64,000 nucleotides of DNA from a phage. Below the pieces are notes generated by a model that was not told the DNA's origin, made no database searches, and was given only the letters and a program-made list of their open reading frames with translations. Both the position numbers and the translations under genes were made by a program. The stretch is from the sequence record PQ724394.1; one strand, given 5' to 3'. Below, piece by piece: positions 1-64,000 of this stretch (positions are counted from its first letter, which is position 1; the number at the start of each line of letters is the position of its first letter).

Positions 1-779
1 TTATCAGTATTCACAATTTCCTCACATTTTTCTTGGTAAATTTCAGCGTCAGTTTTTGGAACAGGCCATTTGATTTCGCGAACTGTTACTAAAACTTCAT
101 ATCCTTTCCAGCCTAAGTGGTGTTTAACTTCTTGGGTCTCATATTTCTCTACTGTATCCATCAAAGCTAAGGCTTGTTCGATAGTATTCAAGGTATCGTA
201 AGCAATATCTTGATACTTTACAACTTCCGCATCATCTTTAGGTTTCCAACTAGGTGACCAAATAACAGAAATAATAGCTTTTCCTTTATAACTATTTGTT
301 TTAATCATGCAATTAGCCATCGGGTGAATAGTACGACAATCACCGGAAACTATAGTTTTAGAGGCCGCTTTGAGAATTAATGCAGAGTTAGCCTTGAATT
401 CGCTAACCCAACGTTGCGGAAATAAACTACTAGGGTCCATACCTTTAATTTTGACATAATCTTTTATGGTATCACCAAACCATTTGTAGCTAACAACATG
501 GTTAGAACCCGGATATTTCTCTTTACCGAACTCAGAAAGGATGTCCTTATTGACCAGTCGAGAAAGCAGTCGAGAACCTTTAAATGTATCTACGATATCA
601 GGAATAAACAAACGACCCGCTATCTTTTCGATTTCAGCTTTGAAACAGCGCGATAATGCATCATCAATTTGGTCGACCCATTTATTGATATTAGAAACTA
701 TTACCACATATGGGGTTAATGGAGGGGTTTTGTCAGTGATATACTTAGTAAAGGCATTAATGTATTCAGTACGGGTCAT
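1..779 (-). CDS. hypothetical protein, 3' end runs off the window edge
   Basis: Open minus-strand frame from ATG at 777-779 to position 1 with no stop; absent from the ORF track because it is incomplete; no recognisable motif. Confidence 0.45.
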   Translation of the reverse strand, partial: MTRTEYINAFTKYITDKTPPLTPYVVIVSNINKWVDQIDDALSRCFKAEIEKIAGRLFIPDIVDTFKGSRLLSRLVNKDILSEFGKEKYPGSNHVVSYKWFGDTIKDYVKIKGMDPSSLFPQRWVSEFKANSALILKAASKTIVSGDCRTIHPMANCMIKTNSYKGKAIISVIWSPSWKPKDDAEVVKYQDIAYDTLNTIEQALALMDTVEKYETQEVKHHLGWKGYEVLVTVREIKWPVPKTDAEIYQEKCEEIVNTD

Positions 780-838
780 GATATTCTCCTCAGTAGTTGA
801 TAAAAGGATTATACTCCATCCGTCCTTGGATGTAAACA

Positions 839-1744
839 CTATTTTAGAGCTAATAGTGCCGCGCTGAGCTTGTCACGCTGGTTTTCCATATTCTTGATGC
901 GGGTCAATACGTCTTGAATGCTCTTTTTCTCATCTTCAATCTGACCATTTAAACGGTGGATTGATTCCTGAATGCTATCTGCATAATAGGTCTCAATAGG
1001 TTTCATCGTAGGGTTAGTAACAACCAAAGAATTATCAGGTTTAATTTTCCAATGATACGGTTCGGAATTGAATGGACTAGGCACAGCAGTGGTTTTGAAT
1101 TTGTCATAGGCAGCATACTGGCCTACGCTGTCACATGATACTGTAGAGGTAGCGGTAGATATACGACGTTCCATTTGTGGGTCCTTTTGTTGGGATTGAT
1201 AAGGGGCATAAGATAAAAGATATTCGCGAGTTAGTTTAACATTAAAATACACTGCATCGGCTTGCCCTGAACAATCGGCATATTCATCGGTTGTAACTTT
1301 ATACGATTCTACCGCTTTAATACGATTTAATGCTTCTTTGAATAGGGTTTTGAATGCTTCACGAAGAGCCTTATTACCTTTTGAGGTAGGACGGAAACGA
1401 ACTTGAATACCGTCAGCCAGAATATTAATGACTAGGTTATGAGCCGTAAAATTAATATTCTTGATATTAACAGGAACCGTAGAAATACGTCCTGCAGTGG
1501 CCAAGAGGTCTTTGATATTAGCCCGCAATGTTGCACCAAACAGGTGGGCTGGGCACCGGCAATAATCGTTCAAAGAACTAATATAGGTCCCTTTACGTCC
1601 TACACCATAAGTATAATTACCATTACAAATATGACCAAAGTCGGCCAGCCGATCGATAGCGATACGACGAGTCGTATCGTGGTCGTATATAGAATATTCT
1701 TTACGTGTTTTAATGTTCATATTAAAGTCCAAATAATTTTTCAT
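839..1744 (-). CDS. hypothetical protein (301 aa) with Cys/His-rich N-terminal region and C-terminal coiled coil
   Basis: Long ORF in minus-strand gene array; CxxxxxxC..CxC..H cluster near N-terminus; function unknown. Confidence 0.5.
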   Translation of the reverse strand: MKNYLDFNMNIKTRKEYSIYDHDTTRRIAIDRLADFGHICNGNYTYGVGRKGTYISSLNDYCRCPAHLFGATLRANIKDLLATAGRISTVPVNIKNINFTAHNLVINILADGIQVRFRPTSKGNKALREAFKTLFKEALNRIKAVESYKVTTDEYADCSGQADAVYFNVKLTREYLLSYAPYQSQQKDPQMERRISTATSTVSCDSVGQYAAYDKFKTTAVPSPFNSEPYHWKIKPDNSLVVTNPTMKPIETYYADSIQESIHRLNGQIEDEKKSIQDVLTRIKNMENQRDKLSAALLALK

Positions 1745-1937
1745 AGAATTTAGCGAAAGGCCATGCGATACACATTATAATGCCCACTATCCAAAACATA
1801 GGCCATGCTAAAGTAGTGAATACTGCATCATACTCATCACCGGTTTCATACGGACTATCAAACTTATGGAGCAGTACAGTAGTAATGAATCCTATCACAA
1901 AATATCCAAAAATAGAACCAATAATTAAAGTAGTCAT
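1722..1937 (-). CDS. small membrane protein (71 aa, two predicted TM helices)
   Basis: Hydrophobic stretches IIGSIFGYFVIGFITTVLL and AWPMFWIVGIIMCIAWPF; overlaps upstream gene end. Confidence 0.45.
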   Translation of the reverse strand: MTTLIIGSIFGYFVIGFITTVLLHKFDSPYETGDEYDAVFTTLAWPMFWIVGIIMCIAWPFAKFYEKLFGL

Positions 1938-2021
1938 ATTAACCTATAATGTTTGAGAAAATTAGCCACAGAACACCCGTGGCTACGATTACATATCCAA
2001 GAACAGCGAGCCATTCCATAA

Positions 2022-2867
2022 TTAATCCTTAAGAAGATTTAGGATATCGATATATTTCTGACGTTCAGCCTTAGCTTTGGCATTCAGACCAGAGAGTCGG
2101 AAAATCTCATCATCTTGTTGTTGGATTGTAACATTCAAGCAAGTAAGCAAATTGCTAAAATACTCAATCTGGGCTTGATGTTTCTCATTGCTGCGCACTG
2201 GTACAGGTTCCATTTTAGGAGCTTGTTCTGAATGCTCTTCAGCCAGGTCTTTAATTTTATAAAGTTTAATACGTTGACCTACTCCAGTTTCAGCATCACC
2301 AAAACTAAGAACACCGTGCTGTTCTAATTCAGACAGGGCTAATCGGAGATGGAACTTCCAGTTGTCATATTGACAACCACTAAAAGTTGAAATGGTATAC
2401 TCATTTTCATTTCCGGGGTGGTTAACAATATTAAAGATAATCCAATCGCCTGAACCATTGGTCTTAAAGGTCATTTGTTTATCAAGACCTTTTGCAAGGC
2501 GAGCGCCAAGAGCCAGTAGACGTCGTTGGTTGGCATGAAGGTCTTGAACAACTTCGTCAAATGACATCGCAGGGATTAAACGACCGTAGAGGTCGTAGCC
2601 TTTGTTATAATTTTTAAGAATAATTTTGGCATTAGCACGAGACAACATACCTGTTTTACGAAGAGTTTTCATGACTCGGTCTTCTAACGTAAACGAACCT
2701 TTAGTCTTGTCAAAGATTTTAGTGAAGTCATCTTTAACAGTACAAACATTGAACTTGTCCCACATCATATATAGGACCTTTTCAACCACTTCTTTAGAAC
2801 TAGGAATACGGCCAAATTTAACAACTTTTTTAACTTCAGAACGAATTTGATTAATTGCTTGTGACAT
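2022..2867 (-). CDS. hypothetical protein (281 aa)
   Basis: Long ORF, co-directional gene array, no recognised motif. Confidence 0.5.
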   Translation of the reverse strand: MSQAINQIRSEVKKVVKFGRIPSSKEVVEKVLYMMWDKFNVCTVKDDFTKIFDKTKGSFTLEDRVMKTLRKTGMLSRANAKIILKNYNKGYDLYGRLIPAMSFDEVVQDLHANQRRLLALGARLAKGLDKQMTFKTNGSGDWIIFNIVNHPGNENEYTISTFSGCQYDNWKFHLRLALSELEQHGVLSFGDAETGVGQRIKLYKIKDLAEEHSEQAPKMEPVPVRSNEKHQAQIEYFSNLLTCLNVTIQQQDDEIFRLSGLNAKAKAERQKYIDILNLLKD

Positions 2868-2930
2868 AATAATTTCCTCAGTAAGTAATTAAGAACCTAG
2901 AACCATTATACCATCCTTGGTATAAAGCGT

Positions 2931-3455
2931 TTATGCGAGAACCGTCTTTAAACGCTCTTCAAATTTCTGAAGCAGAGCTTGGCGTTCAGCTCGTTGTGAT
3001 TTGTACTGCTCGATACGACCTGAAGTGAGGGCGTACTGTTCGTTTACTGATTCCCGCATAAATTCAGGAATCTCTTTACAAGCTTTGATTTCGTCAAACT
3101 TATCAATAACTGCTTGTTGTTCAGCAATCAAGTTATCGAAATAAGCGATATCTGATTTAACGTTTGCCAGGTCAGATTCAGTAGGCATTAAACGTTTATT
3201 ACGCTCGGCTTGATAAGCTTGGTTGGTTTCACGACTCCAGTGAAGAGTACGTTTTTTGTTGGTGTTTTTATAGAGCTCTACAATACCAACTGAATCGATT
3301 ACAGCAATCCAGTTCCAACGGCTTTTGTAAATCTCTCCTCCAGATACGGTAATCTCATTACCACAAGCAACATCATTAAAGAACTTGCTTTGTTTTTCAG
3401 ATTTGAAATTACCATTGTTAAAATTAATCAGTGAAAAAATATCTTTAGCGTTCAT
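2931..3455 (-). CDS. hypothetical protein (174 aa)
   Basis: ORF directly downstream of a PeSL-like promoter cassette; ATG at 3455. Confidence 0.55.
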   Translation of the reverse strand: MNAKDIFSLINFNNGNFKSEKQSKFFNDVACGNEITVSGGEIYKSRWNWIAVIDSVGIVELYKNTNKKRTLHWSRETNQAYQAERNKRLMPTESDLANVKSDIAYFDNLIAEQQAVIDKFDEIKACKEIPEFMRESVNEQYALTSGRIEQYKSQRAERQALLQKFEERLKTVLA

Positions 3456-3457
3456 GA

Positions 3458-3510
3458 TAACCTCCAGTAGTTGATAGGTCTATAGTATCATTTCTACTGG
3501 AGATGTAAAC
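3458..3510 (-). promoter_or_regulatory. PeSL-like early promoter cassette (GTTTAC -35, 17-nt spacer, TACTAT -10, inverted repeat CTCCAGTAG/CTACTGGAG, RBS)
   Basis: Minus-sense GTTTACATCTCCAGTAGAAATGATACTATAGACCTATCAACTACTGGAGG then ATG; conserved core shared with other copies. Confidence 0.65.
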
Positions 3511-3512
3511 AA

Positions 3513-3854
3513 CTAATAAAAACTTTTTTCACCGGCTTGCCCACTAAACCATGCGGATTGGGTGTTCTCTTTCCGTTGGTGTTCAATACGAATACGGTAT
3601 TCGTTCCTGATGGCGTAGAGTTCATCCCTGAAGTCGCCTGCCAACTTAACCTGCTTACGGTCTAGATTTATTAAGGCTTGGGTCTTCGCTGCCAAGAGCA
3701 GTCTCCTGTAGTCTCCTTCTTCACAATCGGTTTTATAAACTCTATTGGTATATCCGTCGATAACTTCCTTATCATAGTCCTCGACGGACCGTTTCATGGC
3801 TTTGGAAAAAGTCTGACCTGCATTAAAAAGATTGTAAATAAATTGTTCGAACAT
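3513..3854 (-). CDS. hypothetical protein (113 aa)
   Basis: ORF in gene array; no motif recognised. Confidence 0.5.
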   Translation of the reverse strand: MFEQFIYNLFNAGQTFSKAMKRSVEDYDKEVIDGYTNRVYKTDCEEGDYRRLLLAAKTQALINLDRKQVKLAGDFRDELYAIRNEYRIRIEHQRKENTQSAWFSGQAGEKSFY

Positions 3855-3864
3855 AATTTCACCT

Positions 3865-4845
3865 TTATTTCAGAAGTGTAACTTCAGCGATTTCGCTCCA
3901 GTCATTTTTATCGGTGGCAATGAAGTCCGCCAGATAAAGAGCCGTACGCAATGATACGTTACGAAGACGAGATACATTAGCCTTCATCCATGCTAAAGCT
4001 TGATAAGTCTCAGCATCAGTCAGACCTCGGTTTTGCATCATATCAGTGGACAGGATAACGTCTTCAACACGAACCATAATCTCTTCGTTCGAGTGAACTC
4101 CGAGGTCCAAGTAAACTGAACGAGATACTAAAGCCTGGAGGTGCGGAGCAAGTTTAGTACCACGTTCTAATTCACGGTCAATATCAACGTTGGTGATGAA
4201 CACGATGGTGCCTTCGTATTCGAATTCTTTATCGATATTTTTATCATCGAGATAAGAACTTGAAGTGCTCCAGCACACCTTACGTTTCTCTCCTGTATCC
4301 AACGCCGCTTTAAGAAGGTTCAGGATATCCATGTCAGAGAATACATCAACATCATCAATAAGAAGAACACTATTAGGGCCGCGGTTATTCCAAAGCTGCT
4401 CGTAAAGACCGATTCCACTAATCTTTCCGTTGATTGATTTATATTCGATAGTTTCATTTTCGTGGGCATTTTGTAATGCTTTATCCAAAGAGTATGTTTT
4501 ACCAATACCTGCGGCACCGGAGATGATAAGGGAACGAATTTTACCATCGATGATTCCGTTAGTCATCATGTTCATTACTTTAAAACGTTTGTTGATGCGG
4601 TGTTTCATTTCTTCGGCGGATTCAGTAATCACCGCAGGAGCTTCGGCACCTTCCATTTCGATGTCACATTTGAACACCCATACACCACGTTCAACACCAT
4701 CAATCTGTACAAATACCTTACCATCACCGAGATGAGCTTCGGATTCATGAATTTTATTAGGGAACCAGGTTTTACCTGAACTCATGAACGTACCAGAGAT
4801 TTCATTACCACGATAGATACCTTTGTTGATTTTGATAGTTAACAT
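3865..4845 (-). CDS. AAA+/P-loop ATPase (326 aa)
   Basis: Walker A GAAGIGKT, Walker B VLLIDDVD, sensor-like IVFITN; ATG at 4845 preceded by RBS GGAGAATAAA and a PeSL-like promoter. Confidence 0.6.
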   Translation of the reverse strand: MLTIKINKGIYRGNEISGTFMSSGKTWFPNKIHESEAHLGDGKVFVQIDGVERGVWVFKCDIEMEGAEAPAVITESAEEMKHRINKRFKVMNMMTNGIIDGKIRSLIISGAAGIGKTYSLDKALQNAHENETIEYKSINGKISGIGLYEQLWNNRGPNSVLLIDDVDVFSDMDILNLLKAALDTGEKRKVCWSTSSSYLDDKNIDKEFEYEGTIVFITNVDIDRELERGTKLAPHLQALVSRSVYLDLGVHSNEEIMVRVEDVILSTDMMQNRGLTDAETYQALAWMKANVSRLRNVSLRTALYLADFIATDKNDWSEIAEVTLLK

Positions 4846-4911
4846 TTTATTCTCCGTTTAACTCAGTAGATTTGATAGGTCCATAATAACATGCTCTACG
4901 AGAGTGTAAAC
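4846..4911 (-). promoter_or_regulatory. PeSL-like early promoter cassette (diverged core)
   Basis: Minus-sense GTTTACACTCTCGTAGAGCATGTTATTATGGACCTATCAAATCTACTGAG then GGAGAATAAAATG. Confidence 0.55.
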
Positions 4912-4928
4912 TCTTTTTTGCACTAAAC

Positions 4929-4952
4929 CCAAAAAAGGACCCCGAAGGGTCC
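4929..4952 (-). terminator. rho-independent terminator (GGACCC-UUCG-GGGUCC hairpin plus U-tract)
   Basis: Minus-sense GGACCCTTCGGGGTCCTTTTTT immediately downstream of the nucleotidyltransferase gene stop. Confidence 0.65.
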
Positions 4953-4961
4953 TAAATTTAG

Positions 4962-6002
4962 TTAACGGTAATAAGAGTTGTGGTTGTCAAGGTACACCTC
5001 TTCGACGAACTTGTCCCAGAACTTCATGTCCACCTTCGCAGGCATACCATTCTTAGCTGCCTGGATGGCCAGAACTTCAACTAAATCGACAGTATCTTCA
5101 AGAAGTTCTTGAACTTCTTTAAATGGTAATTCACCAGCTTTAATCAGCTTAATGATAGAGGCTTCACGCAATGGGAATACCAAGTCACCAGTTTGGTAGA
5201 TTTCCATCAATTGGTACCCGGCACGATAAGCATGGCTCAGAGCTTTCCAGTCAATACCTTCATTGGCTTCAGCCTTACGAGCACGTTCGCCATATTCGGC
5301 ATCGAGTTTATTCAGAGATTGCTTAAGCTCGACCAATGACAAAGTAGTTTGGTACTTACGTCCGAGGACAGTATAGAACGTTTGAGGACCTGTTTTCTCA
5401 TGGTTATGAAATACCCATTCGCAAAACTCGTTTTCAGGGAGCCTGTGCTTGATATCTTCTACCTTAGTCCGACGTAAACGATCCGGAATGCCTTCTTGAT
5501 AATCAACCCATTGTTCAGGAATCTGGTTAACAATTGCCAGTACACCACGCAGTGCAGCCAATCGAGAACCTTTAACACCATATTTAGAGGCTTGCTTACG
5601 GACGTACCCTAAATAGGCTTTCATGTTAGTTGTATAGAAACGCGAACGGTTATCTTGGATAAATTTCCATACATCAGGTAAATCAGATTTAACCACTAGT
5701 TCAGGTGGAGTGTGGAGCATATCCAGAGCAACGGTTTCGCCTTCAGCAGCCAGTTTAAAGAAATATTTCAGACTGTAAAGCTCATGGTCAACATCATCTT
5801 TAGTGTTTTTGGAAGCAGTGTTATTCGTATTCAGGTTGGTATGGTTCATTGCCGTACCTAACAGAATATCACGCGGATGCGGAACAAAGATTTCTTTAAA
5901 ATCGACATCAGATTCCGGAGTACTTGTTCCATAAAGATGGCTACCGAAGTAGCCTTTCATAACTGTTCTCATTCTTTGTTCTCGAAGTGAATTACAGGAC
6001 AC
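4962..6002 (-). CDS. Pol-beta-superfamily nucleotidyltransferase-like protein (346 aa)
   Basis: N-terminal GS-x10-DVD motif (YFGSHLYGTSTPESDVDF) typical of the nucleotidyltransferase fold; substrate unknown. Confidence 0.55.
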   Translation of the reverse strand: MSCNSLREQRMRTVMKGYFGSHLYGTSTPESDVDFKEIFVPHPRDILLGTAMNHTNLNTNNTASKNTKDDVDHELYSLKYFFKLAAEGETVALDMLHTPPELVVKSDLPDVWKFIQDNRSRFYTTNMKAYLGYVRKQASKYGVKGSRLAALRGVLAIVNQIPEQWVDYQEGIPDRLRRTKVEDIKHRLPENEFCEWVFHNHEKTGPQTFYTVLGRKYQTTLSLVELKQSLNKLDAEYGERARKAEANEGIDWKALSHAYRAGYQLMEIYQTGDLVFPLREASIIKLIKAGELPFKEVQELLEDTVDLVEVLAIQAAKNGMPAKVDMKFWDKFVEEVYLDNHNSYYR

Positions 6003-6421
6003 ATCTTAGATTTACGAGCTTTAATGTATTGGACGACGATATTTTCTTTAATTTCCTTTCCTTCACGTTTAGCTTTAATTCGTTCCCATTCCTTTTCTTC
6101 TCTACGGGCATCATACCATGCATGTAAATTCATCGCACCGAATGCTAAACCGATGGATAGCGCAATAATAAGAGCTATTGCAGTCAACCCTAAAACAAAC
6201 CCGAGGCTCAACAGAACGGGAGTACTTAATACAAAGAAATGCTCTAATACACCAGCGCCTGCAACAGTTAATCCAAAAAGCGTACTACCTACAACAACAG
6301 CACAAGCAAAACAAGCCCAAATCATTTTCCAGAAATAAGCACACAAAGAGTGCGGTCGAGAATGACTGTCATAAAAACGGTCGTGTAATTTAACGTGCCA
6401 AGAGTTTGAATTGATAATCAT
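5969..6421 (-). CDS. membrane protein (150 aa, multi-TM) with basic C-terminal tail
   Basis: Hydrophobic segments WACFACAVVVGSTLFGLTVAGAGVL and LLSLGFVLGLTAIALIIALSIGLAFGA; overlaps downstream gene by 34 nt. Confidence 0.5.
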   Translation of the reverse strand: MIINSNSWHVKLHDRFYDSHSRPHSLCAYFWKMIWACFACAVVVGSTLFGLTVAGAGVLEHFFVLSTPVLLSLGFVLGLTAIALIIALSIGLAFGAMNLHAWYDARREEKEWERIKAKREGKEIKENIVVQYIKARKSKMCPVIHFENKE

Positions 6422-6431
6422 AATATTTTCC

Positions 6432-6992
6432 TTAAGGGTTCATAGTTGGGATAACAGAGTTCAGATAAGAGACTAAAACTTTTAGCTCGTCTTTAGTAAA
6501 TACCACTTCATTTTCACCGTCGTGTCTTTGGGTCAAGGATAGCAAATCACGACCCTGGTGTTGATACACGGATAATTCGGTATCATAATCCAGTTCTTCT
6601 TCATCACCTTCAAATGTTTCACTAGAACGAATCACCGCATCTTGACCTGGAACTTTCCATTCAACTTCAGGCTTGCATTCTTCCTGGAACAGTTTAAAAA
6701 TACATTTAAAGAAATTACTAGAATTCCTAATGCTTAGACATTCCGTATCAGTTTCGATATTAAATCCGTCTTCATTTTTATAAATCTGGGCCCATACATC
6801 GTCGTTAATATCAAACGATGCTCTATGGCGTCCATCAAGATACCCATCTTTATCCAAAACCTTTAAATCATAAAGTGGTTTAATATCTTGGATAGTTAGT
6901 ACGATTTTATCGTCTTCTTGGCAAATCTCAATAGCATTATCAACTACTTCAGCGGTCAGTTCACCAAACAGCTCAGATGTTTCGATAATCAT
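6432..6992 (-). CDS. acidic hypothetical protein (186 aa)
   Basis: ORF in array; D/E-rich; no motif. Confidence 0.5.
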   Translation of the reverse strand: MIIETSELFGELTAEVVDNAIEICQEDDKIVLTIQDIKPLYDLKVLDKDGYLDGRHRASFDINDDVWAQIYKNEDGFNIETDTECLSIRNSSNFFKCIFKLFQEECKPEVEWKVPGQDAVIRSSETFEGDEEELDYDTELSVYQHQGRDLLSLTQRHDGENEVVFTKDELKVLVSYLNSVIPTMNP

Positions 6993-7002
6993 TTTTATTT
7001 CC

Positions 7003-7233
7003 TCAACGGTTATGTTTTAAAATACTATAAAGTTCTTCGACTTGGCTTGCATCCAGATAAATGACCTCGTCGTCTTGTTCCAGGACAATTCCACCTTTAA
7101 TAAGATTCCACTCTACCACTTCAACGGTCATATCATCACCAGAACCTGCTAATGTTTCAGGTTTCAAAACAATAACACCATCTTCAGAATTACCACTCGG
7201 GTCGTATAAACTCATCTCATGCTCCTGTGCCAA
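7003..7233 (-). CDS. hypothetical protein (76 aa)
   Basis: Small acidic ORF in co-directional array. Confidence 0.4.
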   Translation of the reverse strand: MAQEHEMSLYDPSGNSEDGVIVLKPETLAGSGDDMTVEVVEWNLIKGGIVLEQDDEVIYLDASQVEELYSILKHNR

Positions 7234-7469
7234 CAGTTACGTGGCTCACGTTTAAAAATTTCATCATGCATTGACTGACAACCTATACAGTATATCACAC
7301 CTTTGATAGCTTGACGTCGTGCTTCAGGAATCTCTTCATCACAATCAAAACAATATTTAGCCGATTCACGTTCAACTGCTACTTGCTTACGGGCGTGTAC
7401 TATAGCGGCCTGTACGACCGCTTCCATTTCGAGCTGTTCAGCTCCGTCCTTAGCAAATCCAACAGCCAT
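7212..7469 (-). CDS. TraR/DksA-family C4 zinc-finger protein (85 aa)
   Basis: CFDCDEEIPEARRQAIKGVIYCIGCQ matches the CxxC-x17-CxxC TraR/DksA zinc-finger pattern. Confidence 0.6.
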   Translation of the reverse strand: MAVGFAKDGAEQLEMEAVVQAAIVHARKQVAVERESAKYCFDCDEEIPEARRQAIKGVIYCIGCQSMHDEIFKREPRNCWHRSMR

Positions 7470-7651
7470 TATGCTTTCAACTCATTAAGATACTCAACCA
7501 AGGCTGCTTTAGAGTTAGCCAAATCTCGTTTACACTGCTCTATTCCGGAATACGAATAGCCTTCGCAATGTTCTACTGCAATATCATAAGAATCGCGTTC
7601 AACATCGCTAGCAAGTTTGATAATTTTCTCAATCTGTTCAGTAGTTAACAT
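7469..7651 (-). CDS. hypothetical protein (60 aa)
   Basis: Small ORF, start overlaps upstream stop. Confidence 0.4.
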   Translation of the reverse strand: MLTTEQIEKIIKLASDVERDSYDIAVEHCEGYSYSGIEQCKRDLANSKAALVEYLNELKA

Positions 7652-7655
7652 AATA

Positions 7656-7892
7656 TCACCAGTATTTGTTGATAGTAGAAATTAATTCTTGGGCTTGAGT
7701 GGTCTTCAGCTTACACCCACAACCCTTTAATGTGTCTTTAAGGAGCCATGGTTCCTTGAGCTCGTCCTTTTCTAGGCGAATTCTGTACCCTCGGTAGTCA
7801 GCAAATATACTTCGGTCGTCGAATATCTTAATCTCAAGGAGGTGGTTATTGATTTCGTATTCCAATGAAACCGTAGTACTTGTAAGTTTCAT
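7656..7892 (-). CDS. hypothetical protein (78 aa)
   Basis: ATG at 7892 preceded by GAGGAG RBS and a PeSL-like promoter. Confidence 0.5.
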   Translation of the reverse strand: MKLTSTTVSLEYEINNHLLEIKIFDDRSIFADYRGYRIRLEKDELKEPWLLKDTLKGCGCKLKTTQAQELISTINKYW

Positions 7893-7949
7893 ACTGTTCT
7901 CCTCATTAGTTGATAGGTCTATAGTATCACGTTCCTAGAGGATGTAAAC
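7893..7949 (-). promoter_or_regulatory. PeSL-like early promoter cassette
   Basis: Minus-sense GTTTACATCCTCTAGGAACGTGATACTATAGACCTATCAACTAATGAGGAG. Confidence 0.65.
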
Positions 7950-7957
7950 ACTAAAAC

Positions 7958-7984
7958 GAAAAAAGGTCCCACCGAAGTGAGACC
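7958..7984 (-). terminator. rho-independent terminator (UUCG-loop hairpin plus U-tract)
   Basis: Minus-sense GGTCTCACTTCGGTGGGACCTTTTTT downstream of the 7990..8376 gene. Confidence 0.6.
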
Positions 7985-7989
7985 TTTGA

Positions 7990-8376
7990 TTATTCTAACG
8001 TTAACAAATACTTAGTCTGGTAAAAGACACCAGTGATGTCGTCCAAAGTCGATTGGATGGCCTTAGGAAGATTTTTGTAGATTTTATCAGACGCTTTAAT
8101 AAGTTCATCAAGAAAATCTATGGGGTCTTTAGGCAGTTCTGAAGCAGATGGTAGTGATGCTTTATATTCTTTGCCACTAAATCCTAAATACTGTTCACTG
8201 AACTGGTCTAGTGGTCCTTGAACTTCTGTATAATAGAAGTCATATGCTTTGTGTCTTGCATAGCTTTTGGTTTCCAAATGGGCTGACTTAAAATAGGCTA
8301 AAGAAACCAACAGCCAGCCAATATAAGAATCTACTTCAGTCCCTCGACTAAGTACGAAATCATTGAATTTCATCAT
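7990..8376 (-). CDS. hypothetical protein (128 aa)
   Basis: ORF immediately downstream of the rI-like gene. Confidence 0.5.
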   Translation of the reverse strand: MMKFNDFVLSRGTEVDSYIGWLLVSLAYFKSAHLETKSYARHKAYDFYYTEVQGPLDQFSEQYLGFSGKEYKASLPSASELPKDPIDFLDELIKASDKIYKNLPKAIQSTLDDITGVFYQTKYLLTLE

Positions 8377-8653
8377 CTACCTTCATTAGTTTAGCGTATC
8401 GTTCTCCGATAGCCCGACCTTCAATCGAGCAAGACTCTATTGTATTGCAATTTGAAATTTTCCAAGAAGCAGTTACATAAGCCCAGTAGTCTTCGGAGGC
8501 CTTTACACTAGGTTTACTCATTTGCGCATAAACTGGCATCGCACTACTAGCAAAGGCGTCCATCAATTTAGGGTCGGATTTGTTTGCTAGTGAAGATGTT
8601 GGGCTTAAACATCCAATCATAAGGATACAAGCCACTGTACGGAAAATACCCAT
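8360..8653 (-). CDS. rI: rI-like lysis-inhibition regulator (97 aa, signal-anchored periplasmic protein)
   Basis: 97 aa, N-terminal hydrophobic segment, position two genes downstream of tk as in T4; C-terminal similarity to T4 RI from memory only. Confidence 0.45.
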   Translation of the reverse strand: MGIFRTVACILMIGCLSPTSSLANKSDPKLMDAFASSAMPVYAQMSKPSVKASEDYWAYVTASWKISNCNTIESCSIEGRAIGERYAKLMKVDDEIQ

Positions 8654-8746
8654 ACAAAAGTCCTTTGTTATTTTATACGAATTTGCCTTTCGGCCTTAAC
8701 CGATAGCGATTACCAAAAGCTAAAGCTCTACGGTTAGTATTACTAT

Positions 8747-9025
8747 TTATAGCTTTTTAAGCTTGCGACAATAAGAATAGAACACGTCGTTAAAATTATA
8801 TTCAACCCAATTCCTCTGTATAGGCGAGGTAATGGAAAGCATATAATGCGCTTTAATTAAATCCATCCCATTTTTATTAGGGCATTCTTTATTATTAGCA
8901 TTATACGTCGCTGCTACAACTTCTATCTCTCTTTTGTAAGCCGCATCATCCATGATGGGCGAAAGAACAATATAAGAGATGGCCACAGCGAACGCTAGAA
9001 TTAAAATCTTTGAATTTAGGTCCAT
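8747..9025 (-). CDS. hypothetical signal-anchored protein (92 aa), rI.1 position
   Basis: N-terminal hydrophobic helix ILILAFAVAISYIVL; lies between tk and the rI-like gene. Confidence 0.45.
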   Translation of the reverse strand: MDLNSKILILAFAVAISYIVLSPIMDDAAYKREIEVVAATYNANNKECPNKNGMDLIKAHYMLSITSPIQRNWVEYNFNDVFYSYCRKLKKL

Positions 9026-9032
9026 AGTACCC

Positions 9033-9605
9033 TCAACTCGTTATTTCTATCCAGTGCTTCCTGCACAATGACACGTAAGAATCGTTGCCACCTATAGAAA
9101 CTTGGGCTCCGTCCTTAATTGCGACACCATCTTGGACCCTAGCAGTCATAGTAGCTTTACGGCCGCAATGGCACACACCTTTGTACTCAACGAGTTTATC
9201 TGCCGTAGCGAGTAATTCGGCAGAACCAGGAAACAGTTTACCCTGAAAATCAGTTCTTAGCCCATAACACATAACCGGAACGTTATAATTGTCTACTATC
9301 TTTGCCAGTTGTTTTATCTGTGTAGGTTCTAAGAACTGTGCTTCATCCACAAACACACAGTGGATATCTTTTTGAGATTCAGCCCAACGATAGAACTCGT
9401 ATAGGTCCATATCTGGAGTCACTGCATTAGCCTCTTGACTAATCCCTATACGAGACGAAATGGTATGGCTTGATTCTCTATTGTCTATCGCAGGCTTTAA
9501 AAGGAGCACGCCCATACCACGTTCTTTATAATTATGGGCGGCCGTTAGCAATGAAGCGGTTTTACCGGAGTTCATTGCCGCGTAGTGAAAATAAAGTTGA
9601 GCCAT
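9033..9605 (-). CDS. tk: thymidine kinase
   Basis: P-loop MNSGKT at N-terminus, C-terminal Cys cluster CHCGRKA...C typical of thymidine kinases; 190 aa. Confidence 0.9.
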   Translation of the reverse strand: MAQLYFHYAAMNSGKTASLLTAAHNYKERGMGVLLLKPAIDNRESSHTISSRIGISQEANAVTPDMDLYEFYRWAESQKDIHCVFVDEAQFLEPTQIKQLAKIVDNYNVPVMCYGLRTDFQGKLFPGSAELLATADKLVEYKGVCHCGRKATMTARVQDGVAIKDGAQVSIGGNDSYVSLCRKHWIEITS

Positions 9606-9614
9606 ATTACCTTC

Positions 9615-9788
9615 TTAAAGACTATTTACATAAGCAATTAATTCATTTTCCTTTTTAGAAAACTCATCCTCTTCGCCGCCTCTCCAATCCCAATCCAGAG
9701 AGTTATCAAATTCGCATTCTATATTAAGTTCCATGAGCTCATGGATAAGCTCAAACAATTTGTCTTTCTGTTCTTTACTCAAACTCAT
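9615..9788 (-). CDS. small acidic hypothetical protein (57 aa, below the ORF-track cutoff)
   Basis: Hand-translated ORF MSLSKEQKDKLFELIHELMELNIECEFD...; ATG overlaps upstream stop as ATGA; fills the gap upstream of tk. Confidence 0.35.
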   Translation of the reverse strand: MSLSKEQKDKLFELIHELMELNIECEFDNSLDWDWRGGEEDEFSKKENELIAYVNSL

Positions 9789-9991
9789 TTGGGTTCCCCA
9801 TATCGCACAAATTTAGGATGTTCGCAATAACCGGAATGAAAACCTTCACCCTTATGATTAGAACATCCTTTATTAGAACAGTACCACCAGTAATCAAATT
9901 CACATTCCATTTCATCGTTGCATAAAGCGGCGATTACTGGCCATTCGCATTTTTCACATTTGGCCGTTTTAAGAATTCGGGCTTGGCTCAT
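9785..9991 (-). CDS. Cys-rich putative zinc-binding protein (68 aa)
   Basis: Eleven Cys including CEKCEW and CSNKGCSNH motifs. Confidence 0.45.
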   Translation of the reverse strand: MSQARILKTAKCEKCEWPVIAALCNDEMECEFDYWWYCSNKGCSNHKGEGFHSGYCEHPKFVRYGEPK

Positions 9992-10185
9992 AATTCAATT
10001 CCGTCCATAGCCAAAATTCTTTTTCGTTGGGCCTTGAGAGCTGTTTGGGTTTTGTCATAATCTTCTTGACTACCGCTAGGCTGTAAAGCCGCTACTTTTT
10101 TGGCCAAGTGAATAAGCTTATCCAAGTTTTCAACAATACGTTCTTGTTCTTCATTCAGGCTCATAACCATTGCACCTTTAAGCAA
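9988..10185 (-). CDS. hypothetical protein (65 aa)
   Basis: Small ORF with overlapping stop/start in array. Confidence 0.4.
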   Translation of the reverse strand: MLKGAMVMSLNEEQERIVENLDKLIHLAKKVAALQPSGSQEDYDKTQTALKAQRKRILAMDGIEL

Positions 10186-10373
10186 TATTCTTCTACATGC
10201 TGTTTACGTTTATTTTTATCTATAAAAGTATATTCAACATATTCACCGATATACCATTTATCCGTGTTGTGTTGGCTTTTTATAGGGCATTTAGTTACTC
10301 GGGTTTCGGTCCAGCGCCGAATAATTTCGGCTTTGTTTTTAGGGTCAAACGGATGTGGGTAGTGTGCTTTCAT
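10161..10373 (-). CDS. hypothetical protein (70 aa)
   Basis: Small basic ORF in array. Confidence 0.4.
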   Translation of the reverse strand: MKAHYPHPFDPKNKAEIIRRWTETRVTKCPIKSQHNTDKWYIGEYVEYTFIDKNKRKQHVEEYCLKVQWL

Positions 10374-10824
10374 AATCCACCACTATTAAATCAATATCAG
10401 GGGTAAACATGTCGATTAATTTAGAAACCTTGTCCCAATCACCGCCAGCAATACCACAACCAATGCGAGGAATATAAATTCTTGGTTTAAACAAAAGAGT
10501 TTCTGCTTGTAGATTTAATTCTATCATACAGTTTACTAAAGCACCGTAATCAAGATTAGGGCCTGGTTCGTATTGTGTATACAAGTTATAGCACATACCA
10601 AACCCTGCAGGCTTATGTTTAAAAACAATAGACATGTCGCCTAATTTATCACGAGAACCGTATTCAGTAGTGGTCTTATCAATTTCTAATATTTTAGGAT
10701 AGGCTCTTGCTAATTGACCAGCAACACCTGAACCCATAGTATGAAAACAGTTGCACCCATGTGCAATAATATTACCTTGGAGAAACAGGGCGACGATATC
10801 GCCCTTAATATAATCAATAATCAT
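10345..10824 (-). CDS. macro-domain (ADP-ribose binding/processing) protein (159 aa)
   Basis: GDIV...NIIAHGCNCFHTMGSGVAGQ and IPRIGCGIAGG align with the macro-domain NAAN...GGGV...G and xSTGxxG motifs, compared from memory with E. coli YmdB. Confidence 0.55.
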   Translation of the reverse strand: MIIDYIKGDIVALFLQGNIIAHGCNCFHTMGSGVAGQLARAYPKILEIDKTTTEYGSRDKLGDMSIVFKHKPAGFGMCYNLYTQYEPGPNLDYGALVNCMIELNLQAETLLFKPRIYIPRIGCGIAGGDWDKVSKLIDMFTPDIDLIVVDYESTLPTSV

Positions 10825-11177
10825 TTAGAGTTTAGCCCTCGGTTGTAAGAGTCAACGAGTCTGTCTACCATAGACGCGCACATTTCTTTGTACTTTTTAT
10901 CAGATGGAACACATTCAGTAACGTTTAGACGTTGCTCGTATCTTTTAGAAAGAGTTTTCTCTTTCATTCGGCGATGCTCGACGTCGTTCTGCCCATCTTT
11001 AAAAGCAGCTGTTATTTTTGAACTGAATTCAATAACACATTCAGTATTACTCGGATGACAATAATCTTTTGCTGTACGGGTGGCATACTCGACAATTGAA
11101 TTATTTGTATCATCAACCTGTGATGCTAATACTCCCGGAGCAATCAACATAAGCGCTATAGTCATCTGTTTAATCAT
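10821..11177 (-). CDS. secreted hypothetical protein (118 aa, signal peptide)
   Basis: N-terminal MIKQMTIALMLIAPGVLASQ signal-like sequence. Confidence 0.45.
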   Translation of the reverse strand: MIKQMTIALMLIAPGVLASQVDDTNNSIVEYATRTAKDYCHPSNTECVIEFSSKITAAFKDGQNDVEHRRMKEKTLSKRYEQRLNVTECVPSDKKYKEMCASMVDRLVDSYNRGLNSK

Positions 11178-11717
11178 TTAATATACCGCCTCAAACATCT
11201 TTTTAGATTTTAGGTAATTGGCCTTTTCTAGAACTTCGGAAGCATATTTACTGCCTGCTTTGACATTCCAGCCCGCATTATAAGAAGCAATCGCTTTTCT
11301 CAGGTCACCTTTGTGAACATTAATCCAATAAGACAGCTCAATGTAGGCCCAAGAGGCACTGTTCTGTCGTTTTTGGACCATACGAATTATTTCTTTGTCT
11401 GACATCTTCCAACCTACCTGTTGAACACGACTTCTTAACGTAGGCAAGTAATTTTGGAACATGCCATAAGCATGGTGCTTATCTTTATTTAAACCTTGAT
11501 TAATTCCAGCAGATGATTCCTGCCATAATAATCCGGCCATTATATATCCTAATCCTTTTTGATTAGGGTTTTCTTTGAACTTTCCCGACTTTTGGTATTG
11601 TTCACCGAAAGCATACGCATAATGTAAATTATCGAGTTGTTCATTACTGAAAGTAGGCTCTACGCTATAGGCAGACATACTAACTGTCAATAGTAAAGTG
11701 GCTAATACTTTTTTCAT
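11178..11717 (-). CDS. secreted lytic transglycosylase-like protein (SLT domain, 179 aa)
   Basis: Signal peptide MKKVLATLLLTVSMSAYS; SLT-like motifs QESSAG, GMFQ, SYNAG. Confidence 0.5.
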   Translation of the reverse strand: MKKVLATLLLTVSMSAYSVEPTFSNEQLDNLHYAYAFGEQYQKSGKFKENPNQKGLGYIMAGLLWQESSAGINQGLNKDKHHAYGMFQNYLPTLRSRVQQVGWKMSDKEIIRMVQKRQNSASWAYIELSYWINVHKGDLRKAIASYNAGWNVKAGSKYASEVLEKANYLKSKKMFEAVY

Positions 11718-11729
11718 GAGACCTCATTA

Positions 11730-12188
11730 TTAAAGATAGATTACTTTCGTGCTGGTTTTACCTTCTAAACGTTTAGAGTTAACAAATGCCATACGACATT
11801 TTAATGAATATCCTTTATCAGGATGTTTACGATCTACGGTCATACCCAACCATAAGGTTTTATCGGTAATCTCGAGACGCAGTGGACGATACACCTTACC
11901 TGGAATAATTTCAGATTCTACGTCAGGAAGAGGCTCCTGGATTAAAAATTCATGGATTTCTTTAACATGATTGTGGAGCTTCTTGAACAAAGAGAAAACA
12001 TATTTTTCGTCAATTTCACGTTGGATAGCACGGTCCAACAAGTGATTAGAGTACTTAATAAAGAAAGCTGGGACCCCGCTCTTAATGGCGGCTTTTTTGA
12101 TGGACGCGTTAAGTTCACGAAATTCGGTTTCGAACTGACGACGTAATTTGTTGCGGCGGATGAATACTTCTGAATTAATTTCTGACAT
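11730..12188 (-). CDS. regB: RegB site-specific endoribonuclease
   Basis: MSEINSEVFIRRNKLRRQFETEFRE... closely matches T4 RegB from memory; ATG at 12188 just downstream of a PeSL-like promoter; the ORF track extends upstream through the promoter. Confidence 0.75.
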   Translation of the reverse strand: MSEINSEVFIRRNKLRRQFETEFRELNASIKKAAIKSGVPAFFIKYSNHLLDRAIQREIDEKYVFSLFKKLHNHVKEIHEFLIQEPLPDVESEIIPGKVYRPLRLEITDKTLWLGMTVDRKHPDKGYSLKCRMAFVNSKRLEGKTSTKVIYL

Positions 12189-12245
12189 TTTGTAATCTCC
12201 TGTAGTTGATAGGTCTATAGTACCACGTCTACAGGAGATGTAAAC
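12189..12245 (-). promoter_or_regulatory. PeSL-like early promoter cassette
   Basis: Minus-sense GTTTACATCTCCTGTAGACGTGGTACTATAGACCTATCAACTACAGGAG; perfect 9-bp inverted repeat CTCCTGTAG/CTACAGGAG. Confidence 0.65.
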
Positions 12246-12250
12246 TGCTT

Positions 12251-12529
12251 TTAGTATTTTTCCTCGGGTTGGAAAACGGAACGACAGGCCCACATGGATG
12301 CTTCTTTCAAGCGTTCGATTGCCGTGCGAATCTGGGCGAGACGTTCATGAGTGAGGTCGAATTCTTCACCACTCATTTTATCAACACCTGAGCATGTAAA
12401 GGCTTCAACGTATTCTTCTTCTAGTGCTTTAAAGATTAAGCCTAATCGAACTTCAGCATCTTTAATGGCATTCACTTTACTGATTTTATCGTCGGTATGT
12501 GGCTTGTAACCCTTGATATCTTCAATCAT
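12251..12529 (-). CDS. hypothetical protein (92 aa)
   Basis: ORF in array. Confidence 0.45.
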   Translation of the reverse strand: MIEDIKGYKPHTDDKISKVNAIKDAEVRLGLIFKALEEEYVEAFTCSGVDKMSGEEFDLTHERLAQIRTAIERLKEASMWACRSVFQPEEKY

Positions 12530-12744
12530 TTCGCTTCCTCATCAGATGCAATATCATATTCTACAAAACGAAGGCCATCGTATCCACCACTAACAGAGAT
12601 ATACGTAGTCGGGTAAACAATTTCTTTACCATTCCATTGGCCGCCGTCCCAACATTCCATAAAGCCTTGTTCGCCCTGTTCGTGGAACCAGTCAACAAAC
12701 ATCTTCAGAGCTTCATCAGAGCCTTCAATTGTCAATTTAGACAT
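12526..12744 (-). CDS. hypothetical acidic protein (72 aa)
   Basis: ORF in array with overlapping stop/start. Confidence 0.45.
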   Translation of the reverse strand: MSKLTIEGSDEALKMFVDWFHEQGEQGFMECWDGGQWNGKEIVYPTTYISVSGGYDGLRFVEYDIASDEEAK

Positions 12745-13033
12745 ATTTTTTCCAGTCAGAAATCATATGAATCTCTTGGTCATACGTCAAGAGACTGCGA
12801 GTAATAATACCCTTACACGGCCCTGAGATGAACTCGAGGGTGAAGTAAGGAACCTGTTTCATTAATCGGATGCTTGGGGCATGACATCTAAAACGAGAGC
12901 CCTTAAAGGGCCCTGACATGAATACATATTCCAATGGATAGAAATAAGCATATTCGAAATTTGCAGTAAGGTCCTCTCTTCGAACCTTACGTGAGAAATA
13001 ACAGAACTCAAAAAGCTCTTCATCAGTCATCAT
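12737..13033 (-). CDS. hypothetical protein with internal duplicated SGP-x-KG motif (98 aa)
   Basis: Two copies of a Y/F-x-LE-x-x-F/I-x-SGP-x-KG segment within 98 aa. Confidence 0.45.
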   Translation of the reverse strand: MMTDEELFEFCYFSRKVRREDLTANFEYAYFYPLEYVFMSGPFKGSRFRCHAPSIRLMKQVPYFTLEFISGPCKGIITRSLLTYDQEIHMISDWKKYV

Positions 13034-13557
13034 TGCATTCCTATCACAAAGAACAGTGGCAGAGGTTTAGAACCCTGGCACATAAATTTGTTAATCATTA
13101 CCTGGTAAGCTTCATAGAACTTATCCATCGATGGAAGGCGCATTGGCTCTTCGATAATAATCAATAATCGAGTAACTGATAGACCACGATACTTATGGAA
13201 GTTATCTTCGTCTAAAAATGAACGCACAGTATCATATACAACAAACCCAGGACCTTCTACCTGAAGGTGTGGGTGGGCCTTAGAAACCCTTTTTATTATA
13301 TTACAGATTTCTCGTGAGCGATGCGAAGAACTCGACATAACAATCACATCATTACCCTTGGAAACCCAATCAGCCGCGAACTGGGCAAGGGCACTTGTTT
13401 TACCTGTTTGACGCCCACCGTCAAGTCGAAGAGTACCAAACTCTTGCATTCTTGAAGTAGGTTCGTACCAGGTATATTGGTCTGAGTCTAAACGTTCAAT
13501 GGCGCGTTCAGCGAAGGCGTGCATTAAGGTTAGATAAATAGGGGTTAAAAATTTCAT
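13030..13557 (-). CDS. P-loop NTPase-like hypothetical protein (175 aa)
   Basis: Walker A-like GGRQTGKTS and hydrophobic-acidic LLIIIEEP. Confidence 0.45.
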   Translation of the reverse strand: MKFLTPIYLTLMHAFAERAIERLDSDQYTWYEPTSRMQEFGTLRLDGGRQTGKTSALAQFAADWVSKGNDVIVMSSSSHRSREICNIIKRVSKAHPHLQVEGPGFVVYDTVRSFLDEDNFHKYRGLSVTRLLIIIEEPMRLPSMDKFYEAYQVMINKFMCQGSKPLPLFFVIGMQ

Positions 13558-13704
13558 AGTGGTCTCTTAGTTGTGGGCCGTTCCTTGGCACATTAATTCG
13601 TCCCTTTCTGCATTTACCCATTACCGCACTTGGGCTCGACCTTATTACAGGTTGGCAGGAGTCCCTCACAGAATTGTGAGGTCCAGGTTGCTCCCATTTA
13701 ATTA

Positions 13705-14064
13705 TTAAAGATGGTCAAGTGCTGGGTTGTGAGGTTTTTCTGCTTTAGTAGTGTTTTTGTGCCAATCTGATTTAGAGACACGAATTGCATCAGCGCCATA
13801 AGAACTCTTAAGGATGCCTTTTTTATTGTACACACTTACTGAAGTAAGAGAATCACCGTTCCAAGTAGCATGGACGAAGTTGGATTTAGATTTAAGCTCT
13901 TTAGCCAGGCTCTGATTAGTAGCCATAGAAGCAAAATCTTTACCCGTAACTTTAAAGACTTCAGACGGGTTCAGGCCTTCTTTAGCCTTAGCCAACTGTT
14001 CAGGCGACATACCTTCATTAATGCGTTGGGTAGATTCTGTAATAAATTCTTGATAAGTTTTCAT
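13705..14064 (-). CDS. internal-protein-like protein with capsid-targeting leader (119 aa)
   Basis: N-terminal MKTYQEFITE matches the T4 internal-protein capsid-targeting sequence; adjacent to denV/e as ipII/ipIII are in T4. Confidence 0.55.
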   Translation of the reverse strand: MKTYQEFITESTQRINEGMSPEQLAKAKEGLNPSEVFKVTGKDFASMATNQSLAKELKSKSNFVHATWNGDSLTSVSVYNKKGILKSSYGADAIRVSKSDWHKNTTKAEKPHNPALDHL

Positions 14065-14106
14065 ATTATTCCTTAAGTTGATAGAAGTATTCTATCACGG
14101 ATTTAA

Positions 14107-14523
14107 TTAAGCGTAAATAGCCTTGCCATAGTGTTTGTACCAGGTAGGACGTTGTGCAATTTTTTCATCCAAACGGGCTTGTGAAATAGCGATAGAAGCT
14201 TCGTGAGGAACATAATCACCACGGAATTCCTGAGGAATATCACTAATGTCCTGGACTGTAGTATCCTTGATATTAAAGCCACGTTTTAAACATTCAGCTA
14301 TAAGCTCAATTTGACGCTTACGTAAAAATTCAAGCTTATCATAAAAGAATGTAACATGGCCCGTACCAAGTATAAAAGTAGGGCTGATTTTAAAATCACG
14401 AACACGTTTACCGTTAGCAACATGCTTACGAACCGCACCGAAAACACGTGGTAATTCACGGTATTCAGCCATTAAGTGTTGGTCAGCCAATTCAGATACT
14501 AAGGTAAGGTTGATACGAGTCAT
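14107..14523 (-). CDS. denV: endonuclease V (pyrimidine-dimer DNA glycosylase)
   Basis: 138 aa, near-identical to T4 endonuclease V as recalled ([28 protein letters not shown]...). Confidence 0.9.
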
Positions 14524-14578
14524 TTTAATCTCCTGTAGTTGATAGGTCTATAGTATCATGCCTACTGGAGATGTAAAC
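14524..14578 (-). promoter_or_regulatory. PeSL-like early promoter cassette
   Basis: Minus-sense GTTTACATCTCCAGTAGGCATGATACTATAGACCTATCAACTACAGGAG upstream of denV. Confidence 0.65.
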
Positions 14579-14583
14579 TGCTT

Positions 14584-15072
14584 TTATCTATAAGCGGCCC
14601 AAGTACCTGTTTTAAAGGCGGCGATAACACGCTTGGCACGATTCGGGGTTTGCTTGTACCAACGAGACTGCGCCAGGTTAACTGCGGCGTCATCCCAACG
14701 TTTCTGTTGGAGCATACGCAGAGAGTTGGTAAACCCCGCTACACCAGCTTCACCCATTTGGAAGACCATATTAATCAATGCACAACGACGAACTTCGTCC
14801 AGCACATCATAAACTGGTTTCAATTTAGGATTACGCATTATAGCTCTACGAGCATTTTCCACTGAACGATTAAAGAGTTGTTCAGCTTCAGCCATAGTAA
14901 TACGACCATTACAAACTCGACCCATAAGCTTATCAAGTTCAGCGCGAGCAACATCTTTAGATGGGTTCTTGGTAACTAACTGGCCTATACCAATAGTCCA
15001 ATAACCTTCAGTGTCTTTATAAAGATTTAAATCAAGACCTTCGTCTTGACGTAACATATCAAAAATATCCAT
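14584..15072 (-). CDS. e: lysozyme (endolysin)
   Basis: 162 aa; strongly T4-lysozyme-like ([30 protein letters not shown]...[15 protein letters not shown]). Confidence 0.95.
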
Positions 15073-15103
15073 AATTACCTCCTGATTATAGGAGGTATTT
15101 ATA

Positions 15104-15550
15104 TCAAAAGAGTGAATCTAAAACCTTAAACATCGACTGGCCCATGACGTATTCCCATTGCGGACGTTTAATCAAAGCGAAAGCGTCGAATTCTGGAATC
15201 GTACGACCATCAGGGAACGTATGGTAAGCCGTACATTTGCAATTCTTGAACTGCTCGTGTTCGACAGGCACAGTATATAAGAACAGGTGTAGATTCTTAT
15301 TGCTTGAATATTTGAACTCACCTAGGTCTTTCAGGAACGCAGGGTCGTATGCCGTGAATCCAATCTCTTCTTCGGTTTCACGCATTGCTGCTTGAATAGG
15401 CTCTTCGCCTGGTTCGACATGACCTTTAGGAATGTCCCATTTATGACGCATGTTCTCTGGATTACGAGAGCCTGTTACACGACCCATAACCAATTCTTTA
15501 TCGGCGGTCATGAACAAAATACCTGCGGATAATTCTTTAACTTTACTCAT
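15104..15550 (-). CDS. nudE: Nudix hydrolase
   Basis: Nudix box [22 protein letters not shown]; directly upstream of e as in T4; start taken at internal MSKVKEL. Confidence 0.8.
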
Positions 15551-15779
15551 CGTCTCGTTTCCATGATTGTTCAAAAATATCTCGTATAATAATTTCAACA
15601 CACGTTTCTGTTGACGGACTTTCACTATCAGATATTTGGACCATATAATCAGAAATAGGTCGGAACAAATCCAAGTCGCTTTCTAAATCTTCTTTGATTT
15701 TCTCTTCTGATGTTCCAGTGTCATAGGAATACAGATACGAATCGCATGACTCGGATTTAATATAAATCGCAATACTCAT
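15543..15779 (-). CDS. acidic hypothetical protein (78 aa)
   Basis: ORF in array, D/E/S-rich. Confidence 0.45.
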   Translation of the reverse strand: MSIAIYIKSESCDSYLYSYDTGTSEEKIKEDLESDLDLFRPISDYMVQISDSESPSTETCVEIIIRDIFEQSWKRDDE

Positions 15780-16363
15780 TTACGGCATTCCTCAATAAAA
15801 GAGTTTAATGTATTTTTCTTAGTGATATCGTCATACACCTTTTTAACTTTAGAAATACGAAAAGGTACTTCAACAACTGCAGTCCATAAAAATGATGCGA
15901 TAAGTCCTAAGATAGCCGCAGACATCGCTGAAGCAAATAGCGTAATAGGCAGGTCATTATCCGTTGTCAGGAAAAACCCTAGGAGTGGGAAAAATAATAT
16001 CCCCATCCAAACATAGAACCTAGAACTCACTAATTTGTCGTATTCATCACTCCATGTACGAAAGCCGTATTTTTTGCTATAACAAATCAATGGGTCTGGT
16101 GTCTGTTCTTTATGGGGTTCCGGTTGCCAACCATTTACGATATATCCCATTTTATATTCCTCAATTAAAAGTTGTTTCATTTCAGCAGTACAACCTGACC
16201 AATCTATTGTACTGGCTGAAATTCCTTCATCGCCATCATCAATATTTCGCCAGGACTTTTTAATAATCATATTCTCACCACTTGGGATAATGATTCCGGC
16301 ATTTTCTGACCGACGGATGAAGTTTACATCAACACCCATGCATCCGGGTTCATAAAGGGCCAT
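15776..16363 (-). CDS. membrane hypothetical protein (195 aa)
   Basis: C-terminal hydrophobic helices FYVWMGILFFPLLGFFL and AILGLIASFLWTAVV. Confidence 0.5.
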   Translation of the reverse strand: MALYEPGCMGVDVNFIRRSENAGIIIPSGENMIIKKSWRNIDDGDEGISASTIDWSGCTAEMKQLLIEEYKMGYIVNGWQPEPHKEQTPDPLICYSKKYGFRTWSDEYDKLVSSRFYVWMGILFFPLLGFFLTTDNDLPITLFASAMSAAILGLIASFLWTAVVEVPFRISKVKKVYDDITKKNTLNSFIEECRK

Positions 16364-17049
16364 TACCAGCCCTCCATAGGGAATTCCAGATATACTTGAG
16401 CATTAACGCGGATTTCATTTGTAATCTTTTTAACACGGTCGGTATTACGAGACACACGACCAAACCAGCGCCAACCGTTACTTACTGCACGAGAACCTGT
16501 ATGCCATGTCTGCCAATCAAACTGGAGCAATGTGCGGTCAGGAGCATCCCACTTGGTTAGTTCATTGGACTCGATTTTTTCCAGAACTTCTTTATGCCAC
16601 TGGCGATAGATAAGTTCGCCTTCAGGAATCTGGCTAAATTGTGCAGTTCCGGTTGCAAAATAAGTAGGACACACATCAGCGTTAACAAGACCAAGAATAT
16701 GTTCAGAATGGTATCGAGGATTATCATAATCAGGTTGCCCTGCAGTAATAAAGTGTTGACCAACCGGAATATCCGGACGTGGTACATCATCATGGTGATA
16801 ACCTGGGATAGCAGGATACCAACCAGGCATAAGCATATGAACTCGAGAATCAAATACAACCTGGTCGGTGTTCCACTCATCTGGCAGGTTCATGATGAAG
16901 CTGCGAGTAATAGGGCCGCCGTTATCAAAAGCGAAGGCCAACGAACTGTTGAAGAACATAGTTTCATTTTTGATTTTATCGTTAGAAATTTTACCGGCAA
17001 AACTACCTACTGCACGAGCTTTGGAATTAAAAGTTTTCGGGCCGTTCAT
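16363..17049 (-). CDS. hypothetical protein (228 aa), possible enzyme
   Basis: Long ORF, His/Asp-rich segments (HHDDVPRPD, RYHSEH); family not recognised. Confidence 0.5.
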   Translation of the reverse strand: MNGPKTFNSKARAVGSFAGKISNDKIKNETMFFNSSLAFAFDNGGPITRSFIMNLPDEWNTDQVVFDSRVHMLMPGWYPAIPGYHHDDVPRPDIPVGQHFITAGQPDYDNPRYHSEHILGLVNADVCPTYFATGTAQFSQIPEGELIYRQWHKEVLEKIESNELTKWDAPDRTLLQFDWQTWHTGSRAVSNGWRWFGRVSRNTDRVKKITNEIRVNAQVYLEFPMEGW

Positions 17050-17063
17050 AATATTTTCCTCAA

Positions 17064-17276
17064 TTACTTTTTGTTGAAAAAGTACATTTTACCTTTAGGG
17101 GATAAGGATACACGAAGTGCGTTACCGATACCAACTGAACATTTAACCAGGTCGGCAGATTTCAATTCACCAAATGCTTGACGAAGGTCACCGTCACGAG
17201 TGTTAACCATCAGGCATTTAGCACCAGCTGCACGAACTTCGTTTAACATGTTTATTGCTTGGTTAGAAAGTTTCAT
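17064..17276 (-). CDS. small hypothetical protein (70 aa)
   Basis: ATG at 17276 preceded by RBS GGAGAATAAA and a PeSL-like promoter; the ORF track extends upstream through the promoter. Confidence 0.5.
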   Translation of the reverse strand: MKLSNQAINMLNEVRAAGAKCLMVNTRDGDLRQAFGELKSADLVKCSVGIGNALRVSLSPKGKMYFFNKK

Positions 17277-17342
17277 TTTATTCTCCATTTCACTCTGTTG
17301 TTTTGATAGGTCTATAGTATCACACCTATAGACCTTGTATAC
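17277..17342 (-). promoter_or_regulatory. PeSL-like early promoter cassette (-35 variant GTATAC)
   Basis: Minus-sense GTATACAAGGTCTATAGGTGTGATACTATAGACCTATCAAAAC; 10-bp inverted repeat AGGTCTATAG/CTATAGACCT. Confidence 0.6.
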
Positions 17343-17354
17343 TGTTTTATGCAA

Positions 17355-18314
17355 TTATTTTTCGAAAGGACGAATTAAATGTTGATTACGCTTAAACCGG
17401 TTGATGTAGTCACTTTCACCTAGGGTCCTATACATATTCACTACAGCTTGGTAGTTTTCCCAAGCATACTCACGGAACCATCCAGAAGTAATGGAGGTAC
17501 AGACTTTTTCCAGAGCAACATGGAAGCTCACGGATGGAGAGATATTAAAGTCATTAGGAACCTGCGAACGCTCCAGAGCAAGTACACATGCTTCTTCATA
17601 AACGCCGGCCAGTTTAATAGCTTCAGGCAAAGCTTCAAACTTCTCACGTGAGGTCATGACTTCAGAACCATCCTTCATATAAAAGGTATACGCTGGACGT
17701 CCGGCTAATGCCACAGCTTCATGGATAGAGTCGTGGTCTAATGTATAAATGGTATCATTAAAGAACGATGATTTGTTTACATCCAATTTAGGATGAGAAT
17801 AGCTCAACGTTTCTTTCTGACGTTGCAGCATGATTTCTTGGAGCTCTTCATTCAAGGTTACACCTTTATTACGAAGATATTTGATGTGGGACATCGTCTT
17901 CAAAAAGAAAGGGTTGTTCTTCAAATAACGATGGCTCATTTTGATGGCCAGACAGATATCAGGTGTGGCCCAATAGAAACCCGTAAGACGGTCCTTTTTA
18001 ATATGATTTTCGGCATATTTCAGGAGACGATAACTTGAAGTGAAATCTTCGCCCTGAAGCTCACCGGTGATTTCTCGTACGTTAGTCAGGGCACGGACGA
18101 TATAAGCTTCAAAATAGGTTTCTTTACCATTGTGCATACATTTAAAGGCCTGGACATCAGGGTTATCCACAGGAACATGAGCGCCGAACATCCGGGCTTT
18201 AAATTGATTCCATGAGCCTTGGTCGGCAATAAAATCCCAATCAGAATTTTCGATATACTTACTTTCAATCAGACCAGCGTGGTGCAGTGCACGAGAACCA
18301 ATAACTAGCATCAT
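17355..18314 (-). CDS. hypothetical protein (319 aa)
   Basis: Long ORF in array; no motif recognised. Confidence 0.55.
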   Translation of the reverse strand: MMLVIGSRALHHAGLIESKYIENSDWDFIADQGSWNQFKARMFGAHVPVDNPDVQAFKCMHNGKETYFEAYIVRALTNVREITGELQGEDFTSSYRLLKYAENHIKKDRLTGFYWATPDICLAIKMSHRYLKNNPFFLKTMSHIKYLRNKGVTLNEELQEIMLQRQKETLSYSHPKLDVNKSSFFNDTIYTLDHDSIHEAVALAGRPAYTFYMKDGSEVMTSREKFEALPEAIKLAGVYEEACVLALERSQVPNDFNISPSVSFHVALEKVCTSITSGWFREYAWENYQAVVNMYRTLGESDYINRFKRNQHLIRPFEK

Positions 18315-18516
18315 AATATTTTCCTCATTAATAAAGACGAGTTACTTCATATTTACCCAGTTCAGATTTTTTTGCTTCAATACGCGTTGCGGCTAGATTA
18401 GCAGCCTCTAGTGAAGAAAATTGGACCACTTGGGAAGTATTCTGCCTTACGCCACCTTGTGGGTGAGTAACAAAAACAATAAGAACATTATACATAATAT
18501 TTTCCTCAGAGTAAAC

Positions 18517-18756
18517 TTAAATTTCAGCAACGTAATCGTTATGCAATTCCCACATATCATCAGAATTATTCTTAATGATAGGAATTATCTCATTAGAGAT
18601 TTCTTCTGCATAAGGGTCGTTGATACAGTGGGCATCTTCAAAACGAACACCGTAATCAGACTTCTTATAGGCAAAGCCATAAATCTTTTTAAACTTGGCA
18701 CGACTAATGCGTACCGGCTCATCAGACTTATCAGACAGTGGAGAGTAATACCACAT
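18517..18756 (-). CDS. hypothetical protein (79 aa)
   Basis: ATG at 18756 preceded by GAGGAG RBS and a degenerate PeSL-like sequence. Confidence 0.45.
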   Translation of the reverse strand: MWYYSPLSDKSDEPVRISRAKFKKIYGFAYKKSDYGVRFEDAHCINDPYAEEISNEIIPIIKNNSDDMWELHNDYVAEI

Positions 18757-18800
18757 AATGTTCTCCTCATGTTTGAGTAAGGTAATAGTAACACAAGTTT

Positions 18801-19130
18801 TTAGAGTTGTACATCACTTCTGCAATATTCTAAAAATAATTTATCGCTGTCTACTGTATCCCAACGTCTCCAAGATGGGTTCCAGACCAAAGCGTTGTCA
18901 CCACAATCATTGAGCTTAAAATGGTCATAGTACATAGCTATGTGTCTAGTCTCGTCACCAGAGAACCCTAGTATAGGCTCGCCATGGGTATGATACATAT
19001 GATGGTGCATTGAGAGGTCGCATTTATAAAACATCTCACGTTTACCACGGACGAACAAGAAAGCTTGTCCATTCATATAGAATTCTTTATCTGTTTTCAA
19101 AAGATATTTGAATACTGAATCTTTGTGCAT
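18801..19130 (-). CDS. His-rich hypothetical protein (about 109 aa)
   Basis: Start taken at ATG 19130 with strong GGAGG RBS, avoiding overlap with the upstream paralogue; HHHMYHTHGEP His cluster. Confidence 0.45.
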   Translation of the reverse strand: MHKDSVFKYLLKTDKEFYMNGQAFLFVRGKREMFYKCDLSMHHHMYHTHGEPILGFSGDETRHIAMYYDHFKLNDCGDNALVWNPSWRRWDTVDSDKLFLEYCRSDVQL

Positions 19131-19161
19131 AAGTCCTCCTACCACATCCTTGTGGTTATTA

Positions 19162-19386
19162 TTAACAGCTACTTGGGTACCAGATTTTACCATCAGAGCG
19201 AGCAACGAAGGTACGACCAGCTTCTTCACCATAACAAGAGCTATTCAGCCAATCTTCAAGACGAACTTCACCGTCGTAATCATCTAGCTCAACACCAAAA
19301 TCCTGAGCAGAAGCCATATCTTTTACTTTCTTATACAGCGCAGCCAGTTCAAGAGCTGCTTTTTCTAATTCATTAATATTAGACAT
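19162..19386 (-). CDS. small acidic protein, W-x-SS-C C-terminal family, paralogue 1 (74 aa)
   Basis: Ends ...GKIWYPSSC; own AAGGAA RBS; one of five tandem paralogues. Confidence 0.55.
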   Translation of the reverse strand: MSNINELEKAALELAALYKKVKDMASAQDFGVELDDYDGEVRLEDWLNSSCYGEEAGRTFVARSDGKIWYPSSC

Positions 19387-19395
19387 TTTTATTCC

Positions 19396-19626
19396 TTAGC
19401 AAGACATAGAGGAGTTAAACCAGAAACCCTGGCCATCATTGATGCCGTAATCACTGCGAATCCAGTCATATTCTTCATATTCTTCGCTAGAAGCCGGAAT
19501 ATAACGTTGGAAACGGTCTGCGGCGTGTAAATTAAAAATTTCACCGGTTTTATCGGCCAACTGCTCGCCTTCACAGATTAGTGCACGGATTTGGTCTTCG
19601 ATTTCTTTAACAGTTTTAGCAGTCAT
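19396..19626 (-). CDS. small acidic protein, W-x-SS-C C-terminal family, paralogue 2 (76 aa)
   Basis: Ends ...GFWFNSSMSC; own AAGGTAA RBS. Confidence 0.55.
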   Translation of the reverse strand: MTAKTVKEIEDQIRALICEGEQLADKTGEIFNLHAADRFQRYIPASSEEYEEYDWIRSDYGINDGQGFWFNSSMSC

Positions 19627-19635
19627 TTTATTACC

Positions 19636-19833
19636 TTAACATTCGTAAGAGGAGGACACCCAAGAGGTACCACTAATAGTAATACAACCGTTATAAAGCG
19701 TTATATGTCGTTCTAAGTCACGAGCACCATCAATATAGATATCAGCTTCTTCGCGTTCTTCTTTACAAATCTGAATAACGTTTTCAATAGCCGCCGCTGC
19801 GGTACGGATTGCACAATCTAATTCACGAGACAT
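19636..19833 (-). CDS. small acidic protein, W-x-SS-C C-terminal family, paralogue 3 (65 aa)
   Basis: Ends ...GTSWVSSSYEC; own AAGGAA RBS. Confidence 0.55.
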   Translation of the reverse strand: MSRELDCAIRTAAAAIENVIQICKEEREEADIYIDGARDLERHITLYNGCITISGTSWVSSSYEC

Positions 19834-19842
19834 AATATTTCC

Positions 19843-20124
19843 TTAACATTCAGAAGAAGAGGACACCCAACCGCCAGTTGCGAGGTCAGTTGTATAGTCA
19901 TGAGTATTAACAATAGCCCATTCAGGATGACCATCTTCTTCCCAATGGGCAAGGTCAGCTTTCAAGGCGCCAGGAGAATAATAGTCACCGCCCATACCGC
20001 GAGCAGGGTATATATTAAAATGAGTCTCATATTTGTCTGCAATTTCCTCGGCACGACGAATAGCTTCATGAATTTCTTTTACTGCGGCCAGAAGCTCTGG
20101 ATGGTTATGATTATCATTCATCAT
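19843..20124 (-). CDS. small acidic protein, W-x-SS-C C-terminal family, paralogue 4 (93 aa)
   Basis: Ends ...TGGWVSSSSEC; own AAGGAA RBS. Confidence 0.55.
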   Translation of the reverse strand: MMNDNHNHPELLAAVKEIHEAIRRAEEIADKYETHFNIYPARGMGGDYYSPGALKADLAHWEEDGHPEWAIVNTHDYTTDLATGGWVSSSSEC

Positions 20125-20133
20125 AGCTTTTCC

Positions 20134-20424
20134 TTAGCACATTGCCGAAGAGGAGACCCAGGCACCAACTGTAACGACGCCATTTTCAACTTCACCGCCA
20201 TTGTTTTCAATTTCATCTTTAAACCACTGGGAGCATTCATAACCAACAGGGTAGTAGGTACGTCCTGAGCCATAATCACCTGTTCCGAATTGAATACCGT
20301 ACTTATCGGCAATAGCTTCACATTTGGATTCGATGATATCTACTTTACCGAGCAGGGCATAGATAGCTTTTTCTGCAGATTTCTCGTCGTTGTATTCAGG
20401 GATTTCAATTTCAATTTTATTCAT
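20134..20424 (-). CDS. small acidic protein, W-x-SS-C C-terminal family, paralogue 5 (96 aa)
   Basis: Ends ...VGAWVSSSAMC; own AAGGAA RBS. Confidence 0.55.
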   Translation of the reverse strand: MNKIEIEIPEYNDEKSAEKAIYALLGKVDIIESKCEAIADKYGIQFGTGDYGSGRTYYPVGYECSQWFKDEIENNGGEVENGVVTVGAWVSSSAMC

Positions 20425-20810
20425 GATTTACATTCCTTAATAAAGGTTTCAAGGTCATTACGTTTGGTTTGTTTTACATACTCATTATAATTAGCCATCT
20501 CTAAAGCATATCTCTTACGGATGGGGGCATTCAAAGCATTTGTATGGCAAATATCATACACTAGAGGGATAAAATAAGCCACGACAGCCGGAGCGATTAT
20601 CATATAGAAACCCATCTCAATAGGCATGACTCCTTCGATTGCGGCCATAACTGTGGTCATTACCAGACCAACCAGACCGCCGAGCATACCTGTGACAATT
20701 CCCGTGAATAAGGAAATAGCAATATCATATTCAGCCAATTGATAAACATGCGATGAAAGACTAGGCCGTTCCATTTTGAACCTCTTTAGCGTATTCACGG
20801 CATTCAGCAA
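20421..20810 (-). CDS. membrane hypothetical protein (up to 129 aa)
   Basis: Hydrophobic helices GIVTGMLGGLVGLVMTTVMAAI and FYMIIAPAVVAYFIPLV; start uncertain. Confidence 0.45.
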   Translation of the reverse strand: MLNAVNTLKRFKMERPSLSSHVYQLAEYDIAISLFTGIVTGMLGGLVGLVMTTVMAAIEGVMPIEMGFYMIIAPAVVAYFIPLVYDICHTNALNAPIRKRYALEMANYNEYVKQTKRNDLETFIKECKS

Positions 20811-21303
20811 TAAAGCGATTAAGCTTCCGTTGTTGTTTACGACTTTCTAATGTGTACTCAGCAGTTAAGATACCAAGCTCGGCTTTATCATAATTTTTAA
20901 TATCGGTGTAAGATGGTCGACGGTCGACCATTCCAAATACATCACCATTTTCTAAAGCCACATAGCATACTAAATGGTAATCATCGTCTGCTATATTAAG
21001 AAGCACACAATCATTGCTCTCATTTAAAGAATATACTGAATAACGTAGTCCAGCGAATTCCACTCGTTGAATAGCCAGATTTACGTCAATAATTTCCAAA
21101 GCATCTTCAAAAGAAAGGTCTTCAGCTAAAGCAAAAATAAAAGGTAATTTGGTAGTATCGCCACGGCTAGATGTTCTGCTTAAGAAATCGTTTGAATAGC
21201 CTAGGTCTTGGCGAATTCTATAAAGAACTGAATTGGTTTCATGGGAAAGACCACTATTTTTAAACCAATCAATATTTGATATAAGGTTATCATATAAACT
21301 CAT
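20761..21303 (-). CDS. hypothetical protein (180 aa)
   Basis: ORF in array. Confidence 0.5.
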   Translation of the reverse strand: MSLYDNLISNIDWFKNSGLSHETNSVLYRIRQDLGYSNDFLSRTSSRGDTTKLPFIFALAEDLSFEDALEIIDVNLAIQRVEFAGLRYSVYSLNESNDCVLLNIADDDYHLVCYVALENGDVFGMVDRRPSYTDIKNYDKAELGILTAEYTLESRKQQRKLNRFIAECREYAKEVQNGTA

Positions 21304-21326
21304 AATATTCTCCTCTCCTCCAAATA

Positions 21327-21344
21327 GGGAGACTTCGGTCTCCC
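21327..21344 (-). terminator. palindromic UUCG hairpin GGGAGAC-TTCG-GTCTCCC
   Basis: Perfect 7-bp stem hairpin between two minus-strand genes; identical 18-mer recurs at 59491..59508. Confidence 0.45.
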
Positions 21345-21351
21345 GGTAACA

Positions 21352-21945
21352 TTACTTAAGTGAATTGATGTAGTCTTCGATATCGGCTGAAGTCGTATCC
21401 ATTCCAACTTGAGGGCCTTTAAACGTTTCTACACGCATCAGTGTATCTTCAATATCAATCTTAGTCAGTGCAGCGATTTCAACAACGTCATCAGCAGTAG
21501 CAATACCAAGGGCGGCCATATTACGAGTTTCACGGATGTACTCGAGCTTAACGGCCAGTTCCTGACGAGAGTCATCAAGTTCCTTGACCTTCAGTTTAAT
21601 TTCATTACGCATTTCGATATAATCGTCAGCTTTCTTACGAAGTTGAGTAGCTGTACGACGATAAAGGAGGCCAAGTTTAGCATGCACCTGGACATCTGCA
21701 CCTTCTTTAATCAGTTTACGAATTTCGCGTTCTTTAGAAGCAGCCAGTTGGTCTTTTTCATTTGCCAATGCACGAATGCGTTTTTCTTCATTCACAGACT
21801 TAACATGAGCAGTCTGGAGTTCGGTAATTTTATCAATCAGGGTAGAAGCAGCTTTAGTATACTGGTCTTCGATTGACAGGTTCTGAGCCATCGCGGTACC
21901 CAGTTTAGAACGGATGAATTCAACAATTTTCTTTAAAGTATTCAT
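21352..21945 (-). CDS. coiled-coil protein, possibly PspA/IM30-like (197 aa)
   Basis: Start at ATG 21945 (MNTLKK) just downstream of promoter cassette; long heptad-like helical segments. Confidence 0.45.
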
Positions 21946-22018
21946 AGTATTTCCTTCAGTCGGTTGGTATTTTGTAATCCATGAGGACATTATACCCTGT
22001 CCTCTGAGGGTTGTAAAC
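21946..22018 (-). promoter_or_regulatory. early promoter with stem-loop, PeSL variant with canonical -10
   Basis: Minus-sense GTTTAC-N17-GTATAAT with inverted repeat GAGGACA/TGTCCTC bracketing the -10. Confidence 0.55.
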
Positions 22019-22020
22019 AT

Positions 22021-22419
22021 TTATTTCATTTTTGCGAGGCAAATTTCATTGGCTTCCCATTGAGCTTGCTTAATAATAGCTTTGGATACAGGAACCCTTT
22101 GGCCATAAGTTTTTGACGTTGAGAGAACAATATATTTGTTTGCCTCATTATGCCAACCTAGTGATTTTTCACCATGAGTACCTTTAATCACAGCTGACAC
22201 CTCAACAGAGCAACCACCATCAGAAATCTTGGTTTCTACAATCCATTCATTTCTCTCGACAGCTTCAATTTCCGATCTCCTTTTTTCTTCATACATGGCG
22301 GCCCAATCAGTTTTTGCCAAGCTGAAAGTAAGAGCTTTCTCTAATTCTTTGGCAGCTTTTTGTTGTTCGGGTGTTAATGAATTATACAACTCTTGCATTT
22401 CTTTATCTTCGATATTCAT
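22021..22419 (-). CDS. hypothetical protein (132 aa)
   Basis: ORF in array. Confidence 0.5.
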   Translation of the reverse strand: MNIEDKEMQELYNSLTPEQQKAAKELEKALTFSLAKTDWAAMYEEKRRSEIEAVERNEWIVETKISDGGCSVEVSAVIKGTHGEKSLGWHNEANKYIVLSTSKTYGQRVPVSKAIIKQAQWEANEICLAKMK

Positions 22420-22476
22420 TATGCTCTCCTCAAATTATAGGCTCATAATATCTCAATCATGAGCCCATGTAAACAA

Positions 22477-22740
22477 TTATTTCATATTATTGAAATAATC
22501 TTCCGCATCAAAATCGTTATCGTGATAAACTTTGGTAGACAATTTGACGTAACCTTCGGCAGCAAACATATTAACCACAACCTTTACGGTATACCATTGT
22601 CCATCATCATTACCCATTACTGCGTAAGTTTCAAATATGGGATGGTCATCACCTATAACCTTAATATCGTTAACAGTAGCACCAAATTCTTCAGGAACGC
22701 ATTTCATAAAGAAATTAAACAATTCACCGTAATTATCCAT
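22477..22740 (-). CDS. hypothetical acidic protein (about 87 aa)
   Basis: ATG at 22740 preceded by AAGGGGAG RBS and a PeSL-like promoter. Confidence 0.5.
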   Translation of the reverse strand: MDNYGELFNFFMKCVPEEFGATVNDIKVIGDDHPIFETYAVMGNDDGQWYTVKVVVNMFAAEGYVKLSTKVYHDNDFDAEDYFNNMK

Positions 22741-22804
22741 TTTACTCCCCTTCACACTGTTGTTTTGATAGGTCTATAGTATCACGTTTAAAGGAGGTGT
22801 AAAC
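22741..22804 (-). promoter_or_regulatory. PeSL-like early promoter cassette
   Basis: Minus-sense GTTTACACCTCCTTTAAACGTGATACTATAGACCTATCAAAAC. Confidence 0.6.
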
Positions 22805-22838
22805 AACTTTGTGAAATTATTTTTAGATTAAACCCCCT

Positions 22839-22858
22839 AAAAGGAGACCGAAGTCTCC
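22839..22858 (-). terminator. hairpin terminator candidate (GGAGAC-UUCG-GUCUCC)
   Basis: Minus-sense GGAGACTTCGGTCTCCTTTTAG downstream of the 22864..23481 gene. Confidence 0.45.
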
Positions 22859-22863
22859 TTTCA

Positions 22864-23481
22864 CTATTTACGAGTCTTTTCGAACTGAGCTGCGTCTCCG
22901 GCCAGACGACGTGCTTGACGAAGTTTGTTATCAATTTCTTCGCGCATAGGCTGGGTGTACTTAAGGCCTTCAACTGTCAGGTAAAGACGATAGAGGTCCG
23001 GCGTGTCCAGGTTGTTAATGTGTTGGCCGTTACGAAGGGCATTGAATTCACGAACAACCTGTTTTGTTTCAGATTCGATTTCTGAAATCAAAGAAGCTAG
23101 CTGGTTATATTTTTTAACAATAGTAGTGGTGTCAAACTTGATTTTAGATTTAGGAGCTTCTTTTACAGGCTCTGCTTTAGGCGCCGGTTTCGGTGCTGCA
23201 ACTTTGGTTGGGGCTGCTGGTTTAGCAACAGGAGCTTTAGCTGGTTTAGCAGGCTTAGTAGCGCCACCGGCTACGATATCTTTAAAAGCTTTGGAAGCTT
23301 TGTAATATTCTTTCTGGCTACTAGTATCAAAACCATACATATCATAAACGTTTTTAAAGAACTCAGTAGTGGTTTTAGTCCCGGAAATTTTATCATAAGC
23401 CGCTTGCCACATATCTTTAGTCATGCGCAAGCCGGCTTCACTCAGAACGCTTTCGTTCAAAAATTCATTGTAAGTTTTCAT
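22864..23481 (-). CDS. internal-protein-like protein with capsid-targeting leader and Ala/Pro/Lys-rich histone-H1-like region (205 aa)
   Basis: N-terminal MKTYNEFLNE leader; low-complexity PAKPAKAPVAKPAAPTKVAAPKPAPKAEP segment; TATAAATA late promoter upstream. Confidence 0.55.
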   Translation of the reverse strand: MKTYNEFLNESVLSEAGLRMTKDMWQAAYDKISGTKTTTEFFKNVYDMYGFDTSSQKEYYKASKAFKDIVAGGATKPAKPAKAPVAKPAAPTKVAAPKPAPKAEPVKEAPKSKIKFDTTTIVKKYNQLASLISEIESETKQVVREFNALRNGQHINNLDTPDLYRLYLTVEGLKYTQPMREEIDNKLRQARRLAGDAAQFEKTRK

Positions 23482-23509
23482 TATTGTTTCCTGTGTTAAT
23501 TAACTTATC

Positions 23510-23517
23510 TATTTATA
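23510..23517 (-). promoter_or_regulatory. late promoter TATAAATA (minus strand)
   Basis: Minus-sense TATAAATA about 30 nt upstream of the ATG at 23481. Confidence 0.55.
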
Positions 23518-23518
23518 C

Positions 23519-23546
23519 AAAAAAGGCCCAACCTTTTGGAAGGGCC
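23519..23546 (-). terminator. rho-independent terminator
   Basis: Minus-sense GGCCCTTCCAAAAGGTTGGGCCTTTTTT immediately downstream of the 23552..24106 gene. Confidence 0.6.
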
Positions 23547-23551
23547 GTAAA

Positions 23552-24106
23552 TCAGTTCTTGTAGAACCGGAACGGGTTCACGTGGAAGGCTAACATAGCT
23601 TTAGGGATTTTACGAGACAAAAGGCTCTTAAGCTTCCATCCACAGTACACGCGAAGGTAAAATGTGATTCCGCCGACCTTAAGATAAGGAACTGAAGCAA
23701 ATACACCCCAGGCATCATCATTCCACATCCATAACCAACCATGGTGGGCTTTATCAGGAGAACCTGATTCTACGTCAGGATTGCCGCGATAATGGAATTC
23801 TGAACTACAATCACGTCCTAGTTTATGATAAGCAAAGTTATAAGCTTTATTTCGCCATAGCCAAGCTACTCTCTGGAGATAAACACCACCAGGCATTTTC
23901 CTGATTTTAGCCCAACGTTTAATATGACCTTTATCGCCGTCAATTGGATTATCGTATGTCATCATCCAATCAAAACCGTATGGCAATTTACCAGTCTTTT
24001 TATTGTAGAAAGGAACCACAAAAGGCGCAAGGATAACAGCCAGAACCATAGAGATAAAATCTAGTGGGACCAACAGAATCCAACTCAAATATTTTAAAAG
24101 TTTCAT
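23552..24106 (-). CDS. membrane-anchored hypothetical protein (184 aa)
   Basis: N-terminal TM helix WILLVPLDFISMVLAVILAPFVV; flanked by two near-identical terminator/late-promoter modules. Confidence 0.5.
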   Translation of the reverse strand: MKLLKYLSWILLVPLDFISMVLAVILAPFVVPFYNKKTGKLPYGFDWMMTYDNPIDGDKGHIKRWAKIRKMPGGVYLQRVAWLWRNKAYNFAYHKLGRDCSSEFHYRGNPDVESGSPDKAHHGWLWMWNDDAWGVFASVPYLKVGGITFYLRVYCGWKLKSLLSRKIPKAMLAFHVNPFRFYKN

Positions 24107-24132
24107 ATTATTTCCTAAGTTAGTTTACTGTA

Positions 24133-24140
24133 TATTTATA
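24133..24140 (-). promoter_or_regulatory. late promoter TATAAATA (minus strand)
   Basis: Minus-sense TATAAATA upstream of the 23552..24106 gene. Confidence 0.55.
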
Positions 24141-24141
24141 C

Positions 24142-24169
24142 AAAAAAGGCCCAACCTTTCGGAAGGGCC
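24142..24169 (-). terminator. rho-independent terminator downstream of tRNA cluster
   Basis: Minus-sense GGCCCTTCCGAAAGGTTGGGCCTTTTTT; near-identical to the copy at 23519..23546. Confidence 0.6.
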
Positions 24170-24180
24170 TTTAACCTAGG

Positions 24181-24482
24181 GTAACCTTGTCGGGGTTCCA
24201 CCTGCTAGGCAAGTGTTTGTACGAAACGCCGGGATTCGAACCCGGTTATTAAGCAGTTGACGCTACTCAATATTTTTTTAAAAGGCCATATCTCGACCAT
24301 ATCCGAACGTTCCGTCAAAAACGCTACTCGGCTTACGGCAAAGATATTTCCTCGAATCGATAATTCGATGCGCCGTTTCAGCTGTGATAGTAAAGAACCA
24401 GAACACAGTAAAACTGTGGGAGGAACTATACTCCAGGGAACTTCAGTCCGACGACTTACCGGTAGCGACCCGGTTTCTTGTT
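24181..24482 (-). ncRNA. candidate structured stable RNA(s) or degenerate tRNA-like elements adjacent to the tRNA cluster
   Basis: No credible ORF; contains canonical T-arm-like CCGGG-TTCGAAT-CCCGG and several hairpins but no complete cloverleaf by hand. Confidence 0.25.
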
Positions 24483-24558
24483 TGGTCGAGACAGTAGGGA
24501 TCGAACCTACGACCCAGGACTTAGAAGGTCCTTGCTCTTCCTTCTGAGCTATGCCTCG
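24483..24558 (-). tRNA. tRNA-Arg (anticodon TCT)
   Basis: Hand-folded cloverleaf: acceptor CGAGGCA/TGTCTCG, anticodon loop CTTCTAA, T-arm GTAGG-TTCGATC-CCTAC, encoded CCA. Confidence 0.7.
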
Positions 24559-24562
24559 TATT

Positions 24563-24637
24563 TGGCGGACATGCATGGATTCGAACCATGGACCAATTGA
24601 TTAACAGTCAACTGCTCTACCGCTGAGCTACACATCC
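24563..24637 (-). tRNA. tRNA-Asn (anticodon GTT)
   Basis: Hand-folded cloverleaf: D-arm GCTC/GAGC, anticodon loop CTGTTAA, T-arm CATGG-TTCGAAT-CCATG, encoded CCA; acceptor stem has two G-U pairs. Confidence 0.6.
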
Positions 24638-24641
24638 GAAT

Positions 24642-24715
24642 TGGTGGCCCTGGGTGGAATCGAACCACCATCCAGCGATTATGAGTCGCTCGCTTGACCG
24701 TCCAGCTACAGGGCC
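24642..24715 (-). tRNA. tRNA with CAT anticodon (Met or lysidine-modified Ile)
   Basis: Hand-folded cloverleaf: acceptor GGCCCTG/CAGGGCC, anticodon loop CTCATAA, T-arm GGTGG-TTCGATT-CCACC, encoded CCA. Confidence 0.7.
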
Positions 24716-24800
24716 TTAATTCTATTATGAAAGGCTCTTTGAGGGAAGAACCTTTGGTAATAGAGGGTATTAATGATAGAGTAATAATATCACATAATTC

Positions 24801-25085
24801 TTAAAGCATATTAATGTAATCAAGTTTAATAGAAGCAATCTTCAAAGGATTTTTAAAGATGTCGTATTCGACCAACCCATTTTCATTTGCCGTATAAAAA
24901 GTAAAGTTAACAGAATTATAGCGTTGGCTGTTAACTTTGAGTTTAACATCGCTTGAACTACGGCCAATATTAACCTGTTGAACATCAAGCACAGCATCTT
25001 TGCCGTAATTTCGAATCAACAACTCAGCTGCAACCTGATCGGATTTATAGCCATTCTCTGGATTAGTAACCTTAACGTATAACAT
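24801..25085 (-). CDS. hypothetical protein (94 aa)
   Basis: ORF between tRNA cluster and ipI-like region. Confidence 0.45.
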   Translation of the reverse strand: MLYVKVTNPENGYKSDQVAAELLIRNYGKDAVLDVQQVNIGRSSSDVKLKVNSQRYNSVNFTFYTANENGLVEYDIFKNPLKIASIKLDYINML

Positions 25086-25490
25086 TTAACCCTCGTCTAC
25101 AATAGTGTGGGTATTGGCATTAACAATCTGCCACCAGCCAAAACGATTAGAACCGTAAAGAGGCTTATTCTCGTTTTCTTTAATGATATCGCGCAGTTCA
25201 TCTTCAGAGAAGGCTTTAGCGATTAAATCAGTATACCCACCGCGTGGATAATAATTATCACCCGCAAACAAAAGGAAATTTACCTTTCCGGAAGGAACAT
25301 ATGCTTCCTTAGGATACTTGTTTCCTGCATGGTCTACCACTTCAATATAACGGTAAGGAATATCAGTACTTTCAACCCATTGCCATGCTGCAGCAGGGGA
25401 TTCAAAAGCATCTACACCTAAACGATTATCTTCATCTTTAGACGGATTATTTTCGTAATCCGCATATACATAATATTCAATGTTCATCAT
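25086..25490 (-). CDS. hypothetical protein (134 aa)
   Basis: ORF in array. Confidence 0.5.
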   Translation of the reverse strand: MMNIEYYVYADYENNPSKDEDNRLGVDAFESPAAAWQWVESTDIPYRYIEVVDHAGNKYPKEAYVPSGKVNFLLFAGDNYYPRGGYTDLIAKAFSEDELRDIIKENENKPLYGSNRFGWWQIVNANTHTIVDEG

Positions 25491-25672
25491 TCACCTTTAG
25501 AGATTTTATCCATAACGAAAGAGATTGAACCAATTAAGAATGCCACTACTAAAGAGATTGTATTCTCGGAAGTTGTAAGCAAATCCAACATGAATCCTGC
25601 AAACATACTAAAGCCAAAAGCAGTAACGGCGGCCAGTGCAGTAACATTTCTAATTAATTCACAACGTTTCAT
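25487..25672 (-). CDS. small membrane protein (about 61 aa)
   Basis: ATG at 25672 preceded by GGAGAATAAA RBS and a PeSL-like promoter; two hydrophobic helices. Confidence 0.45.
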   Translation of the reverse strand: MKRCELIRNVTALAAVTAFGFSMFAGFMLDLLTTSENTISLVVAFLIGSISFVMDKISKGE

Positions 25673-25737
25673 TTTATTCTCCAATCACTCATTTGTTTTG
25701 ATAGGTCTATAGTATCATGCCTATAGACCTTGTAAAC
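25673..25737 (-). promoter_or_regulatory. PeSL-like early promoter cassette
   Basis: Minus-sense GTTTACAAGGTCTATAGGCATGATACTATAGACCTATCAAAAC; inverted repeat AGGTCTATAG/CTATAGACCT. Confidence 0.65.
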
Positions 25738-25749
25738 ATCTTTTTTAAA

Positions 25750-26004
25750 TTATTTTAGGTCTTCTAGACGTTTCTTCATCTTAGAGCCATTCTTAGCAAT
25801 TTCGCCAGCGTCTGAACATAGAGCCAAAAGGGCTTTAACTTTAGTCTGGTCACCTTTAAAGGAACTCGGGTCAACAGAATCAGCAAGTTCTTTAATACGC
25901 GCGAACAAACGTTCGGCTTCAGCTAAAGCAGTACCAAGTTTTACTTCCATACCGTGTGAGGATTCGGTTAGAGGTTGCGCAGAAAATTCTTGATAAGTTT
26001 TCAT
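25750..26004 (-). CDS. internal-protein-like protein with capsid-targeting leader (84 aa)
   Basis: N-terminal MKTYQEFSAQ leader; ipI position downstream of 57B. Confidence 0.55.
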   Translation of the reverse strand: MKTYQEFSAQPLTESSHGMEVKLGTALAEAERLFARIKELADSVDPSSFKGDQTKVKALLALCSDAGEIAKNGSKMKKRLEDLK

Positions 26005-26022
26005 TTTGTTCCTTAGTTTAAA

Positions 26023-26924
<902 letters not shown>

Positions 26925-26932
<8 letters not shown>

Positions 26933-27686
26933 TTTTATTTCCTAATAATTTATCAATAGTAGTGTATAGTTCAGAAAGAGTGCCGTTATTTTCAACAACA
27001 ACGTCACCAGGTAAAATTGGTAGACCCGCTTCAGTGATGTGCGAGTCTTGTACTTGACCGGTTTCAGCGCGAACTACATGAATAATCGTAGCACCCATCG
27101 CTCTGAGCGAATCAATTTCGTGTGTTTGACGAACATCAGGTACGACATAGTATTTCGCATCAGAGTATATTTTATCAAAATAGTCTAAAGCGAACAACTT
27201 AACCCAATACATCTTATCAAATTGGTTAACAATAATATCAGTCCCAAGGGTCTGCATGAGACGACGTACTGACCAATTGTTATTTTTATTTATTACTTCA
27301 AATAGCTGGTCTTTTGTTTCTTCAGACAGATATTGGACCGGGGTAAGACCATAATGATACGCGGTAAGAACATCAATTCCCGGAATAGGAAGGATATTAT
27401 TCAGCTTAACAATAGCATGTTCAAAAATATCAACCACATCATACGGTTTTAAAGGAATGATTTCTTCACGGTCATAACCGATACCTTCAAAACAATTAAA
27501 ATCTAATTTAGGCATATAGCTACGGTCGAATACAGGGTCATCAGATATGTATTCATAAGCTTCAGCCAGATACTTTTTAATAGGACCTGCGAGTTGGAAT
27601 TTTACGGAATCCATATTTTCAATTACATAGTTAGCAACGGTATCCTTACCGCTACGTTTGATTCCTACAATTGATATTAGTTTCAT
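26925..27686 (-). CDS. 1: deoxynucleoside monophosphate kinase
   Basis: 253 aa; N-terminal GIKRSGKDT P-loop; strong resemblance to T4 gp1 as recalled. Confidence 0.85.
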
Positions 27687-28276
27687 TATTTTCTCATAGA
27701 TGGATGCATAGACATACGAGCCACACGTTGTTCGGCATACGAATCAATTTGTGGACGACCTGTAACTATTGTACCATCTATTTCTACAGCAAACGACTTG
27801 AAGTTGAATGTTGCTGTAGCGATTATAGCAGGGTCGGAATCTTCTTTATAAGAGTACTGAATCTCGGAAAGGTCGGATGGCCAACCGCCGTAGTAATGAA
27901 TGCTCATTACGATTTTCTGTTTGTTGTTATCAAGAATGTGGAGGGTAATCGCTTCAGGCAAGCCTTTAGGGTGCCAGGCTTCAGATTCATGTGTTACATA
28001 ATTGTTTAATGATAGCATCCATTTATAAACGTCCATCCATGATTTCAGCTCACGGTCTACAAGAAAGTTTACAATCAAGGGGTCGAATTCTACTGTAGAA
28101 CCTGGCAGCTTAGCACGATGTATGCCCTGGGTCGATCCAGGGACGTCTGAGATAGGAATATGGATACCCGGTAGTGTTACATCTTGCACGTTCAATTTGA
28201 ATGACTGCGTCATTCCTGAGTCACTAACCTCTAAGATAAAGTTGGTAGTGTTAGTTTGGTTAAATAAACCGTTCAT
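27686..28276 (-). CDS. 3: gp3 tail completion and sheath stabiliser protein
   Basis: Position between genes 1 and 2 as in T4; start taken at ATG 28276 with AGGA RBS to avoid overlap with gene 2; the ORF track extends further upstream. Confidence 0.55.
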   Translation of the reverse strand: MNGLFNQTNTTNFILEVSDSGMTQSFKLNVQDVTLPGIHIPISDVPGSTQGIHRAKLPGSTVEFDPLIVNFLVDRELKSWMDVYKWMLSLNNYVTHESEAWHPKGLPEAITLHILDNNKQKIVMSIHYYGGWPSDLSEIQYSYKEDSDPAIIATATFNFKSFAVEIDGTIVTGRPQIDSYAEQRVARMSMHPSMRK

Positions 28277-28361
28277 AGGATTCCTATATTGCTTAAGTCC
28301 TAGCCAGTGTATAATGGTCCTAGGTCTGTTCCATTCAATAACTGGCTGGGATAATAGATTA

Positions 28362-29198
28362 TTATGCGTTCTTCCATACTTTCTGAGCTGAGTAACGCTT
28401 ACCTTTAGACATGAATTGCTGAAGCGGAAGCATGACCACATTAGCCCAATCAGAAGGTTTTATTTCTACTAAAGGACCCTTGATATTTCCAGGGATATAA
28501 GCCTTAATCATCACGTCAGCGCCAGCGAATCCTTTTACCTTACTCCAATCGATTTTTAATTTAGTCGAGTTCGTAATGGTAGGTGTACTCGCGTATTGCT
28601 TCAGCAATTCTTCTAGAAATTGTTGGCGCGCTTTAGGCGGAATATAGTGTAAGTTCAACCCGTACATCAGATTATGCTTACCAAGTCCAAGATAAATGAT
28701 TAAAGGATATTTGTCCCAGTAGGGTAATGTGTCCTTGTGTTTAGCATCATAGATATAAGCATAAAGCTTGCCAGGAGATGGTTTAGATACCTGGTGTCCA
28801 CGAATTCCTTTCTTTAATGTTTCTGTAAACCATTTAGCTGATTTATTGTTTACAGCAGCGCCTTCGTTAGCAATCTTATCACGAATACTCTTTCTAAAAC
28901 TATTCACCAAAATTAATTGACGTTCGGCTTTGGTCAATTTATTGCCAGGTTTCTTCTGGAGTTTTTCGACCTGTACAGCAGTTTTAATTCGACTAGAATA
29001 TCGAGACATCGCAGATGTAAAGCTAGAATACTTAATGCCTTTATCTTCAGCGAATTTCTTAGCCGAGACACCTTTGGCCTTAGCTTTGGCATATTCAACA
29101 CCTAAAGCTATCCATTGTTGCTCTGAACGAGTAGGCTTAGAACCTTTTGTGGTTTCAGTAGCCTCATTGATGTAGGAAAATATACTCATCCTTTCCAT
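28362..29198 (-). CDS. 2: gp2 DNA end-protector protein
   Basis: 278 aa ORF (T4 gp2 about 274 aa); basic; synteny 1-3-2-4; alternative start at 29189 overlapping gene 4 stop. Confidence 0.75.
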
Positions 29199-29635
29199 CC
29201 TAATTTTTTCAGTGAGTTTTCAGTTATCAATCTAAAATTGATTCCCATTTTATCTGCTGTAGCTTTAGCAGCTTTCCATTTATCTTTATTTACACTCCAT
29301 GTATAATGTTCATTGATATATCTCTTTTTAGCAGCTGTAGTCATTTTAGCAGGAGCCGCCGGAGGATGGGTTTCTTTAAAAGGTTTGACTTCAAAAAAGA
29401 ATTGTTGGCCGTTATCAAACTTAACCCAGAAGTCCATAAAATATCGACGTTTCTTTCCATCAGCATTACTAAAATACGGAATAACTACCTCTTCAGAGTT
29501 CCATTGGACTACGTTAGGATGATTGTCAAGCCAACGCATGAGCCATGCTTCCCATGAGGAACGATATTGGATTTTCTTCCAGTCACCTTTATATTTTTGT
29601 AAGTTGGTAGGTTTAAATTTCCCTGAGTAAGCCAT
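29186..29635 (-). CDS. 4: gp4 head completion protein
   Basis: 149 aa, MAYSGKF... strongly T4 gp4-like. Confidence 0.85.
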
Positions 29636-29646
29636 AGTTGCCTCCT

Positions 29647-29654
29647 TATAAATA
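29647..29654 (+). promoter_or_regulatory. late promoter TATAAATA for gene 53
   Basis: TATAAATA about 30 nt upstream of the gene 53 ATG. Confidence 0.6.
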
Positions 29655-29661
29655 TTAATAT

Positions 29662-29669
29662 TATTTATA
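29662..29669 (-). promoter_or_regulatory. late promoter TATAAATA for gene 4 (divergent)
   Basis: Minus-sense TATAAATA about 27 nt upstream of the gene 4 ATG. Confidence 0.55.
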
Positions 29670-29681
29670 CTCGGAGGCCCT

Positions 29682-30284
29682 ATGCTCTTCTCATTTTTCG
29701 ATCCTATCGATTACGAATCAAAAACAGTCAAGCCAGATTCCGGCTCATTAACAAATGCCGATGTATTGAGCGTGCCGATGACTGATATATTTAGAAATTA
29801 TAAAGAATATTTTGATAGAGTGGCTAAAAATTATACACTAAAAACTTATTATATCAATGGAGCCCCGCGTCCGGAAGAATTAGCCCATCTTCTTTATGGC
29901 AATGTCCAATTATATTGGGTTTTACTGATGTGTAATAATATATACGACCCGTATTATGGATGGATTACTGGTCAAGAAGCCGCCTACCAAGCAGCCATCC
30001 AAAGATATTCTACAGCTGGTGGAAACCAGGTCCTTTACCATGTAAACGAAAAAGGCGAGAAATTCTGGAATCTTGTCAACACACCAGAAAATCCGTATAC
30101 TTGGTATGATAAAGGCGATACAGAAAAACGTTATCCTCAATACGAAGGCCCATTGGCCGCAGTAGATATTTACGAGGATGCTATTCGCAAAAATGAATAT
30201 AAGCGCGAAATAAAAATTATAGACCCTAATGATATTGAGTCTTTTATTTCTGCTCTTATTCGTGAAATGGAGAAAGCCCTCTAA
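29682..30284 (+). CDS. 53: gp53 baseplate wedge subunit
   Basis: 200 aa; MLFSFFDPIDYESKT... strongly T4 gp53-like; precedes gene 5. Confidence 0.9.
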   Translation: MLFSFFDPIDYESKTVKPDSGSLTNADVLSVPMTDIFRNYKEYFDRVAKNYTLKTYYINGAPRPEELAHLLYGNVQLYWVLLMCNNIYDPYYGWITGQEAAYQAAIQRYSTAGGNQVLYHVNEKGEKFWNLVNTPENPYTWYDKGDTEKRYPQYEGPLAAVDIYEDAIRKNEYKREIKIIDPNDIESFISALIREMEKAL

Positions 30285-32026
30285 TGATTAACATGTCTGA
30301 TAATTTAAGTTGGTTCGTCGGTGTAGTTGAAGACCGAATGGACCCACTCAAACAGGGCCGAGTACGCGTACGCGTCTGGGGTATGCATCCATATGAAAAA
30401 GTACAAGGTCCCGTAAAAGGTCTTCGTACAGAAGATTTACCATGGATGTCGGTATTAATGCCTACATCTTCTGCCTCTGTTTCAGGTATCCAAACCGCTA
30501 TGACTGGTATGGTCCCAGGTACACAAGTTTACGGACACTTTCTTGATAAGTGGAAATTAAACGGGCTTGTCCTCGGCACATACGGTTCGGCTTCAAAACA
30601 AAAGGCAAATCCAAACGAAGGTTTTAGTGACCCAACAGGACAGTATCCGCTTTATTTAGGTAATGATGCCGCTGCACTAAACCGAGGTGGTGAAGTTGGA
30701 TATGATGCCACTTCTAACGTAATACAAGATGCAAACACTGATGTAGGTATTAATCCGGATGGATTAGATTTAAGCCAAGTTAAGCCTGATGATAATCCTA
30801 ATTTCACAATAGAAAACATGCTTCATCGTGATGAGGGTCTTCGTCTGAAGGTATATTGGGATACCGAAGGATACCCTACTATTGGTATAGGTCACCTTAT
30901 TACACCACAACCTATTAGAGATATGAATCAGATAAACAAAATATTATCTAATCAAATAGGCCGAGAAGTTAAAGGTAACCCTGGTGCAATATCAATGGAC
31001 GAGGCTTCCAAGTTATTCCAAGAAGACCTTAAAAAAGTTCAAAACGATATAGGTAGGCATAGTGTTGTAGGTCCTGTTTACAATAAAGAAAACCGTTCAA
31101 GACAAATGGCCCTTGAAAACATGGCTTTCCAAATGGGTTTAGGTGGGCTTGCTAAATTCCGTGGTATGCTCAGTGCAATGCTAATAGGTGATTATAAAAA
31201 GGCATTTGAGGAAGCTCGCAATTCAGTATGGTTCAACCAAACTAAAGGCCGAGCATCAAGGGTATCAATGATTATCCTTACAGGTAATATGGAATCATAT
31301 GGTATTATGGCCCCTAAAGAAAGAGAATTTAATGGCCGTTCTTATAGGATGATTCAAACCTTTGCAGCCCCTACAAATTCTGACCCTGCCGACCCGTGGA
31401 CCCCGGAAGATACAAGGATTCTTTTTAAAGAGCCGGATTCTAGTTATAAAGGCGAATACCCGTATGTCCAAACCATGCAAACTGAAGGTGGGCATATCCA
31501 AGAATTCGATAACACCCCAGGGCAAGAACGTTACCGATTAATCCACCCTACAGGTAGTTACGAAGAAGTCGCTCCTGACGGACGTAAAACTTCTAAGACA
31601 GTAGCCGATGGGTATTATATGACCCAAGGCGATTCTAATACTTATGTCGGCGGTAATAATAAAGTCAATATAGGTGGTGATGAAACCTATTATAATATGG
31701 CAAACGTTCGACGTCAAACTGACGGTTCTGAAAGCATCCATATTCGTGGTAATGAAACCAAAACAGTAGAAGGCGACGGGACCCTTATTGTTAAAGGAAA
31801 TGTTACGGTTATTGTTGAAGGCAATGCCGATATAACTGTTAAAGGTGATGCAAAAACCTTAGTCGAAGGCAACCATGATTATACAGTAAATGGAAATGTT
31901 AAGTGGTCGGTAAACGGAAACGTCGATATGACTGTTGCCGGTAATTGGTCTGAAACTATGTCGACTATGAGTTCTATTGCGTCCGGTCAATATACTATTG
32001 ATGGTTCGAGGATTGACATTGGCTAA
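30284..32026 (+). CDS. 5: gp5 baseplate hub subunit and tail lysozyme
   Basis: 580 aa; internal lysozyme domain HRDEGLRLKVYWDTEGYPTIGIGHLI paralogous to e; C-terminal VxGxxxV-type beta-helix repeats. Confidence 0.95.
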   Translation: MINMSDNLSWFVGVVEDRMDPLKQGRVRVRVWGMHPYEKVQGPVKGLRTEDLPWMSVLMPTSSASVSGIQTAMTGMVPGTQVYGHFLDKWKLNGLVLGTYGSASKQKANPNEGFSDPTGQYPLYLGNDAAALNRGGEVGYDATSNVIQDANTDVGINPDGLDLSQVKPDDNPNFTIENMLHRDEGLRLKVYWDTEGYPTIGIGHLITPQPIRDMNQINKILSNQIGREVKGNPGAISMDEASKLFQEDLKKVQNDIGRHSVVGPVYNKENRSRQMALENMAFQMGLGGLAKFRGMLSAMLIGDYKKAFEEARNSVWFNQTKGRASRVSMIILTGNMESYGIMAPKEREFNGRSYRMIQTFAAPTNSDPADPWTPEDTRILFKEPDSSYKGEYPYVQTMQTEGGHIQEFDNTPGQERYRLIHPTGSYEEVAPDGRKTSKTVADGYYMTQGDSNTYVGGNNKVNIGGDETYYNMANVRRQTDGSESIHIRGNETKTVEGDGTLIVKGNVTVIVEGNADITVKGDAKTLVEGNHDYTVNGNVKWSVNGNVDMTVAGNWSETMSTMSSIASGQYTIDGSRIDIG

Positions 32027-32060
32027 TATTTTACCTATGAGCACAGATTTAGGAGACTCC

Positions 32061-32558
32061 ATGGAAGGAGCCTCAATCGATGTTACGTTTACCGCTCAAT
32101 TAGAAACAAACGAAACATTAGTTGAAATAAATATAACAGAATATGAGCCAACAGAAGGCATTATTATCGATGGGGCCCGTTTATACGGAACCTATGAATC
32201 GGTATTCGGATTTTCTGAAGATGCGTTAAAATATCGATTAGGTGATGAATTTAAAACAGCAGGTTCATGGAAAGATTTACCAGAGGACAAGAGCACTCAA
32301 TTATACCTCTGGAAAGCCCCTGGTAATCTTCAGAAGACTTTTTCCTATACTGTCACATTAATCTATGACTTTCAGGAAGAGTCATCAGGAGGTGATACAG
32401 GGAGCTCAGGAGGAAGTAATTCTAGAGCCGGTAACGAAACCGACCCTCCTCCAGCACCGGTAAGAAAAACTCTTACTAAGGTTTATACCAAGGTTATAGT
32501 GGGTAATTGGAGTCGCTGGGGAGACCAATTAAGAGAATATGTATATGCGAGGCCATAA
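32061..32558 (+). CDS. hypothetical protein in gene 5.1 position
   Basis: ORF between gp5 and 5.4; start ambiguous (31977, 32037 or 32061); 32061 has the strongest RBS (AGGAG). Confidence 0.5.
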
Positions 32559-32851
32559 TGTCGGGCTTAAGTTATAATCAATGCGTAACAGCAGGTCATG
32601 AAGCATGGCCTCCTACAGTAATAAATGCCACCCAGGGTAAAGTATTTACAGGCGGCATTCCTGTATTAGTCGATGGGGACCCAATAACTCCTCATACAGA
32701 AATTAAAAAACCATATGAAACCCACGGTGGGGTAACCCAACCTAGAACATCAAAGGTATATGTTACAGGCAAAAAGGCTGTCCAAATGGCAGACCCTATT
32801 TCGTGCGGAGATACAGTCGCACAAGCCTCATCTAAAGTATTCATAAAATAG
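32558..32851 (+). CDS. 5.4: gp5.4 PAAR-repeat spike-tip protein
   Basis: 97 aa from [19 protein letters not shown]...; start overlaps upstream stop (TAATG). Confidence 0.85.
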
Positions 32852-32859
32852 GAATTAAA

Positions 32860-34818
32860 ATGGCTACTCCTACGAATTACCAATTAACAAGAACCGTTAA
32901 CGCTATCCCAAAAGTATTTGTGGGAGCTACGTTTGAAGAAATTAAAAAGAATATTATCGATTGGCTTTCCAGCCAGGAAGAATTTAAGGATTATGATTTC
33001 GTTGGTTCTCGAATGAATATCCTTATTGATATGCTTGCTTATAATACTCTTTATATACAGCAATTTGCTAACACAGCTTTATACGAGTCTTTTATAGGAA
33101 CGGCAAACCTTCGTTCTTCGGTTGTCCAGGCTGCACAAGATAACGGATACCTTCCTAGTTCCAAATCTGCGGCAAAAACAAGTATTATGTTGACCTGTAC
33201 TCAGGCCCTGAATGAAAAGAATATTCGTATCCCACGTGGTACTAAATTCTTGGCCTATGCTCGTGATACTTCGGCAGACCCATATGCTTTTGTTACCACG
33301 GAAAACGTTATTGCCGTACGTGATGTTAATAACCAATATCTCCCTATTGTATCTTTAGCACAAGGTCGTATTATTCGTACCGAACTTAAGTATGACCCTA
33401 AAACTCCTATTCTTATTCGTGACCCGGATATTGATAGACAAGAAGTTAAACTTTATGTCGATGGTGCAGAATGGACTAACTGGACTAATAAATCCATGGT
33501 TCATGCTGGTAGTACATCAACCATTTACTATATGCGTGAAACCGTAGATGGTAATACTGAATTCTTCTTTGGTGAAGGCGTTGCCGAAAAATCAGTTGCG
33601 GGTGGTGTATTAGAAGCTAATTATATTGGTGGTTTAAAACCTGTTAAAGATGCTACAATTGTTATAGAATATCTTCGTACCGATGGTGAAGTTGCTAACG
33701 GCGCAGTGGACTTTAGTTATGCGGATTCTTTGGCATATATTACGGTTGAAAAAATTACAGAAAACTATGATGGGAATCCGGATTATGTAGGTGCTGATGG
33801 TGGCGGTGACCCTGAAGATATCGAACGTATTCGTGAACTAGCTGTAGTTAAACGCGAAGCCCAGATGCGTGCCGTAACTGGTACAGATTATGATACATTC
33901 GTTTCAGAGCGATTTGGTTCTATTGTACAAGCAGTACAAACCTTTACGGACCCAAATAAACCAGGTTACGCCTTTGTTACTATTAAACCTAAATCAGGAT
34001 TGTATTTGACTGCGGTTCAACGTGAAGATATCCAGAATTATCTTTCAGAATTTAACTTGGCGCCTATTACTCCTTCGGTTATTTCTCCGGACTACTTGTT
34101 CTTAAAGCATAAAATTAAGGTTTCATATGCACTGAACAAATTACAGGAATCCGAACAATGGCTAACGGCTCAAATCCTTTCCCAAATAGACCGTTATTAT
34201 ATTAACGAAGTTGAAATATTCAACCACGGATTTGCCAAGTCTAAAATGCTGACTTATATTGATAATGCAGACCACAGTATCCTTGGCTCTTCGGCTACGG
34301 TAACAATGGTTCGCGAGGTATTAAACTTCTTCAAAACACCTGAAGCAGGTATTAAATACTATAATCAATACACCAACCGTTCTGTAACTTCTAGTGAATT
34401 TGAGTTCGTCCCAACAAACGTATCGGATGATATTAAATCTTATAACGTACGTATTGTTGCCACAGATAAAGACGAACGAGGCGATGGTAAAATGGTTATA
34501 GGTCCTTTCCGTCCAGGTGATGTAATTGAAAACCAATACATCCAACCTTACACCGGAGATGACTTCGATAAAATGGCAGCTCCTGCAGACCAATCGGTCT
34601 ACTATGTTATTGGCGAAATTGATTATTACTCAGACTTTATTTTCTGGGATATCGCCGCGATAGGCCTTACTTCCGACCGTTTTGAAGTCCAGTCTATTGA
34701 ACTTTATGCAGGACCAGACCAAGACAACATCTTTACCAAAGACGGTTCTTTAATCGTATTTGAAGATGACCTTCGTCCTCAGTACACAACTATAGAGTTG
34801 GAACCAATTACAATATAA
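32860..34818 (+). CDS. 6: gp6 baseplate wedge subunit
   Basis: 652 aa; synteny and N-terminal similarity to T4 gp6. Confidence 0.9.
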   Translation: MATPTNYQLTRTVNAIPKVFVGATFEEIKKNIIDWLSSQEEFKDYDFVGSRMNILIDMLAYNTLYIQQFANTALYESFIGTANLRSSVVQAAQDNGYLPSSKSAAKTSIMLTCTQALNEKNIRIPRGTKFLAYARDTSADPYAFVTTENVIAVRDVNNQYLPIVSLAQGRIIRTELKYDPKTPILIRDPDIDRQEVKLYVDGAEWTNWTNKSMVHAGSTSTIYYMRETVDGNTEFFFGEGVAEKSVAGGVLEANYIGGLKPVKDATIVIEYLRTDGEVANGAVDFSYADSLAYITVEKITENYDGNPDYVGADGGGDPEDIERIRELAVVKREAQMRAVTGTDYDTFVSERFGSIVQAVQTFTDPNKPGYAFVTIKPKSGLYLTAVQREDIQNYLSEFNLAPITPSVISPDYLFLKHKIKVSYALNKLQESEQWLTAQILSQIDRYYINEVEIFNHGFAKSKMLTYIDNADHSILGSSATVTMVREVLNFFKTPEAGIKYYNQYTNRSVTSSEFEFVPTNVSDDIKSYNVRIVATDKDERGDGKMVIGPFRPGDVIENQYIQPYTGDDFDKMAAPADQSVYYVIGEIDYYSDFIFWDIAAIGLTSDRFEVQSIELYAGPDQDNIFTKDGSLIVFEDDLRPQYTTIELEPITI

Positions 34819-34819
34819 G

Positions 34820-34831
34820 CCTCTTCGGAGG
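34820..34831 (+). terminator. weak UUCG hairpin candidate between gp6 and gp7
   Basis: CCTC-TTCG-GAGG followed by TTTAAGGAG; short stem, no clear U-tract. Confidence 0.3.
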
Positions 34832-34845
34832 TTTAAGGAGATTTA

Positions 34846-37800
34846 ATGTCTGTACAAGCGCCTTATGTTACTAGTCTGAGAATTGATAAGCTCTCGGCTA
34901 ACCATGTGAGCATTCTTTGGGATGACGTAGGCGCCAACTTCTATTATTTCGTAGAACTGGCCCAAACGAAGGATGCGGGTGTAGAAATTCCCGACGATAG
35001 ATTATTTTGGAGAAATTTAGGTTACACCCCTAATAACGAATGGTTTGAAGAGGCATTCATTTCTCCTAATTCATTTTATAAAATGCGAGTTGCGGTAGCT
35101 GCTCAGGGGTTTGAGCAGTCTGAGTGGGTTTACACTGAAGAATTTGAAACTTTCTCTACCAACGCATATACATTTGAGCATATGCGTGAATTCACATTGT
35201 CTAATAAATTTATTGAAGAAAAATTCACAAAAAATAATCAGAATTATGTGAACTTTAATACTGACGCCATTATGGCTTCCTTAATGACGGAAGATTTTAA
35301 CTTTACGCCGGCGTATTCGCATTTGTCATCTATATCAAATTATGTTTTAAAAGCCGACCGATTCCATGAAATCCAAGGAAGCATTCAAGCAGTTTGTAAA
35401 GACCCTAAACGTTCTATTTTAATGGAACTTGGTGGAGTTCTGTATCTTTTAGAAAGATTCCAAAGCACTGCTAAAGTTTCTAATGATAAAGGACAAAACT
35501 GGCACTATATTAGATTGTTTAACGATAGAGTGGGTAATCCGGTATCTAGAACGGCCCATTACCAAACAGAAACTACTACATACGTACTAGGTTATGACCA
35601 AATATTTTACGGGCGTAAATCAAGTGATATTAGATGGTCTGCTGATGACGTTCGCTTTAGTTCTCAGGATGTAACATTTGCTAAAATCGGTAGTGATATC
35701 GACCTTCCGTTTGAAATAGAAATATTTGGGTCATATGCAAAACTCCCATTGCCTATTTCCACTATCGCCGAAGCTATGTGTGCTTCCGACGATTTCATTT
35801 ATGTTGCGGGTAGAGACAGAGTTTATAAAGCAAAAACATCTGAGGCCCCTATAGACACTGACCCTAGCTCACCAACTTATGGCGAGAAGATATTTGAAAG
35901 CGGATATTCAACTATCACAGGGAACCCTAAAGCTGTTTGTTATAAATTAGATTCTATCCAAGGGCATACGTTTGCTTTAATTACAGGCGAAGTTAAAGAA
36001 GAAAAAATGGACCCTACAGTAGAGGCTAACGTAATTGATTCTGAATCTAAAGGTGTCTATTGGTTGGATGTAGAAACAGATACTTGGACTCGTGTATTCG
36101 GAAATACTGAAGAAGAACGTCGTCGTATAGAGCATGGATATACTAGCATGTCTACAGATGGCGAAGAGTTATTTTTCAGTTCAAGCAACTTTAGATATGA
36201 AGTGGAGGTTGATTCTGAACTTCCTTGGAAATATCCTGAAATTGTTACTTCGGCTGTTAAATACGTTAAAGACGAACAGTGGATTCATAATAAGCATTAT
36301 TTGATGATGAGCTTTAGGTCTAACTCTAAATCAGATTTTAAAGAATTTAAACCAGGTCGTATGGCTTATTATGCTGAACCATTCTTCAGTTGGTCACGTC
36401 GTGATGGAACCCGTTCTTGGATTACTACAGGTGACCATGCGATGGTTGTTTATAACGATGCTTTGTATCAGAAAGTAATCGACCTTAATAGTGGTTCATC
36501 GCCAGAACGTATTGTTCATGAGATTTGGAATAAAGGATTTTGCAAAGTTACATCCCCTAATATCGAATTTAATGGCTTTAAAAAATATTCCTCTGGTATG
36601 ATGATTCACAAATCTACAGGTGAATTAGTTGGTTATTTTGAATTCGACTATCGTGTGCGTGATGAAGTCCGTGTTATTTGGAAGCCTAAAGAAATTATGT
36701 TTACGGCAGAGCTCCAAAACCAAGAGCATGAAATTCCATGGGCCCCTAAAGAAGAGACCGGCGAACAAGACCCCGATTTGAAACCATTATTAGTCAAAAT
36801 GGTTCCCGATAGTTATTTACTCCAAGATTCCAATTTTGAAAAATTCTGCGAATATTATCTACAGTTTATTAGTGATGGTTCCGGCACTCATTATAATAAT
36901 TTGTTAAACCTTATTCGTAATCAGTATCCTCGTGAAGAAGACTCATGGGAATACCTATGGTCTGAAATTTATAAACGTAATATCTATTTGTCAAAAGAAA
37001 AACGCGACGAAGTTGTTAGATTTTTCCAAGCTCGTCAGTCTGATTTTTGGTCAACTAAAGGTACTGAAGCTTCATATAAATTCCTGTTTAAATTGCTTTA
37101 TAATGAAGATGTCGAAATTGATATCGAGTCCAAGAACTCTATCGAATATGATATCATCGTAGAATCCGACAATATCAGTGAAGATATCGTAGGCCAAACG
37201 ATTTATACTCCTACAGGAAGAAGTAATGTTACTTATATAGAACGAAATTACAAAGACGGTAAATTGCAATGGCGTTTAACCATTCACAATCTTTTAGGTC
37301 GTTTTATAGTCGGTCAGGAAATCAAATCTGAACGTACTTCATTTAAGGGTATGATTGTTCAAGGTGTTCGCGGCAAAGAGCTTTTGAGTAACAATATAGA
37401 TTATATCAACCGTAACCGTTCTTACTATGTGATGACTATTAAGTCTAATCTCCCGACCTCTCGTTATCGCAACGACGTTTTGAGATTTGTTCACCCGGTA
37501 GGTTTCGGCTTTATAGGTATAACTTTGCTTTCTATGTTTGTTAACGTTGGTTTAACACTAAAACATACAGAAACCATTATTAATATCCTTAAGAACTATA
37601 AATGGGACTCAGGTTTGCCATCTGAATGGTATGATAGAGTTGCTGTAATAGGTTTTGATGGTAATATAGAACGAGACCCTCGTACAGGTGCTCCGATGTA
37701 CAACGTTGGACCTAAAGCGGGTGAACCATTTGATATTCCTGCTGATTATGATGCAGAAAATGATTTCTCTGTATTCCAAGGTCAATTACCACACGAACGT

Positions 37801-37941
37801 ATTAAAAAGCATAGTCCATTGTTTGACCAAAGTGCTGTGACTTTTGCCAATTGGCGTGCACTGGTTGATAAGCGTCTTAAAGACGATATTGGAAATCCTA
37901 GAGACCCTAAAGTTCCAACTCAGGTAAAAATTAATGATTAA
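34846..37941 (+). CDS. 7: gp7 baseplate wedge initiator
   Basis: 1031 aa (T4 gp7 about 1032 aa); synteny. Confidence 0.9.
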   Translation: MSVQAPYVTSLRIDKLSANHVSILWDDVGANFYYFVELAQTKDAGVEIPDDRLFWRNLGYTPNNEWFEEAFISPNSFYKMRVAVAAQGFEQSEWVYTEEFETFSTNAYTFEHMREFTLSNKFIEEKFTKNNQNYVNFNTDAIMASLMTEDFNFTPAYSHLSSISNYVLKADRFHEIQGSIQAVCKDPKRSILMELGGVLYLLERFQSTAKVSNDKGQNWHYIRLFNDRVGNPVSRTAHYQTETTTYVLGYDQIFYGRKSSDIRWSADDVRFSSQDVTFAKIGSDIDLPFEIEIFGSYAKLPLPISTIAEAMCASDDFIYVAGRDRVYKAKTSEAPIDTDPSSPTYGEKIFESGYSTITGNPKAVCYKLDSIQGHTFALITGEVKEEKMDPTVEANVIDSESKGVYWLDVETDTWTRVFGNTEEERRRIEHGYTSMSTDGEELFFSSSNFRYEVEVDSELPWKYPEIVTSAVKYVKDEQWIHNKHYLMMSFRSNSKSDFKEFKPGRMAYYAEPFFSWSRRDGTRSWITTGDHAMVVYNDALYQKVIDLNSGSSPERIVHEIWNKGFCKVTSPNIEFNGFKKYSSGMMIHKSTGELVGYFEFDYRVRDEVRVIWKPKEIMFTAELQNQEHEIPWAPKEETGEQDPDLKPLLVKMVPDSYLLQDSNFEKFCEYYLQFISDGSGTHYNNLLNLIRNQYPREEDSWEYLWSEIYKRNIYLSKEKRDEVVRFFQARQSDFWSTKGTEASYKFLFKLLYNEDVEIDIESKNSIEYDIIVESDNISEDIVGQTIYTPTGRSNVTYIERNYKDGKLQWRLTIHNLLGRFIVGQEIKSERTSFKGMIVQGVRGKELLSNNIDYINRNRSYYVMTIKSNLPTSRYRNDVLRFVHPVGFGFIGITLLSMFVNVGLTLKHTETIINILKNYKWDSGLPSEWYDRVAVIGFDGNIERDPRTGAPMYNVGPKAGEPFDIPADYDAENDFSVFQGQLPHERIKKHSPLFDQSAVTFANWRALVDKRLKDDIGNPRDPKVPTQVKIND

Positions 37942-38938
37942 TTCTACAGTAGTTTATCGTTCTATTGTTACTTCAAAATTTAGAACGGAAAAAATGTACA
38001 ACTTTTACAGAACAATAGGTGACGGTGAAGACCAGAACACTATGTATGTATCTTTCGGAAGGGCCCGACCGTGGGCCGATAACGAAAATGACCCTGGTTT
38101 TGCACCACCCTATCCTGTAGATGATTCTGAAGGCGTAGAAGACGTCTGGACCAACATGATGGGTTGTGTTAAGGTTTATAAGAGTATGCTGGATTGTGTT
38201 GTCCCACGCAAAGACTGGGGTGACACAACTTATCCTAACCCATTTACTTTCCAGATAGGTGAAATTGTAGTAGCGAATAGCCAACCACAAAACCGTACTG
38301 ATGTAGGTGCTGGGTGGATGGTTTATCGTTGTGTAGATATTCCTGAATCAGGTACATGTTCTATTTTGTCCCTTGATAATAAAACCGAGTGTATTAAACT
38401 TGGTGGCAAATGGACTTCAAATGTGCAATCGGTTAAAGCCCCGGCAGGACAAGGTGATACGGAAGGTATGGTGGATACTGGTGATGGATATCTCTGGGAA
38501 TATTTGTATGAGATTCCACCTGATGTAAGTATTAACCGATGTACTAATGAATATATTGTAGTTCCATGGCCAGAAGAAATTGCTGAGGACCCTGAACGTT
38601 GGGGATACGAGAATAACCTCACTTGGCAACAAGACGATTATGGATTAATTTACCGTATTAAAGCCAATACTATTCGCTTTAAAGCATTCTTAGATTCGGT
38701 TTATTTCCCTGAATTTAGTTTGCCCGGCAATAAAGGTTTTAGACAGCTTTCGATAATTTCTAACCCGTTAGAAGCTAAAGCCCACCCATCCGATCCGATC
38801 ATTAAAGCCGAAAAAGAGTACTATGATGTTATAGACCTCTCCCGCCACTCCGGTGAAATGATTTATATGGAAAACCGTCCTCCGGTTATTCGTTCCATGG
38901 ACCAAACAGAAGAAATTAACATTGTCTTCGAATTCTAA
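37934..38938 (+). CDS. 8: gp8 baseplate wedge subunit
   Basis: 334 aa matches T4 gp8 size; synteny. Confidence 0.9.
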   Translation: MINSTVVYRSIVTSKFRTEKMYNFYRTIGDGEDQNTMYVSFGRARPWADNENDPGFAPPYPVDDSEGVEDVWTNMMGCVKVYKSMLDCVVPRKDWGDTTYPNPFTFQIGEIVVANSQPQNRTDVGAGWMVYRCVDIPESGTCSILSLDNKTECIKLGGKWTSNVQSVKAPAGQGDTEGMVDTGDGYLWEYLYEIPPDVSINRCTNEYIVVPWPEEIAEDPERWGYENNLTWQQDDYGLIYRIKANTIRFKAFLDSVYFPEFSLPGNKGFRQLSIISNPLEAKAHPSDPIIKAEKEYYDVIDLSRHSGEMIYMENRPPVIRSMDQTEEINIVFEF

Positions 38939-38941
38939 TAA

Positions 38942-38965
38942 GGGCCGCAAGGCCCTTTCGGGTTT
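38942..38965 (+). terminator. hairpin terminator after gp8
   Basis: GGGCCGCAAGGCCC followed by TTTCGGGTTT. Confidence 0.5.
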
Positions 38966-38999
38966 AATAAATACAGTATATCAATAATGAGGCATACCT

Positions 39000-39860
39000 A
39001 TGATTAAGCAAACTGGTAAAGAACTAATTGACGTCGGTGAAATTGGTAATGCCAGCACCGGCGACATTCTTTATGACGGCGGTGTTAAACTGAACACTGA
39101 CTTAAACAACATCTATAATACTTTCGGCGACCAACGTAAAACTGCTTTAACCGGTGAATTGACCGGCCAGAAATTACACGCTACAGGTTATTATCAAAAA
39201 TTTGGTGATATGGACCAAGCAAGCTCGGTTGATTTAGGCTCTTTGGTGGATATCGATGCTTCTAGCGGTTCTATCGTATTAACCACTGTAAAGGGTGCAG
39301 TTGGTGAAGGAATTGAGATTATCAACTCTAACGGAAGTATTTCATCTACCAACTATCTTGAAATCCGTATATTAGATACTTTTGCAAGTCATCCTACTTC
39401 AACCCTACGTATTGTAACACCTTATACCCGAGTTCTTTTATGGTGTGTATCGGATACAAACGGTGTTGCGGTATGGGATTATTCAATTGAAAGCATGTTT
39501 GGTGATAAACGAGTTCCATTAAATAAGACATATAATATATCTTCTGTCGCTCGTGATATTCCGGTGGTTTATTCAGGTCAGTATTCATTGGTCAAACTTT
39601 TAGTTACTGCAGTGAATGCCAACGAAACCATTTACAAAGCTTCAGAATATCTTGTGTTTATCGATAACCAAGCTAAAAAGATTTATTCCACTGAATACGC
39701 AGTTATTAAACGTGGACAAACTTCAGATGATGACGAAATTTATTCTCTAGATTTTAAATTCGATACATCAAACTATATTATCGCGACCGCTTCTTCTGTC
39801 AATCCTATGAGGCTTGCAATTAAGGTCGTAGAAACCCAAACTATTGGAGTTCCAGTATAA
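39000..39860 (+). CDS. 9: gp9 baseplate wedge tail-fibre connector
   Basis: 286 aa (T4 gp9 288 aa); synteny. Confidence 0.9.
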   Translation: MIKQTGKELIDVGEIGNASTGDILYDGGVKLNTDLNNIYNTFGDQRKTALTGELTGQKLHATGYYQKFGDMDQASSVDLGSLVDIDASSGSIVLTTVKGAVGEGIEIINSNGSISSTNYLEIRILDTFASHPTSTLRIVTPYTRVLLWCVSDTNGVAVWDYSIESMFGDKRVPLNKTYNISSVARDIPVVYSGQYSLVKLLVTAVNANETIYKASEYLVFIDNQAKKIYSTEYAVIKRGQTSDDDEIYSLDFKFDTSNYIIATASSVNPMRLAIKVVETQTIGVPV

Positions 39861-41671
39861 TGAAACAAGACTTAAAAGTAGGTTCCGCTGTTGATGACGG
39901 GTCCGGTGATTACCTGCGCGCAGGTGGTCTTAAAATTAATAACAACTTCAATGAGCTTTATTACCAATTAGGCGACGGCAATAACCCACATGCCGCAGGC
40001 GCTTGGAAACAACATTCTACTGAAGACGGTGCTTTGTTGAATGCCGTAATGGGTCATAGCTACACCCTTAATACCCAGGGTGGGCGTATTAACGTCCAGC
40101 TTCCTAAAGGCTCTCCTGAAGAATATAACTTTGTTATCCGTGTACGTGACGTGTATTCTTCATGGCAAGCTAACCCAGTAACCTTAATCCCTGCCACAGG
40201 TGATACCATTAAAGGTTCAGCTACTCCAGTTGAAATTGCTCGCAACTTCTCTGACCTTGAATTAGTTTATTGTGCACCTGGTCGTTGGGAATATGTTGAA
40301 AATAAGCAAGTAAACCGTATTCCAAATAACGACCTTGCTACCGTAGCAACTAAGCAGTTTATTGCTACTGAAGGTCAAACAGATTTTCTAGATGTTTTCC
40401 CTGGCCTTTCTTATAACGTAGCAAGTTTAAGCGTTTCACAACGTGGTAACAATTTGTTCTATGGTGTTGATGATATTTTTGATGCAGCTACCGCAGAGTT
40501 TGGTTCTCCAGGTGCTCAACCGGGTGAATTGGTTGCCTTGAATGGTAAGGACATCCGTTTAAAATATCCATGCGAAGCAGGTGATACTGTTATTATCAAA
40601 TCGTATAATGACGGACTTGCCCAATGGCGCAGTTCTTATAACCGCCGTGATATAACAATCAAAAGTTCAGAATTGACTAAAGACGTTTCTGTTCCTGGTT
40701 CTTCTTTCGTGGGCGATTTGAGTACTTCACATGTTATATCAGCAGCTGATTTGAATATTTCCGTTAACAGTCCTATCAACCCAAATGCTTGCCAAGTCAT
40801 GCTTAATAGCACATTACTTCATCAAGCTGGTACTGCTGGTCTTCCTTCGTTTTATTGTGAAGGTGCCGACGGACGTACTGCTACCGAGTGTTTTAATGCA
40901 GGTGGACAATGGACCCAATCTAAATCAGATTATATTTTTAATTTGACCGCTGAAGATAAGATTGAATCCATCGAATTTGGACGTGACTTTGAACATGGTG
41001 ATATTCTTACGGTAATTTGGTACAATAACGATATCGGTACCACCATGGAAATTGATGAGATTTTGGATTATACCAACAACATCTATATTTCTAAAGGCCC
41101 TTCTATTGATATATCAGGCCAGGTTCGTATAACTGATGTAGATAATCCTTTTGCACCTAACGTTGAACCTGTCGCCCCATCTAATATTACAATAGATACG
41201 GCATCGACATTTTTTGATTTAATTTACCCTGTAGGAACCATCTATGAGAACACGGTGAACCCTAATAACCCTAAAACTTATATGGGCTTTGGTTCATGGA
41301 AGCGTTTATCTGATGTGTTCTTGGTAGGTTGGTCTCCTGACGCTAGTTCTTTGTTTAATGCAAATAATAACGACCTGGATTCAGCGGGTGTTCCACAATC
41401 AACTGCAGGTGGGACTGGTGGTGCTCATGTGGCTAATTTGAAATATGAGAATATCCCAGAACTTAATACAGATGATAAAGTCCTTATTGCTGATAATGAT
41501 GGCCCTATTTTTGTAGGTGGATGTTTAGTTGACCCTGATTCACAAGGACCGGCTTATACAAAATATCGTGAAGATAAAGCCAGTATTAATAAGGCTCAAG
41601 GGACCACTCCTATCCCGGTTAATACTCTACCACCATACTTAACTGTTCATCGCTGGATGAGGATTGCATAA
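39860..41671 (+). CDS. 10: gp10 baseplate wedge subunit and tail pin
   Basis: 603 aa; synteny; start overlaps gp9 stop. Confidence 0.9.
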   Translation: MKQDLKVGSAVDDGSGDYLRAGGLKINNNFNELYYQLGDGNNPHAAGAWKQHSTEDGALLNAVMGHSYTLNTQGGRINVQLPKGSPEEYNFVIRVRDVYSSWQANPVTLIPATGDTIKGSATPVEIARNFSDLELVYCAPGRWEYVENKQVNRIPNNDLATVATKQFIATEGQTDFLDVFPGLSYNVASLSVSQRGNNLFYGVDDIFDAATAEFGSPGAQPGELVALNGKDIRLKYPCEAGDTVIIKSYNDGLAQWRSSYNRRDITIKSSELTKDVSVPGSSFVGDLSTSHVISAADLNISVNSPINPNACQVMLNSTLLHQAGTAGLPSFYCEGADGRTATECFNAGGQWTQSKSDYIFNLTAEDKIESIEFGRDFEHGDILTVIWYNNDIGTTMEIDEILDYTNNIYISKGPSIDISGQVRITDVDNPFAPNVEPVAPSNITIDTASTFFDLIYPVGTIYENTVNPNNPKTYMGFGSWKRLSDVFLVGWSPDASSLFNANNNDLDSAGVPQSTAGGTGGAHVANLKYENIPELNTDDKVLIADNDGPIFVGGCLVDPDSQGPAYTKYREDKASINKAQGTTPIPVNTLPPYLTVHRWMRIA

Positions 41672-42336
41672 TGACTTTAACTGAAATGAAAAGCGGGTTA
41701 AAATCCCGCTTAGCTGACTATTTGGAATTATCTTACACCAGTGACAAGCCTACTGCTGTTGCTGACCAACGACCTATCGGTGGCCCTTCTGCAAACCAAA
41801 CCCAGAAGGGTGTTTATTTTCCTACAGTCCAAAGTGCAATAGATGATATTGCATTTAGAACAGAGCTTCCTGTGAACTCTGTTATTATTACCACAGAAAA
41901 CAGAGCACCCGGATTTATCCAACAATCTGATAAAATTACATTTACCGGTTCTATTTCTTCAGGCGGCGAACTTGGCGACCCGGTTATTATTAAAGTGTTT
42001 GGACTTCCTGTAGAAGTCTTAGTTGGTGATTCATCTGTATTGGTTGCATCTAAAGTAAATGAGGTATTTTTAGACGCCATTGCTAATAGCTATATTTTAG
42101 CCGAAACATCTATTGACGCCTTAGACCAATCTACCTTGAATATTAAATACAATGACTATCAGAATCATATTTTTTCACCATATAAACAATCGGGTTGTAC
42201 AATTTCCCATACTATAGTCCAGCAGCCAAGGGCCGGATATGGTAAGTGGGAATACTTAGGTAACTCTACCCAATCGTTAGCAGGTGGTACAGTTAACGGC
42301 ACGATTCCTTTATATTACTATAAGAGATTATATTAA
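41671..42336 (+). CDS. 11: gp11 baseplate wedge subunit and tail pin
   Basis: 221 aa; synteny. Confidence 0.9.
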   Translation: MTLTEMKSGLKSRLADYLELSYTSDKPTAVADQRPIGGPSANQTQKGVYFPTVQSAIDDIAFRTELPVNSVIITTENRAPGFIQQSDKITFTGSISSGGELGDPVIIKVFGLPVEVLVGDSSVLVASKVNEVFLDAIANSYILAETSIDALDQSTLNIKYNDYQNHIFSPYKQSGCTISHTIVQQPRAGYGKWEYLGNSTQSLAGGTVNGTIPLYYYKRLY

Positions 42337-43862
42337 TGTCAACAAACACACTAAAACACATTAGTGATAAATCGGAATTCAAATCATTCGACCCTACTGG
42401 GTCGAATTTCCCGCCTGATATTACTAATGTTCAAGAAGCATTGGCGGCTATTTCATTAATCGGTGTCACAGGTAATGTTCCTTCAGCCACAGAAACATCC
42501 CAAGGTATTATTCGTCTTGCCACAACACAAGAAGTAATGGATGGGTTGGATGCCTATAGTGCAGTGACTCCGGCAACTTTAAAAGCACGTTTAGATATTC
42601 CTACTCAGGCAACAGAAACTTATGTAGGTATTACCCGTTATGCTACTAACGCTGAAGCTATAGCAGGCACAGAGCCCCAGGCTGCAATCGTAGCAACCTC
42701 TTTGAAAGCGGTAATGGATTATACATTTGAGAACCGTTTATCAACAGAGAACACTACAGGCGTTATCAAGATTTCAACTACGCCTGCTGCATTAGCTGGT
42801 ACCGATGATACCACAGCAATGACCCCACTTAAAGTATCTCAAGCAATTGGTGCGGCCACAGCAGCGTTACCGGTTTATTCTACGGCAACGACCACAAATG
42901 AAGGTTTGGTTCGTTTAGCTACTAATGCTGAAGTTGGCAATGGAAGTCTTTCGGTAGGTATTGCTATTTCTCCAGCCGGATTAGCCACATTAACTTCCAC
43001 CGAAGCCAGAAGTGGTATTATTAAACTCGCAGGTTGGGATATGGTATCTAATGGTACTGACCATACTGCTGCTGTTACTCCGGCATCTTTGCTAGCTCGT
43101 ACAGGTAATACAGGACGAATTGGCTTGGTGCGTTTAACTACTACAGTAGGACAAGGCGATGGTAATACGGCCCTGGCTTATAATGCTAACGTTATTTCTA
43201 CTTCAGGTGGTGAAATATGGGGTACTTTAAACGTTAATGGCGCATTACGTCGTAATGGTGTTGATGTTGTTACCCACGACCAATTATCAGATAGCGTTCC
43301 GGTAGGTACTATTTGTATGTGGGGTGGACATGAAGGTAATATCCCAGGCAAATGGCGAGCTTGTGTAGGTGGGACTTATACTGGTGGTGCATATTTAAAT
43401 GCTGTTGGCGGACGTTGGGGATGGTGGGGTGCTATTCCGGATTTCCGTGGATTATATCCTCGCGGTGCCAACATGGTTGGTGGATATTCTGAAGGTGAAG
43501 TTAACCCGCATATTGCCGGTAACCGAGGAGAAGACGGTAAAGGTAAAGCCCGTTTAGGTAACGGTGTAGGTTCGTTCCCACAATCTTCTGTTCAAGCCCA
43601 AGCATTACGTTATCATAAACACGCCGGTGGTTTTGGTGAACATGATAACTATGGTGCTTTTGGTAACACCGCTAACTCTGGGTATGTTGGTACTCGTAAA
43701 GGCCTTGACTGGGATAACCGTAGTTATTATACTAACGAAGGGTTTGAGACCACCGAACCTTGGAACCGTGATGGCCATACCACACTGAATAGTGAAGGAC
43801 TTATTGCAAATGAAACACGTCCTTGGACAATGTCCGTTCTTTTTATTATTAAAGTAGAATAA
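42336..43862 (+). CDS. 12: gp12 short tail fibre
   Basis: 508 aa; repetitive TPA/L... beta-structure repeats; synteny. Confidence 0.9.
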   Translation: MSTNTLKHISDKSEFKSFDPTGSNFPPDITNVQEALAAISLIGVTGNVPSATETSQGIIRLATTQEVMDGLDAYSAVTPATLKARLDIPTQATETYVGITRYATNAEAIAGTEPQAAIVATSLKAVMDYTFENRLSTENTTGVIKISTTPAALAGTDDTTAMTPLKVSQAIGAATAALPVYSTATTTNEGLVRLATNAEVGNGSLSVGIAISPAGLATLTSTEARSGIIKLAGWDMVSNGTDHTAAVTPASLLARTGNTGRIGLVRLTTTVGQGDGNTALAYNANVISTSGGEIWGTLNVNGALRRNGVDVVTHDQLSDSVPVGTICMWGGHEGNIPGKWRACVGGTYTGGAYLNAVGGRWGWWGAIPDFRGLYPRGANMVGGYSEGEVNPHIAGNRGEDGKGKARLGNGVGSFPQSSVQAQALRYHKHAGGFGEHDNYGAFGNTANSGYVGTRKGLDWDNRSYYTNEGFETTEPWNRDGHTTLNSEGLIANETRPWTMSVLFIIKVE

Positions 43863-43871
43863 GGGTAAAAA

Positions 43872-46406
43872 ATGATTAACAAATTGGAACTTAGTGAGTT
43901 ACCATTTGTTGACGGCGTACCTGATGCTCCTCAAAAGCGTATCCAATGGATACGCGAGGGTGATTGTATGTCTGCAGCAAAAACAAAATACGGCAATGAA
44001 GGTAATTTGAACGCTGCTGCTTTAGGAGTTCAGAAAAACGTAGAAGCTCTTGATGCCAACGATTTAAAAACTGCTGATAAAGTTAATGAGCTTATAGAAA
44101 ACGTTAATAATATCAATGACGCTTTAGAAATGTCAACAGATATTTCCATCATTCAACAAATAGAGAAAAACCGTGTTGATATTGTAGACCTTAAAAAAGT
44201 CACCGAAGATACAACAGAAAAATTGGACACCTTAACAACCAATTTTGATTTCTTGCGTGAAGATGTTGGATATCATGACCCTTTACAAGATGGGCCTTAT
44301 TTAACTGTACGTGAAAATATTGTTCTTCTTAAAAATGAAATTGGTCACTATGAGGACCAGGATATAAACGGTAATCCTTTACCTCCAGGTGAAACTAGTG
44401 AAGCCACTGGTATAAAACGCCGCATCATGGATAATACCACTGAATTGGTGGACCATCGTCTTCGTATTGATACCCTTGAAAGAAACTATGAAGATTCTGA
44501 TGTTGGGCAATTAGGTATTAAACTAAATGAAATTCGTGCCGAATTAGGACCACATTCTGATACGGTAGGTAAACAACCCGCTTACACCCGAATTTCAGTA
44601 TTAGAAACGGCTGCAGTTAATTTTAATACGGCTATTGACGAAATTAAGGATAATATTGATTTCTCTGGTATGCCTATAAAGGACCGAGTAACTACTTTAG
44701 AAAGCAAAACCTTTACCTTAGAAAATTCAGTTAACGTTGATTTAAAACCTAGAGTAACTTCTATAGAAACTCAAATCGGTTCTGAGTCTGCACCAGCATC
44801 TATTAATGGACGTTTAAGTGGGCTTCGTACCGATGTAAATGATTTAAAAACCGTTGTTGGTAATAGTTCTAGTGAAGGACTTCGTTTCCAGGTTTCCGAT
44901 ATTAATCGACGCCTTGGTAGTGAAGTGTCTCCTGCCGCTGGCACTATTAATAAGCGTTTGAATGATGTTATTATTCAAGCAAACCAATCTACCTCGTCCA
45001 TCCAGGATATTCAGGTAGAAATTGGTAACAACCAATCCGGTATAAAAGGTACTTTGCTTAAGCTCACAAATAAGGTTGACGGAACGAACCCTAACGGAGC
45101 TACCGTAGAAGAACGTGGTCTTATTAATGCGGTTACTTCTTTAGAAACCCAGATGCAAGGTAAATTAGGTGACGCGCCTTCTGATGGTAAACTCTATGCA
45201 CGTCGAAATGCGGCATGGGATGAAGTTGTTAATAATTCCACAGAAATAGAAACCGTTAAAGCCGATTTGGTTGTTACCAATGGTAAAGTGACCGCTTTAA
45301 CTTCCAGAGTAGATGATAATGATACTTCTATTTCATCTCTTAATACTCGCACTACTGCTCTAAATACTTCGGTTGGTGAGATTAAAGCCGATATAGTTTC
45401 TATAAAGGCTAAAGATGTTGAACAGGACGGTCGTTTAACTTCTTTGGAAGAGGCTGATGTTACTATTAACGGTAAAATTGCTGCTCTCGAAACTAAGACA
45501 GATACCACTGATGATGATGTCACAGCACTGGCTTTAGACGTTTCTTCTTTAGAGAACCAATTGACTCCTATAAAAGCCGATATTACCAAAAACAAAGGTG
45601 ATATTGTTGCCTTAACCGGTCGAGTGGCTTCTACTGAAGGCGAAATTACCGCAATTAAAGTTGATACAGCCAAAATTGCTCCTTTGACTACTAGAGTTAC
45701 TACGGCAGAAGGTAAAATCACTACTTTAGAAACAGGGCTTGCCGCTGTTAAAGTCGAATCCGATAAGGTAGCAGGTATTAATACCCGTTTAGGTACGGCA
45801 GAAGATGACATCGGAACACTTGAAACGGGTTTGGCTGAAGTTAAGGGTGAAGCCGATAAAGTAGCTGCTATAGATACCCGTTTGGGTGTTGTTGAAGCTG
45901 AAGTTGGTAAAGTAGCTTCTATAGATACCCGTTTAGGCGATGTTGAAGCTGAAGTCGGTACTCTTGAAACAGATTTATCTACTGTTAAAGGTAAAGTTGG
46001 TACTCTTGAAACAGGTTTGGCTGCCGTTAAAGTCGAATCCGATAAGGTAGCAGGTATTAATACCCGTTTAGGTACGGCAGAAGGTAAAATAACTACCCTT
46101 GAGTCTGGCTTGGCTGCTGTTGAAGTTGAATCAGATAAAGTAGCAGGGATTGATACCCGTTTAGCTACTGTTGAAGGCGAAGTTAGTACTCTTGAAACAG
46201 GTTTAGCTGCTGTTAAAGTTGAATCTGATAAAGTTGCTGACTTAGGAACCCGTTTAACCGCTGCCGAAGGTAAAATTACGGCCTTAGAAACAGAATTATC
46301 TAAACGTCCACCGGTGGCTCCTGCCGCAGACGGACTTCCGTATGTTCTGGTTGATAACGCATGGGTATTATTGTCTGATTTTGTGACTTTAAACTCAGCA
46401 CCATAA
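43872..46406 (+). CDS. wac: fibritin (neck whiskers), expanded coiled-coil
   Basis: N-terminal LPFVDG... and C-terminal foldon-like ...YVLVDNAWVLLSDF as in T4 wac; 844 aa versus 487 aa in T4 owing to tandem coiled-coil repeats. Confidence 0.9.
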   Translation: MINKLELSELPFVDGVPDAPQKRIQWIREGDCMSAAKTKYGNEGNLNAAALGVQKNVEALDANDLKTADKVNELIENVNNINDALEMSTDISIIQQIEKNRVDIVDLKKVTEDTTEKLDTLTTNFDFLREDVGYHDPLQDGPYLTVRENIVLLKNEIGHYEDQDINGNPLPPGETSEATGIKRRIMDNTTELVDHRLRIDTLERNYEDSDVGQLGIKLNEIRAELGPHSDTVGKQPAYTRISVLETAAVNFNTAIDEIKDNIDFSGMPIKDRVTTLESKTFTLENSVNVDLKPRVTSIETQIGSESAPASINGRLSGLRTDVNDLKTVVGNSSSEGLRFQVSDINRRLGSEVSPAAGTINKRLNDVIIQANQSTSSIQDIQVEIGNNQSGIKGTLLKLTNKVDGTNPNGATVEERGLINAVTSLETQMQGKLGDAPSDGKLYARRNAAWDEVVNNSTEIETVKADLVVTNGKVTALTSRVDDNDTSISSLNTRTTALNTSVGEIKADIVSIKAKDVEQDGRLTSLEEADVTINGKIAALETKTDTTDDDVTALALDVSSLENQLTPIKADITKNKGDIVALTGRVASTEGEITAIKVDTAKIAPLTTRVTTAEGKITTLETGLAAVKVESDKVAGINTRLGTAEDDIGTLETGLAEVKGEADKVAAIDTRLGVVEAEVGKVASIDTRLGDVEAEVGTLETDLSTVKGKVGTLETGLAAVKVESDKVAGINTRLGTAEGKITTLESGLAAVEVESDKVAGIDTRLATVEGEVSTLETGLAAVKVESDKVADLGTRLTAAEGKITALETELSKRPPVAPAADGLPYVLVDNAWVLLSDFVTLNSAP
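45650..46300 (+). repeat. intragenic tandem repeats (about 93 nt / 31 aa units) within wac
   Basis: Repeated TRLGTAEGKITTLETGLAAVKVESDKVAGIN-type units; a roughly 65-nt near-identical DNA segment recurs at about 45736 and 46021. Confidence 0.8.
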
Positions 46407-46409
46407 TAA

Positions 46410-46429
46410 AAGGGCTTCGGCCCTTTTTT
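46410..46429 (+). terminator. rho-independent terminator after wac
   Basis: AAGGGCTTCGGCCCTTTTTTG immediately after the wac stop. Confidence 0.75.
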
Positions 46430-46431
46430 GC

Positions 46432-46439
46432 TATAAATA
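46432..46439 (+). promoter_or_regulatory. late promoter TATAAATA for gene 13
   Basis: TATAAATA 22 nt upstream of the gene 13 ATG. Confidence 0.65.
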
Positions 46440-46460
46440 CGGTTATTAGAGGAATAAAAC

Positions 46461-47396
46461 ATGGCAAGTGAATCATATAACCCTAAGCAACTCAAGGACG
46501 CTATTCTGCGCCGCCTGGGTGCACCGATTACAAATATTGAAGTAACTACTGACCAAGTGTATGATTGCATCCAGAGGGCCTTAGAGCTCTACGGCGAATA
46601 CCATTATAACGGGTATAACAAAGGTTATCAGGCTTTTTATATCGGCCATGACGATGAAGAAAAATTCCGTAATGGTGTATTCGACCTTAAAGGACGTAAT
46701 ATATTTGCAGTAACACAAATTTTGAGAACTAACGTTGGTTCTTTAACATCTATGGATGGGCAAGCAACTTATCCATGGTTTACAGATTTTGTACTAGGTT
46801 TGGCAGGTATTAATGGTGGCCTTGGGTCTTCATGTAATAGTTTTGGACCTAATGCCTTCGGCGCCGACCTTGGTTATTTCACACAATTAATGCAATATCG
46901 TTCTATGATGCAAGACCTTTTGGTTCCTCTGCCTGATTATTGGTATAATGATGCCACTGAACAATTAAAGGTAATGGGCAACTTTGTTAAAGGCGACTTT
47001 ATTGTAATTGAAGTTTATACCCGTTCATTTAATGGTGTTGATTCCATGGTTGGGAATACAGCAGGATATGGATATGCTTCTGGTGGCTGTGACGAAAATG
47101 AATGGAGCCCTGGGGCTATTTGGGACAATCCTGCACGTCGAATTTCAGGAATGAGAGCTGGTGAGGACCTTGGACTACAAGATGGGGCGTATAATAACCG
47201 TTGGGTCAAAGATTACGCTACAGCATTAGTTAAAGAGGTCAATGGTAATATTTTAGCCAAACACCAAGGTATGCAATTAGCTGGCGGAACCACTGTAGAT
47301 GGCATTCGATTGATTGAAGAAGCTCGTTTAGAAAAAGAACGTCTTCGCGAAGAATTAGATTTGCTCGACCCACCAACACCTATTTTAATTGGATAA
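46461..47396 (+). CDS. 13: gp13 neck protein
   Basis: 311 aa (T4 309 aa); synteny. Confidence 0.9.
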
Positions 47397-47398
47397 TT

Positions 47399-48172
47399 AT
47401 GGCTACTTTCGATTCGAGTTTATTTGCTAAGCTGGAAAATAACACCGGCTATGCTAACACGAACGAAACTGAAATAATGAACCCTTTCGTCAACTTTTAT
47501 CGCCATGAGAACACTCAAACATTGGCTGATGCTTTAGTTGCTGAGTCTATTCAAATGCGTGGTATCGAGCTTTATTATATACCACGCGAATACGTTAATC
47601 CTGACCAGCTATTTGGCGAAGACCTTCAGAACAAATTTACTAAAGCCTGGAAGTTTGCAGGTTATTTGGATTCCTTTGAAGGTTATTCCGGTGACAATAC
47701 TTATTTCAGTAAGTTCGGTATGATGGTTAATGATGAGGTAACAATCACAATTAACCCTAACCTTTTTAAACATCAATGCAACGGTACTGAACCTGTTTCA
47801 GGTGACTTGATTTATTTCCCTATGGACAATAGTCTATTTGAAATTAACTGGGTTCAACCTTACGACCCATTCTATCAAGTCGGTACAAACGTCCAGCGTC
47901 GCATTACTGCTACCAAGTTCATTTATAATGGTGAGGAACTTCGTCCTGAATTACAGAGAAATGAAGGCATTAATATTCCTGAATTCAGTGAGCTTGATTT
48001 AATGCCTGTTAAAAATATCGACGGGTTGGCTGACATCTCTGATATCCAATATGAAGAGGTTAATGAGATTAATGCTGAAGCAGCGGAATTCGTACACCCT
48101 TATGTAGTGATTAACGGTAGAGGAGAAGATGCTCCTCCTACAGCATTTGATGATGCTTTTTTAGATGATTAA
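47399..48172 (+). CDS. 14: gp14 neck protein
   Basis: 257 aa (T4 256 aa); synteny. Confidence 0.9.
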
Positions 48173-48211
48173 ATAATACATGGCGCATCCCGCGCCATTT
48201 TAGGAGGTTTG

Positions 48212-49074
48212 ATGTTTGGACATTGGTATAATAGTTCGCTACGTCGCTATATTGTTTTGATGGGTGATTTATTTTCCCATGTTCAAGTAGCACGTCAAAG
48301 AGAAGATACAGGGCTTAAATTTATTAAGGTTCCTATTACGTATGCTTCTAAAGAAAGATTTATGGCTAACTTAGGTAAATGGACGGCAGTACAGAATATC
48401 CCAAATCCTAATATGACGCCAAAAGAAAGAGCTGAACAAAAAGCTAAGGTGGAAACTGTTCTTCCACGTATGAACCTCCAAATGGTTGACATGCTTTATA
48501 ACTCACAATACAAAACAGCTCTTCAAAATAGAACACAAATTCAATTTGAGAATGGGGACCCTCGTAAACGAGTCAGCCAATATTCTCCTACTCCAGTAAA
48601 AATGATTTTTGAACTGGGTATTTACACTAGAACTCAAGATGATATGTTCCAGATTGTGGAACAAATTATGCCGTATTTCCAACCTCACTTTAATACAACA
48701 ATTACCGAACTCTATACAAACGAAATTAAATTTGACCGTGATATTCGTATTGTGTTCCAATCTATAGCAATGGACGAACAATTAGAAGGTGATACCACTT
48801 CACGTCGTCGCTTAGAATGGTCTATGATGTTTGAGGTTAACGGATGGCTATATCCTCCTGTTAAAGAAATGGAAGGCGAAATCAAAACCATTTATCTTGA
48901 TTTCTTTGCCAACTCTAAAGAACTCGCTCCTGAAGGTAATTTTGAATCGGTTGATAGCGAAGTGGTTCCTAGAGGTGTAGAAGAAAAAGAATGGGACGGT
49001 AAGTCCATTCAAACATATTCACAAGATATTCCGGTGCCTGTTGAACCAGAACCTCCAGCACCAAGGAGAAACCC

Positions 49075-49078
<4 letters not shown>
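48212..49078 (+). CDS. 15: gp15 tail sheath stabiliser and completion protein
   Basis: ATG at 48212 with GGAGG RBS (ORF-track start at 48209 is a TTG); [13 protein letters not shown]... T4 gp15-like. Confidence 0.9.
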
Positions 49079-51388
<2,310 letters not shown>

Positions 51389-51417
51389 ACAATAAAGCAT
51401 AACCAAGAGGATTCAAA

Positions 51418-53400
51418 ATGGCTTTATTATCACCGGGCATTGAGCTCAAAGAAACGTCCGTACAGAGTACTGTCGTTCGTAACGCAACGGGTCGTGCAGC
51501 GCTGGTTGGTAAATTCCAGTGGGGCCCTGCTTTCCAGGTAACTCAGATTACCAATGAAGTTGAACTGGTTGATTTGTTTGGAGGTCCTAATAACGAAGTA
51601 GCAGATTACTTTATGTCTGGTATGAACTTCCTCCAGTATGGTAATGACCTTCGTACAGTTCGTGTCGTTAGTCGCGAATTTGCTAAAAACGCATCTCCTA
51701 TCGCTGGTAATATTGAAACCACTATTACTACGGCTGGTTCCAACTATGCTGTAGGCGATAAAATTAATATTAAATATAACCAAACTGTAGTCGAATCTGA
51801 AGGTCGTGTGACTTCTGTAGATACAGACGGTAAAATTCTTTCTGTGTTTATTCCGTCAGCAAAAATTATTGCTTACGCACGTTCTTTAAACCAGTATCCT
51901 ACCCTAGGCCCGGCTTGGACTGCTGAAGTTACTTCTGCCTCTTCGGGTGTTTCTGGTACTATTACCGTCGGCCAAATTGTTACCGATTCCGGCATTCTTT
52001 TGACTGAAGCTGAGAATAGTGAAGAAGCTATTACTTCTCTTGAATTCCAAGCGGCCCTTAAGAAATTTGCTATGCCAGGCGTAGTGGCCCTTTATCCTGG
52101 TGAAATTGGTTCTACTCTGGAAGTAGAAATCGTTTCTAAAGCAGCTTATGAAGCCGGTTCTTCTAAAATGTTGGATGTTTATCCTGGTGGTGGTACCCGT
52201 GCTTCTATTGCCAAGGCAGTATTTAATTACGGACCTCAAACAGATGACCAATATGCCATTATCGTTCGTCGCGATGGCGCTATCGTAGAATCAGTCGTAC
52301 TTTCCACCAAAGAAGGTGAAAAAGACGTTTACGGTAATAACATTTATCTTGACGACTATTTCGCTAAAGGTACTTCTAATTACATCTATGCTACCTCGTT
52401 AAACTGGCCGAAAGGATTTAGCGGTATCATTAATCTGTCCGGTGGTATTTCCGCCAACGATAAAGTTACTGCAGGCGATTTGATGCAGGGTTGGGATTTG
52501 TTTGCCGACCGTGAAGCACTCCATATTAACCTGCTTATTGCTGGTGCTGTTGCCGGTGAAGGCGATGAAGTGGCTTCTACTGTTCAGAAACACGTTGTGA
52601 GTATTGCTGATGAACGTCAGGATTGCTTAGCATTTATTTCTCCTCCTAAAGGTCTGTTGGTTAACGTTCCACTTACTCGTGCAGTAGATAACCTTATCGA
52701 CTGGCGTACCGGTGCCGGTAATTTCGATGCCAACAACATGAACATCAGTACCACTTATGCCGCTATTGATGGTAACTATAAATATCAATACGACAAATAT
52801 AACGACGTAAACCGTTGGGTACCACTGGCTGCCGATTTGGCTGGTTTGTGTGCACGTACTGATGATGTGTCTCAGCCTTGGATGTCTCCTGCCGGTTATA
52901 ACCGTGGTCAGATTCTTAACGTTCTGAAATTGGCAATTGAACCACGTCAAGCACAACGTGACCGCATGTACCAGGAAGCTATTAACCCAGTTGTTGGTTT
53001 TGCTGGTGGTGATGGTTTCGTATTGTTTGGTGATAAGACTGCAACTAAAGTTCCATCTCCGATGGACCATATTAACGTTCGCCGTCTGTTCAACATGCTT
53101 AAGAAAAATATAGGTGATGCCTCTAAATATAAACTGTTTGAATTGAACGATAACTTCACTCGTTCAAGCTTCCGTATGGAAGTTTCTCAGTACTTAGATG
53201 GTATTAAGGCACTTGGTGGGATTTATGAAGGACGTGTGGTTTGTGATACTACAGTGAACACCCCTGCGGTTATCGACCGTAATGAGTTTATTGCTAATAT
53301 ATACATCAAACCTGCGAGATCGATAAATTACATCACGTTGAACTTCGTTGCAACGAGCACTGGTGCTGATTTTGATGAATTGATTGGACCTTTAGTATAA
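51418..53400 (+). CDS. 18: gp18 tail sheath protein
   Basis: 660 aa (T4 659 aa); synteny. Confidence 0.95.
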   Translation: MALLSPGIELKETSVQSTVVRNATGRAALVGKFQWGPAFQVTQITNEVELVDLFGGPNNEVADYFMSGMNFLQYGNDLRTVRVVSREFAKNASPIAGNIETTITTAGSNYAVGDKINIKYNQTVVESEGRVTSVDTDGKILSVFIPSAKIIAYARSLNQYPTLGPAWTAEVTSASSGVSGTITVGQIVTDSGILLTEAENSEEAITSLEFQAALKKFAMPGVVALYPGEIGSTLEVEIVSKAAYEAGSSKMLDVYPGGGTRASIAKAVFNYGPQTDDQYAIIVRRDGAIVESVVLSTKEGEKDVYGNNIYLDDYFAKGTSNYIYATSLNWPKGFSGIINLSGGISANDKVTAGDLMQGWDLFADREALHINLLIAGAVAGEGDEVASTVQKHVVSIADERQDCLAFISPPKGLLVNVPLTRAVDNLIDWRTGAGNFDANNMNISTTYAAIDGNYKYQYDKYNDVNRWVPLAADLAGLCARTDDVSQPWMSPAGYNRGQILNVLKLAIEPRQAQRDRMYQEAINPVVGFAGGDGFVLFGDKTATKVPSPMDHINVRRLFNMLKKNIGDASKYKLFELNDNFTRSSFRMEVSQYLDGIKALGGIYEGRVVCDTTVNTPAVIDRNEFIANIYIKPARSINYITLNFVATSTGADFDELIGPLV

Positions 53401-53525
53401 TCTATTATCCCAGGCTGTAATATAAAGAACCTAAAACCATTATACCATGTGTTTGGTTACAGCGTACATCACGTAGAATTGCGCCTGGGAGTGATTAACT
53501 ATCAGGAATATGATTTATCAACTGT

Positions 53526-53533
53526 TATAAATA
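53526..53533 (+). promoter_or_regulatory. late promoter TATAAATA for gene 19
   Basis: TATAAATA about 53 nt upstream of the gene 19 ATG. Confidence 0.6.
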
Positions 53534-53546
53534 AATTAATCAGAAC

Positions 53547-53567
53547 GTTCCTGGTGTGGCCAGGAAC
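53547..53567 (+). promoter_or_regulatory. 5' leader hairpin of gene 19 (8-bp perfect stem)
   Basis: GTTCCTGG-TGTGG-CCAGGAAC between the late promoter and the RBS. Confidence 0.45.
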
Positions 53568-53585
53568 TGACTTATGAGGCATCCC

Positions 53586-54077
53586 ATGGAGTTGACAGAT
53601 ATCACTCGTGCGTTTGAGTCAGGTGACTTTGCACGCCCTAACCTTTTCGAAGTGGAAATTCCATTTCTTGGTAAAAACTTTAGCTTTAAATGTAAAGCAG
53701 CACCTATGCCGGCAGGCATTGTAGAAAAAGTACCGGTTGGCTACATGAACCGTAAAATTAACGTAGCCGGTGACCGTACGTTTGATGATTGGACCATTAC
53801 CATTTATAACGATGATGCCCATGACACCCGTCAGGCAATTGTCGATTGGCAAAACCTCTGCCATGGTATGACCAATGAAATTACCGGTGCTGCACCTGCA
53901 GAATATAAGAAACAAGCAGTAGTTCGTCAGTTCCATCGTGACGGTAAGACTGTGACTAAAGAAGTTACAATTTATGGCTTATGGCCTACTAACGTTGGTG
54001 AAGTCCAGATGGATTGGGATTCAAACAACGAGGTAGAAACTTTCGAATCTACGTTCGCTATCGATTGGTGGGAATGA
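53586..54077 (+). CDS. 19: gp19 tail tube protein
   Basis: Start at ATG 53586 with GAGG RBS; MELTDITRAFESGDFARPNLF... strongly T4 gp19-like. Confidence 0.95.
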   Translation: MELTDITRAFESGDFARPNLFEVEIPFLGKNFSFKCKAAPMPAGIVEKVPVGYMNRKINVAGDRTFDDWTITIYNDDAHDTRQAIVDWQNLCHGMTNEITGAAPAEYKKQAVVRQFHRDGKTVTKEVTIYGLWPTNVGEVQMDWDSNNEVETFESTFAIDWWE

Positions 54078-54078
54078 G

Positions 54079-54086
54079 TATAAATA
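54079..54086 (+). promoter_or_regulatory. late promoter TATAAATA for gene 20
   Basis: TATAAATA immediately after the gp19 stop, 49 nt upstream of the gene 20 ATG. Confidence 0.6.
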
Positions 54087-54096
54087 GAATTATAAA

Positions 54097-54110
54097 GGAG
54101 CTTCGGCTCC
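54097..54110 (+). promoter_or_regulatory. UUCG hairpin in gp19-gp20 intergenic region (terminator or leader structure)
   Basis: GGAGC-TTCG-GCTCC followed by TTATCC; lies downstream of the gene 20 late promoter. Confidence 0.4.
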
Positions 54111-54134
54111 TTATCCCATTCATCGGAGACTCTA

Positions 54135-55709
54135 ATGGCAAACTTTAATACAATATTAAGTTTTCTTAAGCCATGGGCTAATGAAGACGAAAAAGAATAT
54201 AAACAACAATTAAATAACAATTTAGAGTCTGTCACTGCACCTAAGCTTGATGATGGCGCTCGCGAAATTGAAACCCAAGAGCAAAATATTCCTTATAACG
54301 CTCTTATGCAACAAATGTTTGGTAGTAATGAGCCTGAAGTTAAAAACACCAGGGAACTCATTGATACCTACCGTAATTTGATGAACAACTATGAAGTCGA
54401 TAACGCAGTTCAAGAAATTGTGTCTGACGCTATTGTCTACGAGGATGATAAAGAAGTAGTTGCATTAAATTTAGACGGGACAGATTTCAGTCAATCAATT
54501 AAAGATAAAATTTTGGCTGAATTTAGTGAAGTTTTGAATCTTTTAAATTTCCAACGTAAAGGCACCGACCATTTCCAACGTTGGTATGTAGACTCGAGAA
54601 TATTCTTTCATAAAATTATAAACCCTAAAAAAATGAAAGATGGTATACAAGAGCTCCGTCGTTTAGACCCTCGCCAACTCCAATATATCCGTGAAATTGT
54701 TACACGTATGGAAGATGGTGTTAAAATTGTAGATGGATACCGCGAGTTTTTCGTTTACGATACTGGTCATGAAAGTTATTGTGCTGATGGACGCATTTAT
54801 TCAGCTGGGACTAAAGTTAAAATTCCTCGTGCTGCTGTAGTTTATGCACATTCTGGGTTATTGGATTGTTGTGGTAAAAACATCATTGGCTATTTGCAAC
54901 GTGCTATTAAGCCTGCAAACCAGCTTAAATTGATGGAAGATGCAATGGTCATCTATCGTATTACCCGTGCTCCTGACCGTCGTGTATTTTATATCGATAC
55001 AGGAAATATGCCTTCTCGTAAGGCTGCAGCACAAATGCAACATATCATGAACACGATGAAAAACCGTGTGGTATATGATGCTTCGACCGGTAAAATTAAA
55101 AACCAGCAACATAATATGTCAATGACCGAAGACTATTGGTTGCAACGTCGAGACGGTAAAGCGGTAACAGAAGTTGATACCATGCCTGGAGCCACAGGTA
55201 TGAGTGATATGGATGACGTTCTTTATTTCCGCACAGCACTTTATCGTGCGCTGCGTATCCCAGAGTCGCGCATCCCTAGTGAATCTAATTCCGGTGTTAT
55301 GTTTGATGCTGGTACGGCTATAACTCGTGATGAGTTGAAATTTGCTAAATGGATTCGACAGCTCCAAAATAAATTTGAAGAAATTTTCTTAGACCCATTA
55401 AAAACAAACCTCATTCTTAAAAAGATTATTACAGAAGATGAGTGGGAAAGAGAAATAAATAATATTAAAGTTACGTTCAACCGTGATAGCTATTTCAGTG
55501 AAATGAAAGATGCGGAAATCATGGAACGCAGAATCAATATGCTAACGATGGCTGAACCATTTATTGGTAAGTATATTTCACATCAAACGGCTATGAAAGA
55601 TTTCCTTCAGATGACTGACGAAGAAATTAATCAAGAAGCTAAGCAAATTGAAGAAGAGTCTAAAGAGGCTCGTTTCCAAAACCCAGATGAAGAAGAAGAG
55701 GATTTCTAA
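54135..55709 (+). CDS. 20: gp20 portal vertex protein
   Basis: 524 aa equals T4 gp20 size; synteny. Confidence 0.95.
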
Positions 55710-55984
55710 TGGAAGATTTAATCGAAGCTATTAAATCAAACGACCTCGTAGCAGTTCGTAAAGCAGCAGCCCCGCTTATCGAATCTCGAGTAGCCGCTTT
55801 GATTGAAGCCCGTAAAGCAGAAATTGCTCGCTCCGTTATGATTGAAGGCGAAGAAGCCGACGAAGATGACGAAGACGAAGATAAAGACGAAAAATCCGAT
55901 AAAGCAGATAAGAAAGACAAAAAAGAATCTGACGATGCGGATGAAGGTGATGACGGCGATGATGAAGACGAGGACGACGAATAA
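55709..55984 (+). CDS. 67: gp67 prohead core protein
   Basis: 91 aa with highly acidic C-terminus ([14 protein letters not shown]...). Confidence 0.8.
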
Positions 55985-56412
55985 TGTTCCTTATCCCTGA
56001 TGATTACGAATTAACTCTAGAAAGCGTAGAGGCCAAAATTCCAGAAGCACAGGGACGTTTTGCTACTCTTTCTGAAGCCCTCGAGAAAAGCGATATAAAT
56101 AATCTTGTAGAGAACATGATTGCTGATGGTGATATCGATACCGCTATTGCCATCGCCTCTTTGAATGAAAATATGGCTCTTAACGAATTTATCGTTAAGC
56201 ACGTCTCTTCTAAAGGTGAGCTTACTCGTACTAAAGATATTAAAACCCGTCAACGCAACGCTTATCAAACGACCGGGTTGTCTAAAGCAAAACGCCGTCA
56301 GATTGCTCGCAAAGCATCTAAAACCAAACGTGCTAATCCATCTATTCAAGTACGTGCCGAACGTAAGCGTAAGAAAGCTCGTTCTAAACGTAAAGCCTTT
56401 GGACTTAACTAA
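55984..56412 (+). CDS. 68: gp68 prohead core protein
   Basis: 142 aa (T4 141 aa); basic C-terminus; synteny. Confidence 0.8.
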
Positions 56413-57047
56413 TGAAACCTGAATTGCTCATCGAACATTGGGGACAACCAGGTGAAATTATCGATGGGGTTCCGATGTTGGAATCTCATGATGGAAAAGA
56501 TTCTGGACTTGCCCCAGGCCTTTATATAGAAGGCATATTCATGCAAGCCGAAGTGGTTAACCGTAATAAACGCCTTTATCCGAAACCTATTTTGGAAAAA
56601 GCTGTTGCTGATTATATGGCAGAACAGGTTGCTACTAAACAAGCTTTAGGAGAATTAAATCATCCGCCTCGTGCTAACGTCGACCCTATGCAAGCCGCTA
56701 TTATTATTGAAGATATGTGGTGGAAAGGTAATGACGTTTATGGACGTGCTCGTATTATTGAAGGCGACCATGGTCCTGGTGATAAACTAGCTGCTAATAT
56801 TAGAGCCGGTTGGGTGCCTGGTGTTAGTTCTCGTGGTCTAGGTTCTTTAACCGAAACCAATAAAGGATATAAGCGTGTAAACGAAGGTTATAAATTAACC
56901 GTCGGTGTTGATGCAGTATGGGGTCCATCTGCTCCTGATGCTTATGTAACTCCTAAACAAATTACAGAATCACAAACGGTAGATACCGATACCAGTGCCG
57001 ATGACGCCTTTATGGCTCTCGCAGAGGCCATGAAAAAAGCGTTATAA
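56412..57047 (+). CDS. 21: gp21 prohead core protease
   Basis: 211 aa (T4 212 aa); synteny between gp68 and gp22. Confidence 0.9.
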   Translation: MKPELLIEHWGQPGEIIDGVPMLESHDGKDSGLAPGLYIEGIFMQAEVVNRNKRLYPKPILEKAVADYMAEQVATKQALGELNHPPRANVDPMQAAIIIEDMWWKGNDVYGRARIIEGDHGPGDKLAANIRAGWVPGVSSRGLGSLTETNKGYKRVNEGYKLTVGVDAVWGPSAPDAYVTPKQITESQTVDTDTSADDAFMALAEAMKKAL

Positions 57048-57050
57048 ATA
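57043..57050 (+). promoter_or_regulatory. late promoter TATAAATA for gene 22
   Basis: TATAAATA overlapping the gp21 stop, 28 nt upstream of the gene 22 ATG. Confidence 0.6.
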
Positions 57051-57077
57051 TTATTATCTAAACAACAGGACTACAAA

Positions 57078-57893
57078 ATGCTTAAAGAACAACTGATCGC
57101 CGAAGCACAGAATATTGATGCTTCCGTTGCTCTTGACAGTATTTTCGAATCAGTTAATATTTCTCCGGAAGCAAAAGAAACTTTCGGCACTGTATTCGAA
57201 GCTACCGTCAAGCAACATGCCGTTAAACTGGCTGAATCTCACATCGCTAAAATCGCTGAAAAAGCGGAAGAAGAAGTTGAGAAAAATAAAGAAGAAGCTG
57301 AAGAAAAAGCTGATAAGAAAATCCAAGAAGCTGCCGGTCGTTTCCTTGACCATGTTGCTAAAGAATGGATGGCTGAAAACCAGCTGGCTGTTGATAAAGG
57401 TATTAAAGCCGAACTGTTCGAATCCATGTTGATGGGTATGAAAGAACTGTTTGTTGAACATAACGTGGTTGTTCCAGAAGAAGCAGTAGACGTTGTCGCT
57501 GAAATGGAAGAAGAATTGGCTGAACAGAAAGCTGAAACCGCTCGTTTGTTCGAAGAAGTTGGCAAGCGTGACGCATATATTAATTACGTACAGCGTGAAC
57601 AAGCTGTTATGGAAGCAACTAAAGACCTGACTGAATCTCAGAAAGAAAAAGTTAGTTCTCTGGTAGAAGGCATGGATTATTCCGATGCATTTGGTAAAAA
57701 AATTGGCGCTATCGTTGAAATGGTTAAAGGCCAGACTGACGTTGAAAAACCAATCACCGAAGCCGCTATAAATAAAACTGAAGACGATGCTGCAGCACTG
57801 AATTACATTTCGGAAGCAGTTGAAGAAAAAGGCGCTAAGCCTACCCTGTCCTTCGCGGACCTGTCTGCAATCGCAGCATCTCGAATTTCTTAA
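57078..57893 (+). CDS. 22: gp22 prohead core scaffold protein
   Basis: 271 aa; E/K-rich helical; synteny. Confidence 0.9.
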   Translation: MLKEQLIAEAQNIDASVALDSIFESVNISPEAKETFGTVFEATVKQHAVKLAESHIAKIAEKAEEEVEKNKEEAEEKADKKIQEAAGRFLDHVAKEWMAENQLAVDKGIKAELFESMLMGMKELFVEHNVVVPEEAVDVVAEMEEELAEQKAETARLFEEVGKRDAYINYVQREQAVMEATKDLTESQKEKVSSLVEGMDYSDAFGKKIGAIVEMVKGQTDVEKPITEAAINKTEDDAAALNYISEAVEEKGAKPTLSFADLSAIAASRIS

Positions 57894-57914
57894 TTTAATA
57901 AGGTTATACAACAC

Positions 57915-59474
57915 ATGAAAAAGAATGCATTAGTTCAAAAATGGTCCGCTCTGCTGGAAAACGAAGCTCTTCCTGAAATCGTTGGTGCTTCTAAACAAGC
58001 TATCATCGCTAAAATTTTCGAAAACCAGGAACAAGACATCCTGACTGCTCCGGAATACCGTGACGAAAAAATCTCTGAAGCATTTGGTTCTTTCCTGACC
58101 GAAGCTGAAATCGGTGGTGACCATGGTTATGATGCTACCAATATTGCAGCGGGCCAGACCTCTGGTGCTGTAACTCAGATTGGGCCGGCAGTAATGGGTA
58201 TGGTTCGTCGTGCTATTCCTCATCTGATTGCTTTTGATATTTGTGGTGTTCAGCCTCTGAATAACCCTACCGGCCAGGTATTTGCACTGCGTGCAGTATA
58301 TGGTAAAGACCCTATCGCTGCAGGCGCTAAAGAAGCTTTCCATCCGATGTATGCTCCGAATGCTATGTTCTCTGGTCAGGGCGCTGCTCAGACTTTTGAA
58401 GCACTGGCTGCAGGTAAAGTTCTGGAAGTTGGTAAAATTTATTCTCACTTCTTCGAATCTACCGGTTCTGCACACTTCCAGGCTGTTGAAGCCGTAACCG
58501 TTGATGCTGCTGCTACCGATGCTGCTAAACTGGATGTTGCCGTAACTGCTCTGTTGGAAGCTGGCCAGCTGGCTGAATTGGCTGAAGGTATGGCTACTTC
58601 TATCGCTGAACTTCAGGAAGGCTTTAACGGTTCTCAGGACAACCCGTGGAACGAAATGGGCTTCCGTATCGATAAACAAGTTATCGAAGCTAAATCCCGT
58701 CAGCTGAAAGCAAGCTATTCCATCGAACTGGCACAGGACCTTCGTGCAGTACACGGTATGGATGCAGATGCTGAACTGTCCGGTATCCTTGCTACCGAAA
58801 TTATGCTCGAAATCAACCGTGAAGTTATCGATTGGATTAACTACTCTGCACAGGTTGGTAAATCTGGTATGACCAACACCGTTGGCGCTAAAGCTGGTGT
58901 GTTTGACTTCCAGGACCCGATTGATATCCGTGGTGCTCGTTGGGCCGGTGAGAGCTTTAAAGCCCTTCTGTTCCAGATTGATAAAGAAGCAGCCGAAATC
59001 GCTCGTCAGACCGGTCGTGGTGCTGGTAACTTCATCATCGCTTCCCGTAACGTAGTTAACGTACTGGCTGCAGTTGATACTTCTGTAAGTTATGCAGCTC
59101 AAGGTCTGGGTCAGGGTTTCAACGTTGACACAACCAAAGCAGTATTTGCCGGTGTTCTTGGTGGTAAATATCGTGTTTACATCGACCAGTATGCTCGTTC
59201 CGATTACTTCACCATCGGTTATAAAGGTTCCAACGAAATGGACGCAGGTATCTACTATGCTCCGTACGTTGCACTGACTCCGCTGCGTGGTTCCGATCCG
59301 AAGAACTTCCAACCGGTAATGGGCTTCAAAACTCGTTACGGTATCGGTATTAACCCGTTCGCTGACCCAGCTGCTCAGGCACCTACCAAACGTATTCAGA
59401 ATGGTATGCCGGACATCGTTAACAGCCTTGGTCTGAATGGTTACTTTAGACGTGTATATGTGAAAGGTATCTAA
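57915..59474 (+). CDS. 23: gp23 major capsid protein
   Basis: 519 aa; long stretches match T4 gp23 as recalled (IGGDHGYDATNIAAGQTSGAVTQIGPAVMGMVRRAIP...). Confidence 0.97.
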   Translation: MKKNALVQKWSALLENEALPEIVGASKQAIIAKIFENQEQDILTAPEYRDEKISEAFGSFLTEAEIGGDHGYDATNIAAGQTSGAVTQIGPAVMGMVRRAIPHLIAFDICGVQPLNNPTGQVFALRAVYGKDPIAAGAKEAFHPMYAPNAMFSGQGAAQTFEALAAGKVLEVGKIYSHFFESTGSAHFQAVEAVTVDAAATDAAKLDVAVTALLEAGQLAELAEGMATSIAELQEGFNGSQDNPWNEMGFRIDKQVIEAKSRQLKASYSIELAQDLRAVHGMDADAELSGILATEIMLEINREVIDWINYSAQVGKSGMTNTVGAKAGVFDFQDPIDIRGARWAGESFKALLFQIDKEAAEIARQTGRGAGNFIIASRNVVNVLAAVDTSVSYAAQGLGQGFNVDTTKAVFAGVLGGKYRVYIDQYARSDYFTIGYKGSNEMDAGIYYAPYVALTPLRGSDPKNFQPVMGFKTRYGIGINPFADPAAQAPTKRIQNGMPDIVNSLGLNGYFRRVYVKGI

Positions 59475-59490
59475 GACCTAACCTTATTAT

Positions 59491-59520
59491 GGGAGACTTC
59501 GGTCTCCCATTCTTGTTTCT
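59491..59520 (+). terminator. terminator after gene 23 (GGGAGAC-UUCG-GUCUCCC hairpin plus U-rich tail)
   Basis: Perfect hairpin 17 nt after the gp23 stop, followed by ATTCTTGTTTCTG. Confidence 0.65.
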
Positions 59521-59523
59521 GTA

Positions 59524-59790
59524 CTATGCAATCTTAACTCGACGGTTGATGATATCACGGAAGTCAATACGATTTTCTTGGATTTTAAGCCAGTTACCAG
59601 ATTTGTCTTTGGTATGGGTAGAATATTCGCCGTTCCACCAGAAGTCGGTTTCATAAGCCAGAGCTTCGTATTTCTTAACCAATGCATTAACTGCATTACC
59701 GTTAGGATTGGAACCATATTTTTCTACCAGAGCTTTGATGTCTTTGTCAAGGTTAGAAAGCGTGGTACGGATAAAGTTTAATTTGTTCAT
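59524..59790 (-). CDS. hypothetical protein (about 88 aa) between genes 23 and 24
   Basis: ATG at 59790 preceded by AGGAG RBS and a PeSL-like promoter; occupies the slot that holds segD in T4. Confidence 0.5.
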   Translation of the reverse strand: MNKLNFIRTTLSNLDKDIKALVEKYGSNPNGNAVNALVKKYEALAYETDFWWNGEYSTHTKDKSGNWLKIQENRIDFRDIINRRVKIA

Positions 59791-59849
59791 TTTTAATCTC
59801 CTCATGTTTTGATAGGACTATAGTAACACGTGGGAACCTTGCTGTAAAC
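59791..59849 (-). promoter_or_regulatory. PeSL-like early promoter cassette (core variant)
   Basis: Minus-sense GTTTACAGCAAGGTTCCCACGTGTTACTATAGTCCTATCAAAACATGAGGAG. Confidence 0.55.
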
Positions 59850-59855
59850 AACTTT

Positions 59856-59863
59856 TATAAATA
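59856..59863 (+). promoter_or_regulatory. late promoter TATAAATA for gene 24
   Basis: TATAAATA about 29 nt upstream of the gene 24 ATG. Confidence 0.6.
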
Positions 59864-59891
59864 AACATATACCCTCAATAAGGAAAGCGCA

Positions 59892-61175
59892 ATGGCAAAG
59901 ATTAACGAATTACTGCGCGAGTCAACAACTACTACCAGCAACTCATTGGGTCGCCCTAATCTTGTTGCTTTGACCCGTGCTACCACTAAACTAATTTATC
60001 GCGATATCATCGCTGAACAACGTACTAGTCAGCCTATTGCTGCATTGTATGGTGTCAAATATCTTACCCCTGATAATGAATTTAGTTTCCAAACTGGTGC
60101 TGTTTATGGTGGTGAAGTTGGTTCTAAAGACCGTGAAACTATCCCAGAACTCACAGATAAAGCCCAGGCGATTGCCAAGGGTGACTACTTTAAGTATCAG
60201 AATGTGGTTTATAAGGCTCTTCAAGCAAGCCCACTCGCATCCACTAGCGCTACAGAATTGGCTGATGCTCTTCAAGAAGGTTTGGTGTCATTAACGTGTC
60301 GTTTGGTTCCTGATGCGGCGCATACCACTAAATTCGAAGCGAGTGATGTAGAAATCTCTGATGCTGTATTCCAGGTTAATAAATGGAATGCTCCTGTTAA
60401 GACCCGTAAATTGAAGACTGCTTTGACCGTAGAATTAGCACAGGATATGGAATCAAATGGCTTTGACGCCCCTGCGTTCTTAGAAGACCTCCTGGCTACG
60501 GTAATGGCAGATGAAATTAATAAAGACGTTCTACAATCTCTAATAACCGTATCTAAACGCTATAAAGTTACGGGCGTATCTGATAATGGTATTATTGATT
60601 TGACTTATGATAGTGCTCCGGAATCTGCACGTAAACTTTATGAAATTGTGTGTGAGATGAATTCTGAAATCCAGAAAACTACTTCTTATTCTGGTACGTT
60701 TGTTGTGGCTTCAAGTCGTGTGGCTGCAATGCTTGCAGGTTCTGGCTGGTTAAAACATAGACCTGAAGATAATAATTGGCTCCCGGAAACTGCCTATGGT
60801 TATTTGTTGAATGGATTACCTCTGTTCTGTGACGTTAACAGCCCATTGGATTATGTTATCGTAGGTGTTAAAGAGAATTATGGCGGAAATGAAGTCGTAG
60901 GCTCAATTTTCTATGCCCCGTATACAGAAGGCTTGGATTTAGACGACCCAGAACACGTCGGTGCTTATAAGGTTATTGTCGACCCGGATTCATTACAGCC
61001 TTCTATTTCTCTGATGGTTCGTTATGCACTGTCCGCTAACCCGTACACCGTAGCTAAAGACGATAAAGAAGCTCGTGTTATCGATGCAACCAATATGGAT
61101 TTAATGGCTGGTCAGAGTAATATGTCCTATCTGCTCGGTGTTAAACTTCCAGCAATTATTTACGAGGCTGATTAA
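59892..61175 (+). CDS. 24: gp24 head vertex protein
   Basis: 427 aa equals T4 gp24 size; MAKINELLRESTTTTSNSLGRPNLVAL... T4 gp24-like. Confidence 0.9.
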   Translation: MAKINELLRESTTTTSNSLGRPNLVALTRATTKLIYRDIIAEQRTSQPIAALYGVKYLTPDNEFSFQTGAVYGGEVGSKDRETIPELTDKAQAIAKGDYFKYQNVVYKALQASPLASTSATELADALQEGLVSLTCRLVPDAAHTTKFEASDVEISDAVFQVNKWNAPVKTRKLKTALTVELAQDMESNGFDAPAFLEDLLATVMADEINKDVLQSLITVSKRYKVTGVSDNGIIDLTYDSAPESARKLYEIVCEMNSEIQKTTSYSGTFVVASSRVAAMLAGSGWLKHRPEDNNWLPETAYGYLLNGLPLFCDVNSPLDYVIVGVKENYGGNEVVGSIFYAPYTEGLDLDDPEHVGAYKVIVDPDSLQPSISLMVRYALSANPYTVAKDDKEARVIDATNMDLMAGQSNMSYLLGVKLPAIIYEAD

Positions 61176-62455
61176 TGTCTAAGATTATAGACCTAATTAA
61201 AGAATCCACATTGACGGCTGCCAACTCGGTTGGCCGTCCTGCTCTTCTTTCATACACCCAAGCAACTAATAAACGAATCTTTAAAGCCCTAGTTGCTGAA
61301 CAAAAAACAAGCCAACCTGTTGCCGCTCTGTACGGGGTTCGTGTACTTAATCCTGACGACAAAATGACTTATCTTGGTGGCGCTACATTTGCAGGCCAGA
61401 TTGGTATGTCGGAACGTGAAAATATTCCTGAATTTACCGATTCGTCTACAGCTTATGCAGCCGGCGATATGTTCCAGTTTGAAAGTGTAGTGTTTAAAGT
61501 TCTAGAAGCATCTCCTTTCGCCGGAACCACAGAAACCGACCTAGGTGAAGTTATTTCTGAAGCAGTGGCAGCCGGACATATTCGTATGGTATCAGATGCT
61601 GCTATTACTTCTAAATTCGAACAAGGTCATCCCGAAATTGCTGAAGCAGGCTTCCGTATTGACAAATGGCAATCTGAAGTTAAATCACGTAAACTGAAAA
61701 CTTCATTGACAGTCGAATTAGCCCAAGACCTAGAATCAAACGGGTTTAATGCTCCTAATTTCATTGAAAATCTGCTAGGCATTCAAATGGCAGAAGAAAT
61801 TAATAAGGACGTATTACAGTCATTAATTACGGTGAGTTCTCGTTTTAAAGTCCAGGGTGTTTCTGAAAAGGGTGTATTAGACCTTACCAACCCACGTTAC
61901 GATAATGCCCAGGACCGTGCTCGTACATTATATTATTACATGTGTGAGATGAACTCTGCCGTCCAACGTCAAACTTCTTTCGCTGGGACTTATGCAGTAG
62001 CTAGTTCTCGTTGTGCTGCTATTCTCGCCGCTTCCGGTTGGGTTGAGAAAAAGGAAGACCAAGACGAACTGGCTTATGGTGTATTAAAGAATGGTCTGCC
62101 TCTTTATGCCGATATGAATAGTCCGTGTGATTATGTTATTGTTGGTGTAAATGCTCAGATGGGTGAAGGACAGACGGTCGCATCTTTATATTATGCGCCT
62201 TATACGGAAGGTTTGGATGTGGTTGATGAAGAAGGTGATACTTCAGTAGGTGAATTTAAGGTTATTGTTGACCCGGAAAGCTTACAACCTACAGTAGCAT
62301 TGCTTGCTCGTTATGCATTGACTGCAAACCCTTATACCGTCGCTAAGGACGATAAAGAAGCCCGCATTATTGATGGTTCTGATATGGACAAAATGGCTAA
62401 CCAAAGCCAGTTGAGTTCTTATCTTGGTGTTAAACTTCCACCTTTAGAAAAATAA
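61175..62455 (+). CDS. gp24 paralogue (second head vertex protein copy)
   Basis: 426 aa, collinear similarity to the upstream gp24 along its whole length (e.g. SRKLKT..LTVELAQD, NKDVLQSLITVS, PYTVAKDDKEAR). Confidence 0.85.
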   Translation: MSKIIDLIKESTLTAANSVGRPALLSYTQATNKRIFKALVAEQKTSQPVAALYGVRVLNPDDKMTYLGGATFAGQIGMSERENIPEFTDSSTAYAAGDMFQFESVVFKVLEASPFAGTTETDLGEVISEAVAAGHIRMVSDAAITSKFEQGHPEIAEAGFRIDKWQSEVKSRKLKTSLTVELAQDLESNGFNAPNFIENLLGIQMAEEINKDVLQSLITVSSRFKVQGVSEKGVLDLTNPRYDNAQDRARTLYYYMCEMNSAVQRQTSFAGTYAVASSRCAAILAASGWVEKKEDQDELAYGVLKNGLPLYADMNSPCDYVIVGVNAQMGEGQTVASLYYAPYTEGLDVVDEEGDTSVGEFKVIVDPESLQPTVALLARYALTANPYTVAKDDKEARIIDGSDMDKMANQSQLSSYLGVKLPPLEK

Positions 62456-62487
62456 AAGGGACCTCGCGGTCCCTTTATTGTTTATTT
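62455..62487. terminator. bidirectional hairpin terminator between gp24 paralogue and rnlB
   Basis: GGGACC-TCGC-GGTCCC flanked by A-run upstream and TTTATTGTTTATTT downstream. Confidence 0.6.
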
Positions 62488-63489
62488 GGATACTAATTCA
62501 ATCCACACAGCTCGTAGCGTATCTTTTACACACTCAACGAGCTGCTTTTTAACTTCAACAGGGTTTTCTGCATCGGTTAATTCTAATTCTTCACGGGCTG
62601 CCTCTTCCAAAATATCTTGGACCGTCAGTCCCATTACCTTTCCAAAATCTTTAGGTGATACTTCACCAATCTTACTGATAACGTTGTTAATACGGTTAAC
62701 AGTCACATAATCTGTGAATTGCCACATCAAGTCCATATCGTCTTGGGACAATACCACTGGAACCTTAATAGGCTTGTCAGACTTTTTCTTCTCGCTGAAT
62801 TTAGAGTTCTTACATTTAATAGCTACACGATTTCCGTTTGGAAGCCAAAGTGGGTAGCAAGGTTTTAATACATACCCTTCAGCCGTAAATACTTCGCCTT
62901 TTGCTTCAGACTTCCATACACGGGCATTAGCTTCAATTAACCCGACATTATCTACTGTAAAATTATAATCAGGAAGGACGGAATCTAAATCATTTGGCAA
63001 TTTAATAAGGTCTTCAAATTTACCACGACCTAAAAGTGGCGCCGTTTTAAATTTGAACGTCTTACAAAATGATTCCATCATATAATCGTCGACATAAGTC
63101 ACATCGCCACTTTCGGTGGTAACAATAATGTCAAATACATAAAAATCTTTATCACCGTAATCAACATTCTTCTGAATGCCTGTTCCAGCGAATTCACCGA
63201 AAACTTGATAAGATACGGCTGCCGAAGTTTCCATAATATCTTGTATGGATTTAATAGAATCGGCATAGTTCTTAAGTACAATTTCATAACCATAGAAATC
63301 TTCAGCAGGGAGAATTGGGCCAGTGCGCTTGGCGCATGTGACTGCGTCACGTTCTATGATTAAACTAAAGTTGGTTCCATGAATCTTCTCACGTGCTACC
63401 CATTCACCACCAGTCAAACCATTGGTACGGAGTTTTTCGATAAACTTACTGTTGTAGTGGTTTTCCAGACTGCTATATTTCTTGAACAT
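62482..63489 (-). CDS. rnlB: RNA ligase 2
   Basis: 335 aa; near-identical to T4 Rnl2 as recalled, including the active-site lysine motif KIHGTN. Confidence 0.85.
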
Positions 63490-63603
63490 AAATCACCATA
63501 ATAAATATAATTAAATAGAAGAGCTAGTAATCTTCTGTCACCAAGCCAAATGGTTTAACGGAAGGACCTAGACCCATTATAACATACCTAAATTTAAAGC
63601 ATA

Positions 63604-63816
63604 TTACTTTAGACCAAAAACGCGCTTTGCGCTGACTTTTTTGTTGTTTAATCTTTTACGATATACGACTTTCTCTCTTGCTTTAAACTTGGCCTTAGCA
63701 TTCTCAACTTCGGCCCAAGCTTTAGCCATATCTCTGGCAGTTCCGCCAATCTTTTTAGCAATATCAATAAAATTCATACCAGATTCATGTAAAAAATGTA
63801 CTTTAATCTTATCCAT
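63604..63816 (-). CDS. small helix-turn-helix-like basic protein (70 aa)
   Basis: MNFIDIAKKIGGTARDMAKAW resembles an HTH; preceded by a PeSL-like promoter. Confidence 0.45.
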   Translation of the reverse strand: MDKIKVHFLHESGMNFIDIAKKIGGTARDMAKAWAEVENAKAKFKAREKVVYRKRLNNKKVSAKRVFGLK

Positions 63817-63874
63817 AACAATTCTCTTGTGATTTGACTATTCAATAGTAACATGAGAATTTTAACTTGTAAAC
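63817..63874 (-). promoter_or_regulatory. PeSL-like early promoter (diverged core)
   Basis: Minus-sense GTTTAC-N17-TTACTAT-TGAATAGTCAAATCA upstream of the 63816 ATG. Confidence 0.45.
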
Positions 63875-63885
63875 AGGAGATTTTA

Positions 63886-64000
63886 TGTCAGACAATCCAT
63901 TATACGGGCATGACGGTAGAGGTCACTTTAGAGGCGTATCATTAGTAGAAGTTCCGCAGGATAAATCATTGGAATTTGCAGACATACTCACTAGTGAAAG
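63886..64000 (+). CDS. hypothetical protein, 5' portion only (runs off window)
   Basis: ATG at 63886 preceded by AGGAGA RBS; open frame to window end (MSDNPLYGHDGRGHF...). Confidence 0.4.

Follow-up and report, generated by a model that had tools for sequence, protein, structure and literature searches.

PeSL-type early expression cassettes in a Dhakavirus genome, with an embedded hairpin that most likely acts in read-through RNA

Cassette architecture and census

The early region of a 64,000-nucleotide stretch of phage record PQ724394.1 (the window; the source is a Dhakavirus, JS98/JS10-like and T4-type) is punctuated by about 14 cassettes of one common build: AT-rich upstream DNA, a -35 GTTTAC, a TG-extended -10, a short leader, a GGAG Shine-Dalgarno sequence (SD) and an ATG. 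The hairpin embedded in about half of them is a selected RNA structure. The best explanation, to which we give a probability of about 0.6, is that each element is a self-contained unit of early expression of the PeSL type, and that its RNA hairpin, where present, acts in transcripts that read through from upstream.

PeSLs run from an AT-rich upstream region through a sigma70-type early promoter to an SD and an ATG, include one stem-loop of variable position, and are repeated in hyperplastic regions (PMC2839356, PMC4122927). They are known from RB49/phi1, PST/T4 and nt-1/KVP40 (Arbiol et al. 2010, PMC2839356; Comeau et al. 2014, PMC4122927), and JS98-type phages were touched on only in passing, at the g43 locus. 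For RB49/phi1, reporter fusions, transcript mapping and inverse PCR indicated promoter and terminator/attenuator activity and mini-circle formation (PMC2839356). An earlier note on this DNA had called its cassettes PeSL-like, and they agree with the published definition in every feature that can be tested from sequence; they belong to this described class, register A (below) being the only undescribed stem register.

The sigma70-type hexamers recognised in the 14 cassettes are GTTTAC (TTTACA) with TACTAT, TATAAT or TATTAT at a spacing of 17-18 nt, counted by the indexing of the earlier note (the PeSL definition has 16-18 nt). The 25 nt upstream contain 52-92% A+T (mostly 64-92%) against 60% for the whole window, and in each cassette an ORF starts at an ATG preceded, at a distance of 5-10 nt, by GGAG or GAGG. 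Twelve lie in the nrdC-tk-regB-denV-e-tRNA region (1-26 kb) and two beside plastic genes of the structural region. In a scan for GTTTAC, 17-18 nt, TAnnnT, the -35 was matched exactly at 14 minus-strand sites and at one on the plus strand. A perfect GTTTAC-N18-TATAAT at 18516 is ambiguous.

The 17-nt core TACTATAGACCTATCAA, allowing up to 3 mismatches, occurs nine times, always on the minus strand (3471, 4872, 7910, 12206, 14539, 17303, 22765, 25698 and 59809); shuffles gave 0.21 copies by chance, and none of 100 reached nine. Eleven copies with a conserved core and one degenerate copy had been reported. All 12 intervals contain the described features on the minus strand, with coordinates off by a few bases at most, but the core is carried by nine of the 11: 21946..22018 (TATAATGTCCTC) and 63817..63874 (TACTATTGAATAGTCAA) have the same architecture with another discriminator. 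Three further cassettes, with their -35 at 837, 14118 and 22474, had been missed. An Rfam 15 search at the gathering threshold gave no match at the cassettes and only three tRNAs at 24486-24715.

The hairpins fall into two stem registers: in register A the promoter spacer pairs with the leader and SD, and in register B with the -10/discriminator. The features are as follows; cassettes are named in the text by their higher coordinate, and arms are given 5' / 3'.

777..837, minus strand: cassette before nrdC.4 (ATG 779; named from the IME08/KIT01 alignment); GTTTAC-N18-TATAAT, SD GAGGAG; no significant hairpin (z -1.2)
3453..3510, minus strand: cassette before nrdC.8 (ATG 3455); register A hairpin, dG -18.3, z -3.6; arms 3494-3504 / 3460-3470 (ATCTCCAGTAG / CTACTGGAGGT), inner stem TGATA/TATCA; SD GGAG within the 3' arm
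4843..4911, minus strand: cassette before nrdC.10 (ATG 4845); -10 TATTAT, core with 2 mismatches; no significant embedded hairpin (z -0.9); RBS GGAGAATAAAA (4843-4855 including the ATG)
4936..4953, minus strand: canonical intrinsic terminator, AGGACCCTTCGGGGTCCT then TTTTTGGG, 24 nt before the cassette 4911 -35 box
7890..7949, minus strand: cassette before a 78-aa ORF (ATG 7892); core without mismatch; register A pairing no more than weak and with a bulge (CCTC..TAG / CTA..GAGG), z -0.2
7962..7987, minus strand: canonical intrinsic terminator, 11-bp stem and UUCG loop, then TTTCGTTT, 12 nt before the cassette 7949 -35 box
12186..12245, minus strand: cassette before regB (11730..12188; named by alignment from the AnYang/IME08/KIT01 annotation); register A hairpin, dG -18.3, z -3.8; arms 12229-12239 / 12195-12205 (ATCTCCTGTAG / CTACAGGAGAT)
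14062..14118, minus strand: weaker cassette before a 119-aa ORF (ATG 14064); ATTTAC-N18-TAGAAT; z -1.5
14521..14578, minus strand: cassette before denV (14107..14523); register A hairpin, z -2.7, interrupted at its centre by an A·A mismatch; arms 14562-14572 (nrdC.8 type) / 14528-14538 (regB type); matching CTCCTGTAG in orthologues
17274..17342, minus strand: cassette before a 70-aa ORF (ATG 17276); -35 GTATAC; register B hairpin, dG -15.4, z -3.1; arms 17326-17335 / 17308-17317 (AGGTCTATAG / CTATAGACCT); RBS GGAGAATAAAA (17274-17286)
18757..18814, minus strand: degenerate copy; -35-like ATGTAC (18809-18814), -10 TACTAT (18785-18790), SD GAGGAG, ATG 18756
21943..22018, minus strand: cassette before e.6 (ATG 21945); GTTTAC-N18-TATAAT; register B hairpin, arms 21998-22004 / 21983-21989 (GAGGACA / TGTCCTC); other discriminator in place of the core
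22417..22474, minus strand: cassette before a 132-aa ORF (ATG 22419); register B hairpin, the strongest of the window, dG -17.8, z -4.1; arms 22456-22468 / 22437-22449 (ATGGGCTCATGAT / ATTATGAGCCTAT) with two G·U pairs
22738..22804, minus strand: cassette before e.8 (ATG 22740); core without mismatch and a spacer of the CTTTAAAC class; hairpin not significant (z -0.7)
22833-22846: weak terminator-like hairpin upstream of cassette 22804
25670..25737, minus strand: cassette before trna.4 (ATG 25672); register B hairpin, dG -16.5, z -3.8; arms 25721-25730 / 25703-25712; RBS GGAGAATAAAA (25670-25682)
59788..59849, minus strand: isolated cassette, core with 1 mismatch, predicted to drive an 88-aa ORF between late genes 23 and 24; no hairpin (z +0.2)
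63814..63874, minus strand: cassette before a 70-aa ORF, then rnlB; register A-like pairing over the SD, z -1.0; arms 63851-63861 / 63820-63830 (AATTCTCATGT / ACAAGAGAATT), unrelated in sequence to the other arms

As in T4 early promoters, the -35 reads TTTACA, the -10 TACTAT fits the TAYWAT of the T4/PST PeSL consensus TTTACW-N17-TAYWAT (PMC4122927), and a TG extension and an A/T-rich upstream stretch are present. The 11 nt past the -10 (AGACCTATCAA) are, however, invariant in 8-9 copies per genome, whereas the generic consensus has no such requirement. The cassettes share with published PeSLs the composite build, the many co-oriented copies between small genes of hyperplastic regions, some of which flank indels, and a stem-loop either upstream of the -35 (terminator-like) or within the promoter overlapping the -10. 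They differ in having GTTTAC/TACTAT with a lineage-specific invariant core of 17-19 nt instead of TTGACA/TATAAT, arms of mixed sequence and not Gn...Cn, embedded stems without a U-tract, and register A, whose spacer-SD pairing across the -10 and the start is absent from the five published stem-loop positions.

Hairpin registers and selection for pairing

Four pairs of complementary arms had been described as flanking the core. All four are correctly paired, but AGGTCTATAG/CTATAGACCT and GAGGACA/TGTCCTC do not flank it; their 3' arm is the -10/discriminator, and two different stem registers must therefore be distinguished. Against dinucleotide shuffles, folding was individually significant for six of the 14 cassettes (3510, 12245, 14578, 17342, 22474 and 25737; z -2.7 to -4.1), and the remainder gave z between -1.5 and +0.2. 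The 7-bp stem of cassette 22018 appears only in folds of the short promoter segment. The hairpin is thus embedded in seven cassettes (these six and 22018) and replaced by an upstream terminator in three (4911, 7949 and 22804), while four (837, 14118, 59849 and 63874) have neither a significant hairpin nor a terminator. With seven of 14 lacking a significant hairpin, four of them also a terminator, the hairpin device is not obligatory.

The arms of each cassette were compared with chimeras of arms from different cassettes, using about 170 related elements (74 after de-duplication). Own arms paired at a dG of -11.0 against -8.0±0.3 for chimeras in the de-duplicated set (z=-10.4, 0/20000 permutations). 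Register B gave z=-6.4 (0/20000) over 21 distinct arm types and register A gave z=-3.6 (7/20000). Independent arm haplotypes with strong register A number only 3-4. In a formal pair count, 69.7% of register A cells were paired against 31-43% in slid registers, and double-sided cells numbered 62 against 35±7 in shuffles (0/500). The compensatory arm variation that the earlier note took as covariation for a selected hairpin therefore holds, and much more strongly once relatives are added.

The complementarity could in principle be functionless and left over from shared ancestry, from gene conversion between the copies or from templated quasi-palindrome correction in the course of replication. 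Many copies are indeed orthologues or recent paralogues, so that raw counts overstate independence, and about half of the cassettes work without a hairpin. But at least 10 unrelated arm sequences occur in the same register, own arms beat chimeras after de-duplication, and orthologues carry compensated changes: those of the trna.4 cassette have GGGCT../..AGCCC, a T-A to G-C change. Nor would such an origin predict mismatches confined to G·U or the link with terminator absence in two phage lineages (below), and we regard it as very improbable.

Sense-strand signature and terminator exclusivity

On the sense strand, the non-Watson-Crick positions of 56 distinct stems comprised 24 G·U, no A·C and six others, the G·U events being partly non-independent (perhaps 10-12 independent); the same count in trans chimeras gave 28 G·U, 33 A·C and 120 others. 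G·T is the least destabilising mismatch in single-stranded DNA too. A strong embedded hairpin was found in 2/25 elements with an upstream terminator and in 58/97 without one (p=2e-6), or, counted per gene, in 1/17 and 34/57 (p=7e-5). The RB49 repeats, scanned here, show the same exclusivity, with a hairpin dG of -3.7 with and -11.0 without an upstream terminator (p=0.002); they also have spacer-to-discriminator hairpins and a similar RBS, GGAGAATCAAA. In the window, hairpin cassettes lie 2-12 nt from the upstream stop codon and terminator cassettes 40-59 nt. Taken together, the G·U-only bias and the exclusivity with terminators indicate that the structure most likely works in sense RNA reading through the cassette from an upstream promoter, although the exclusivity could partly reflect two cassette lineages and not functional substitution.

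The embedded hairpins were considered as intrinsic (Rho-independent) terminators and rejected as such, since none is followed by an immediate U-tract; the next sequence is ATCAAAAC, TATCATGA, TACAAAAT or ATGGATTA. Next to cassettes, the terminator scan picked out just two hairpins, both separate and upstream (4936-4953 and 7962-7987), and an additional scan added 22833-22846. A broader possibility, less probable than the reading preferred here but deserving weight, and one that has been put forward and in part demonstrated for RB49 PeSLs, is that the stem-loops nevertheless truly terminate or attenuate transcription. They would halt or reduce polymerases arriving from upstream and leave each gene to depend chiefly on its own promoter, and any effect of register A on the SD or RegB would be incidental. 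The mutual exclusivity with canonical terminators and the position directly past the upstream stop codon suit this, and the sense-strand G·U bias would be equally expected of a terminator hairpin. An RB49 PeSL stem-loop reduced downstream lacZ about as much as rrnB T1 does (PMC2839356); this is the sole RB49 stem-loop experiment, and its terminator-like outcome favours termination for register B. Both the missing U-tract and the scan speak against it, however. Nor would it account for the 23 nt that separate the register A arms, or for the exact coincidence of the 3' arm and the SD across four unrelated arm haplotypes.

SD masking and RegB sites

In register A, the predicted unpaired fraction of the SD falls from 0.28 in RNA from the cassette's own promoter to 0.00 in read-through RNA for cassette 3510, from 0.26 to 0.00 for 12245 and from 0.51 to 0.03 for 63874. 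For denV (14578) the predicted masking is mostly gone (0.29 to 0.25), because a central mismatch is tolerated in the arms. Predicted SD accessibility is unchanged in register B. By this modelling, a mask of the e/I-TevI type is confined to register A, namely to 3510, 12245 and 63874 and, weakly, 837 and 14578.

The masks of T4 gene e and I-TevI are reviewed by Uzan & Miller 2010 (PMC3014915), and the window's own gene e carries an e-type translational mask. In this design the 3' arm holds the SD and the 5' arm precedes the start of an internal promoter, so that far-upstream transcripts are translationally silent and those of the internal promoter open; register A cassettes appear to share the geometry. 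In T4, however, the internal promoter is late and the mask sets late timing, whereas here an early sigma70 promoter lies in an early unit. The mask would consequently tie expression to the promoter of origin, probably within the immediate-early window, instead of switching temporal class.

GGAG precedes nine of 11 cassette genes against 7/52 other early-region genes (p=2e-5). The RegB/S1 cleavage consensus, which belongs to T4 early translation initiation regions, is GG*AGRAYARAA, and RNA structure protects from RegB (PMC3014915); at least 9 of its 11 positions are matched at 7/11 cassette genes and 2/52 others. All 11 are matched by GGAGAATAAAA in cassettes 4911, 17342 and 25737 (coordinates above), which by this resemblance to T4 sites is a putative RegB/S1 cleavage site. 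In this match the fixed RBS of the earlier note has a candidate explanation, one that the note had not seen. The window's regB itself lies behind the GGAG-SD cassette 12245, and T4 RegB cuts its own SD. The putative register A site would differ from T4 sites in being double-stranded in read-through RNA, a kind of structure that protects in T4.

Proposed working of the cassettes

We infer promoter activity, the +1 position and RegB cutting from T4. In the proposed order, an AT-rich UP-like stretch would be followed by a T4-type sigma70 promoter (-35 GTTTAC, TG-extended -10 TACTAT or TATAAT), a start about 7 nt past the -10 (the A of ATCAA), a leader of 18-37 nt, a GGAG SD that in most copies fits GGAGRAYARAA, and the ATG. 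Host RNA polymerase would fire these promoters right after infection, and RegB would later cut the SD (GGAGAAUAAAA leaders) to end expression of the gene.

Because the promoter spacer, which holds the 5' arm, precedes the cassette's own start, the hairpin could be completed only in sense RNA begun at an upstream promoter. Where a cassette lies close against the stop codon before it, the hairpin may stand in for an intrinsic terminator. We further infer SD masking and the biochemical action of register B. In register A the 3' arm consists of leader and SD. The ribosome site and RegB site of read-through RNA would be locked in a stem (9-11 bp and a further 5 bp inside), and own-promoter RNA would be open; T4 gene e and I-TevI follow the same logic, but here the promoter that separates the arms is an early one. 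In register B the 3' arm is the -10 end and discriminator and the SD would stay unmasked; this hairpin, at the 3' side of the upstream cistron, would most likely attenuate transcription, or block 3' exonucleases once the leader has been cleaved, and would insulate adjacent cistrons from each other.

Cassettes and gene shuffling

The inverted repeats might instead act in DNA, by extruding as cruciforms or hairpins. These would tune promoter opening or be substrates of endonuclease VII, and the cassettes would be recombination hot spots that shuffle genes. A cassette lies at an edge of 16/46 indel/replacement events against five relatives, one gene may have different cassettes in different phages, and RB49 crossovers were mapped inside the loop (PMC2839356). 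The enrichment at cassette edges is clear against a uniform null (p=4e-5) but not significant against any gene boundary (10/44 vs 16%, p=0.17), and homology of the 17-19-nt core and RBS alone would suffice for exchange; an RBS-only repeat also flanks one indel. A cruciform requires both strands to be paired, and the excess of sense-strand G·U over A·C speaks against this, and action in DNA gives no reason for hairpin loss where an RNA terminator lies upstream. We consider it unlikely, and prefer a hairpin acting in read-through RNA.

Of the suggestion that cassettes mark gene-shuffling junctions, what stands is a set of clean cassette-flanked indels; no significant excess over other gene boundaries was seen. 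In KIT01, an 84-nt duplicated cassette flanks a 482-nt insertion. The gene of the 119-aa ORF (cassette 14118) has at least five different cassette variants among relatives, and one or two extra ip genes with their own cassettes occur at 14527/14599 in the comparison with relatives.

Genomic setting and anatomy of the cassettes

At 40% G+C, the window belongs to a Dhakavirus, a genus of T4-type phages; over the first 25 kb it aligned at 91-95% identity to phages AnYang, KIT01, IME08 and JS10. From annotated relatives, the hyperplastic region has the gene order nrdC - tk - vs - regB - denV - ip - e - nudE - e.x - tRNA - 57 and is transcribed from the minus strand. An earlier note described eleven elements in the window resembling promoter-early stem-loop (PeSL) cassettes. 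The described element was present at all of its intervals, on the minus strand; the copies at 22018 and 63874 (cassettes are named by their -35 position) have the architecture and lack the core. With three or fewer mismatches allowed, the 17-nt core TACTATAGACCTATCAA has nine occurrences where 0.21 would be expected, every one of them on the minus strand. Scanning for the pattern GTTTAC, 17-18 nt, TAnnnT gave exact -35 matches at 14 minus-strand sites and one plus-strand site; it also located three further cassettes, built alike, that had been overlooked. The total is 14 cassettes and one degenerate copy.

Cassettes referred to individually, and the distal cassettes
-35 at 837, 14118 and 22474: overlooked cassettes
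-35 at 3510, minus strand: nrdC.8 cassette
-35 at 12245, minus strand: regB cassette
14521-14578, minus strand: denV cassette
18757-18814: degenerate copy
Distal cassette: 88-aa ORF between late genes 23 and 24
Distal cassette: 70-aa ORF ahead of rnlB

The DNA upstream of the cassettes is 52-92% A+T over 25 nt. It is followed by the -35 box GTTTAC, a 17-18-nt spacer closing in TGn (an extended -10), a -10 of TACTAT, TATAAT or TATTAT, in most copies an invariant AGACCTATCAA, a leader of 18-37 nt measured from the predicted start, and a Shine-Dalgarno (SD) sequence, GGAG or GAGG, before the ATG. Rfam gave no match at any cassette. The conserved (c)ATGATACTATAG, for example at 3475-3489 on the minus strand, also reads as a three-codon mini-ORF, ATG ATA CTA TAG, which may be coincidence.

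Cassettes stand ahead of nrdC.4, nrdC.8, nrdC.10, regB, denV, e.6, e.8, trna.4 and several small unknown ORFs, the names being assigned from alignment offsets to annotated relatives. Product names in OM386655 (phage vB_EcoM_ESCO10) are displaced or mis-assigned along the genome, with small early ORFs labelled, for instance, 'terminase large subunit' and 'baseplate hub', and this record is therefore unfit for annotation transfer.

Selection on the hairpin

Six window cassettes (3510, 12245, 14578, 17342, 22474 and 25737) folded better than dinucleotide shuffles, with z between -2.7 and -4.1; folds of the other window cassettes were not significant by this comparison, and at 22018 a 7-bp stem was visible on folding the promoter segment alone. 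To widen the sample, every exact core occurrence in IMG/VR was gathered (73 loci, mostly from about ten Dhakavirus genomes), five annotated relatives were added, and all promoter cassettes were taken whatever their core, giving 129 and later 170 unique sequences.

The stems fall into two registers. In register A the spacer pairs with the leader and SD, through the arms CTCCAGTAG/CTACTGGAG, CTCCTGTAG/CTACAGGAG and CTCCATTAG/CTAATGGAG and, at 63874, through the unrelated AATTCTC/GAGAATT. In register B it pairs with the end of the -10 and the discriminator, the arm pairs including AGGTCTATAG/CTATAGACCT, GAGGACA/TGTCCTC, GGGCTCAT/ATGAGCCC, GGTAGGACT/AGTCCTACC, ACAGGGTAAT/ATTACCCTGT and TGGTACAGGT/ACCTGTACCA. 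In several relatives this register has the loop GUGA, a GNRA-type tetraloop made by the TGn extended -10, and this too may be coincidence.

Each 5' half was fused to all 3' halves, and the pairing of a cassette's own arms (cis) was compared with that of the chimeras (trans). For 74 de-duplicated elements the cis value was -11.0 kcal/mol and the trans value -8.0±0.3 (z=-10.4, 0 of 20,000 permutations). Register A taken separately, with an identical core, gave z=-3.6 (n=26, 7 of 20,000). In a pair count on 55 core-bearing sequences, 69.7% of register A cells were paired, as against 31-43% in slid registers, and double-sided changes numbered 62 against 35±7 in shuffles (0 of 500). The core-bearing alignment was uninformative for register B, its 3' side being invariant by construction, and the count was replaced there by the cis/trans test on elements with different discriminators (n=21, one representative per distinct discriminator and spacer), which gave z=-6.4 and 0 of 20,000. 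The orthologous trna.4 cassettes carry a compensated T-A to G-C change: the window has AGGTCT/AGACCT where five relatives have AGGGCT/AGCCCT.

These results uphold the covariation of the arms that the earlier note had claimed, with the qualification that there are two registers and that about half of all cassettes, notably those of the CTTTAAAC spacer class, have no hairpin. A -35/spacer hairpin, GTTTA/TAAAC, was considered for this class and rejected; it has five A-U-rich pairs and about -1 kcal/mol, and the class was treated as hairpin-less.

Embedded hairpins and upstream terminators

Embedded hairpins and upstream intrinsic terminators hardly ever occurred together. Of 25 elements that have a canonical intrinsic terminator in the 90 nt upstream, two contained a strong hairpin (dG of -12 kcal/mol or below), against 58 of the 97 without one (Fisher p=2e-6); with one vote per downstream gene the figures were 1/17 and 34/57 (p=7e-5). 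The three window cassettes with upstream terminators (4936-4953, 7962-7987 and 22833-22846) fold weakly and are separated from the stop codon before them by 40-59 nt; for the seven hairpin cassettes the distance is 2-12 nt. RB49, the phage on which the PeSL definition is based, was scanned over the first and last thirds of its genome with its own promoter consensus; across 36 promoters, mean dG was -11.0 for the 27 lacking a terminator and -3.7 for the nine that have one (p=0.002). Published PeSLs each have one stem-loop, at one of five positions (PMC2839356; PMC4122927), with which the RB49 exclusivity agrees; it backs membership of the PeSL class and not novelty.

The embedded stems might themselves be terminators, as an RB49 stem-loop acted like one in a reporter assay (PMC2839356). 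Those examined here all lack a U-tract after the stem, continuing instead with ATCAAAAC, TATCATGA, TACAAAAT or ATGGATTA, and a terminator scan flagged separate upstream hairpins only and no embedded stem. Canonical intrinsic termination by these stems is therefore unlikely.

The folding molecule

The 5' arm is located upstream of the start predicted for the cassette, and transcripts from the cassette's own promoter therefore cannot form the stem. Among 56 distinct stems, the non-Watson-Crick positions read on the sense strand were 24 G·U, no A·C and six others. Identical scoring of the trans chimeras gave 28 G·U, 33 A·C and 120 others, so the G·U bias is not due to base composition; independent G·U events are estimated at 10-12. 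Neither a cruciform nor an antisense RNA would accommodate such positions. The G·U bias, together with terminator exclusivity, points to sense RNA reading through from upstream as the molecule that folds.

Predicted Shine-Dalgarno masking and the RegB-type ribosome site

The 3' arm of register A is the SD. Its predicted probability of being unpaired fell, from own-start to read-through RNA, from 0.28 to 0.00 at 3510, 0.26 to 0.00 at 12245, 0.37 to 0.01 at 837 and 0.51 to 0.03 at 63874; in register B it was unchanged (0.95 to 0.97 and 0.75 to 0.74). The masking predicted for register A has the same geometry as the T4 lysozyme and I-TevI masks (PMC3014915), and its prototype is in the window. 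Gene e (14584..15072) carries upstream the classical T4-type translational mask of lysozyme, at 15076-15103 on the minus strand, where a late-promoter box TATAAATA precedes the hairpin TACCTCCT-ataatc-AGGAGGTA, with the SD as 3' arm and dG -14.3. Predicted masking is mostly lost in the denV cassette, which combines a 5' arm of the nrdC.8 type (CTCCAGTAG) with a 3' arm of the regB type (CTACAGGAG) and so has an A·A mismatch at its centre. The matching CTCCTGTAG is present in four orthologues; the mismatch arose either by a point change or through conversion from another cassette.

The 'fixed RBS' of the earlier note, GGAGAATAAAA, agrees at 11/11 positions with the strong RegB/S1 cleavage consensus GG*AGRAYARAA (PMC3014915). 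So does GGAGAATAAAATG (4843-4855, 17274-17286 and 25670-25682). GGAG lies upstream of nine of the 11 cassette genes and seven of the 52 other genes of the region (p=2e-5), being largely restricted to the first gene behind an early promoter. Consensus matches of at least 9/11 were found for 7/11 cassette genes and 2/52 others. The regB gene itself sits behind cassette 12245, and RB49 PeSLs have a similar RBS, GGAGAATCAAA. RNA secondary structure shields from RegB (PMC3014915), so in read-through RNA register A would also guard the junction. The function we favour by inference for register B is that of an attenuator, or of a barrier that protects the upstream cistron from 3' exonucleases once the leader has been cleaved.

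Relationship to published PeSLs and proposed role

Behind the PeSL concept stand two papers and, in essence, a single reporter experiment (Arbiol 2010, PMC2839356; Comeau 2014, PMC4122927). As far as sequence allows a check, every PeSL feature appears to be present in the window cassettes, which are not a new kind of system. For JS98-type phages, literature searches gave no account of these elements beyond one sentence in Arbiol 2010 (PMC2839356). The cassettes differ from the published sets in their lineage-specific sequence and 17-19-nt invariant core, in having mixed-sequence in place of Gn/Cn arms, in embedded stems without U-tracts, and in register A, a position outside the five that have been published for the stem-loop. 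What is new is quantitative: that the stem is selected, that its signature is on the sense strand, that it and a terminator can replace each other, and, in addition, the predicted SD mask and the RegB-type RBS.

A tentative reading, to which we give a probability of about 0.3, is that the embedded stems of PeSLs are RNA insulators acting on read-through transcripts only, and not terminators, so that the cassette would be a portable promoter, insulator and timed RBS across T4-type phages. The cassette's own transcripts would be translated and later turned off by RegB; upstream transcripts would be held translationally silent and RegB-resistant at the junction by register A, and register B would cap the upstream cistron with a protective 3' hairpin. 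Such insulation would account for the shuffling of cassettes between contexts with expression undisturbed.

An independent phage lineage here supplies statistical support for stem-loop selection, on the sense strand, and for the embedded stem and upstream terminator as alternatives. If the RNA-level reading is true, dozens of tiny early genes in a densely packed phage genome would be individually controlled through promoter of origin, a RegB-timed ribosome site and insulation from neighbours, and would remain movable as modules. It would then be of use in annotating T4-type genomes and in designing portable expression units.

Recombination and module exchange

Indels and replacements of at least 100 nt were counted between 27 kb of the window and five relatives. 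There were 46 distinct events, with a cassette at the edge in 13-15 (in the window) or 16 (in either genome). Several are clean: KIT01 has a 482-nt insertion between copies of an 84-nt duplicated cassette (25667-25750), SP18 and IME08 have 187-222-nt insertions with 16-22 nt of leader duplicated (7877-7908), one to three additional internal-protein genes, each with its own cassette, occur at 14527/14599, and a 209-nt insertion lies directly upstream of the -35 at 12251. Promoter modules have also been swapped before a single gene, with at least five cassette variants ahead of one ORF and two each ahead of e.6 and denV. The enrichment of breakpoints at cassettes was strong against a uniform null (p=4e-5) and gone against other gene boundaries (10/44 versus 16%, p=0.17). 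The proposal that cassettes drive gene shuffling is borne out in part, by clean cassette-flanked indels, the excess over other boundaries being not significant.

A 55-aa ORF (18328..18495) is missing from AnYang, IME08 and KIT01. At this locus (18328-18516) the indel is bounded by a 16-nt direct repeat, TGAGGAAAATATTATG, comprising RBS and ATG without a promoter cassette, so plain short homology suffices for exchange, and gene gain or loss can apparently be mediated by conserved ribosome sites alone. A perfect GTTTAC-N18-TATAAT (18516..18487) covers the start of this ORF.

Two further loci were noted. After gp23 (57915-59474) there are two gp24-like paralogues in tandem on the plus strand (59892-61175 and 61175-62455), and the 88-aa minus-strand ORF is inserted at the junction of genes 23 and 24 with its own early-promoter cassette. 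Three adjoining tRNA genes, with Rfam scores of 63-71 bits, lie on the minus strand at 24486-24715; relatives have two or three tRNAs at this locus, and its flanks are rich in indels.

What the first reader, a model, noticed from the sequence alone, without database searches (positions are those of the whole stretch)
7212..7469. TraR/DksA-type zinc-finger protein among early genes
The CxxC-x17-CxxC pattern with the EEIPEARR segment matches TraR/DksA-family proteins, which bind the RNA polymerase secondary channel. A phage-encoded copy could reprogramme host transcription, for example mimicking the stringent response, early in infection.
Basis: partly seen in the sequence, partly recalled or inferred. 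Interest (0 to 1): 0.4.

Follow-up and report, generated by a model that had tools for sequence, protein, structure and literature searches.

The report
Phage TraR/DksA-family zinc-finger gene, YbiI-like
This is a real, conserved 85-residue zinc-finger gene of the TraR/DksA family in a T4-like (Dhakavirus) phage, already annotated and noted in print; it most resembles the uncharacterised E. coli protein YbiI, and it lacks the full acidic tip motif that TraR needs to act on RNA polymerase.

Summary
Window 7212..7469 (-) is an 85-aa ORF with CxxC-x17-CxxC and EEIPEARR. It passes the Pfam zf-dskA_traR threshold. The predicted fold is one helix, a Zn ribbon and a second helix, and it best matches YbiI (2KGO) and RNAP-bound TraR (6N57).

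The window is a JS98/JS10-type Dhakavirus. The protein is identical to JS10 YP_002922442.1, and 672 phage records hold homologues. [quoted passage not shown]

The new point is that this is not a canonical TraR. It belongs to the YbiI-like branch. The rim-helix/Si3-contact residues are invariant (P48, E49, R51, R52). The DxxDxA tip is replaced by an invariant MAVGFAKDGA. A conserved basic tail, RNCWHRSMR, follows the C-terminal helix.

The gene is third in a translationally coupled unit behind a T4-early-type promoter.

The most likely mechanism, inferred and not shown, is a ppGpp-independent binder of the host RNA polymerase secondary channel that retunes initiation early in infection. Its potency or mode may differ from TraR.

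Ordinary as a family assignment; modest interest.

The parts
7212..7469 (-). CDS of the 85-aa TraR/DksA-family (YbiI-like) zinc-finger protein, stop codon included
   Evidence: ORF list. Pfam PF01258 above threshold. Identical to JS10 YP_002922442.1.
7437..7469 (-). Residues 1-11, MAVGFAKDGAE: the clade-invariant N-terminal tip that stands where TraR has DxxDxA
   Evidence: N-termini of 42 phage-clade clusters are nearly identical. 139 of 225 family proteins have [FWY]xxDxA upstream of the zinc finger, almost all at residue 5 (or shifted by an N-terminal extension), and 30 have DxxDxA. M1, A2, G4 and A10 are invariant and D8 nearly so in A6. hhalign does not align this stretch to TraR.
7380..7457 (-). 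Residues 5-30: predicted N-terminal helix, the counterpart of the TraR N-helix (residues 2-27)
   Evidence: AF2 model has H5-30. The TraR element boundaries come from PMC6970531.
7278..7352 (-). Residues 40-64: C4 zinc ribbon, C40/C43 and C61/C64
   Evidence: Read directly from the sequence. All four Cys are invariant in 43 homologues.
7314..7328 (-). Residues 48-52, PEARR: counterparts of TraR P45, E46, R48, R49 (RNAP binding, beta' rim helices, beta'Si3)
   Evidence: P48, E49, R51 and R52 are invariant. The roles of the TraR residues come from PMC9239242 and PMC6970531.
7254..7286 (-). Residues 62-72: predicted C-terminal helix, the counterpart of the TraR C-helix that contacts the beta lobe-Si1
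   Evidence: AF2 model has H62-72. hhalign aligns up to residue 73 with TraR residue 71.
7215..7253 (-). Residues 73-85, KREPRNCWHRSMR: clade-specific conserved basic C-terminal tail, absent from TraR and predicted disordered
   Evidence: The tail is invariant across the phage clade. It is kept with different codons in Turkey5, where no gene overlaps it. pLDDT is about 50.
7921..7949 (-). Sigma-70, T4-early-type promoter-like element GTTTACATCCTCTAGGAACGTGATACTAT; the inferred start of the transcription unit, with the TSS expected near 7914
   Evidence: Promoter scan and sequence. Near-identical copies occur at six other intergenic sites on the same strand. The pattern is found 16 times against 3.9 expected. 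It is identical in JS10.
7962..7987 (-). Hairpin terminator with a UUCG loop and T-run, which ends the upstream rI.-1 unit
   Evidence: Terminator scan and sequence.
7656..7892 (-). First gene of the unit: 78 aa, phrog_10363, function unknown
7469..7651 (-). Second gene: mobD.3 homologue (DUF7438). Its stop overlaps the zinc-finger start as TAATG.
   Evidence: 69% identical to T4 mobD.3.
7003..7215 (-). Fourth gene: DUF7189, 70 aa. Its ATG overlaps the zinc-finger stop as ATGA, and its AGGAG Shine-Dalgarno lies in the zinc-finger R83-S84 codons.

Best explanation
The gene encodes a small, single-helix plus zinc-ribbon member of the TraR/DksA family, of the YbiI-like branch.

Inferred expression: it is transcribed by unmodified host RNA polymerase from an early promoter at 7949..7921. 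It is the third of a run of translationally coupled small genes.

[quoted passage not shown] The N-terminal helix runs down the channel, so that the invariant tip (G4-F5-A6-K7-D8-G9-A10) lies next to the active site. The C-terminal helix faces the beta lobe-Si1.

Like TraR, the protein would act without ppGpp. It would change open-complex kinetics, disfavour short-lived host promoters such as rRNA and r-protein promoters, and free polymerase and resources for the phage.

Shown here: gene reality, family membership, fold, which TraR contact residues are kept or lost, and the promoter-like element and operon layout.

Inferred: RNA polymerase binding, direction and strength of the effect, and timing.
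For: Family and fold: Pfam PF01258 is above its cut-off. phmmer finds YbiI 2KGO at E=3.6e-9 over residues 1-69, and TraR 6N57/5W1S at about 2e-4. The AF2 model has H5-30, a Zn ribbon and H62-72. Foldseek finds YbiI, then RNAP-bound TraR 6N57_M (TM 0.59, rmsd 3.4 A over 67 columns), then DksA in RNAP complexes. hhalign of the YbiI-like profile against the TraR-like profile gives 99.8%, with residues 12-73 aligned to TraR 9-71.

Contact residues: counterparts of TraR P45, E46, R48, R49 and G54 are invariant or nearly so.

Experimental precedent: all five phage TraR homologues tested bound RNAP, inhibited rrnB P1 and complemented a dksA null (PMC9239242). YbiI itself rescued the dksA auxotrophy when overexpressed, reported as data not shown (PMC2613031). 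In DksA, D74 and A76 are called the functionally critical residues (PMC4010833). D8-x-A10 here can match them.

Selection: invariant termini, saturated synonymous sites and pN of 0.23.

Expression context: early-type promoter and coupled ORFs.

Host range: the listed phage hosts are all Proteobacteria, nearly all Gammaproteobacteria. This is the phylum that has the Si1 and Si3 insertions that TraR uses.
Against: The DxxDxA motif is not present in either register. D3N or D6N strongly reduce lambda Orf73 activity. A homologue lacking D3 is about 8-fold weaker, and an N-terminal extension also correlates with lower activity. This protein has both of those features. [quoted passage not shown] TraR P43, needed for RNAP binding, is E46 here. 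The scores fall below NCBIfam's curated cut-offs for both the TraR and YbiI models. No member of the YbiI-like branch has a published biochemical test. Zinc-finger family membership alone does not guarantee DksA-like function. No binding or expression data exist for this protein.
Confidence: 0.55

Rival explanations
1. The protein binds the secondary channel but works differently from TraR. The distinct invariant tip (aromatic in place of the first Asp, two extra residues) and the conserved basic tail could make it a channel occupant. In that role it would exclude DksA, GreA or GreB, as Rnk does. Alternatively it would act on the active site or on elongation, rather than reproduce the DksA-plus-ppGpp effect on initiation.
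For: The tip and tail are the most conserved parts of the clade, yet they are exactly the parts that do not align to TraR. The tail is kept at the protein level with different codons. The YbiI-type tail NRRGSKDSQLR is shared by bacteria and by virulent phages of other families. TraR's N-terminus already reaches to within 4.3 A of the Mg. Rnk is a precedent for a channel binder that only competes.
Against: YbiI overexpression rescued the dksA auxotrophy (data not shown in that paper), which is a DksA-like effect. D8-x-A10 can match the critical D-x-A. Nothing directly indicates a different activity.
Confidence: 0.25
2. The zinc ribbon is used for a target other than RNA polymerase: another host protein, a nucleic acid or a phage partner. 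The TraR/DksA resemblance would then be only ancestral.
For: [quoted passage not shown] The VP882 TraR homologue works as a complex with a neighbouring gene product. This gene is translationally coupled to two small proteins of unknown function.
Against: The residues that are invariant are those TraR uses to contact RNAP (P48, E49, R51, R52). The whole three-element architecture is retained. No neighbour is consistently co-inherited: DUF7189 follows the gene in Straboviridae only, not in Asteriusvirus or Crifsvirus.
Confidence: 0.15
3. It is a decaying or dispensable passenger gene with no role in infection.
For: It is absent from T4 (PMC4319498). It is reduced to a chimeric remnant in some Mosigvirus genomes.
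Against: The ORF is intact with invariant motifs across Dhakavirus, Moon-like phages, Yersinia phages and 350-kb Asteriusvirus genomes. Synonymous sites are saturated while replacement divergence is low.
Confidence: 0.05

Closest known systems
E. coli YbiI (PDB 2KGO; NCBIfam NF008243/PRK11019)
   Same: It is the best sequence and fold match. The length class is the same. It has the same N-terminal tip type, MAxG[FW]xxD.A, and the same PEARR loop and C4 ribbon.
   Different: The YbiI tail YNRRGSKDSQLR is replaced by RNCWHRSMR; intermediates such as HNRKVWHRSMR exist. The score of 76 bits is below the 96-bit equivalog cut-off. YbiI is a chromosomal gene whose function is itself untested, apart from one 'data not shown' complementation.
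F-plasmid TraR (PDB 6N57, 5W1S)
   Same: It has the same three-element architecture. Residues 12-73 align to TraR 9-71. Counterparts of P45, E46, R48, R49 and G54 are conserved. TM-score is 0.59 to the RNAP-bound TraR chain.
   Different: There is no DxxDxA (D3 becomes F5 or A6, depending on register). The N-terminus is two residues longer. P43 becomes E46 and K50 becomes Q53. There are 13 extra C-terminal residues. Scores are below the TIGR02419 and NF010268 cut-offs.
Phage TraR homologues lambda Orf73, P2 Orf82, VHML Orf8, VP882 Orf61 and X. bovienii Gp34 (PMC9239242)
   Same: They are phage-encoded small C4 zinc-finger proteins expressed with early or regulatory genes. They are the experimental precedent for host-transcription reprogramming.
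   Different: Those come from temperate phages and carry complete or nearly complete DxxDxA. This one comes from a virulent T4-like phage and is of the YbiI branch. VP882 TraR needs a partner, QisA; no conserved partner was found here.
DksA
   Same: [quoted passage not shown]
   Different: DksA is about 150 aa, has a two-helix coiled coil and depends on ppGpp. This protein has a single helix and none of the extra regions. NF033459 scores only 13.4 bits.

Membership tests
Pfam PF01258 zf-dskA_traR (TraR/DksA C4 zinc-finger superfamily) | CxxC-x17-CxxC zinc ribbon scoring above the Pfam gathering threshold | tested here: met
   38.1 bits against a cut-off of 24.9, E=1.6e-9. The four Cys are invariant in 43 homologues.
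TraR-type regulators (as defined functionally in PMC9239242 / PMC6970531) | Three-element architecture: a single N-terminal helix of about 26 residues, a globular zinc domain and a C-terminal helix | tested here: met
   The AF2 model has H5-30, a ribbon and H62-72. TM is 0.59 to 6N57_M. hhalign aligns residues 12-73 to TraR 9-71. Model confidence is only moderate (pLDDT 70).
TraR-type regulators | DxxDxA motif at the N-terminal tip (D3, D6, A8) | tested here: not met
   The tip is MAVGFAKDGAE. With an offset of 2 it reads F5xxD8xA10. With an offset of 3, which is the hhalign core register, it reads A6xxG9xE11. In TraR-type sequences D3, D6 and A8 are invariant.
TraR-type regulators | Rim-helix and beta'Si3 contact residues R48 and R49 (plus P45, E46) | tested here: met
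   R51, R52, P48 and E49 are invariant. P43 becomes E46 and K50 becomes Q53, so these two are not conserved.
TraR-type regulators | Curated NCBIfam thresholds (TIGR02419 subfamily; NF010268 TraR equivalog) | tested here: not met
   51.5 bits against a cut-off of 59.7, and 29.2 bits against a cut-off of 108.
TraR-type regulators | Direct binding in the RNA polymerase secondary channel, and ppGpp-independent inhibition of rRNA promoters | not testable with these tools
   This needs biochemistry or a complex structure.
YbiI-like branch (NCBIfam NF008243) | N-terminal MAxG[FW]xxDGA tip and full-length similarity to YbiI | tested here: met
   phmmer aligns residues 1-69 to YbiI 1-68 at E=3.6e-9. 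M1, A2, G4 and A10 are invariant.
YbiI-like branch (NCBIfam NF008243) | Equivalog score cut-off and the C-terminal YNRRGSKDSQLR tail | tested here: not met
   76 bits against a cut-off of 96. The tail here is RNCWHRSMR, whereas Klebsiella and Cronobacter phage copies keep the YbiI tail.
DksA proper | About 150 aa, with a two-helix coiled coil bearing DxxDxA at its tip and ppGpp site-2 residues | tested here: not met
   The protein is 85 aa with a single helix. NF033459 scores 13.4 bits against a cut-off of 105.

The most novel reading that the evidence does not exclude
The YbiI-like branch may be a functionally distinct class of secondary-channel factor. It has an invariant MAxG[FW]AxDGA tip instead of DxxDxA, and a conserved basic C-terminal tail that TraR lacks. 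Virulent phages of at least three lineages have captured it: Straboviridae, the 350-kb Asteriusvirus group and Grimontviridae. On this reading the tip and tail give a mode of action on RNA polymerase, or a partner, that differs from the TraR/DksA paradigm. The phage copies would then be the handle for assigning a function to the long-uncharacterised E. coli YbiI.
Probability: 0.25. Interest if true: 0.55.

Novelty: already known. Interest (0 to 1): 0.27.

Why it matters
As a family assignment it adds nothing new. [quoted passage not shown]

It has modest value as a lead. T4-type phages are the textbook case of stepwise takeover of host RNA polymerase, through Alt/Mod ADP-ribosylation, AsiA/MotA, gp55/gp33 and Alc. 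A secondary-channel factor would be an additional, non-T4 layer of that takeover.

All biochemical work on phage TraR homologues has used temperate phages and DxxDxA-bearing proteins. Testing this YbiI-type protein would show whether the altered tip still regulates initiation. It would also give the first functional data for the YbiI branch.

Tried and rejected
1. Conserved partner gene, prompted by the VP882 TraR-QisA complex. DUF7189 follows the gene in Dhakavirus and in a Klebsiella straboviral phage. It does not do so in Asteriusvirus or Crifsvirus. The adjacency looks like straboviral synteny, not an obligate pair.

2. Remnants of the gene in T4. tblastn of the zinc-finger protein and of DUF7189 against the T4 mobD.3-mobD.1 interval found nothing at E<=1. 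T4 has mobD.2a and mobD.2 there instead.

3. The invariant C-terminal tail as a by-product of the overlapping Shine-Dalgarno and start codon of the next gene. Rejected: Turkey5 keeps RNCWHRSMR with CAT AGA TCT codons and has no overlapping gene.

4. A MotA-box (T4 middle) promoter upstream. None lies between 7470 and 10500 on the minus strand.

5. R. sphaeroides RSP0166 as a negative precedent for this branch. Rejected: it is a 105-aa short DksA with DxxExA and no C-terminal helix, not a YbiI-type protein.

6. Literature on YbiI function. Only regulon listings (sigma-S, Fur) and one 'data not shown' sentence were found.

7. Fixing the tip register by alignment. MAFFT and hhalign disagree or leave the tip unaligned. 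Both registers are therefore reported.

8. The antisense ORF at 7311..7559 (+) was not pursued. The minus-strand frame accounts for all the conservation seen.

Full report
**Observation.** The minus-strand ORF at 7212..7469 encodes 85 residues. It carries C40-F-D-C43, then 17 residues, then C61-I-G-C64. The match is well beyond chance:
- Pfam zf-dskA_traR: 38.1 bits against a 24.9-bit gathering score, E=1.6e-9.
- PHROG 54 'DksA-like zinc-finger protein': E=4.6e-20.
- NCBIfam NF008243: E=2.3e-21.

**Where the window comes from.** A 5-kb stretch around the gene is 93-98% identical to Dhakavirus genomes (JS98, JS10, MN04 and others). These are T4-like phages of the Straboviridae. The gene order matches the T4 tk - rI - mobD - nrdC.11 block.

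The protein is identical to JS10 YP_002922442.1, which is annotated 'hypothetical protein PA4870'. The two genes differ by only two synonymous substitutions. T4 itself has neither this gene nor the next one; between mobD.3 and mobD.1 it carries mobD.2a and mobD.2.

tblastn finds homologues in 672 of 50,697 phage records. The listed hosts are all Proteobacteria, nearly all Gammaproteobacteria, mainly Klebsiella, Escherichia, Acinetobacter, Erwinia, Enterobacter and Aeromonas. Several copies are already annotated 'DksA-like zinc-finger protein' or 'TraR/DksA C4-type zinc finger protein'.

[quoted passage not shown] Moon's protein is 76% identical to this one.
- A 2006 survey of T4-like genomes lists the same Pfam hit for phage 44RR (PMC1524935).

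**It is a real gene under selection.** Forty-two 90%-identity clusters share the full-length architecture. They come from contigs of about 170 kb (T4-like) and about 350 kb (Asteriusvirus). Against the Asteriusvirus Turkey5 copy, synonymous sites are saturated (pS 0.80) while pN is 0.23. The first ATG is the true start, because the first twelve residues are nearly invariant across the clade.

**Anatomy.** An AlphaFold2 model built on 43 homologues has mean pLDDT 70. It gives:
- a helix at residues 5-30;
- the zinc ribbon;
- a helix at residues 62-72;
- a low-confidence tail at residues 73-85.

TraR has the same three elements: an N-helix at 2-27, a globular domain at 28-57 and a C-helix at 58-73 (PMC6970531). 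Foldseek against the PDB ranks E. coli YbiI (2KGO) first. RNAP-bound TraR comes next (6N57_M; TM 0.59, rmsd 3.4 A over 67 columns), followed by DksA chains.

By sequence the nearest solved protein is YbiI, at E=3.6e-9 and aligned from residue 1. TraR scores about 2e-4.

**Which branch of the family.** An exhaustive HMMER search of 1.8 billion representatives found 437 relatives at E<=1e-3. I took a census of the N-termini of the 225 retrieved proteins:
- 139 have an aromatic-xx-D-x-A motif upstream of the zinc finger, almost all at residue 5 (or shifted by an N-terminal extension): MAxG[FW]AxDGA, the YbiI type.
- 30 have DxxDxA at residue 2-3, the TraR type.

The window protein is of the YbiI type. 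Within that branch M1, A2, G4 and A10 are invariant and D8 nearly so. In the TraR-type set D3, D6 and A8 are invariant.

A profile-profile comparison of the two branches is unambiguous about homology: 99.8% probability, E=1.3e-27. It aligns only residues 12-73 to TraR 9-71. The tips and the tails are left out.

Two registers are possible for the tip:
- Carrying the core register (offset 3) to the tip puts A6, G9 and E11 opposite D3, D6 and A8.
- An offset of 2 gives F5, D8 and A10. This is suggested by the Asp-to-Cys spacing in YbiI and the other homologues.

Either way the first aspartate is missing, and the protein is two residues longer at the N-terminus.

The C-terminus is a second branch-specific feature. 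Bacterial YbiI proteins end in YNRRGSKDSQLR. So do copies in a Klebsiella T4-like phage and a Cronobacter Grimontviridae phage. The Dhakavirus/Moon/Asteriusvirus clade ends in RNCWHRSMR, and intermediates such as HNRKVWHRSMR exist.

In the window these codons overlap the AGGAG and ATG of the next gene. Turkey5 nevertheless keeps the same peptide with different codons and no overlapping gene. The constraint is therefore on the protein.

**Which TraR functional residues survive.** The published work defines these roles:
- DxxDxA is critical for function.
- R48 contacts the rim helices.
- E46, R49 and K50 contact beta'Si3.
- P43 and P45 are needed for binding.
- The C-helix contacts the beta lobe-Si1 (PMC9239242; PMC6970531).

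Here P48, E49, R51 and R52 are invariant and G57 nearly so. P43 corresponds to E46 and K50 to Q53. The docking surface is thus largely retained, while the active-site-proximal tip is different.

The experimental precedents cut both ways.
- For activity: all five phage TraR homologues tested bound RNAP, inhibited rrnB P1 without ppGpp and complemented a dksA null. Overexpressed YbiI was reported, as data not shown, to rescue dksA auxotrophy (PMC2613031). In DksA the residues called critical are D74 and A76 (PMC4010833), which D8-x-A10 can match.
- Against full activity: D3N or D6N cripple lambda Orf73. The homologue lacking D3 has an IC50 about 8-fold higher despite normal binding. An N-terminal extension goes with the weakest activity. 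TraR S2 already lies 4.3 A from the catalytic Mg. The same authors stress that a C4 finger alone does not predict DksA-like function.

**Expression context.** All genes from about 1 to 29,600 are on the minus strand. A strong hairpin with a UUCG loop and a T-run lies at 7987..7962. It is followed at 7949..7921 by GTTTACATCCTCTAGGAACGTGATACTAT, which has a -35 GTTTACA, an extended -10 TG and a -10 TACTAT.

Near-identical elements sit at six other intergenic positions on the same strand. The loose pattern occurs 16 times against 3.9 expected, and none of 100 shuffles reached that number. The element is identical in JS10. From general knowledge of T4, GTTTAC with a near-consensus -10 is the signature of T4 early promoters. 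No MotA-box middle-promoter pattern lies nearby.

The inferred unit runs as follows:
1. a 78-aa ORF (phrog_10363);
2. the mobD.3 homologue (DUF7438), whose TAATG overlaps the zinc-finger start;
3. the zinc-finger gene;
4. DUF7189, joined by an ATGA overlap;
5. a y05I-like putative transcription factor;
6. a membrane protein;
7. nrdC.11.

'Among early genes' is therefore reasonable but rests on pattern and synteny, not on expression data.

**A partner?** A July 2026 preprint shows that the VP882 TraR homologue arrests host growth as a complex with a neighbouring gene product, QisA. I therefore checked the neighbours in other lineages. DUF7189 follows the gene in a Klebsiella straboviral phage. 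Asteriusvirus has an acetyltransferase there instead, and Crifsvirus has unrelated small ORFs. No conserved partner emerges.

**Verdict.** The mechanistic suggestion is the best available hypothesis (confidence about 0.55). The caveat is that this is a YbiI-type protein, not a TraR-type one, and it fails the DxxDxA test.

The main rival keeps the secondary-channel location but proposes a different activity. It rests on the fact that the most conserved parts, the tip and the tail, are the parts with no TraR counterpart.

The decisive experiments are standard: DksA competition, rrnB P1 and thrABC transcription, dksA complementation, tip and tail mutants, and a phage knockout.

Noticed in passing
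window 3482-3510, 4883-4911, 7921-7949, 12217-12245, 14550-14578, 22776-22804, 25709-25737 (all minus strand): A family of almost identical promoter-like elements, GTTTACATC[TC]CC...[AG]TGATACTAT, sits in intergenic gaps of the minus-strand gene block. These are probably this phage's T4-type early promoters. The loose pattern occurs 16 times against 3.9 expected.
   Followed up: partly
window 7962-7987 (-): A strong hairpin terminator with a UUCG tetraloop and a T-run lies immediately upstream of the 7949 promoter. It separates the rI.-1 unit from the unit that holds the zinc-finger gene.
   Followed up: no
window 7656-7892 (-): A 78-aa ORF matches phrog_10363 at E=6e-54 and has a GAGGAG Shine-Dalgarno. 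The corresponding interval in RefSeq JS10, between mobD.3 and rI.-1, has no annotated CDS.
   Followed up: partly
L005 2459-2626 (Mosigvirus 308Ecol101PP); clusters P0044, P0048, P0063, P0065: Some T4-like phages carry a 54-64-aa chimeric ORF (phrog_25948). A DUF7189-like N-terminus is fused to residues 58-85 of the zinc-finger protein, so only the second CxxC and the RNCWHRSMR tail remain. It looks like a rearrangement scar that is still an open frame.
   Followed up: partly
window 6432-6992 (-): The mobD.1 homologue, two genes downstream, matches both Pfam 'y05I-like putative transcription factor' domains (PF24449 at E=9.5e-40; PF24448 at E=4e-20). This is a second candidate transcription-related protein in the same unit.
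   Followed up: no
L003 2459-2725 (Klebsiella phage Roth17) and L004 2501-2761 (Cronobacter phage A24): Virulent phages of other lineages carry YbiI-type copies that keep the bacterial C-terminal peptide YNRRGSKDSQ[LI]R almost letter for letter. In A24 the gene lies about 1.6 kb upstream of an Srd anti-sigma factor homologue.
   Followed up: partly
L009 9829-10166 (phage T4 mobD.2 / mobD.2a): At the position where Dhakavirus has the zinc-finger and DUF7189 genes, T4 has two tiny unrelated ORFs of 34 and 38 aa. This interval is a swap point between T4-like genera.
   Followed up: partly
protein cluster P0030 (145 aa): One metagenomic cluster has the full zinc-finger protein read through its stop into about 60 extra residues. 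This is probably a sequencing or assembly artefact, or a stop-codon loss.
   Followed up: no

Follow-up and report, generated by a model that had tools for sequence, protein, structure and literature searches.

A T-even phage macrodomain of the Tk.4/AdfM family with glutamine at the position of the DarG catalytic lysine

The window analyzed here, a 64,000-nucleotide stretch of phage DNA (PQ724394.1), contains a gene for a stand-alone macrodomain that, judged by gene order and protein identity, corresponds to T4 tk.4 (adfM) as its syntenic ortholog and belongs to the T-even Tk.4/AdfM group. We consider it likely that the encoded protein removes ADP-ribose from DarT2-modified thymidines in the single-stranded DNA of the phage, by a lysine-independent hydrolysis in which a glutamine would assist. 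The gene has been annotated since the deposition of JS98 and the job of its T4 ortholog has already been assigned, which makes this a known feature; little is new overall, and the value lies in the context, namely a phage that would carry the standard T-even anti-DarT2 factor. One point appears to go beyond the literature that we found, and it is the replacement of Lys by Gln in the catalytic center of the T-even family.

Genomic context and orthology to T4 tk.4

The window derives from a JS98-like T-even phage of the genus Dhakavirus (family Straboviridae), and the 3.3 kb around the gene are 95-98% identical to JS98-like coliphages. The macrodomain ORF starts with ATG and occupies 10345..10824 on the minus strand, exactly where the initial annotation had placed an ORF of 159 aa; its assignment as a coding sequence and T4 ortholog draws on the ORF list, Pfam, identity to T4 and gene order. 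That order (regB, vs.1, vs, macrodomain gene, tk.3, small ORFs, tk) matches both JS98 and T4, and the protein is 56% identical to the full length of T4 Tk.4 over 155 aa (E 1e-68). RefSeq labels the JS98 and T4 proteins 'Tk.4; contains A1pp phosphatase motif', and the name 'macro domain protein' is used elsewhere. A search of 50,697 phage records gave homologs of the window protein in 2769, versus 291 for DarG-type macrodomains, and macro domains have been reported in 41% of myoviruses (PMC9503650).

On its own strand, the gene overlaps both neighbors. The stop codon of vs overlaps the tk.4 start in the tetranucleotide ATGA (10821..10824, minus strand), as identified from the sequence and the ORF coordinates; the vs/tk.4 overlap is likewise 4 nt in T4, and we infer that translation of tk.4 may be coupled to that of vs. 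At the other end, tk.4 runs 29 nt (10345..10373, minus strand, from the ORF coordinates) into the tk.3 ortholog that follows it, which is read in a different frame. This overlap measures 29 nt in both the window and the JS98 annotation versus 4 nt in T4. Because the tk.3 product matches DUF7202 across the whole profile (positions 1-70 of 70), the upstream tk.3 start is real. A promoter and terminator consensus scan of positions 8900-13700 returned 13 promoter-like sites versus 13.1 expected by chance, so the start of transcription cannot be placed from such a scan.

The window and T4 proteins are similar in size (159 versus 155 aa), are encoded at the same place, flanked by vs and tk.3 and with a start/stop ATGA overlap, and have identical H-G-C-N-C, N-L-Y-T-Q and P-R-I-G motifs. 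They differ in the phosphate loop, which in the window protein follows the family consensus (GCGIAGGDW) and in T4 is a rare variant (GAGIGKGNW), and in four additional C-terminal residues of the window protein. They differ also in that a requirement against DarTG2 is known from T4 alone.

This requirement came to light when a T4 transposon library was plated on DarTG2-expressing E. coli, with tk.4 as the sole significant hit (bioRxiv 10.1101/2025.11.20.689424, a preprint of November 2025). A clean tk.4 knockout was sensitized to DarTG2, and the gene was renamed adfM, for anti-DarT factor Macrodomain; enzymatic removal of ADP-ribose from DNA by T4 AdfM was inferred in the preprint (10.1101/2025.11.20.689424). 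The outcome of the screen fits an earlier observation that T4 without adfA and adfN is still resistant to DarTG2, from which a further factor was expected (PMC11825919). Our literature search turned up no T-even Tk.4 protein that had been studied biochemically. Since deletion of tk.4 makes T4 sensitive to DarTG2, an anti-DarT2 function is also the most likely one for the window protein, and the suggestion in the initial annotation that the protein could reverse ADP-ribosylation such as that by DarT agrees with the genetics of the T4 ortholog (10.1101/2025.11.20.689424).

Fold and macrodomain class

Profile searches, structure prediction and structural comparison agree on a macrodomain. The protein matches the Pfam Macro family (PF01661) at 31.6 bits, above the gathering cut-off of 22 bits, with an E value of 1.7e-7 and coverage of profile positions 2-117 of 118, and it matches PHROG 335 with an E value of 3.3e-71. 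A sequence search of PDB chains returned BT1257 (1.5e-10), yeast Poa1p (1e-9) and SCO6735 (5.5e-8), and more weakly M. tuberculosis DarG (4e-5) and human TARG1 (0.009); with a family profile in place of the single sequence, the same matches improved to between 1e-19 and 1e-11. An AlphaFold2 model computed from 64 homologs, with the T4 row left out, reached a mean pLDDT of 94 and a pTM of 0.88. The first Foldseek matches of this model were TARG1, at the top, followed by BT1257, Poa1p and DarG.

The model adopts the alpha/beta macro fold around a central mixed sheet, and it has the conserved Asn and the two Gly-rich loops between which diphosphate and distal ribose are clamped; across 121 homologs, MGSG (aa 30-33), GCGIAGG (aa 122-128) and N25 are invariant or nearly so. 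Both structure and sequence place the protein nearer to the ALC1-like class (TARG1, DarG, SCO6735 and Poa1p) than to MacroD, PARG or viral Mac1. Given the Pfam, PHROG, PDB, model and Foldseek results, the window protein is, as far as comparison and prediction can assign it, a macrodomain of the ALC1-like (TARG1/DarG/SCO6735) class. The profile match, the fold and the conserved loops thus bear out the macro-domain call of the initial annotation. It had named two grounds for abandoning that call, the lack of a match to macro profiles and missing Gly-rich loops; the match and the loops are both present.

Active site

The three motifs that the initial annotation had quoted are found in the protein as GDI (aa 8-10), NIIAHGCNCFHTMGSGVAGQ (aa 18-37) and IGCGIAGG (aa 121-128). 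Its reading of the second as an NAAN..GGGV loop stands insofar as a substrate-binding loop is there, but the fit is loose, and the class is ALC1-like (TARG1/DarG) and not MacroD.

The N-terminal Gly-Asp motif GDI (10795..10803, minus strand) is recognized from homolog conservation, with G8 in 118 of 121 homologs and either Asp (87) or Asn (32) at position 9; G8 is unchanged in all reference macrodomains of the joint alignment, and the motif presumably contacts adenine, as we assume from macrodomains in general. Conservation and alignment together define NIIAHGCNCFHTMGSGVAGQ (10714..10773, minus strand) as the substrate-binding loop, with H22, G23, N25 and G31-x-G33. H22, G23, N25 and C26 occur in all 119 homologs that cover these positions, and G33 in 121 of 121. 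The strand that ends in NLYTQ (aa 80-84, 10573..10587, minus strand) is delimited in the same way and provides Gln84, encoded by CAA at 10573-10575. N80, Y82, Q84, P119 and W130 are each present in every one of the 121 homologs. Finally, the Gly-rich phosphate-binding loop PRIGCGIAGGDW (aa 119-130, 10435..10470, minus strand) stands out by conservation and by its likeness to BT1257 and SCO6735, both of which have the nearly identical PRIGCGLAGGxW; G122 and G124 are each found in 120 of 121 homologs.

The reference macrodomains were checked against their PDB entries and all were aligned jointly with MAFFT; hhalign was unreliable near the Lys/Gln column for PhiKZ AdfM. Window residues H22, G23, N25, Q84, G122 and G124 align with H24, V25, N27, Q85, G126 and G128 of SCO6735, and N25 also aligns with DarG N22. 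The Q84 column holds K80 in DarG, K84 in TARG1 and the lysine of the PTK motif in PhiKZ-type AdfM; profile-sequence alignments likewise set DarG K80 and TARG1 K84 against Gln84. The surrounding motif reads NLYTQ in the window protein and T4 Tk.4, NMIGQ in BT1257 and SCO6735, NFPTK in both DarG macrodomains, MFPTK in PhiKZ-type AdfM and YLITK in TARG1.

This pattern directs attention to SCO6735 of Streptomyces coelicolor (5e3b) and BT1257 of Bacteroides thetaiotaomicron (2fg1/2afc), Gln-type ALC1-like macrodomains that are 26-27% identical to the window protein. As in this subclass, the window protein has Gln at the Lys position, the conserved Asn and the adjacent His. With Gln85 and without the Lys or Asp residues, SCO6735 cleaves thymidine-ADPr made by DarT; it outpaces both DarG and TARG1 in this reaction and also rescues cells from DarT, whereas Q85A, Q85E and N27S are inactivating (PMC9411070). 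Its authors proposed that the backbone of Val25 holds a water molecule while Gln85 positions the ribose, and described Val/Ile at position 25 as SCO6735-specific (PMC9411070). A mobile loop about five residues longer than in DarG/TARG1 and bearing Lys was linked to DNA binding (PMC9411070).

The window protein departs from these relatives in several respects. The mobile loop, 5-6 residues longer in SCO6735/BT1257 and carrying Lys89/Lys93, is absent, and a 6-column gap in the window protein and T4 Tk.4 lies opposite KDSKGL / TGSKG. In place of SCO6735 Val25 there is Gly23, neither Val nor Ile and invariant in the Tk.4 family; since the role proposed for Val25 uses its backbone carbonyl, Gly23 could still serve. 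SCO6735 and BT1257 are strongly electropositive cellular proteins, whereas the window protein is viral and acidic; its pI, calculated as 5.05, is a crude proxy for DNA binding and not decisive. By alignment, the T-even family is therefore best described as pairing an SCO6735-type catalytic center with a loop of DarG/TARG1 length.

Comparison with the Lys-type macrodomains sharpens the contrast. The DarG2 macrodomains of T. aquaticus and M. tuberculosis (5m31, 5m3e, 5m3i) have Lys80 where the window protein has Gln84, and DarG2 carries a C-terminal DarT-binding domain that is lacking in the single-domain window protein. An identity as DarG antitoxin was rejected on a score of 27.2 bits against the NCBIfam model NF048014 (cut-off 250) and on the missing catalytic Lys. 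Human TARG1 (OARD1) also belongs to the ALC1-like class and is recovered with an hhalign probability of 98.6%, but its Lys84/Asp125 dyad corresponds to Gln84 and Ala126 in the window protein. Yeast Poa1p, another member of the class, has an HxCNC motif in common with the window protein; its described substrates are small-molecule ADPr derivatives.

A second phage protein carries the same name. PhiKZ gp104, independently also called AdfM, is a chimallivirus anti-DarT2 macrodomain that is imported into the phage nucleus and removes T-ADPr in vitro (Cell Rep 2026, PMC13309987). Like the window protein it is a phage-encoded stand-alone macrodomain, in this case one that counters DarTG2, but it is of the Lys type (N23/K78, PTK motif). 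Identity with the PhiKZ type was rejected, with ~20% identity, a BLASTP E value of 4e-4 to a PhiKZ-like homolog, and Lys versus Gln in the catalytic column; as their sequences indicate, the T-even and PhiKZ AdfM proteins are different macrodomain subfamilies under one name. ICP1 AdfB, a DarT binder of 77 aa that is neither an enzyme nor a macrodomain, was likewise set aside as a relative.

Proposed function and alternatives

Because the Lys column holds Gln and SCO6735 provides a precedent for this arrangement, catalysis by T-even AdfM is probably SCO6735-like and not DarG-like. In a host with DarTG2, DarT2 would put ADP-ribose on thymidine of single-stranded phage DNA and thereby block replication. 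The phage protein, an orphan stand-alone ADP-ribosyl glycohydrolase made during infection, would hold the ADP-ribose between its two Gly-rich loops and hydrolyze the thymine-ribose bond, restoring DNA that can be replicated. Gln84, held by Asn25 and next to His22, would act in the lysine-independent manner proposed for SCO6735, in which Gln keeps the distal ribose in position and the reaction is started by a water bound to the backbone. We infer in this way that the protein shares the job of its T4 ortholog, acts enzymatically on DNA and follows this mechanism. Several observations count against this explanation: the evidence from T4 consists of genetics reported in a preprint, identity to Tk.4 is 56% and the phosphate loops differ; the window protein also has neither the DarG Lys nor the Lys loop of SCO6735, its pI is acidic, and Gly23 takes the place of Val25.

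If the T-even enzyme cannot use the lysine mechanism of DarG, this would bear on AdfM mutants, inhibitors and substrate-range assays. The Gln-for-Lys site predicts that the K-to-A logic applied to DarG fails for T-even AdfM, where Q84 and N25 would be the positions to target by mutation. More tentatively, T-even AdfM could represent a third active-site design among erasers of DarT2 damage and accept a broader range of substrates than DarG does. Such a design may combine the lysine independence of SCO6735, the short loop of DarG/TARG1 and the invariant H-G-C-N-C ... N-L-Y-T-Q signature, and the range may extend, for example, to Asp/Glu-linked ADP-ribose on proteins or base-linked ADP-ribose on RNA. 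Were this true, T-even AdfM, present in thousands of phage genomes, would be a general eraser and not a DarT2-specific antidote.

Protection against DarT2 could also be mainly non-catalytic, with the toxin bound and blocked in the fashion of an antitoxin, which we regard as unlikely. Catalytically dead SCO6735 Q85A does inhibit DarT in vitro by interaction, and more strongly than DarG K80A or TARG1 K84A (PMC9411070); in addition, the T-even family is missing the canonical catalytic lysine. Yet the residues on which hydrolysis by SCO6735 depends (His, Asn, Gln and two loop Gly) are invariant or near-invariant in up to 121 homologs, and we therefore expect an enzyme rather than a binder. Moreover, the 159-aa protein has no counterpart of the C-terminal DarT-binding part of DarG, for which the model spans 338 positions.

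A Poa1p-like small-molecule hydrolase, either an ADP-ribose-1''-phosphate phosphatase or an O-acetyl-ADP-ribose deacetylase, is a quite improbable alternative. The word 'phosphatase' in the annotations goes back to the historical A1pp domain name and to no measured activity, which leaves the similarity to Poa1p as the point in its favor. Nothing seen near the gene would supply ADPr-1''-phosphate or O-acetyl-ADPr, neither Tpt1/KptA nor a sirtuin, and the only known phenotype of the ortholog is against a DNA ADP-ribosyltransferase. Hydrolysis of such small molecules could still occur as a side reaction of the window protein.

The protein might instead erase the marks of the phage's own Alt, ModA and ModB enzymes on RNA polymerase and other host proteins, including RNAylation by ModB, and so time early gene expression, although we give this very little credence. 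The initial annotation, which had framed the role along these lines, supposed that the phage also carries ADP-ribosyltransferases, and this holds for JS98, the closest annotated relative, where modA and modB are both present; these genes lie outside the window region, and the macrodomain gene adjoins no ART gene. Alt and Mod enzymes modify arginine. For ALC1-like-class macrodomains, to our knowledge, the established substrates are Asp/Glu esters and thymidine, and not arginine N-glycosides. Equally hard to credit is the destruction of ADP-ribose-derived immune signals (such as the cyclic ADPR isomers of Thoeris), which the initial annotation had raised and which found no support here, or the reversal of other nucleic-acid ADP-ribosylation, as on RNA: there is no direct evidence for it, and the macro domain of ThsA is structurally much less similar to the window protein than DarG, TARG1 or BT1257.

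Genome context also counts among the points against the proposed removal of DarT2 marks. The neighbors of the window gene are vs and tk.3, with no adjacent darT, and no DarT-like neighbor was seen beside homologs on a Pelagimonas chromosome and two phage contigs; genomic context in this sample therefore gives no independent link to DarT.

Neighboring genes and other features of the window

The Vs.4 ortholog (92 aa, 12251-12529, minus strand) matches the Pfam family Acb2_Tad1_hairpin (PF24729) with an E value of 4.8e-16, a match that identifies its gene as an anti-CBASS gene for a cyclic-nucleotide sponge of the Acb2 type. The macrodomain gene follows 1.4 kb downstream of it on the same strand, and this stretch of early genes would thus hold two counter-defense genes. 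A 110-kb metagenomic phage contig with a Tk.4-family macrodomain carries a Pfam Acb5 gene (541-888, plus strand) ~4 kb upstream of it, another case of a macrodomain among counter-defense genes.

Between tk and tk.3 (9615-10185, minus strand), the window has three small ORFs of 57, 68 and 65 aa, belonging to PHROGs 653, 2306 and 3452 of unknown function; JS98 has two, which accounts for ~160 extra bases in the window. The RegB ORF, taken mechanically, runs from a GTG start over 11730-12293 (minus strand, 187 aa), whereas the PHROG endoribonuclease profile and the JS98 and T4 annotations fit an ATG at 12188 and a product of 152 aa. Just upstream of this ATG, TTTACA-16-TACTAT with a TG extension (12244-12217) resembles a sigma-70 site.

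ARAGORN called a 97-nt 'tRNA-Phe' with anticodon AAA at 24219-24315 (minus strand), adjoining three normal tRNAs (Arg-TCT, Asn-GTT and Met-CAT) at 24483-24715. The Rfam tRNA model at its gathering threshold recovered the three normal tRNAs and not the tRNA-Phe call, so that the latter is either spurious or an unusual RNA of non-canonical type. Elsewhere, one of two neighboring ORFs on the minus strand, 4962-6002 or 3865-4845, encodes an RlaP-type nucleotidyltransferase domain (RNA repair pathway, pol-beta superfamily) and is probably the counterpart of T4 nrdC.11; the protein adjoining it has weak, sub-threshold matches of the AAA/STAND-NTPase-like kind.

Follow-up and report, generated by a model that had tools for sequence, protein, structure and literature searches.

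The internal proteins (Ips) of phage T4 carry a short N-terminal leader that takes them into the head. For T4 IpIII, the first ten residues suffice for head incorporation, residues 4 and 7 being the determinants of targeting and residues 8 and 10 those of processing, and the cleavage by gp21 falls after glutamate (PMC9026906). The ten-residue leader alone packages foreign proteins, which are later delivered to the next host (PMC3012670, PMC9026906). For a long time, IpI was the only Ip with a known role, that of an inhibitor of GmrS/GmrD; IpIII was then found to be required on strain ECOR17 (PMC9391042, a preprint), and in 2025 inhibition of GmrSD was reported for Ip2 and Ip3, the enzymes being those of ECOR21 and ECOR17 (PMC12373910). 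Each of Ip1, Ip2 and Ip3 is strictly specific for one GmrSD variant, the three having only the leader in common, and the Ip locus has been called a hotspot of injected anti-defence proteins, with "at least 10" Ips in relatives (PMC12373910). According to PMC9026906 and PMC12373910, polymorphism of the Ips was already described by Repoila et al. 1994.

We analyzed a window of 64,000 nucleotides, i.e., the whole stretch of DNA under study, from a phage (PQ724394.1). Here, an open reading frame (ORF) near the lysozyme gene, listed first in Table 1, has much in common with ipII and ipIII of T4: the leader is the same apart from one alanine-to-threonine change (A9T), the I-x-E protease site is the same, the protein is of similar basic character, and the gene lies in the same neighborhood and on the same strand, behind the late promoter of e, where it is likewise dispensable and variably present. 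The differences are in the cargo, i.e., the part of the protein behind the leader, which has no BLASTP match to IpII or IpIII outside the leader; in the position, on the opposite side of denV; and in the targets, which are known for IpII and IpIII (GmrSD of ECOR21 and ECOR17), whereas the target for this ORF is a guess based on analogy.

The source phage, judged by nucleotide identity, is Dhakavirus-like and one of the T-even coliphages. Over the 2.1 kb that surround the ORF, identity is 98.4% to an unverified record, "phage Ec2-ASingh", and 91-97%, in the aligned parts, to JS10, dhabil, AnYang, WG01 and others.

The leader-bearing gene and its predicted expression signals

The ORF starts with ATG, and its translation begins MKTYQEFITESTQ (longer N-terminal stretch: MKTYQEFITESTQRINEGMSPEQ). 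A preliminary description of this DNA had recognized the internal-protein leader here, and the comparison to T4 bears this out: nine of the ten residues are the same as in MKTYQEFIAE of IpII and IpIII, and the sole change, at residue 9, falls on the free "x" of the I-x-E protease site. All residues of experimentally demonstrated importance (Y4, F7, I8 and E10) are retained, and a motif scan found the gp21 motif L/I-x-E at the end of the leader (I8-T9-E10). The leaders of AnYang IpII and JK1 Ip4 are identical to that of the ORF, with the same ITE variant. A degenerate DNA pattern for MKTY-x-EF has three matches in the window versus 0.00 expected (100 shuffles), so that the leader match is not attributable to chance; all three are starts of ORFs, at 14064, 23481 and 26004. 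The I-N-E at codons 15-17 is a possible further gp21 site.

This is a real gene under strong purifying selection. Between the ORF and its AnYang orthologue, there are 31 nucleotide differences, with 27 silent codon changes and four changes of amino acids (dN/dS ~0.04). The window also encodes the enzyme expected to remove the leader (gp21) and the scaffolding core protein thought to bind it (gp22), with the portal and major capsid genes close by.

Table 1. Features of the window; positions are those of the whole stretch.
Feature	Position	Strand	Basis
Putative internal-protein precursor ORF, 119 aa, PHROG 3966 family	13705..14064 (stop codon included)	minus	ORF call and translation
Predicted capsid-targeting sequence MKTYQEFITE, ending in I-x-E gp21 cleavage motif	14035..14064 (codons 1-10)	minus	translation; comparison to T4 IpII/IpIII
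Second possible gp21 site, I-N-E (codons 15-17)	14014..14022	minus	motif scan; L-N-E in AnYang
Shine-Dalgarno AAGGAA, 4 nt before ATG	14069..14074	minus	read from sequence
Ribosome-site-plus-leader module, 42 nt, TTAAGGAATAAT+ATG...GAA, in full TTAAGGAATAATATGAAAACTTATCAAGAATTTATTACAGAA	14035..14076	minus	AnYang and JS10 comparison
Promoter-like site TTTACG-17-TAGAAT with TG extension, overlapping the end of denV	14089..14117	minus	consensus scan
Cassette, 411 nt (spacer, ORF, 9 nt), cleanly absent from dhabil	13696..14106	minus	blastn of denV-to-vs.8 regions
denV, upstream neighbor	14107..14523	minus	Pfam Pyr_excise, E 1e-14
Lysozyme gene e, upstream of denV	14584..15072	minus	Pfam Phage_lysozyme
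T4-type late promoter TATAAATA before e, nearest upstream of the ORF	15096..15103	minus	pattern search
Conserved non-coding element, 136 nt, between Ip cassette and vs.8	13560..13695	minus	
Core of the element, 38 nt, CCAACCUGUAAUAAGGUCGAGCCCAAGUGCGGUAAUGG	13618..13655	minus	nearly invariant in ~1000 phage records
vs.8 homologue, downstream neighbor	13030..13557	minus	PHROG 1488, E 1e-68; synteny with annotated RB69 and JS10 vs.8
Second leader-bearing ORF, 205 aa, MKTYNEFLNE...	22864..23481	minus	PHROG 2280, unknown function
Third leader-bearing ORF, 84 aa, MKTYQEFSAQPLTE...	25750..26004	minus	PHROG 3499, "internal head protein", E 4e-45
gp21 prohead protease	56412..57047	plus	Pfam Peptidase_S77, E 1e-103
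gp22 scaffolding core protein	57078..57893	plus	Pfam T4_CASP, E 2e-90

As for the other two leader-bearing ORFs, the 205-aa protein has an L-N-E site and a middle part rich in Ala, Pro and Lys, and it has its own late promoter, TATAAATA, at 23510-23517; a Pfam scan of this protein gave no match. The leader of the 84-aa protein is degenerate: in MKTYQEFSAQPLTE, residues 8-10 do not form an I-x-E, and an L-x-E first occurs at residues 12-14. This protein resembles RB69 ORF127c.

The pattern search found no late promoter belonging to the ORF itself, the nearest TATAAATA being that before e, ~1 kb upstream, and no terminator-like site was predicted on the minus strand between that promoter and the ORF. 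In T4 and AnYang, the only exact TATAAATA of the corresponding stretch is likewise just before e; thus, the T4 ipII and ipIII genes, whose products are proven to be packaged, share the layout of the ORF, with the e promoter upstream and none nearer. The promoter-like site that overlaps the end of denV is of the sigma-70/early type, and such sites are not above chance in the region. RB69 ORF124c is preceded by the same TTTACGCTTAA...-10 layout. We also noted that the classic control element of gene e is conserved, at 15076-15103: the hairpin TACCTCC...GGAGGTA, with which TATAAATA overlaps, would hide the ribosome site of e in longer early transcripts.

The variable locus and the borders of the cassette

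The preliminary description had placed the ORF downstream of denV, rather than between denV and e where T4 has ipII and ipIII, and had viewed the locus as rearranged and probably hypervariable. Both statements hold when gene orders are compared across annotated relatives (Table 2). The gap between e and denV in the window is only 60 nt, and thus there is no ipII or ipIII at that place in the source phage. The number of leader ORFs between denV and vs.8 varies from 0 to 3, the content of the e-denV interval varies independently of it, and there are four arrangements even within Dhakavirus. The single cargoes that the window, JS10 and JK1 have between denV and vs.8 are mutually unrelated. Since the extra ORFs of the tabulated relatives all start with MK(T/M)Y-x-(E/N)F, a leader gene downstream of denV is common, and with Ip polymorphism on record since 1994, this is not a new kind of rearrangement.

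Table 2. Gene orders around denV in the direction of transcription; relatives are given as annotated.
Phage	Gene order	Leader ORFs between denV and vs.8
Window	Nudix gene, e, denV, ORF, 147 non-coding bases, vs.8 homologue	1
T4	e, ipIII, ipII, denV, vs.8	0
JK1 (Tequatrovirus)	e, denV, Ip4, vs.8	1
dhabil (Dhakavirus)	e, denV, vs.8	0
JS10	e, ipIII, ORF0112, denV, ORF0110, vs.8	1
AnYang	e, ORF058, IpIII, IpII, denV, ORF054, ORF053, vs.8	2
RB69	e, ORF127c, denV, ORF125c, ORF124c, ORF123c, vs.8	3
Av-05	e, ORF00179, denV, three leader ORFs, vs.8	3

Comparison to dhabil sets the outer borders. This phage matches the window on the two sides of the cassette, at 93% and 98.5% identity; the match runs to the stop codon of denV and starts anew at position 13695, continuing downward. 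On this comparison, the ORF gene is a dispensable cassette, present in some close relatives and absent in others.

The inner border is visible in JS10 and AnYang. Identity between JS10 and the window is 98.5% from denV to the end of codon 10 of the ORF, after which the two can no longer be aligned, JS10 ORF0110 being a different cargo behind the same leader. AnYang carries both cargoes, the window type and the JS10 type, in tandem, with a perfect (100%) second copy of the 42-nt module between ORF054 and ORF053; a deletion between the two module copies would yield exactly the JS10 arrangement. The break at codon 10 in JS10, together with the second copy in AnYang, points to the ribosome-site-plus-leader DNA as the left-hand crossover point. 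On the right-hand side, the point at which the sequences become similar again lies within the conserved stretch before vs.8, and we infer that the 42-nt module and this stretch serve as recombination anchors. The products of JK1 Ip4, JS10 ORF0110 and AnYang ORF053 have cargoes unrelated to that of the ORF and share with it the interval, the leader and the DNA module; they are alternative cassettes.

A conserved non-coding element upstream of vs.8

The sequence at which similarity resumes contains a short core that is widespread in phages. We found the core in T-even relatives of Escherichia, Klebsiella, Kosakonia and Edwardsiella, which were examined in detail, and, from match lists, in those of Serratia and Yersinia. 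In every T-even locus examined it lies just upstream of vs.8, including that of T4, where it is unannotated. It was also found in unrelated Vequintavirus phages, beside a tRNA array, and in Pseudomonas phage PsgM04F, inside a tRNA array and on the tRNA strand. It should be noted that the "Campylobacter phage" A147 is classified as Vequintavirus and that C11 matched the same core; these records (MG065644.1 and MG065652.1) may carry a wrong host label.

Several explanations of the element were rejected. A search of 185,579 bacterial and archaeal genomes, and of E. coli genomes, did not find the core, which rules out a copy of a host sequence; there is no match in Rfam 15, and the element is not a tRNA. 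A conserved small ORF was rejected as well: the 27-codon frame seen in the window lacks an ATG at the corresponding position in T4 and, by hand translation, contains an in-frame stop codon in Vequintavirus.

We think that the element may be an undescribed structured RNA, a reading that is based on the following covariation counts. At the closing base pair of the core, covariation is seen (A-U 18, U-G 3, U-A 2 and C-G 1), and the pair is never broken. For the RB69/AnYang type of the element, RNAalifold predicted a long-range helix in which CG/AU/GC and CG/GC exchanges occur, plus one more exchanging pair, AU/CG, and in the T4/window type the 5' domain shows AU-to-GC and hairpin exchanges. The folding energy of the single sequence is not unusual (z ~-0.4). 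In a study of the T4 transcriptome, RNAC and RNAD are the sole phage non-coding RNAs named (PMC9697503), and the element may be more novel than the ORF itself.

Elsewhere in the window, ARAGORN called a 97-nt "tRNA-Phe (AAA)" at 24219-24315 (minus strand), beside ordinary tRNAs for Arg, Asn and Met. Both the length and the anticodon are odd, and the call could reflect an atypical tRNA, some other small RNA or an artefact.

The cargo family and its possible function

The mature domain had been left unrecognized in the preliminary description, and it has stayed so at the level of function. A Pfam scan of the ORF protein gave no match, even at E<=1, a PADLOC scan gave none, and comparison of the cargo to solved structures and folds gave none. 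Similarity to characterized inhibitors, including Ip1, Ip2 and Ip3, was not detectable by sequence or by fold. The protein does match PHROG 3966 (E 6e-26), a family of unknown function, and its matches to the "internal head protein" families of PHROGs are faint and driven by the leader.

The ORF protein is 100% identical in phage Ec2-ASingh and 94-97% identical in 12 further Dhakavirus-like records, and distant homologues (28-38% identity), RB69ORF123c among them, are present in another 78 records, of which the ones examined belong to Mosigvirus or resemble it. The cargo family is thus found in ~90 sequenced coliphages of two genera. An exhaustive phmmer search of 1.84 billion representative proteins returned seven matches, of which only those of the Dhakavirus and Mosigvirus groups are genuine; the remaining five (galaxin-like, FAD-binding fragments, helicase with C-terminal repeats, RTX and CHU_C proteins) were rejected because they are long, unrelated tandem-repeat proteins whose scores sum many weak repeat matches. 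A word-indexed search of 5.8 billion proteins found the cluster of close orthologues only, and the same search with a Mosigvirus query found two Mosigvirus clusters.

All named members of the family are annotated as "hypothetical protein", save one "RNA polymerase ADP-ribosylase" (ESCO10, OM386655.1). This label looks like an annotation error: Pfam finds no such domain, the protein has 119 aa, and the label occurs only once. Literature searches on RB69ORF123c and on the virion proteomics of JS98-like phages yielded nothing useful and no proteomic or expression report for the family. Our own claim is a modest one, namely that on these searches the family appears to be restricted to two coliphage genera and that its label as a putative internal protein, like the clear outline of its cassette borders, is new here.

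RB69ORF123c and its Mosigvirus orthologues in PHROG 3966 are informative, as they have a homologous cargo (32-42% identity, depending on the member and the method; E 1e-14 by BLASTP and 5e-10 by phmmer), the same leader and the same place in the locus, that of the last gene before vs.8. They differ in length, having 109 aa, without the six residues that follow the leader and without the C-terminal tail. In RB69 itself the leader reads MKTYQEFIAA, with E10 replaced, whereas ITE is retained in other Mosigvirus members; the family therefore does not strictly depend on the canonical cleavage site. In RB69ORF123c, the I-E-E formed by residues 21-23 might replace the lost site. In the sequences examined from both genera, the leader is intact except in RB69 and in one 5'-extended gene call.

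Since a single-sequence AlphaFold model was poor (pLDDT 66), we used a model built from four sequences (mean pLDDT 76.5). The N-terminal 30 residues are helical and of low confidence, and residues 31-110 form a confident compact alpha/beta domain, with pLDDT of 81-90 per 10-residue block. It should be noted that T4 IpI*, the injected inhibitor of GmrS/GmrD (E. coli CT596), is also a small compact alpha/beta protein, delivered by way of an N-terminal leader that is cleaved off, and that the function proposed below is modeled on it.

We regard it as likely that the ORF encodes a packaged, protease-trimmed and injected internal protein of the T-even type, probably a specific inhibitor of host restriction. 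We infer the late expression, packaging, cleavage, injection and target as follows. The protein would be made late, from a transcript starting at the promoter before e, and residues 1-10 would direct it to the scaffolding core that gp22 forms in the prohead, where gp21 would cut after E10 (I-T-E) and perhaps also after E17 (I-N-E). The basic cargo of ~11-12 kDa thus released would be retained in the head beside the DNA and injected into the next cell, in which, by analogy with T4 Ip1, Ip2 and Ip3, it would most likely bind and block one variant of a first-line host nuclease. Our best guess at the target is a type IV restriction enzyme of the GmrSD type, directed against DNA with modified cytosine; as the cargo is without similarity to characterized inhibitors, this is a guess by analogy of class. 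Homologous recombination at the anchors of the cassette, of which the 42-nt module is common to all Ip genes, probably adds, removes and swaps cargoes between phages.

The competitor that survives best agrees on packaging and injection and assigns the protein another target, such as type I or type III restriction, BREX, a sensor or a host process; we hold this to be rather unlikely. In keeping with such a target, the cargo has an orphan fold that matches neither Ip1-3 nor any solved structure, its family spans Dhakavirus and Mosigvirus, and other proteins packaged in the T4 head, e.g., Alt, differ in activity (PMC9026906). Conversely, all three Ips with a known target act on enzymes of the GmrSD family (PMC12373910), and an enzyme is unlikely, given ~80 structured residues and no match to a catalytic domain. 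The genera that share the family may differ in DNA modification, that of RB69 being arabinosyl-hmC; such a difference would speak against a target that depends on one particular sugar.

A generic basic head-filler, neutralizing the charge of the DNA or aiding its packaging or ejection with no specific host target, is improbable in our view. The mature protein is indeed basic, with a pI of 9.5 compared to 9.56 for T4 IpII and 9.65 for IpIII, and T4 internal proteins contact the phosphates of DNA through lysines (PMC3012670). However, the gene is absent in the close relative dhabil and T4 has no leader ORF between denV and vs.8, the folded domain is conserved more tightly (dN/dS 0.04) than bulk charge would need, and IpII and IpIII, once viewed likewise, proved to be specific inhibitors (PMC12373910). 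Least credible is an unpackaged protein, acting in the infected cell (for example early, from the adjoining sigma-70-like promoter) or heading for loss, whose leader would merely have come along when the shared 5' module recombined: the adjoining early sigma-70-like site, the lack of an own late promoter and the damaged cleavage site of the RB69 homologue are what it has in its favor, against the intact leader in the sequences examined from both genera (RB69 and the one 5'-extended call excepted), the strong purifying selection on the ORF, and the sufficiency of the T4 leader alone for packaging.

An injected inhibitor of restriction, the reading that we prefer, bears on the earliest stage of infection, as injected internal proteins act before any phage gene expression. 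The three Ips studied so far each disable one restriction enzyme and decide which wild E. coli T4 infects, so that each unstudied cargo family is a candidate inhibitor and a probe for a defence variant. We also entertain, tentatively, the narrower possibility that this cargo is a new-fold inhibitor of a host defence beyond the three known GmrSD variants, on a cassette exchanged between Dhakavirus and Mosigvirus; if true, the cargo would be a handle for finding that defence. The members of PHROG 3966 can be re-annotated as putative internal proteins, and the clean boundaries of the cassette show how Ip genes may be shuffled, which could be useful for the prediction and engineering of host range in therapeutic T4-like phages.
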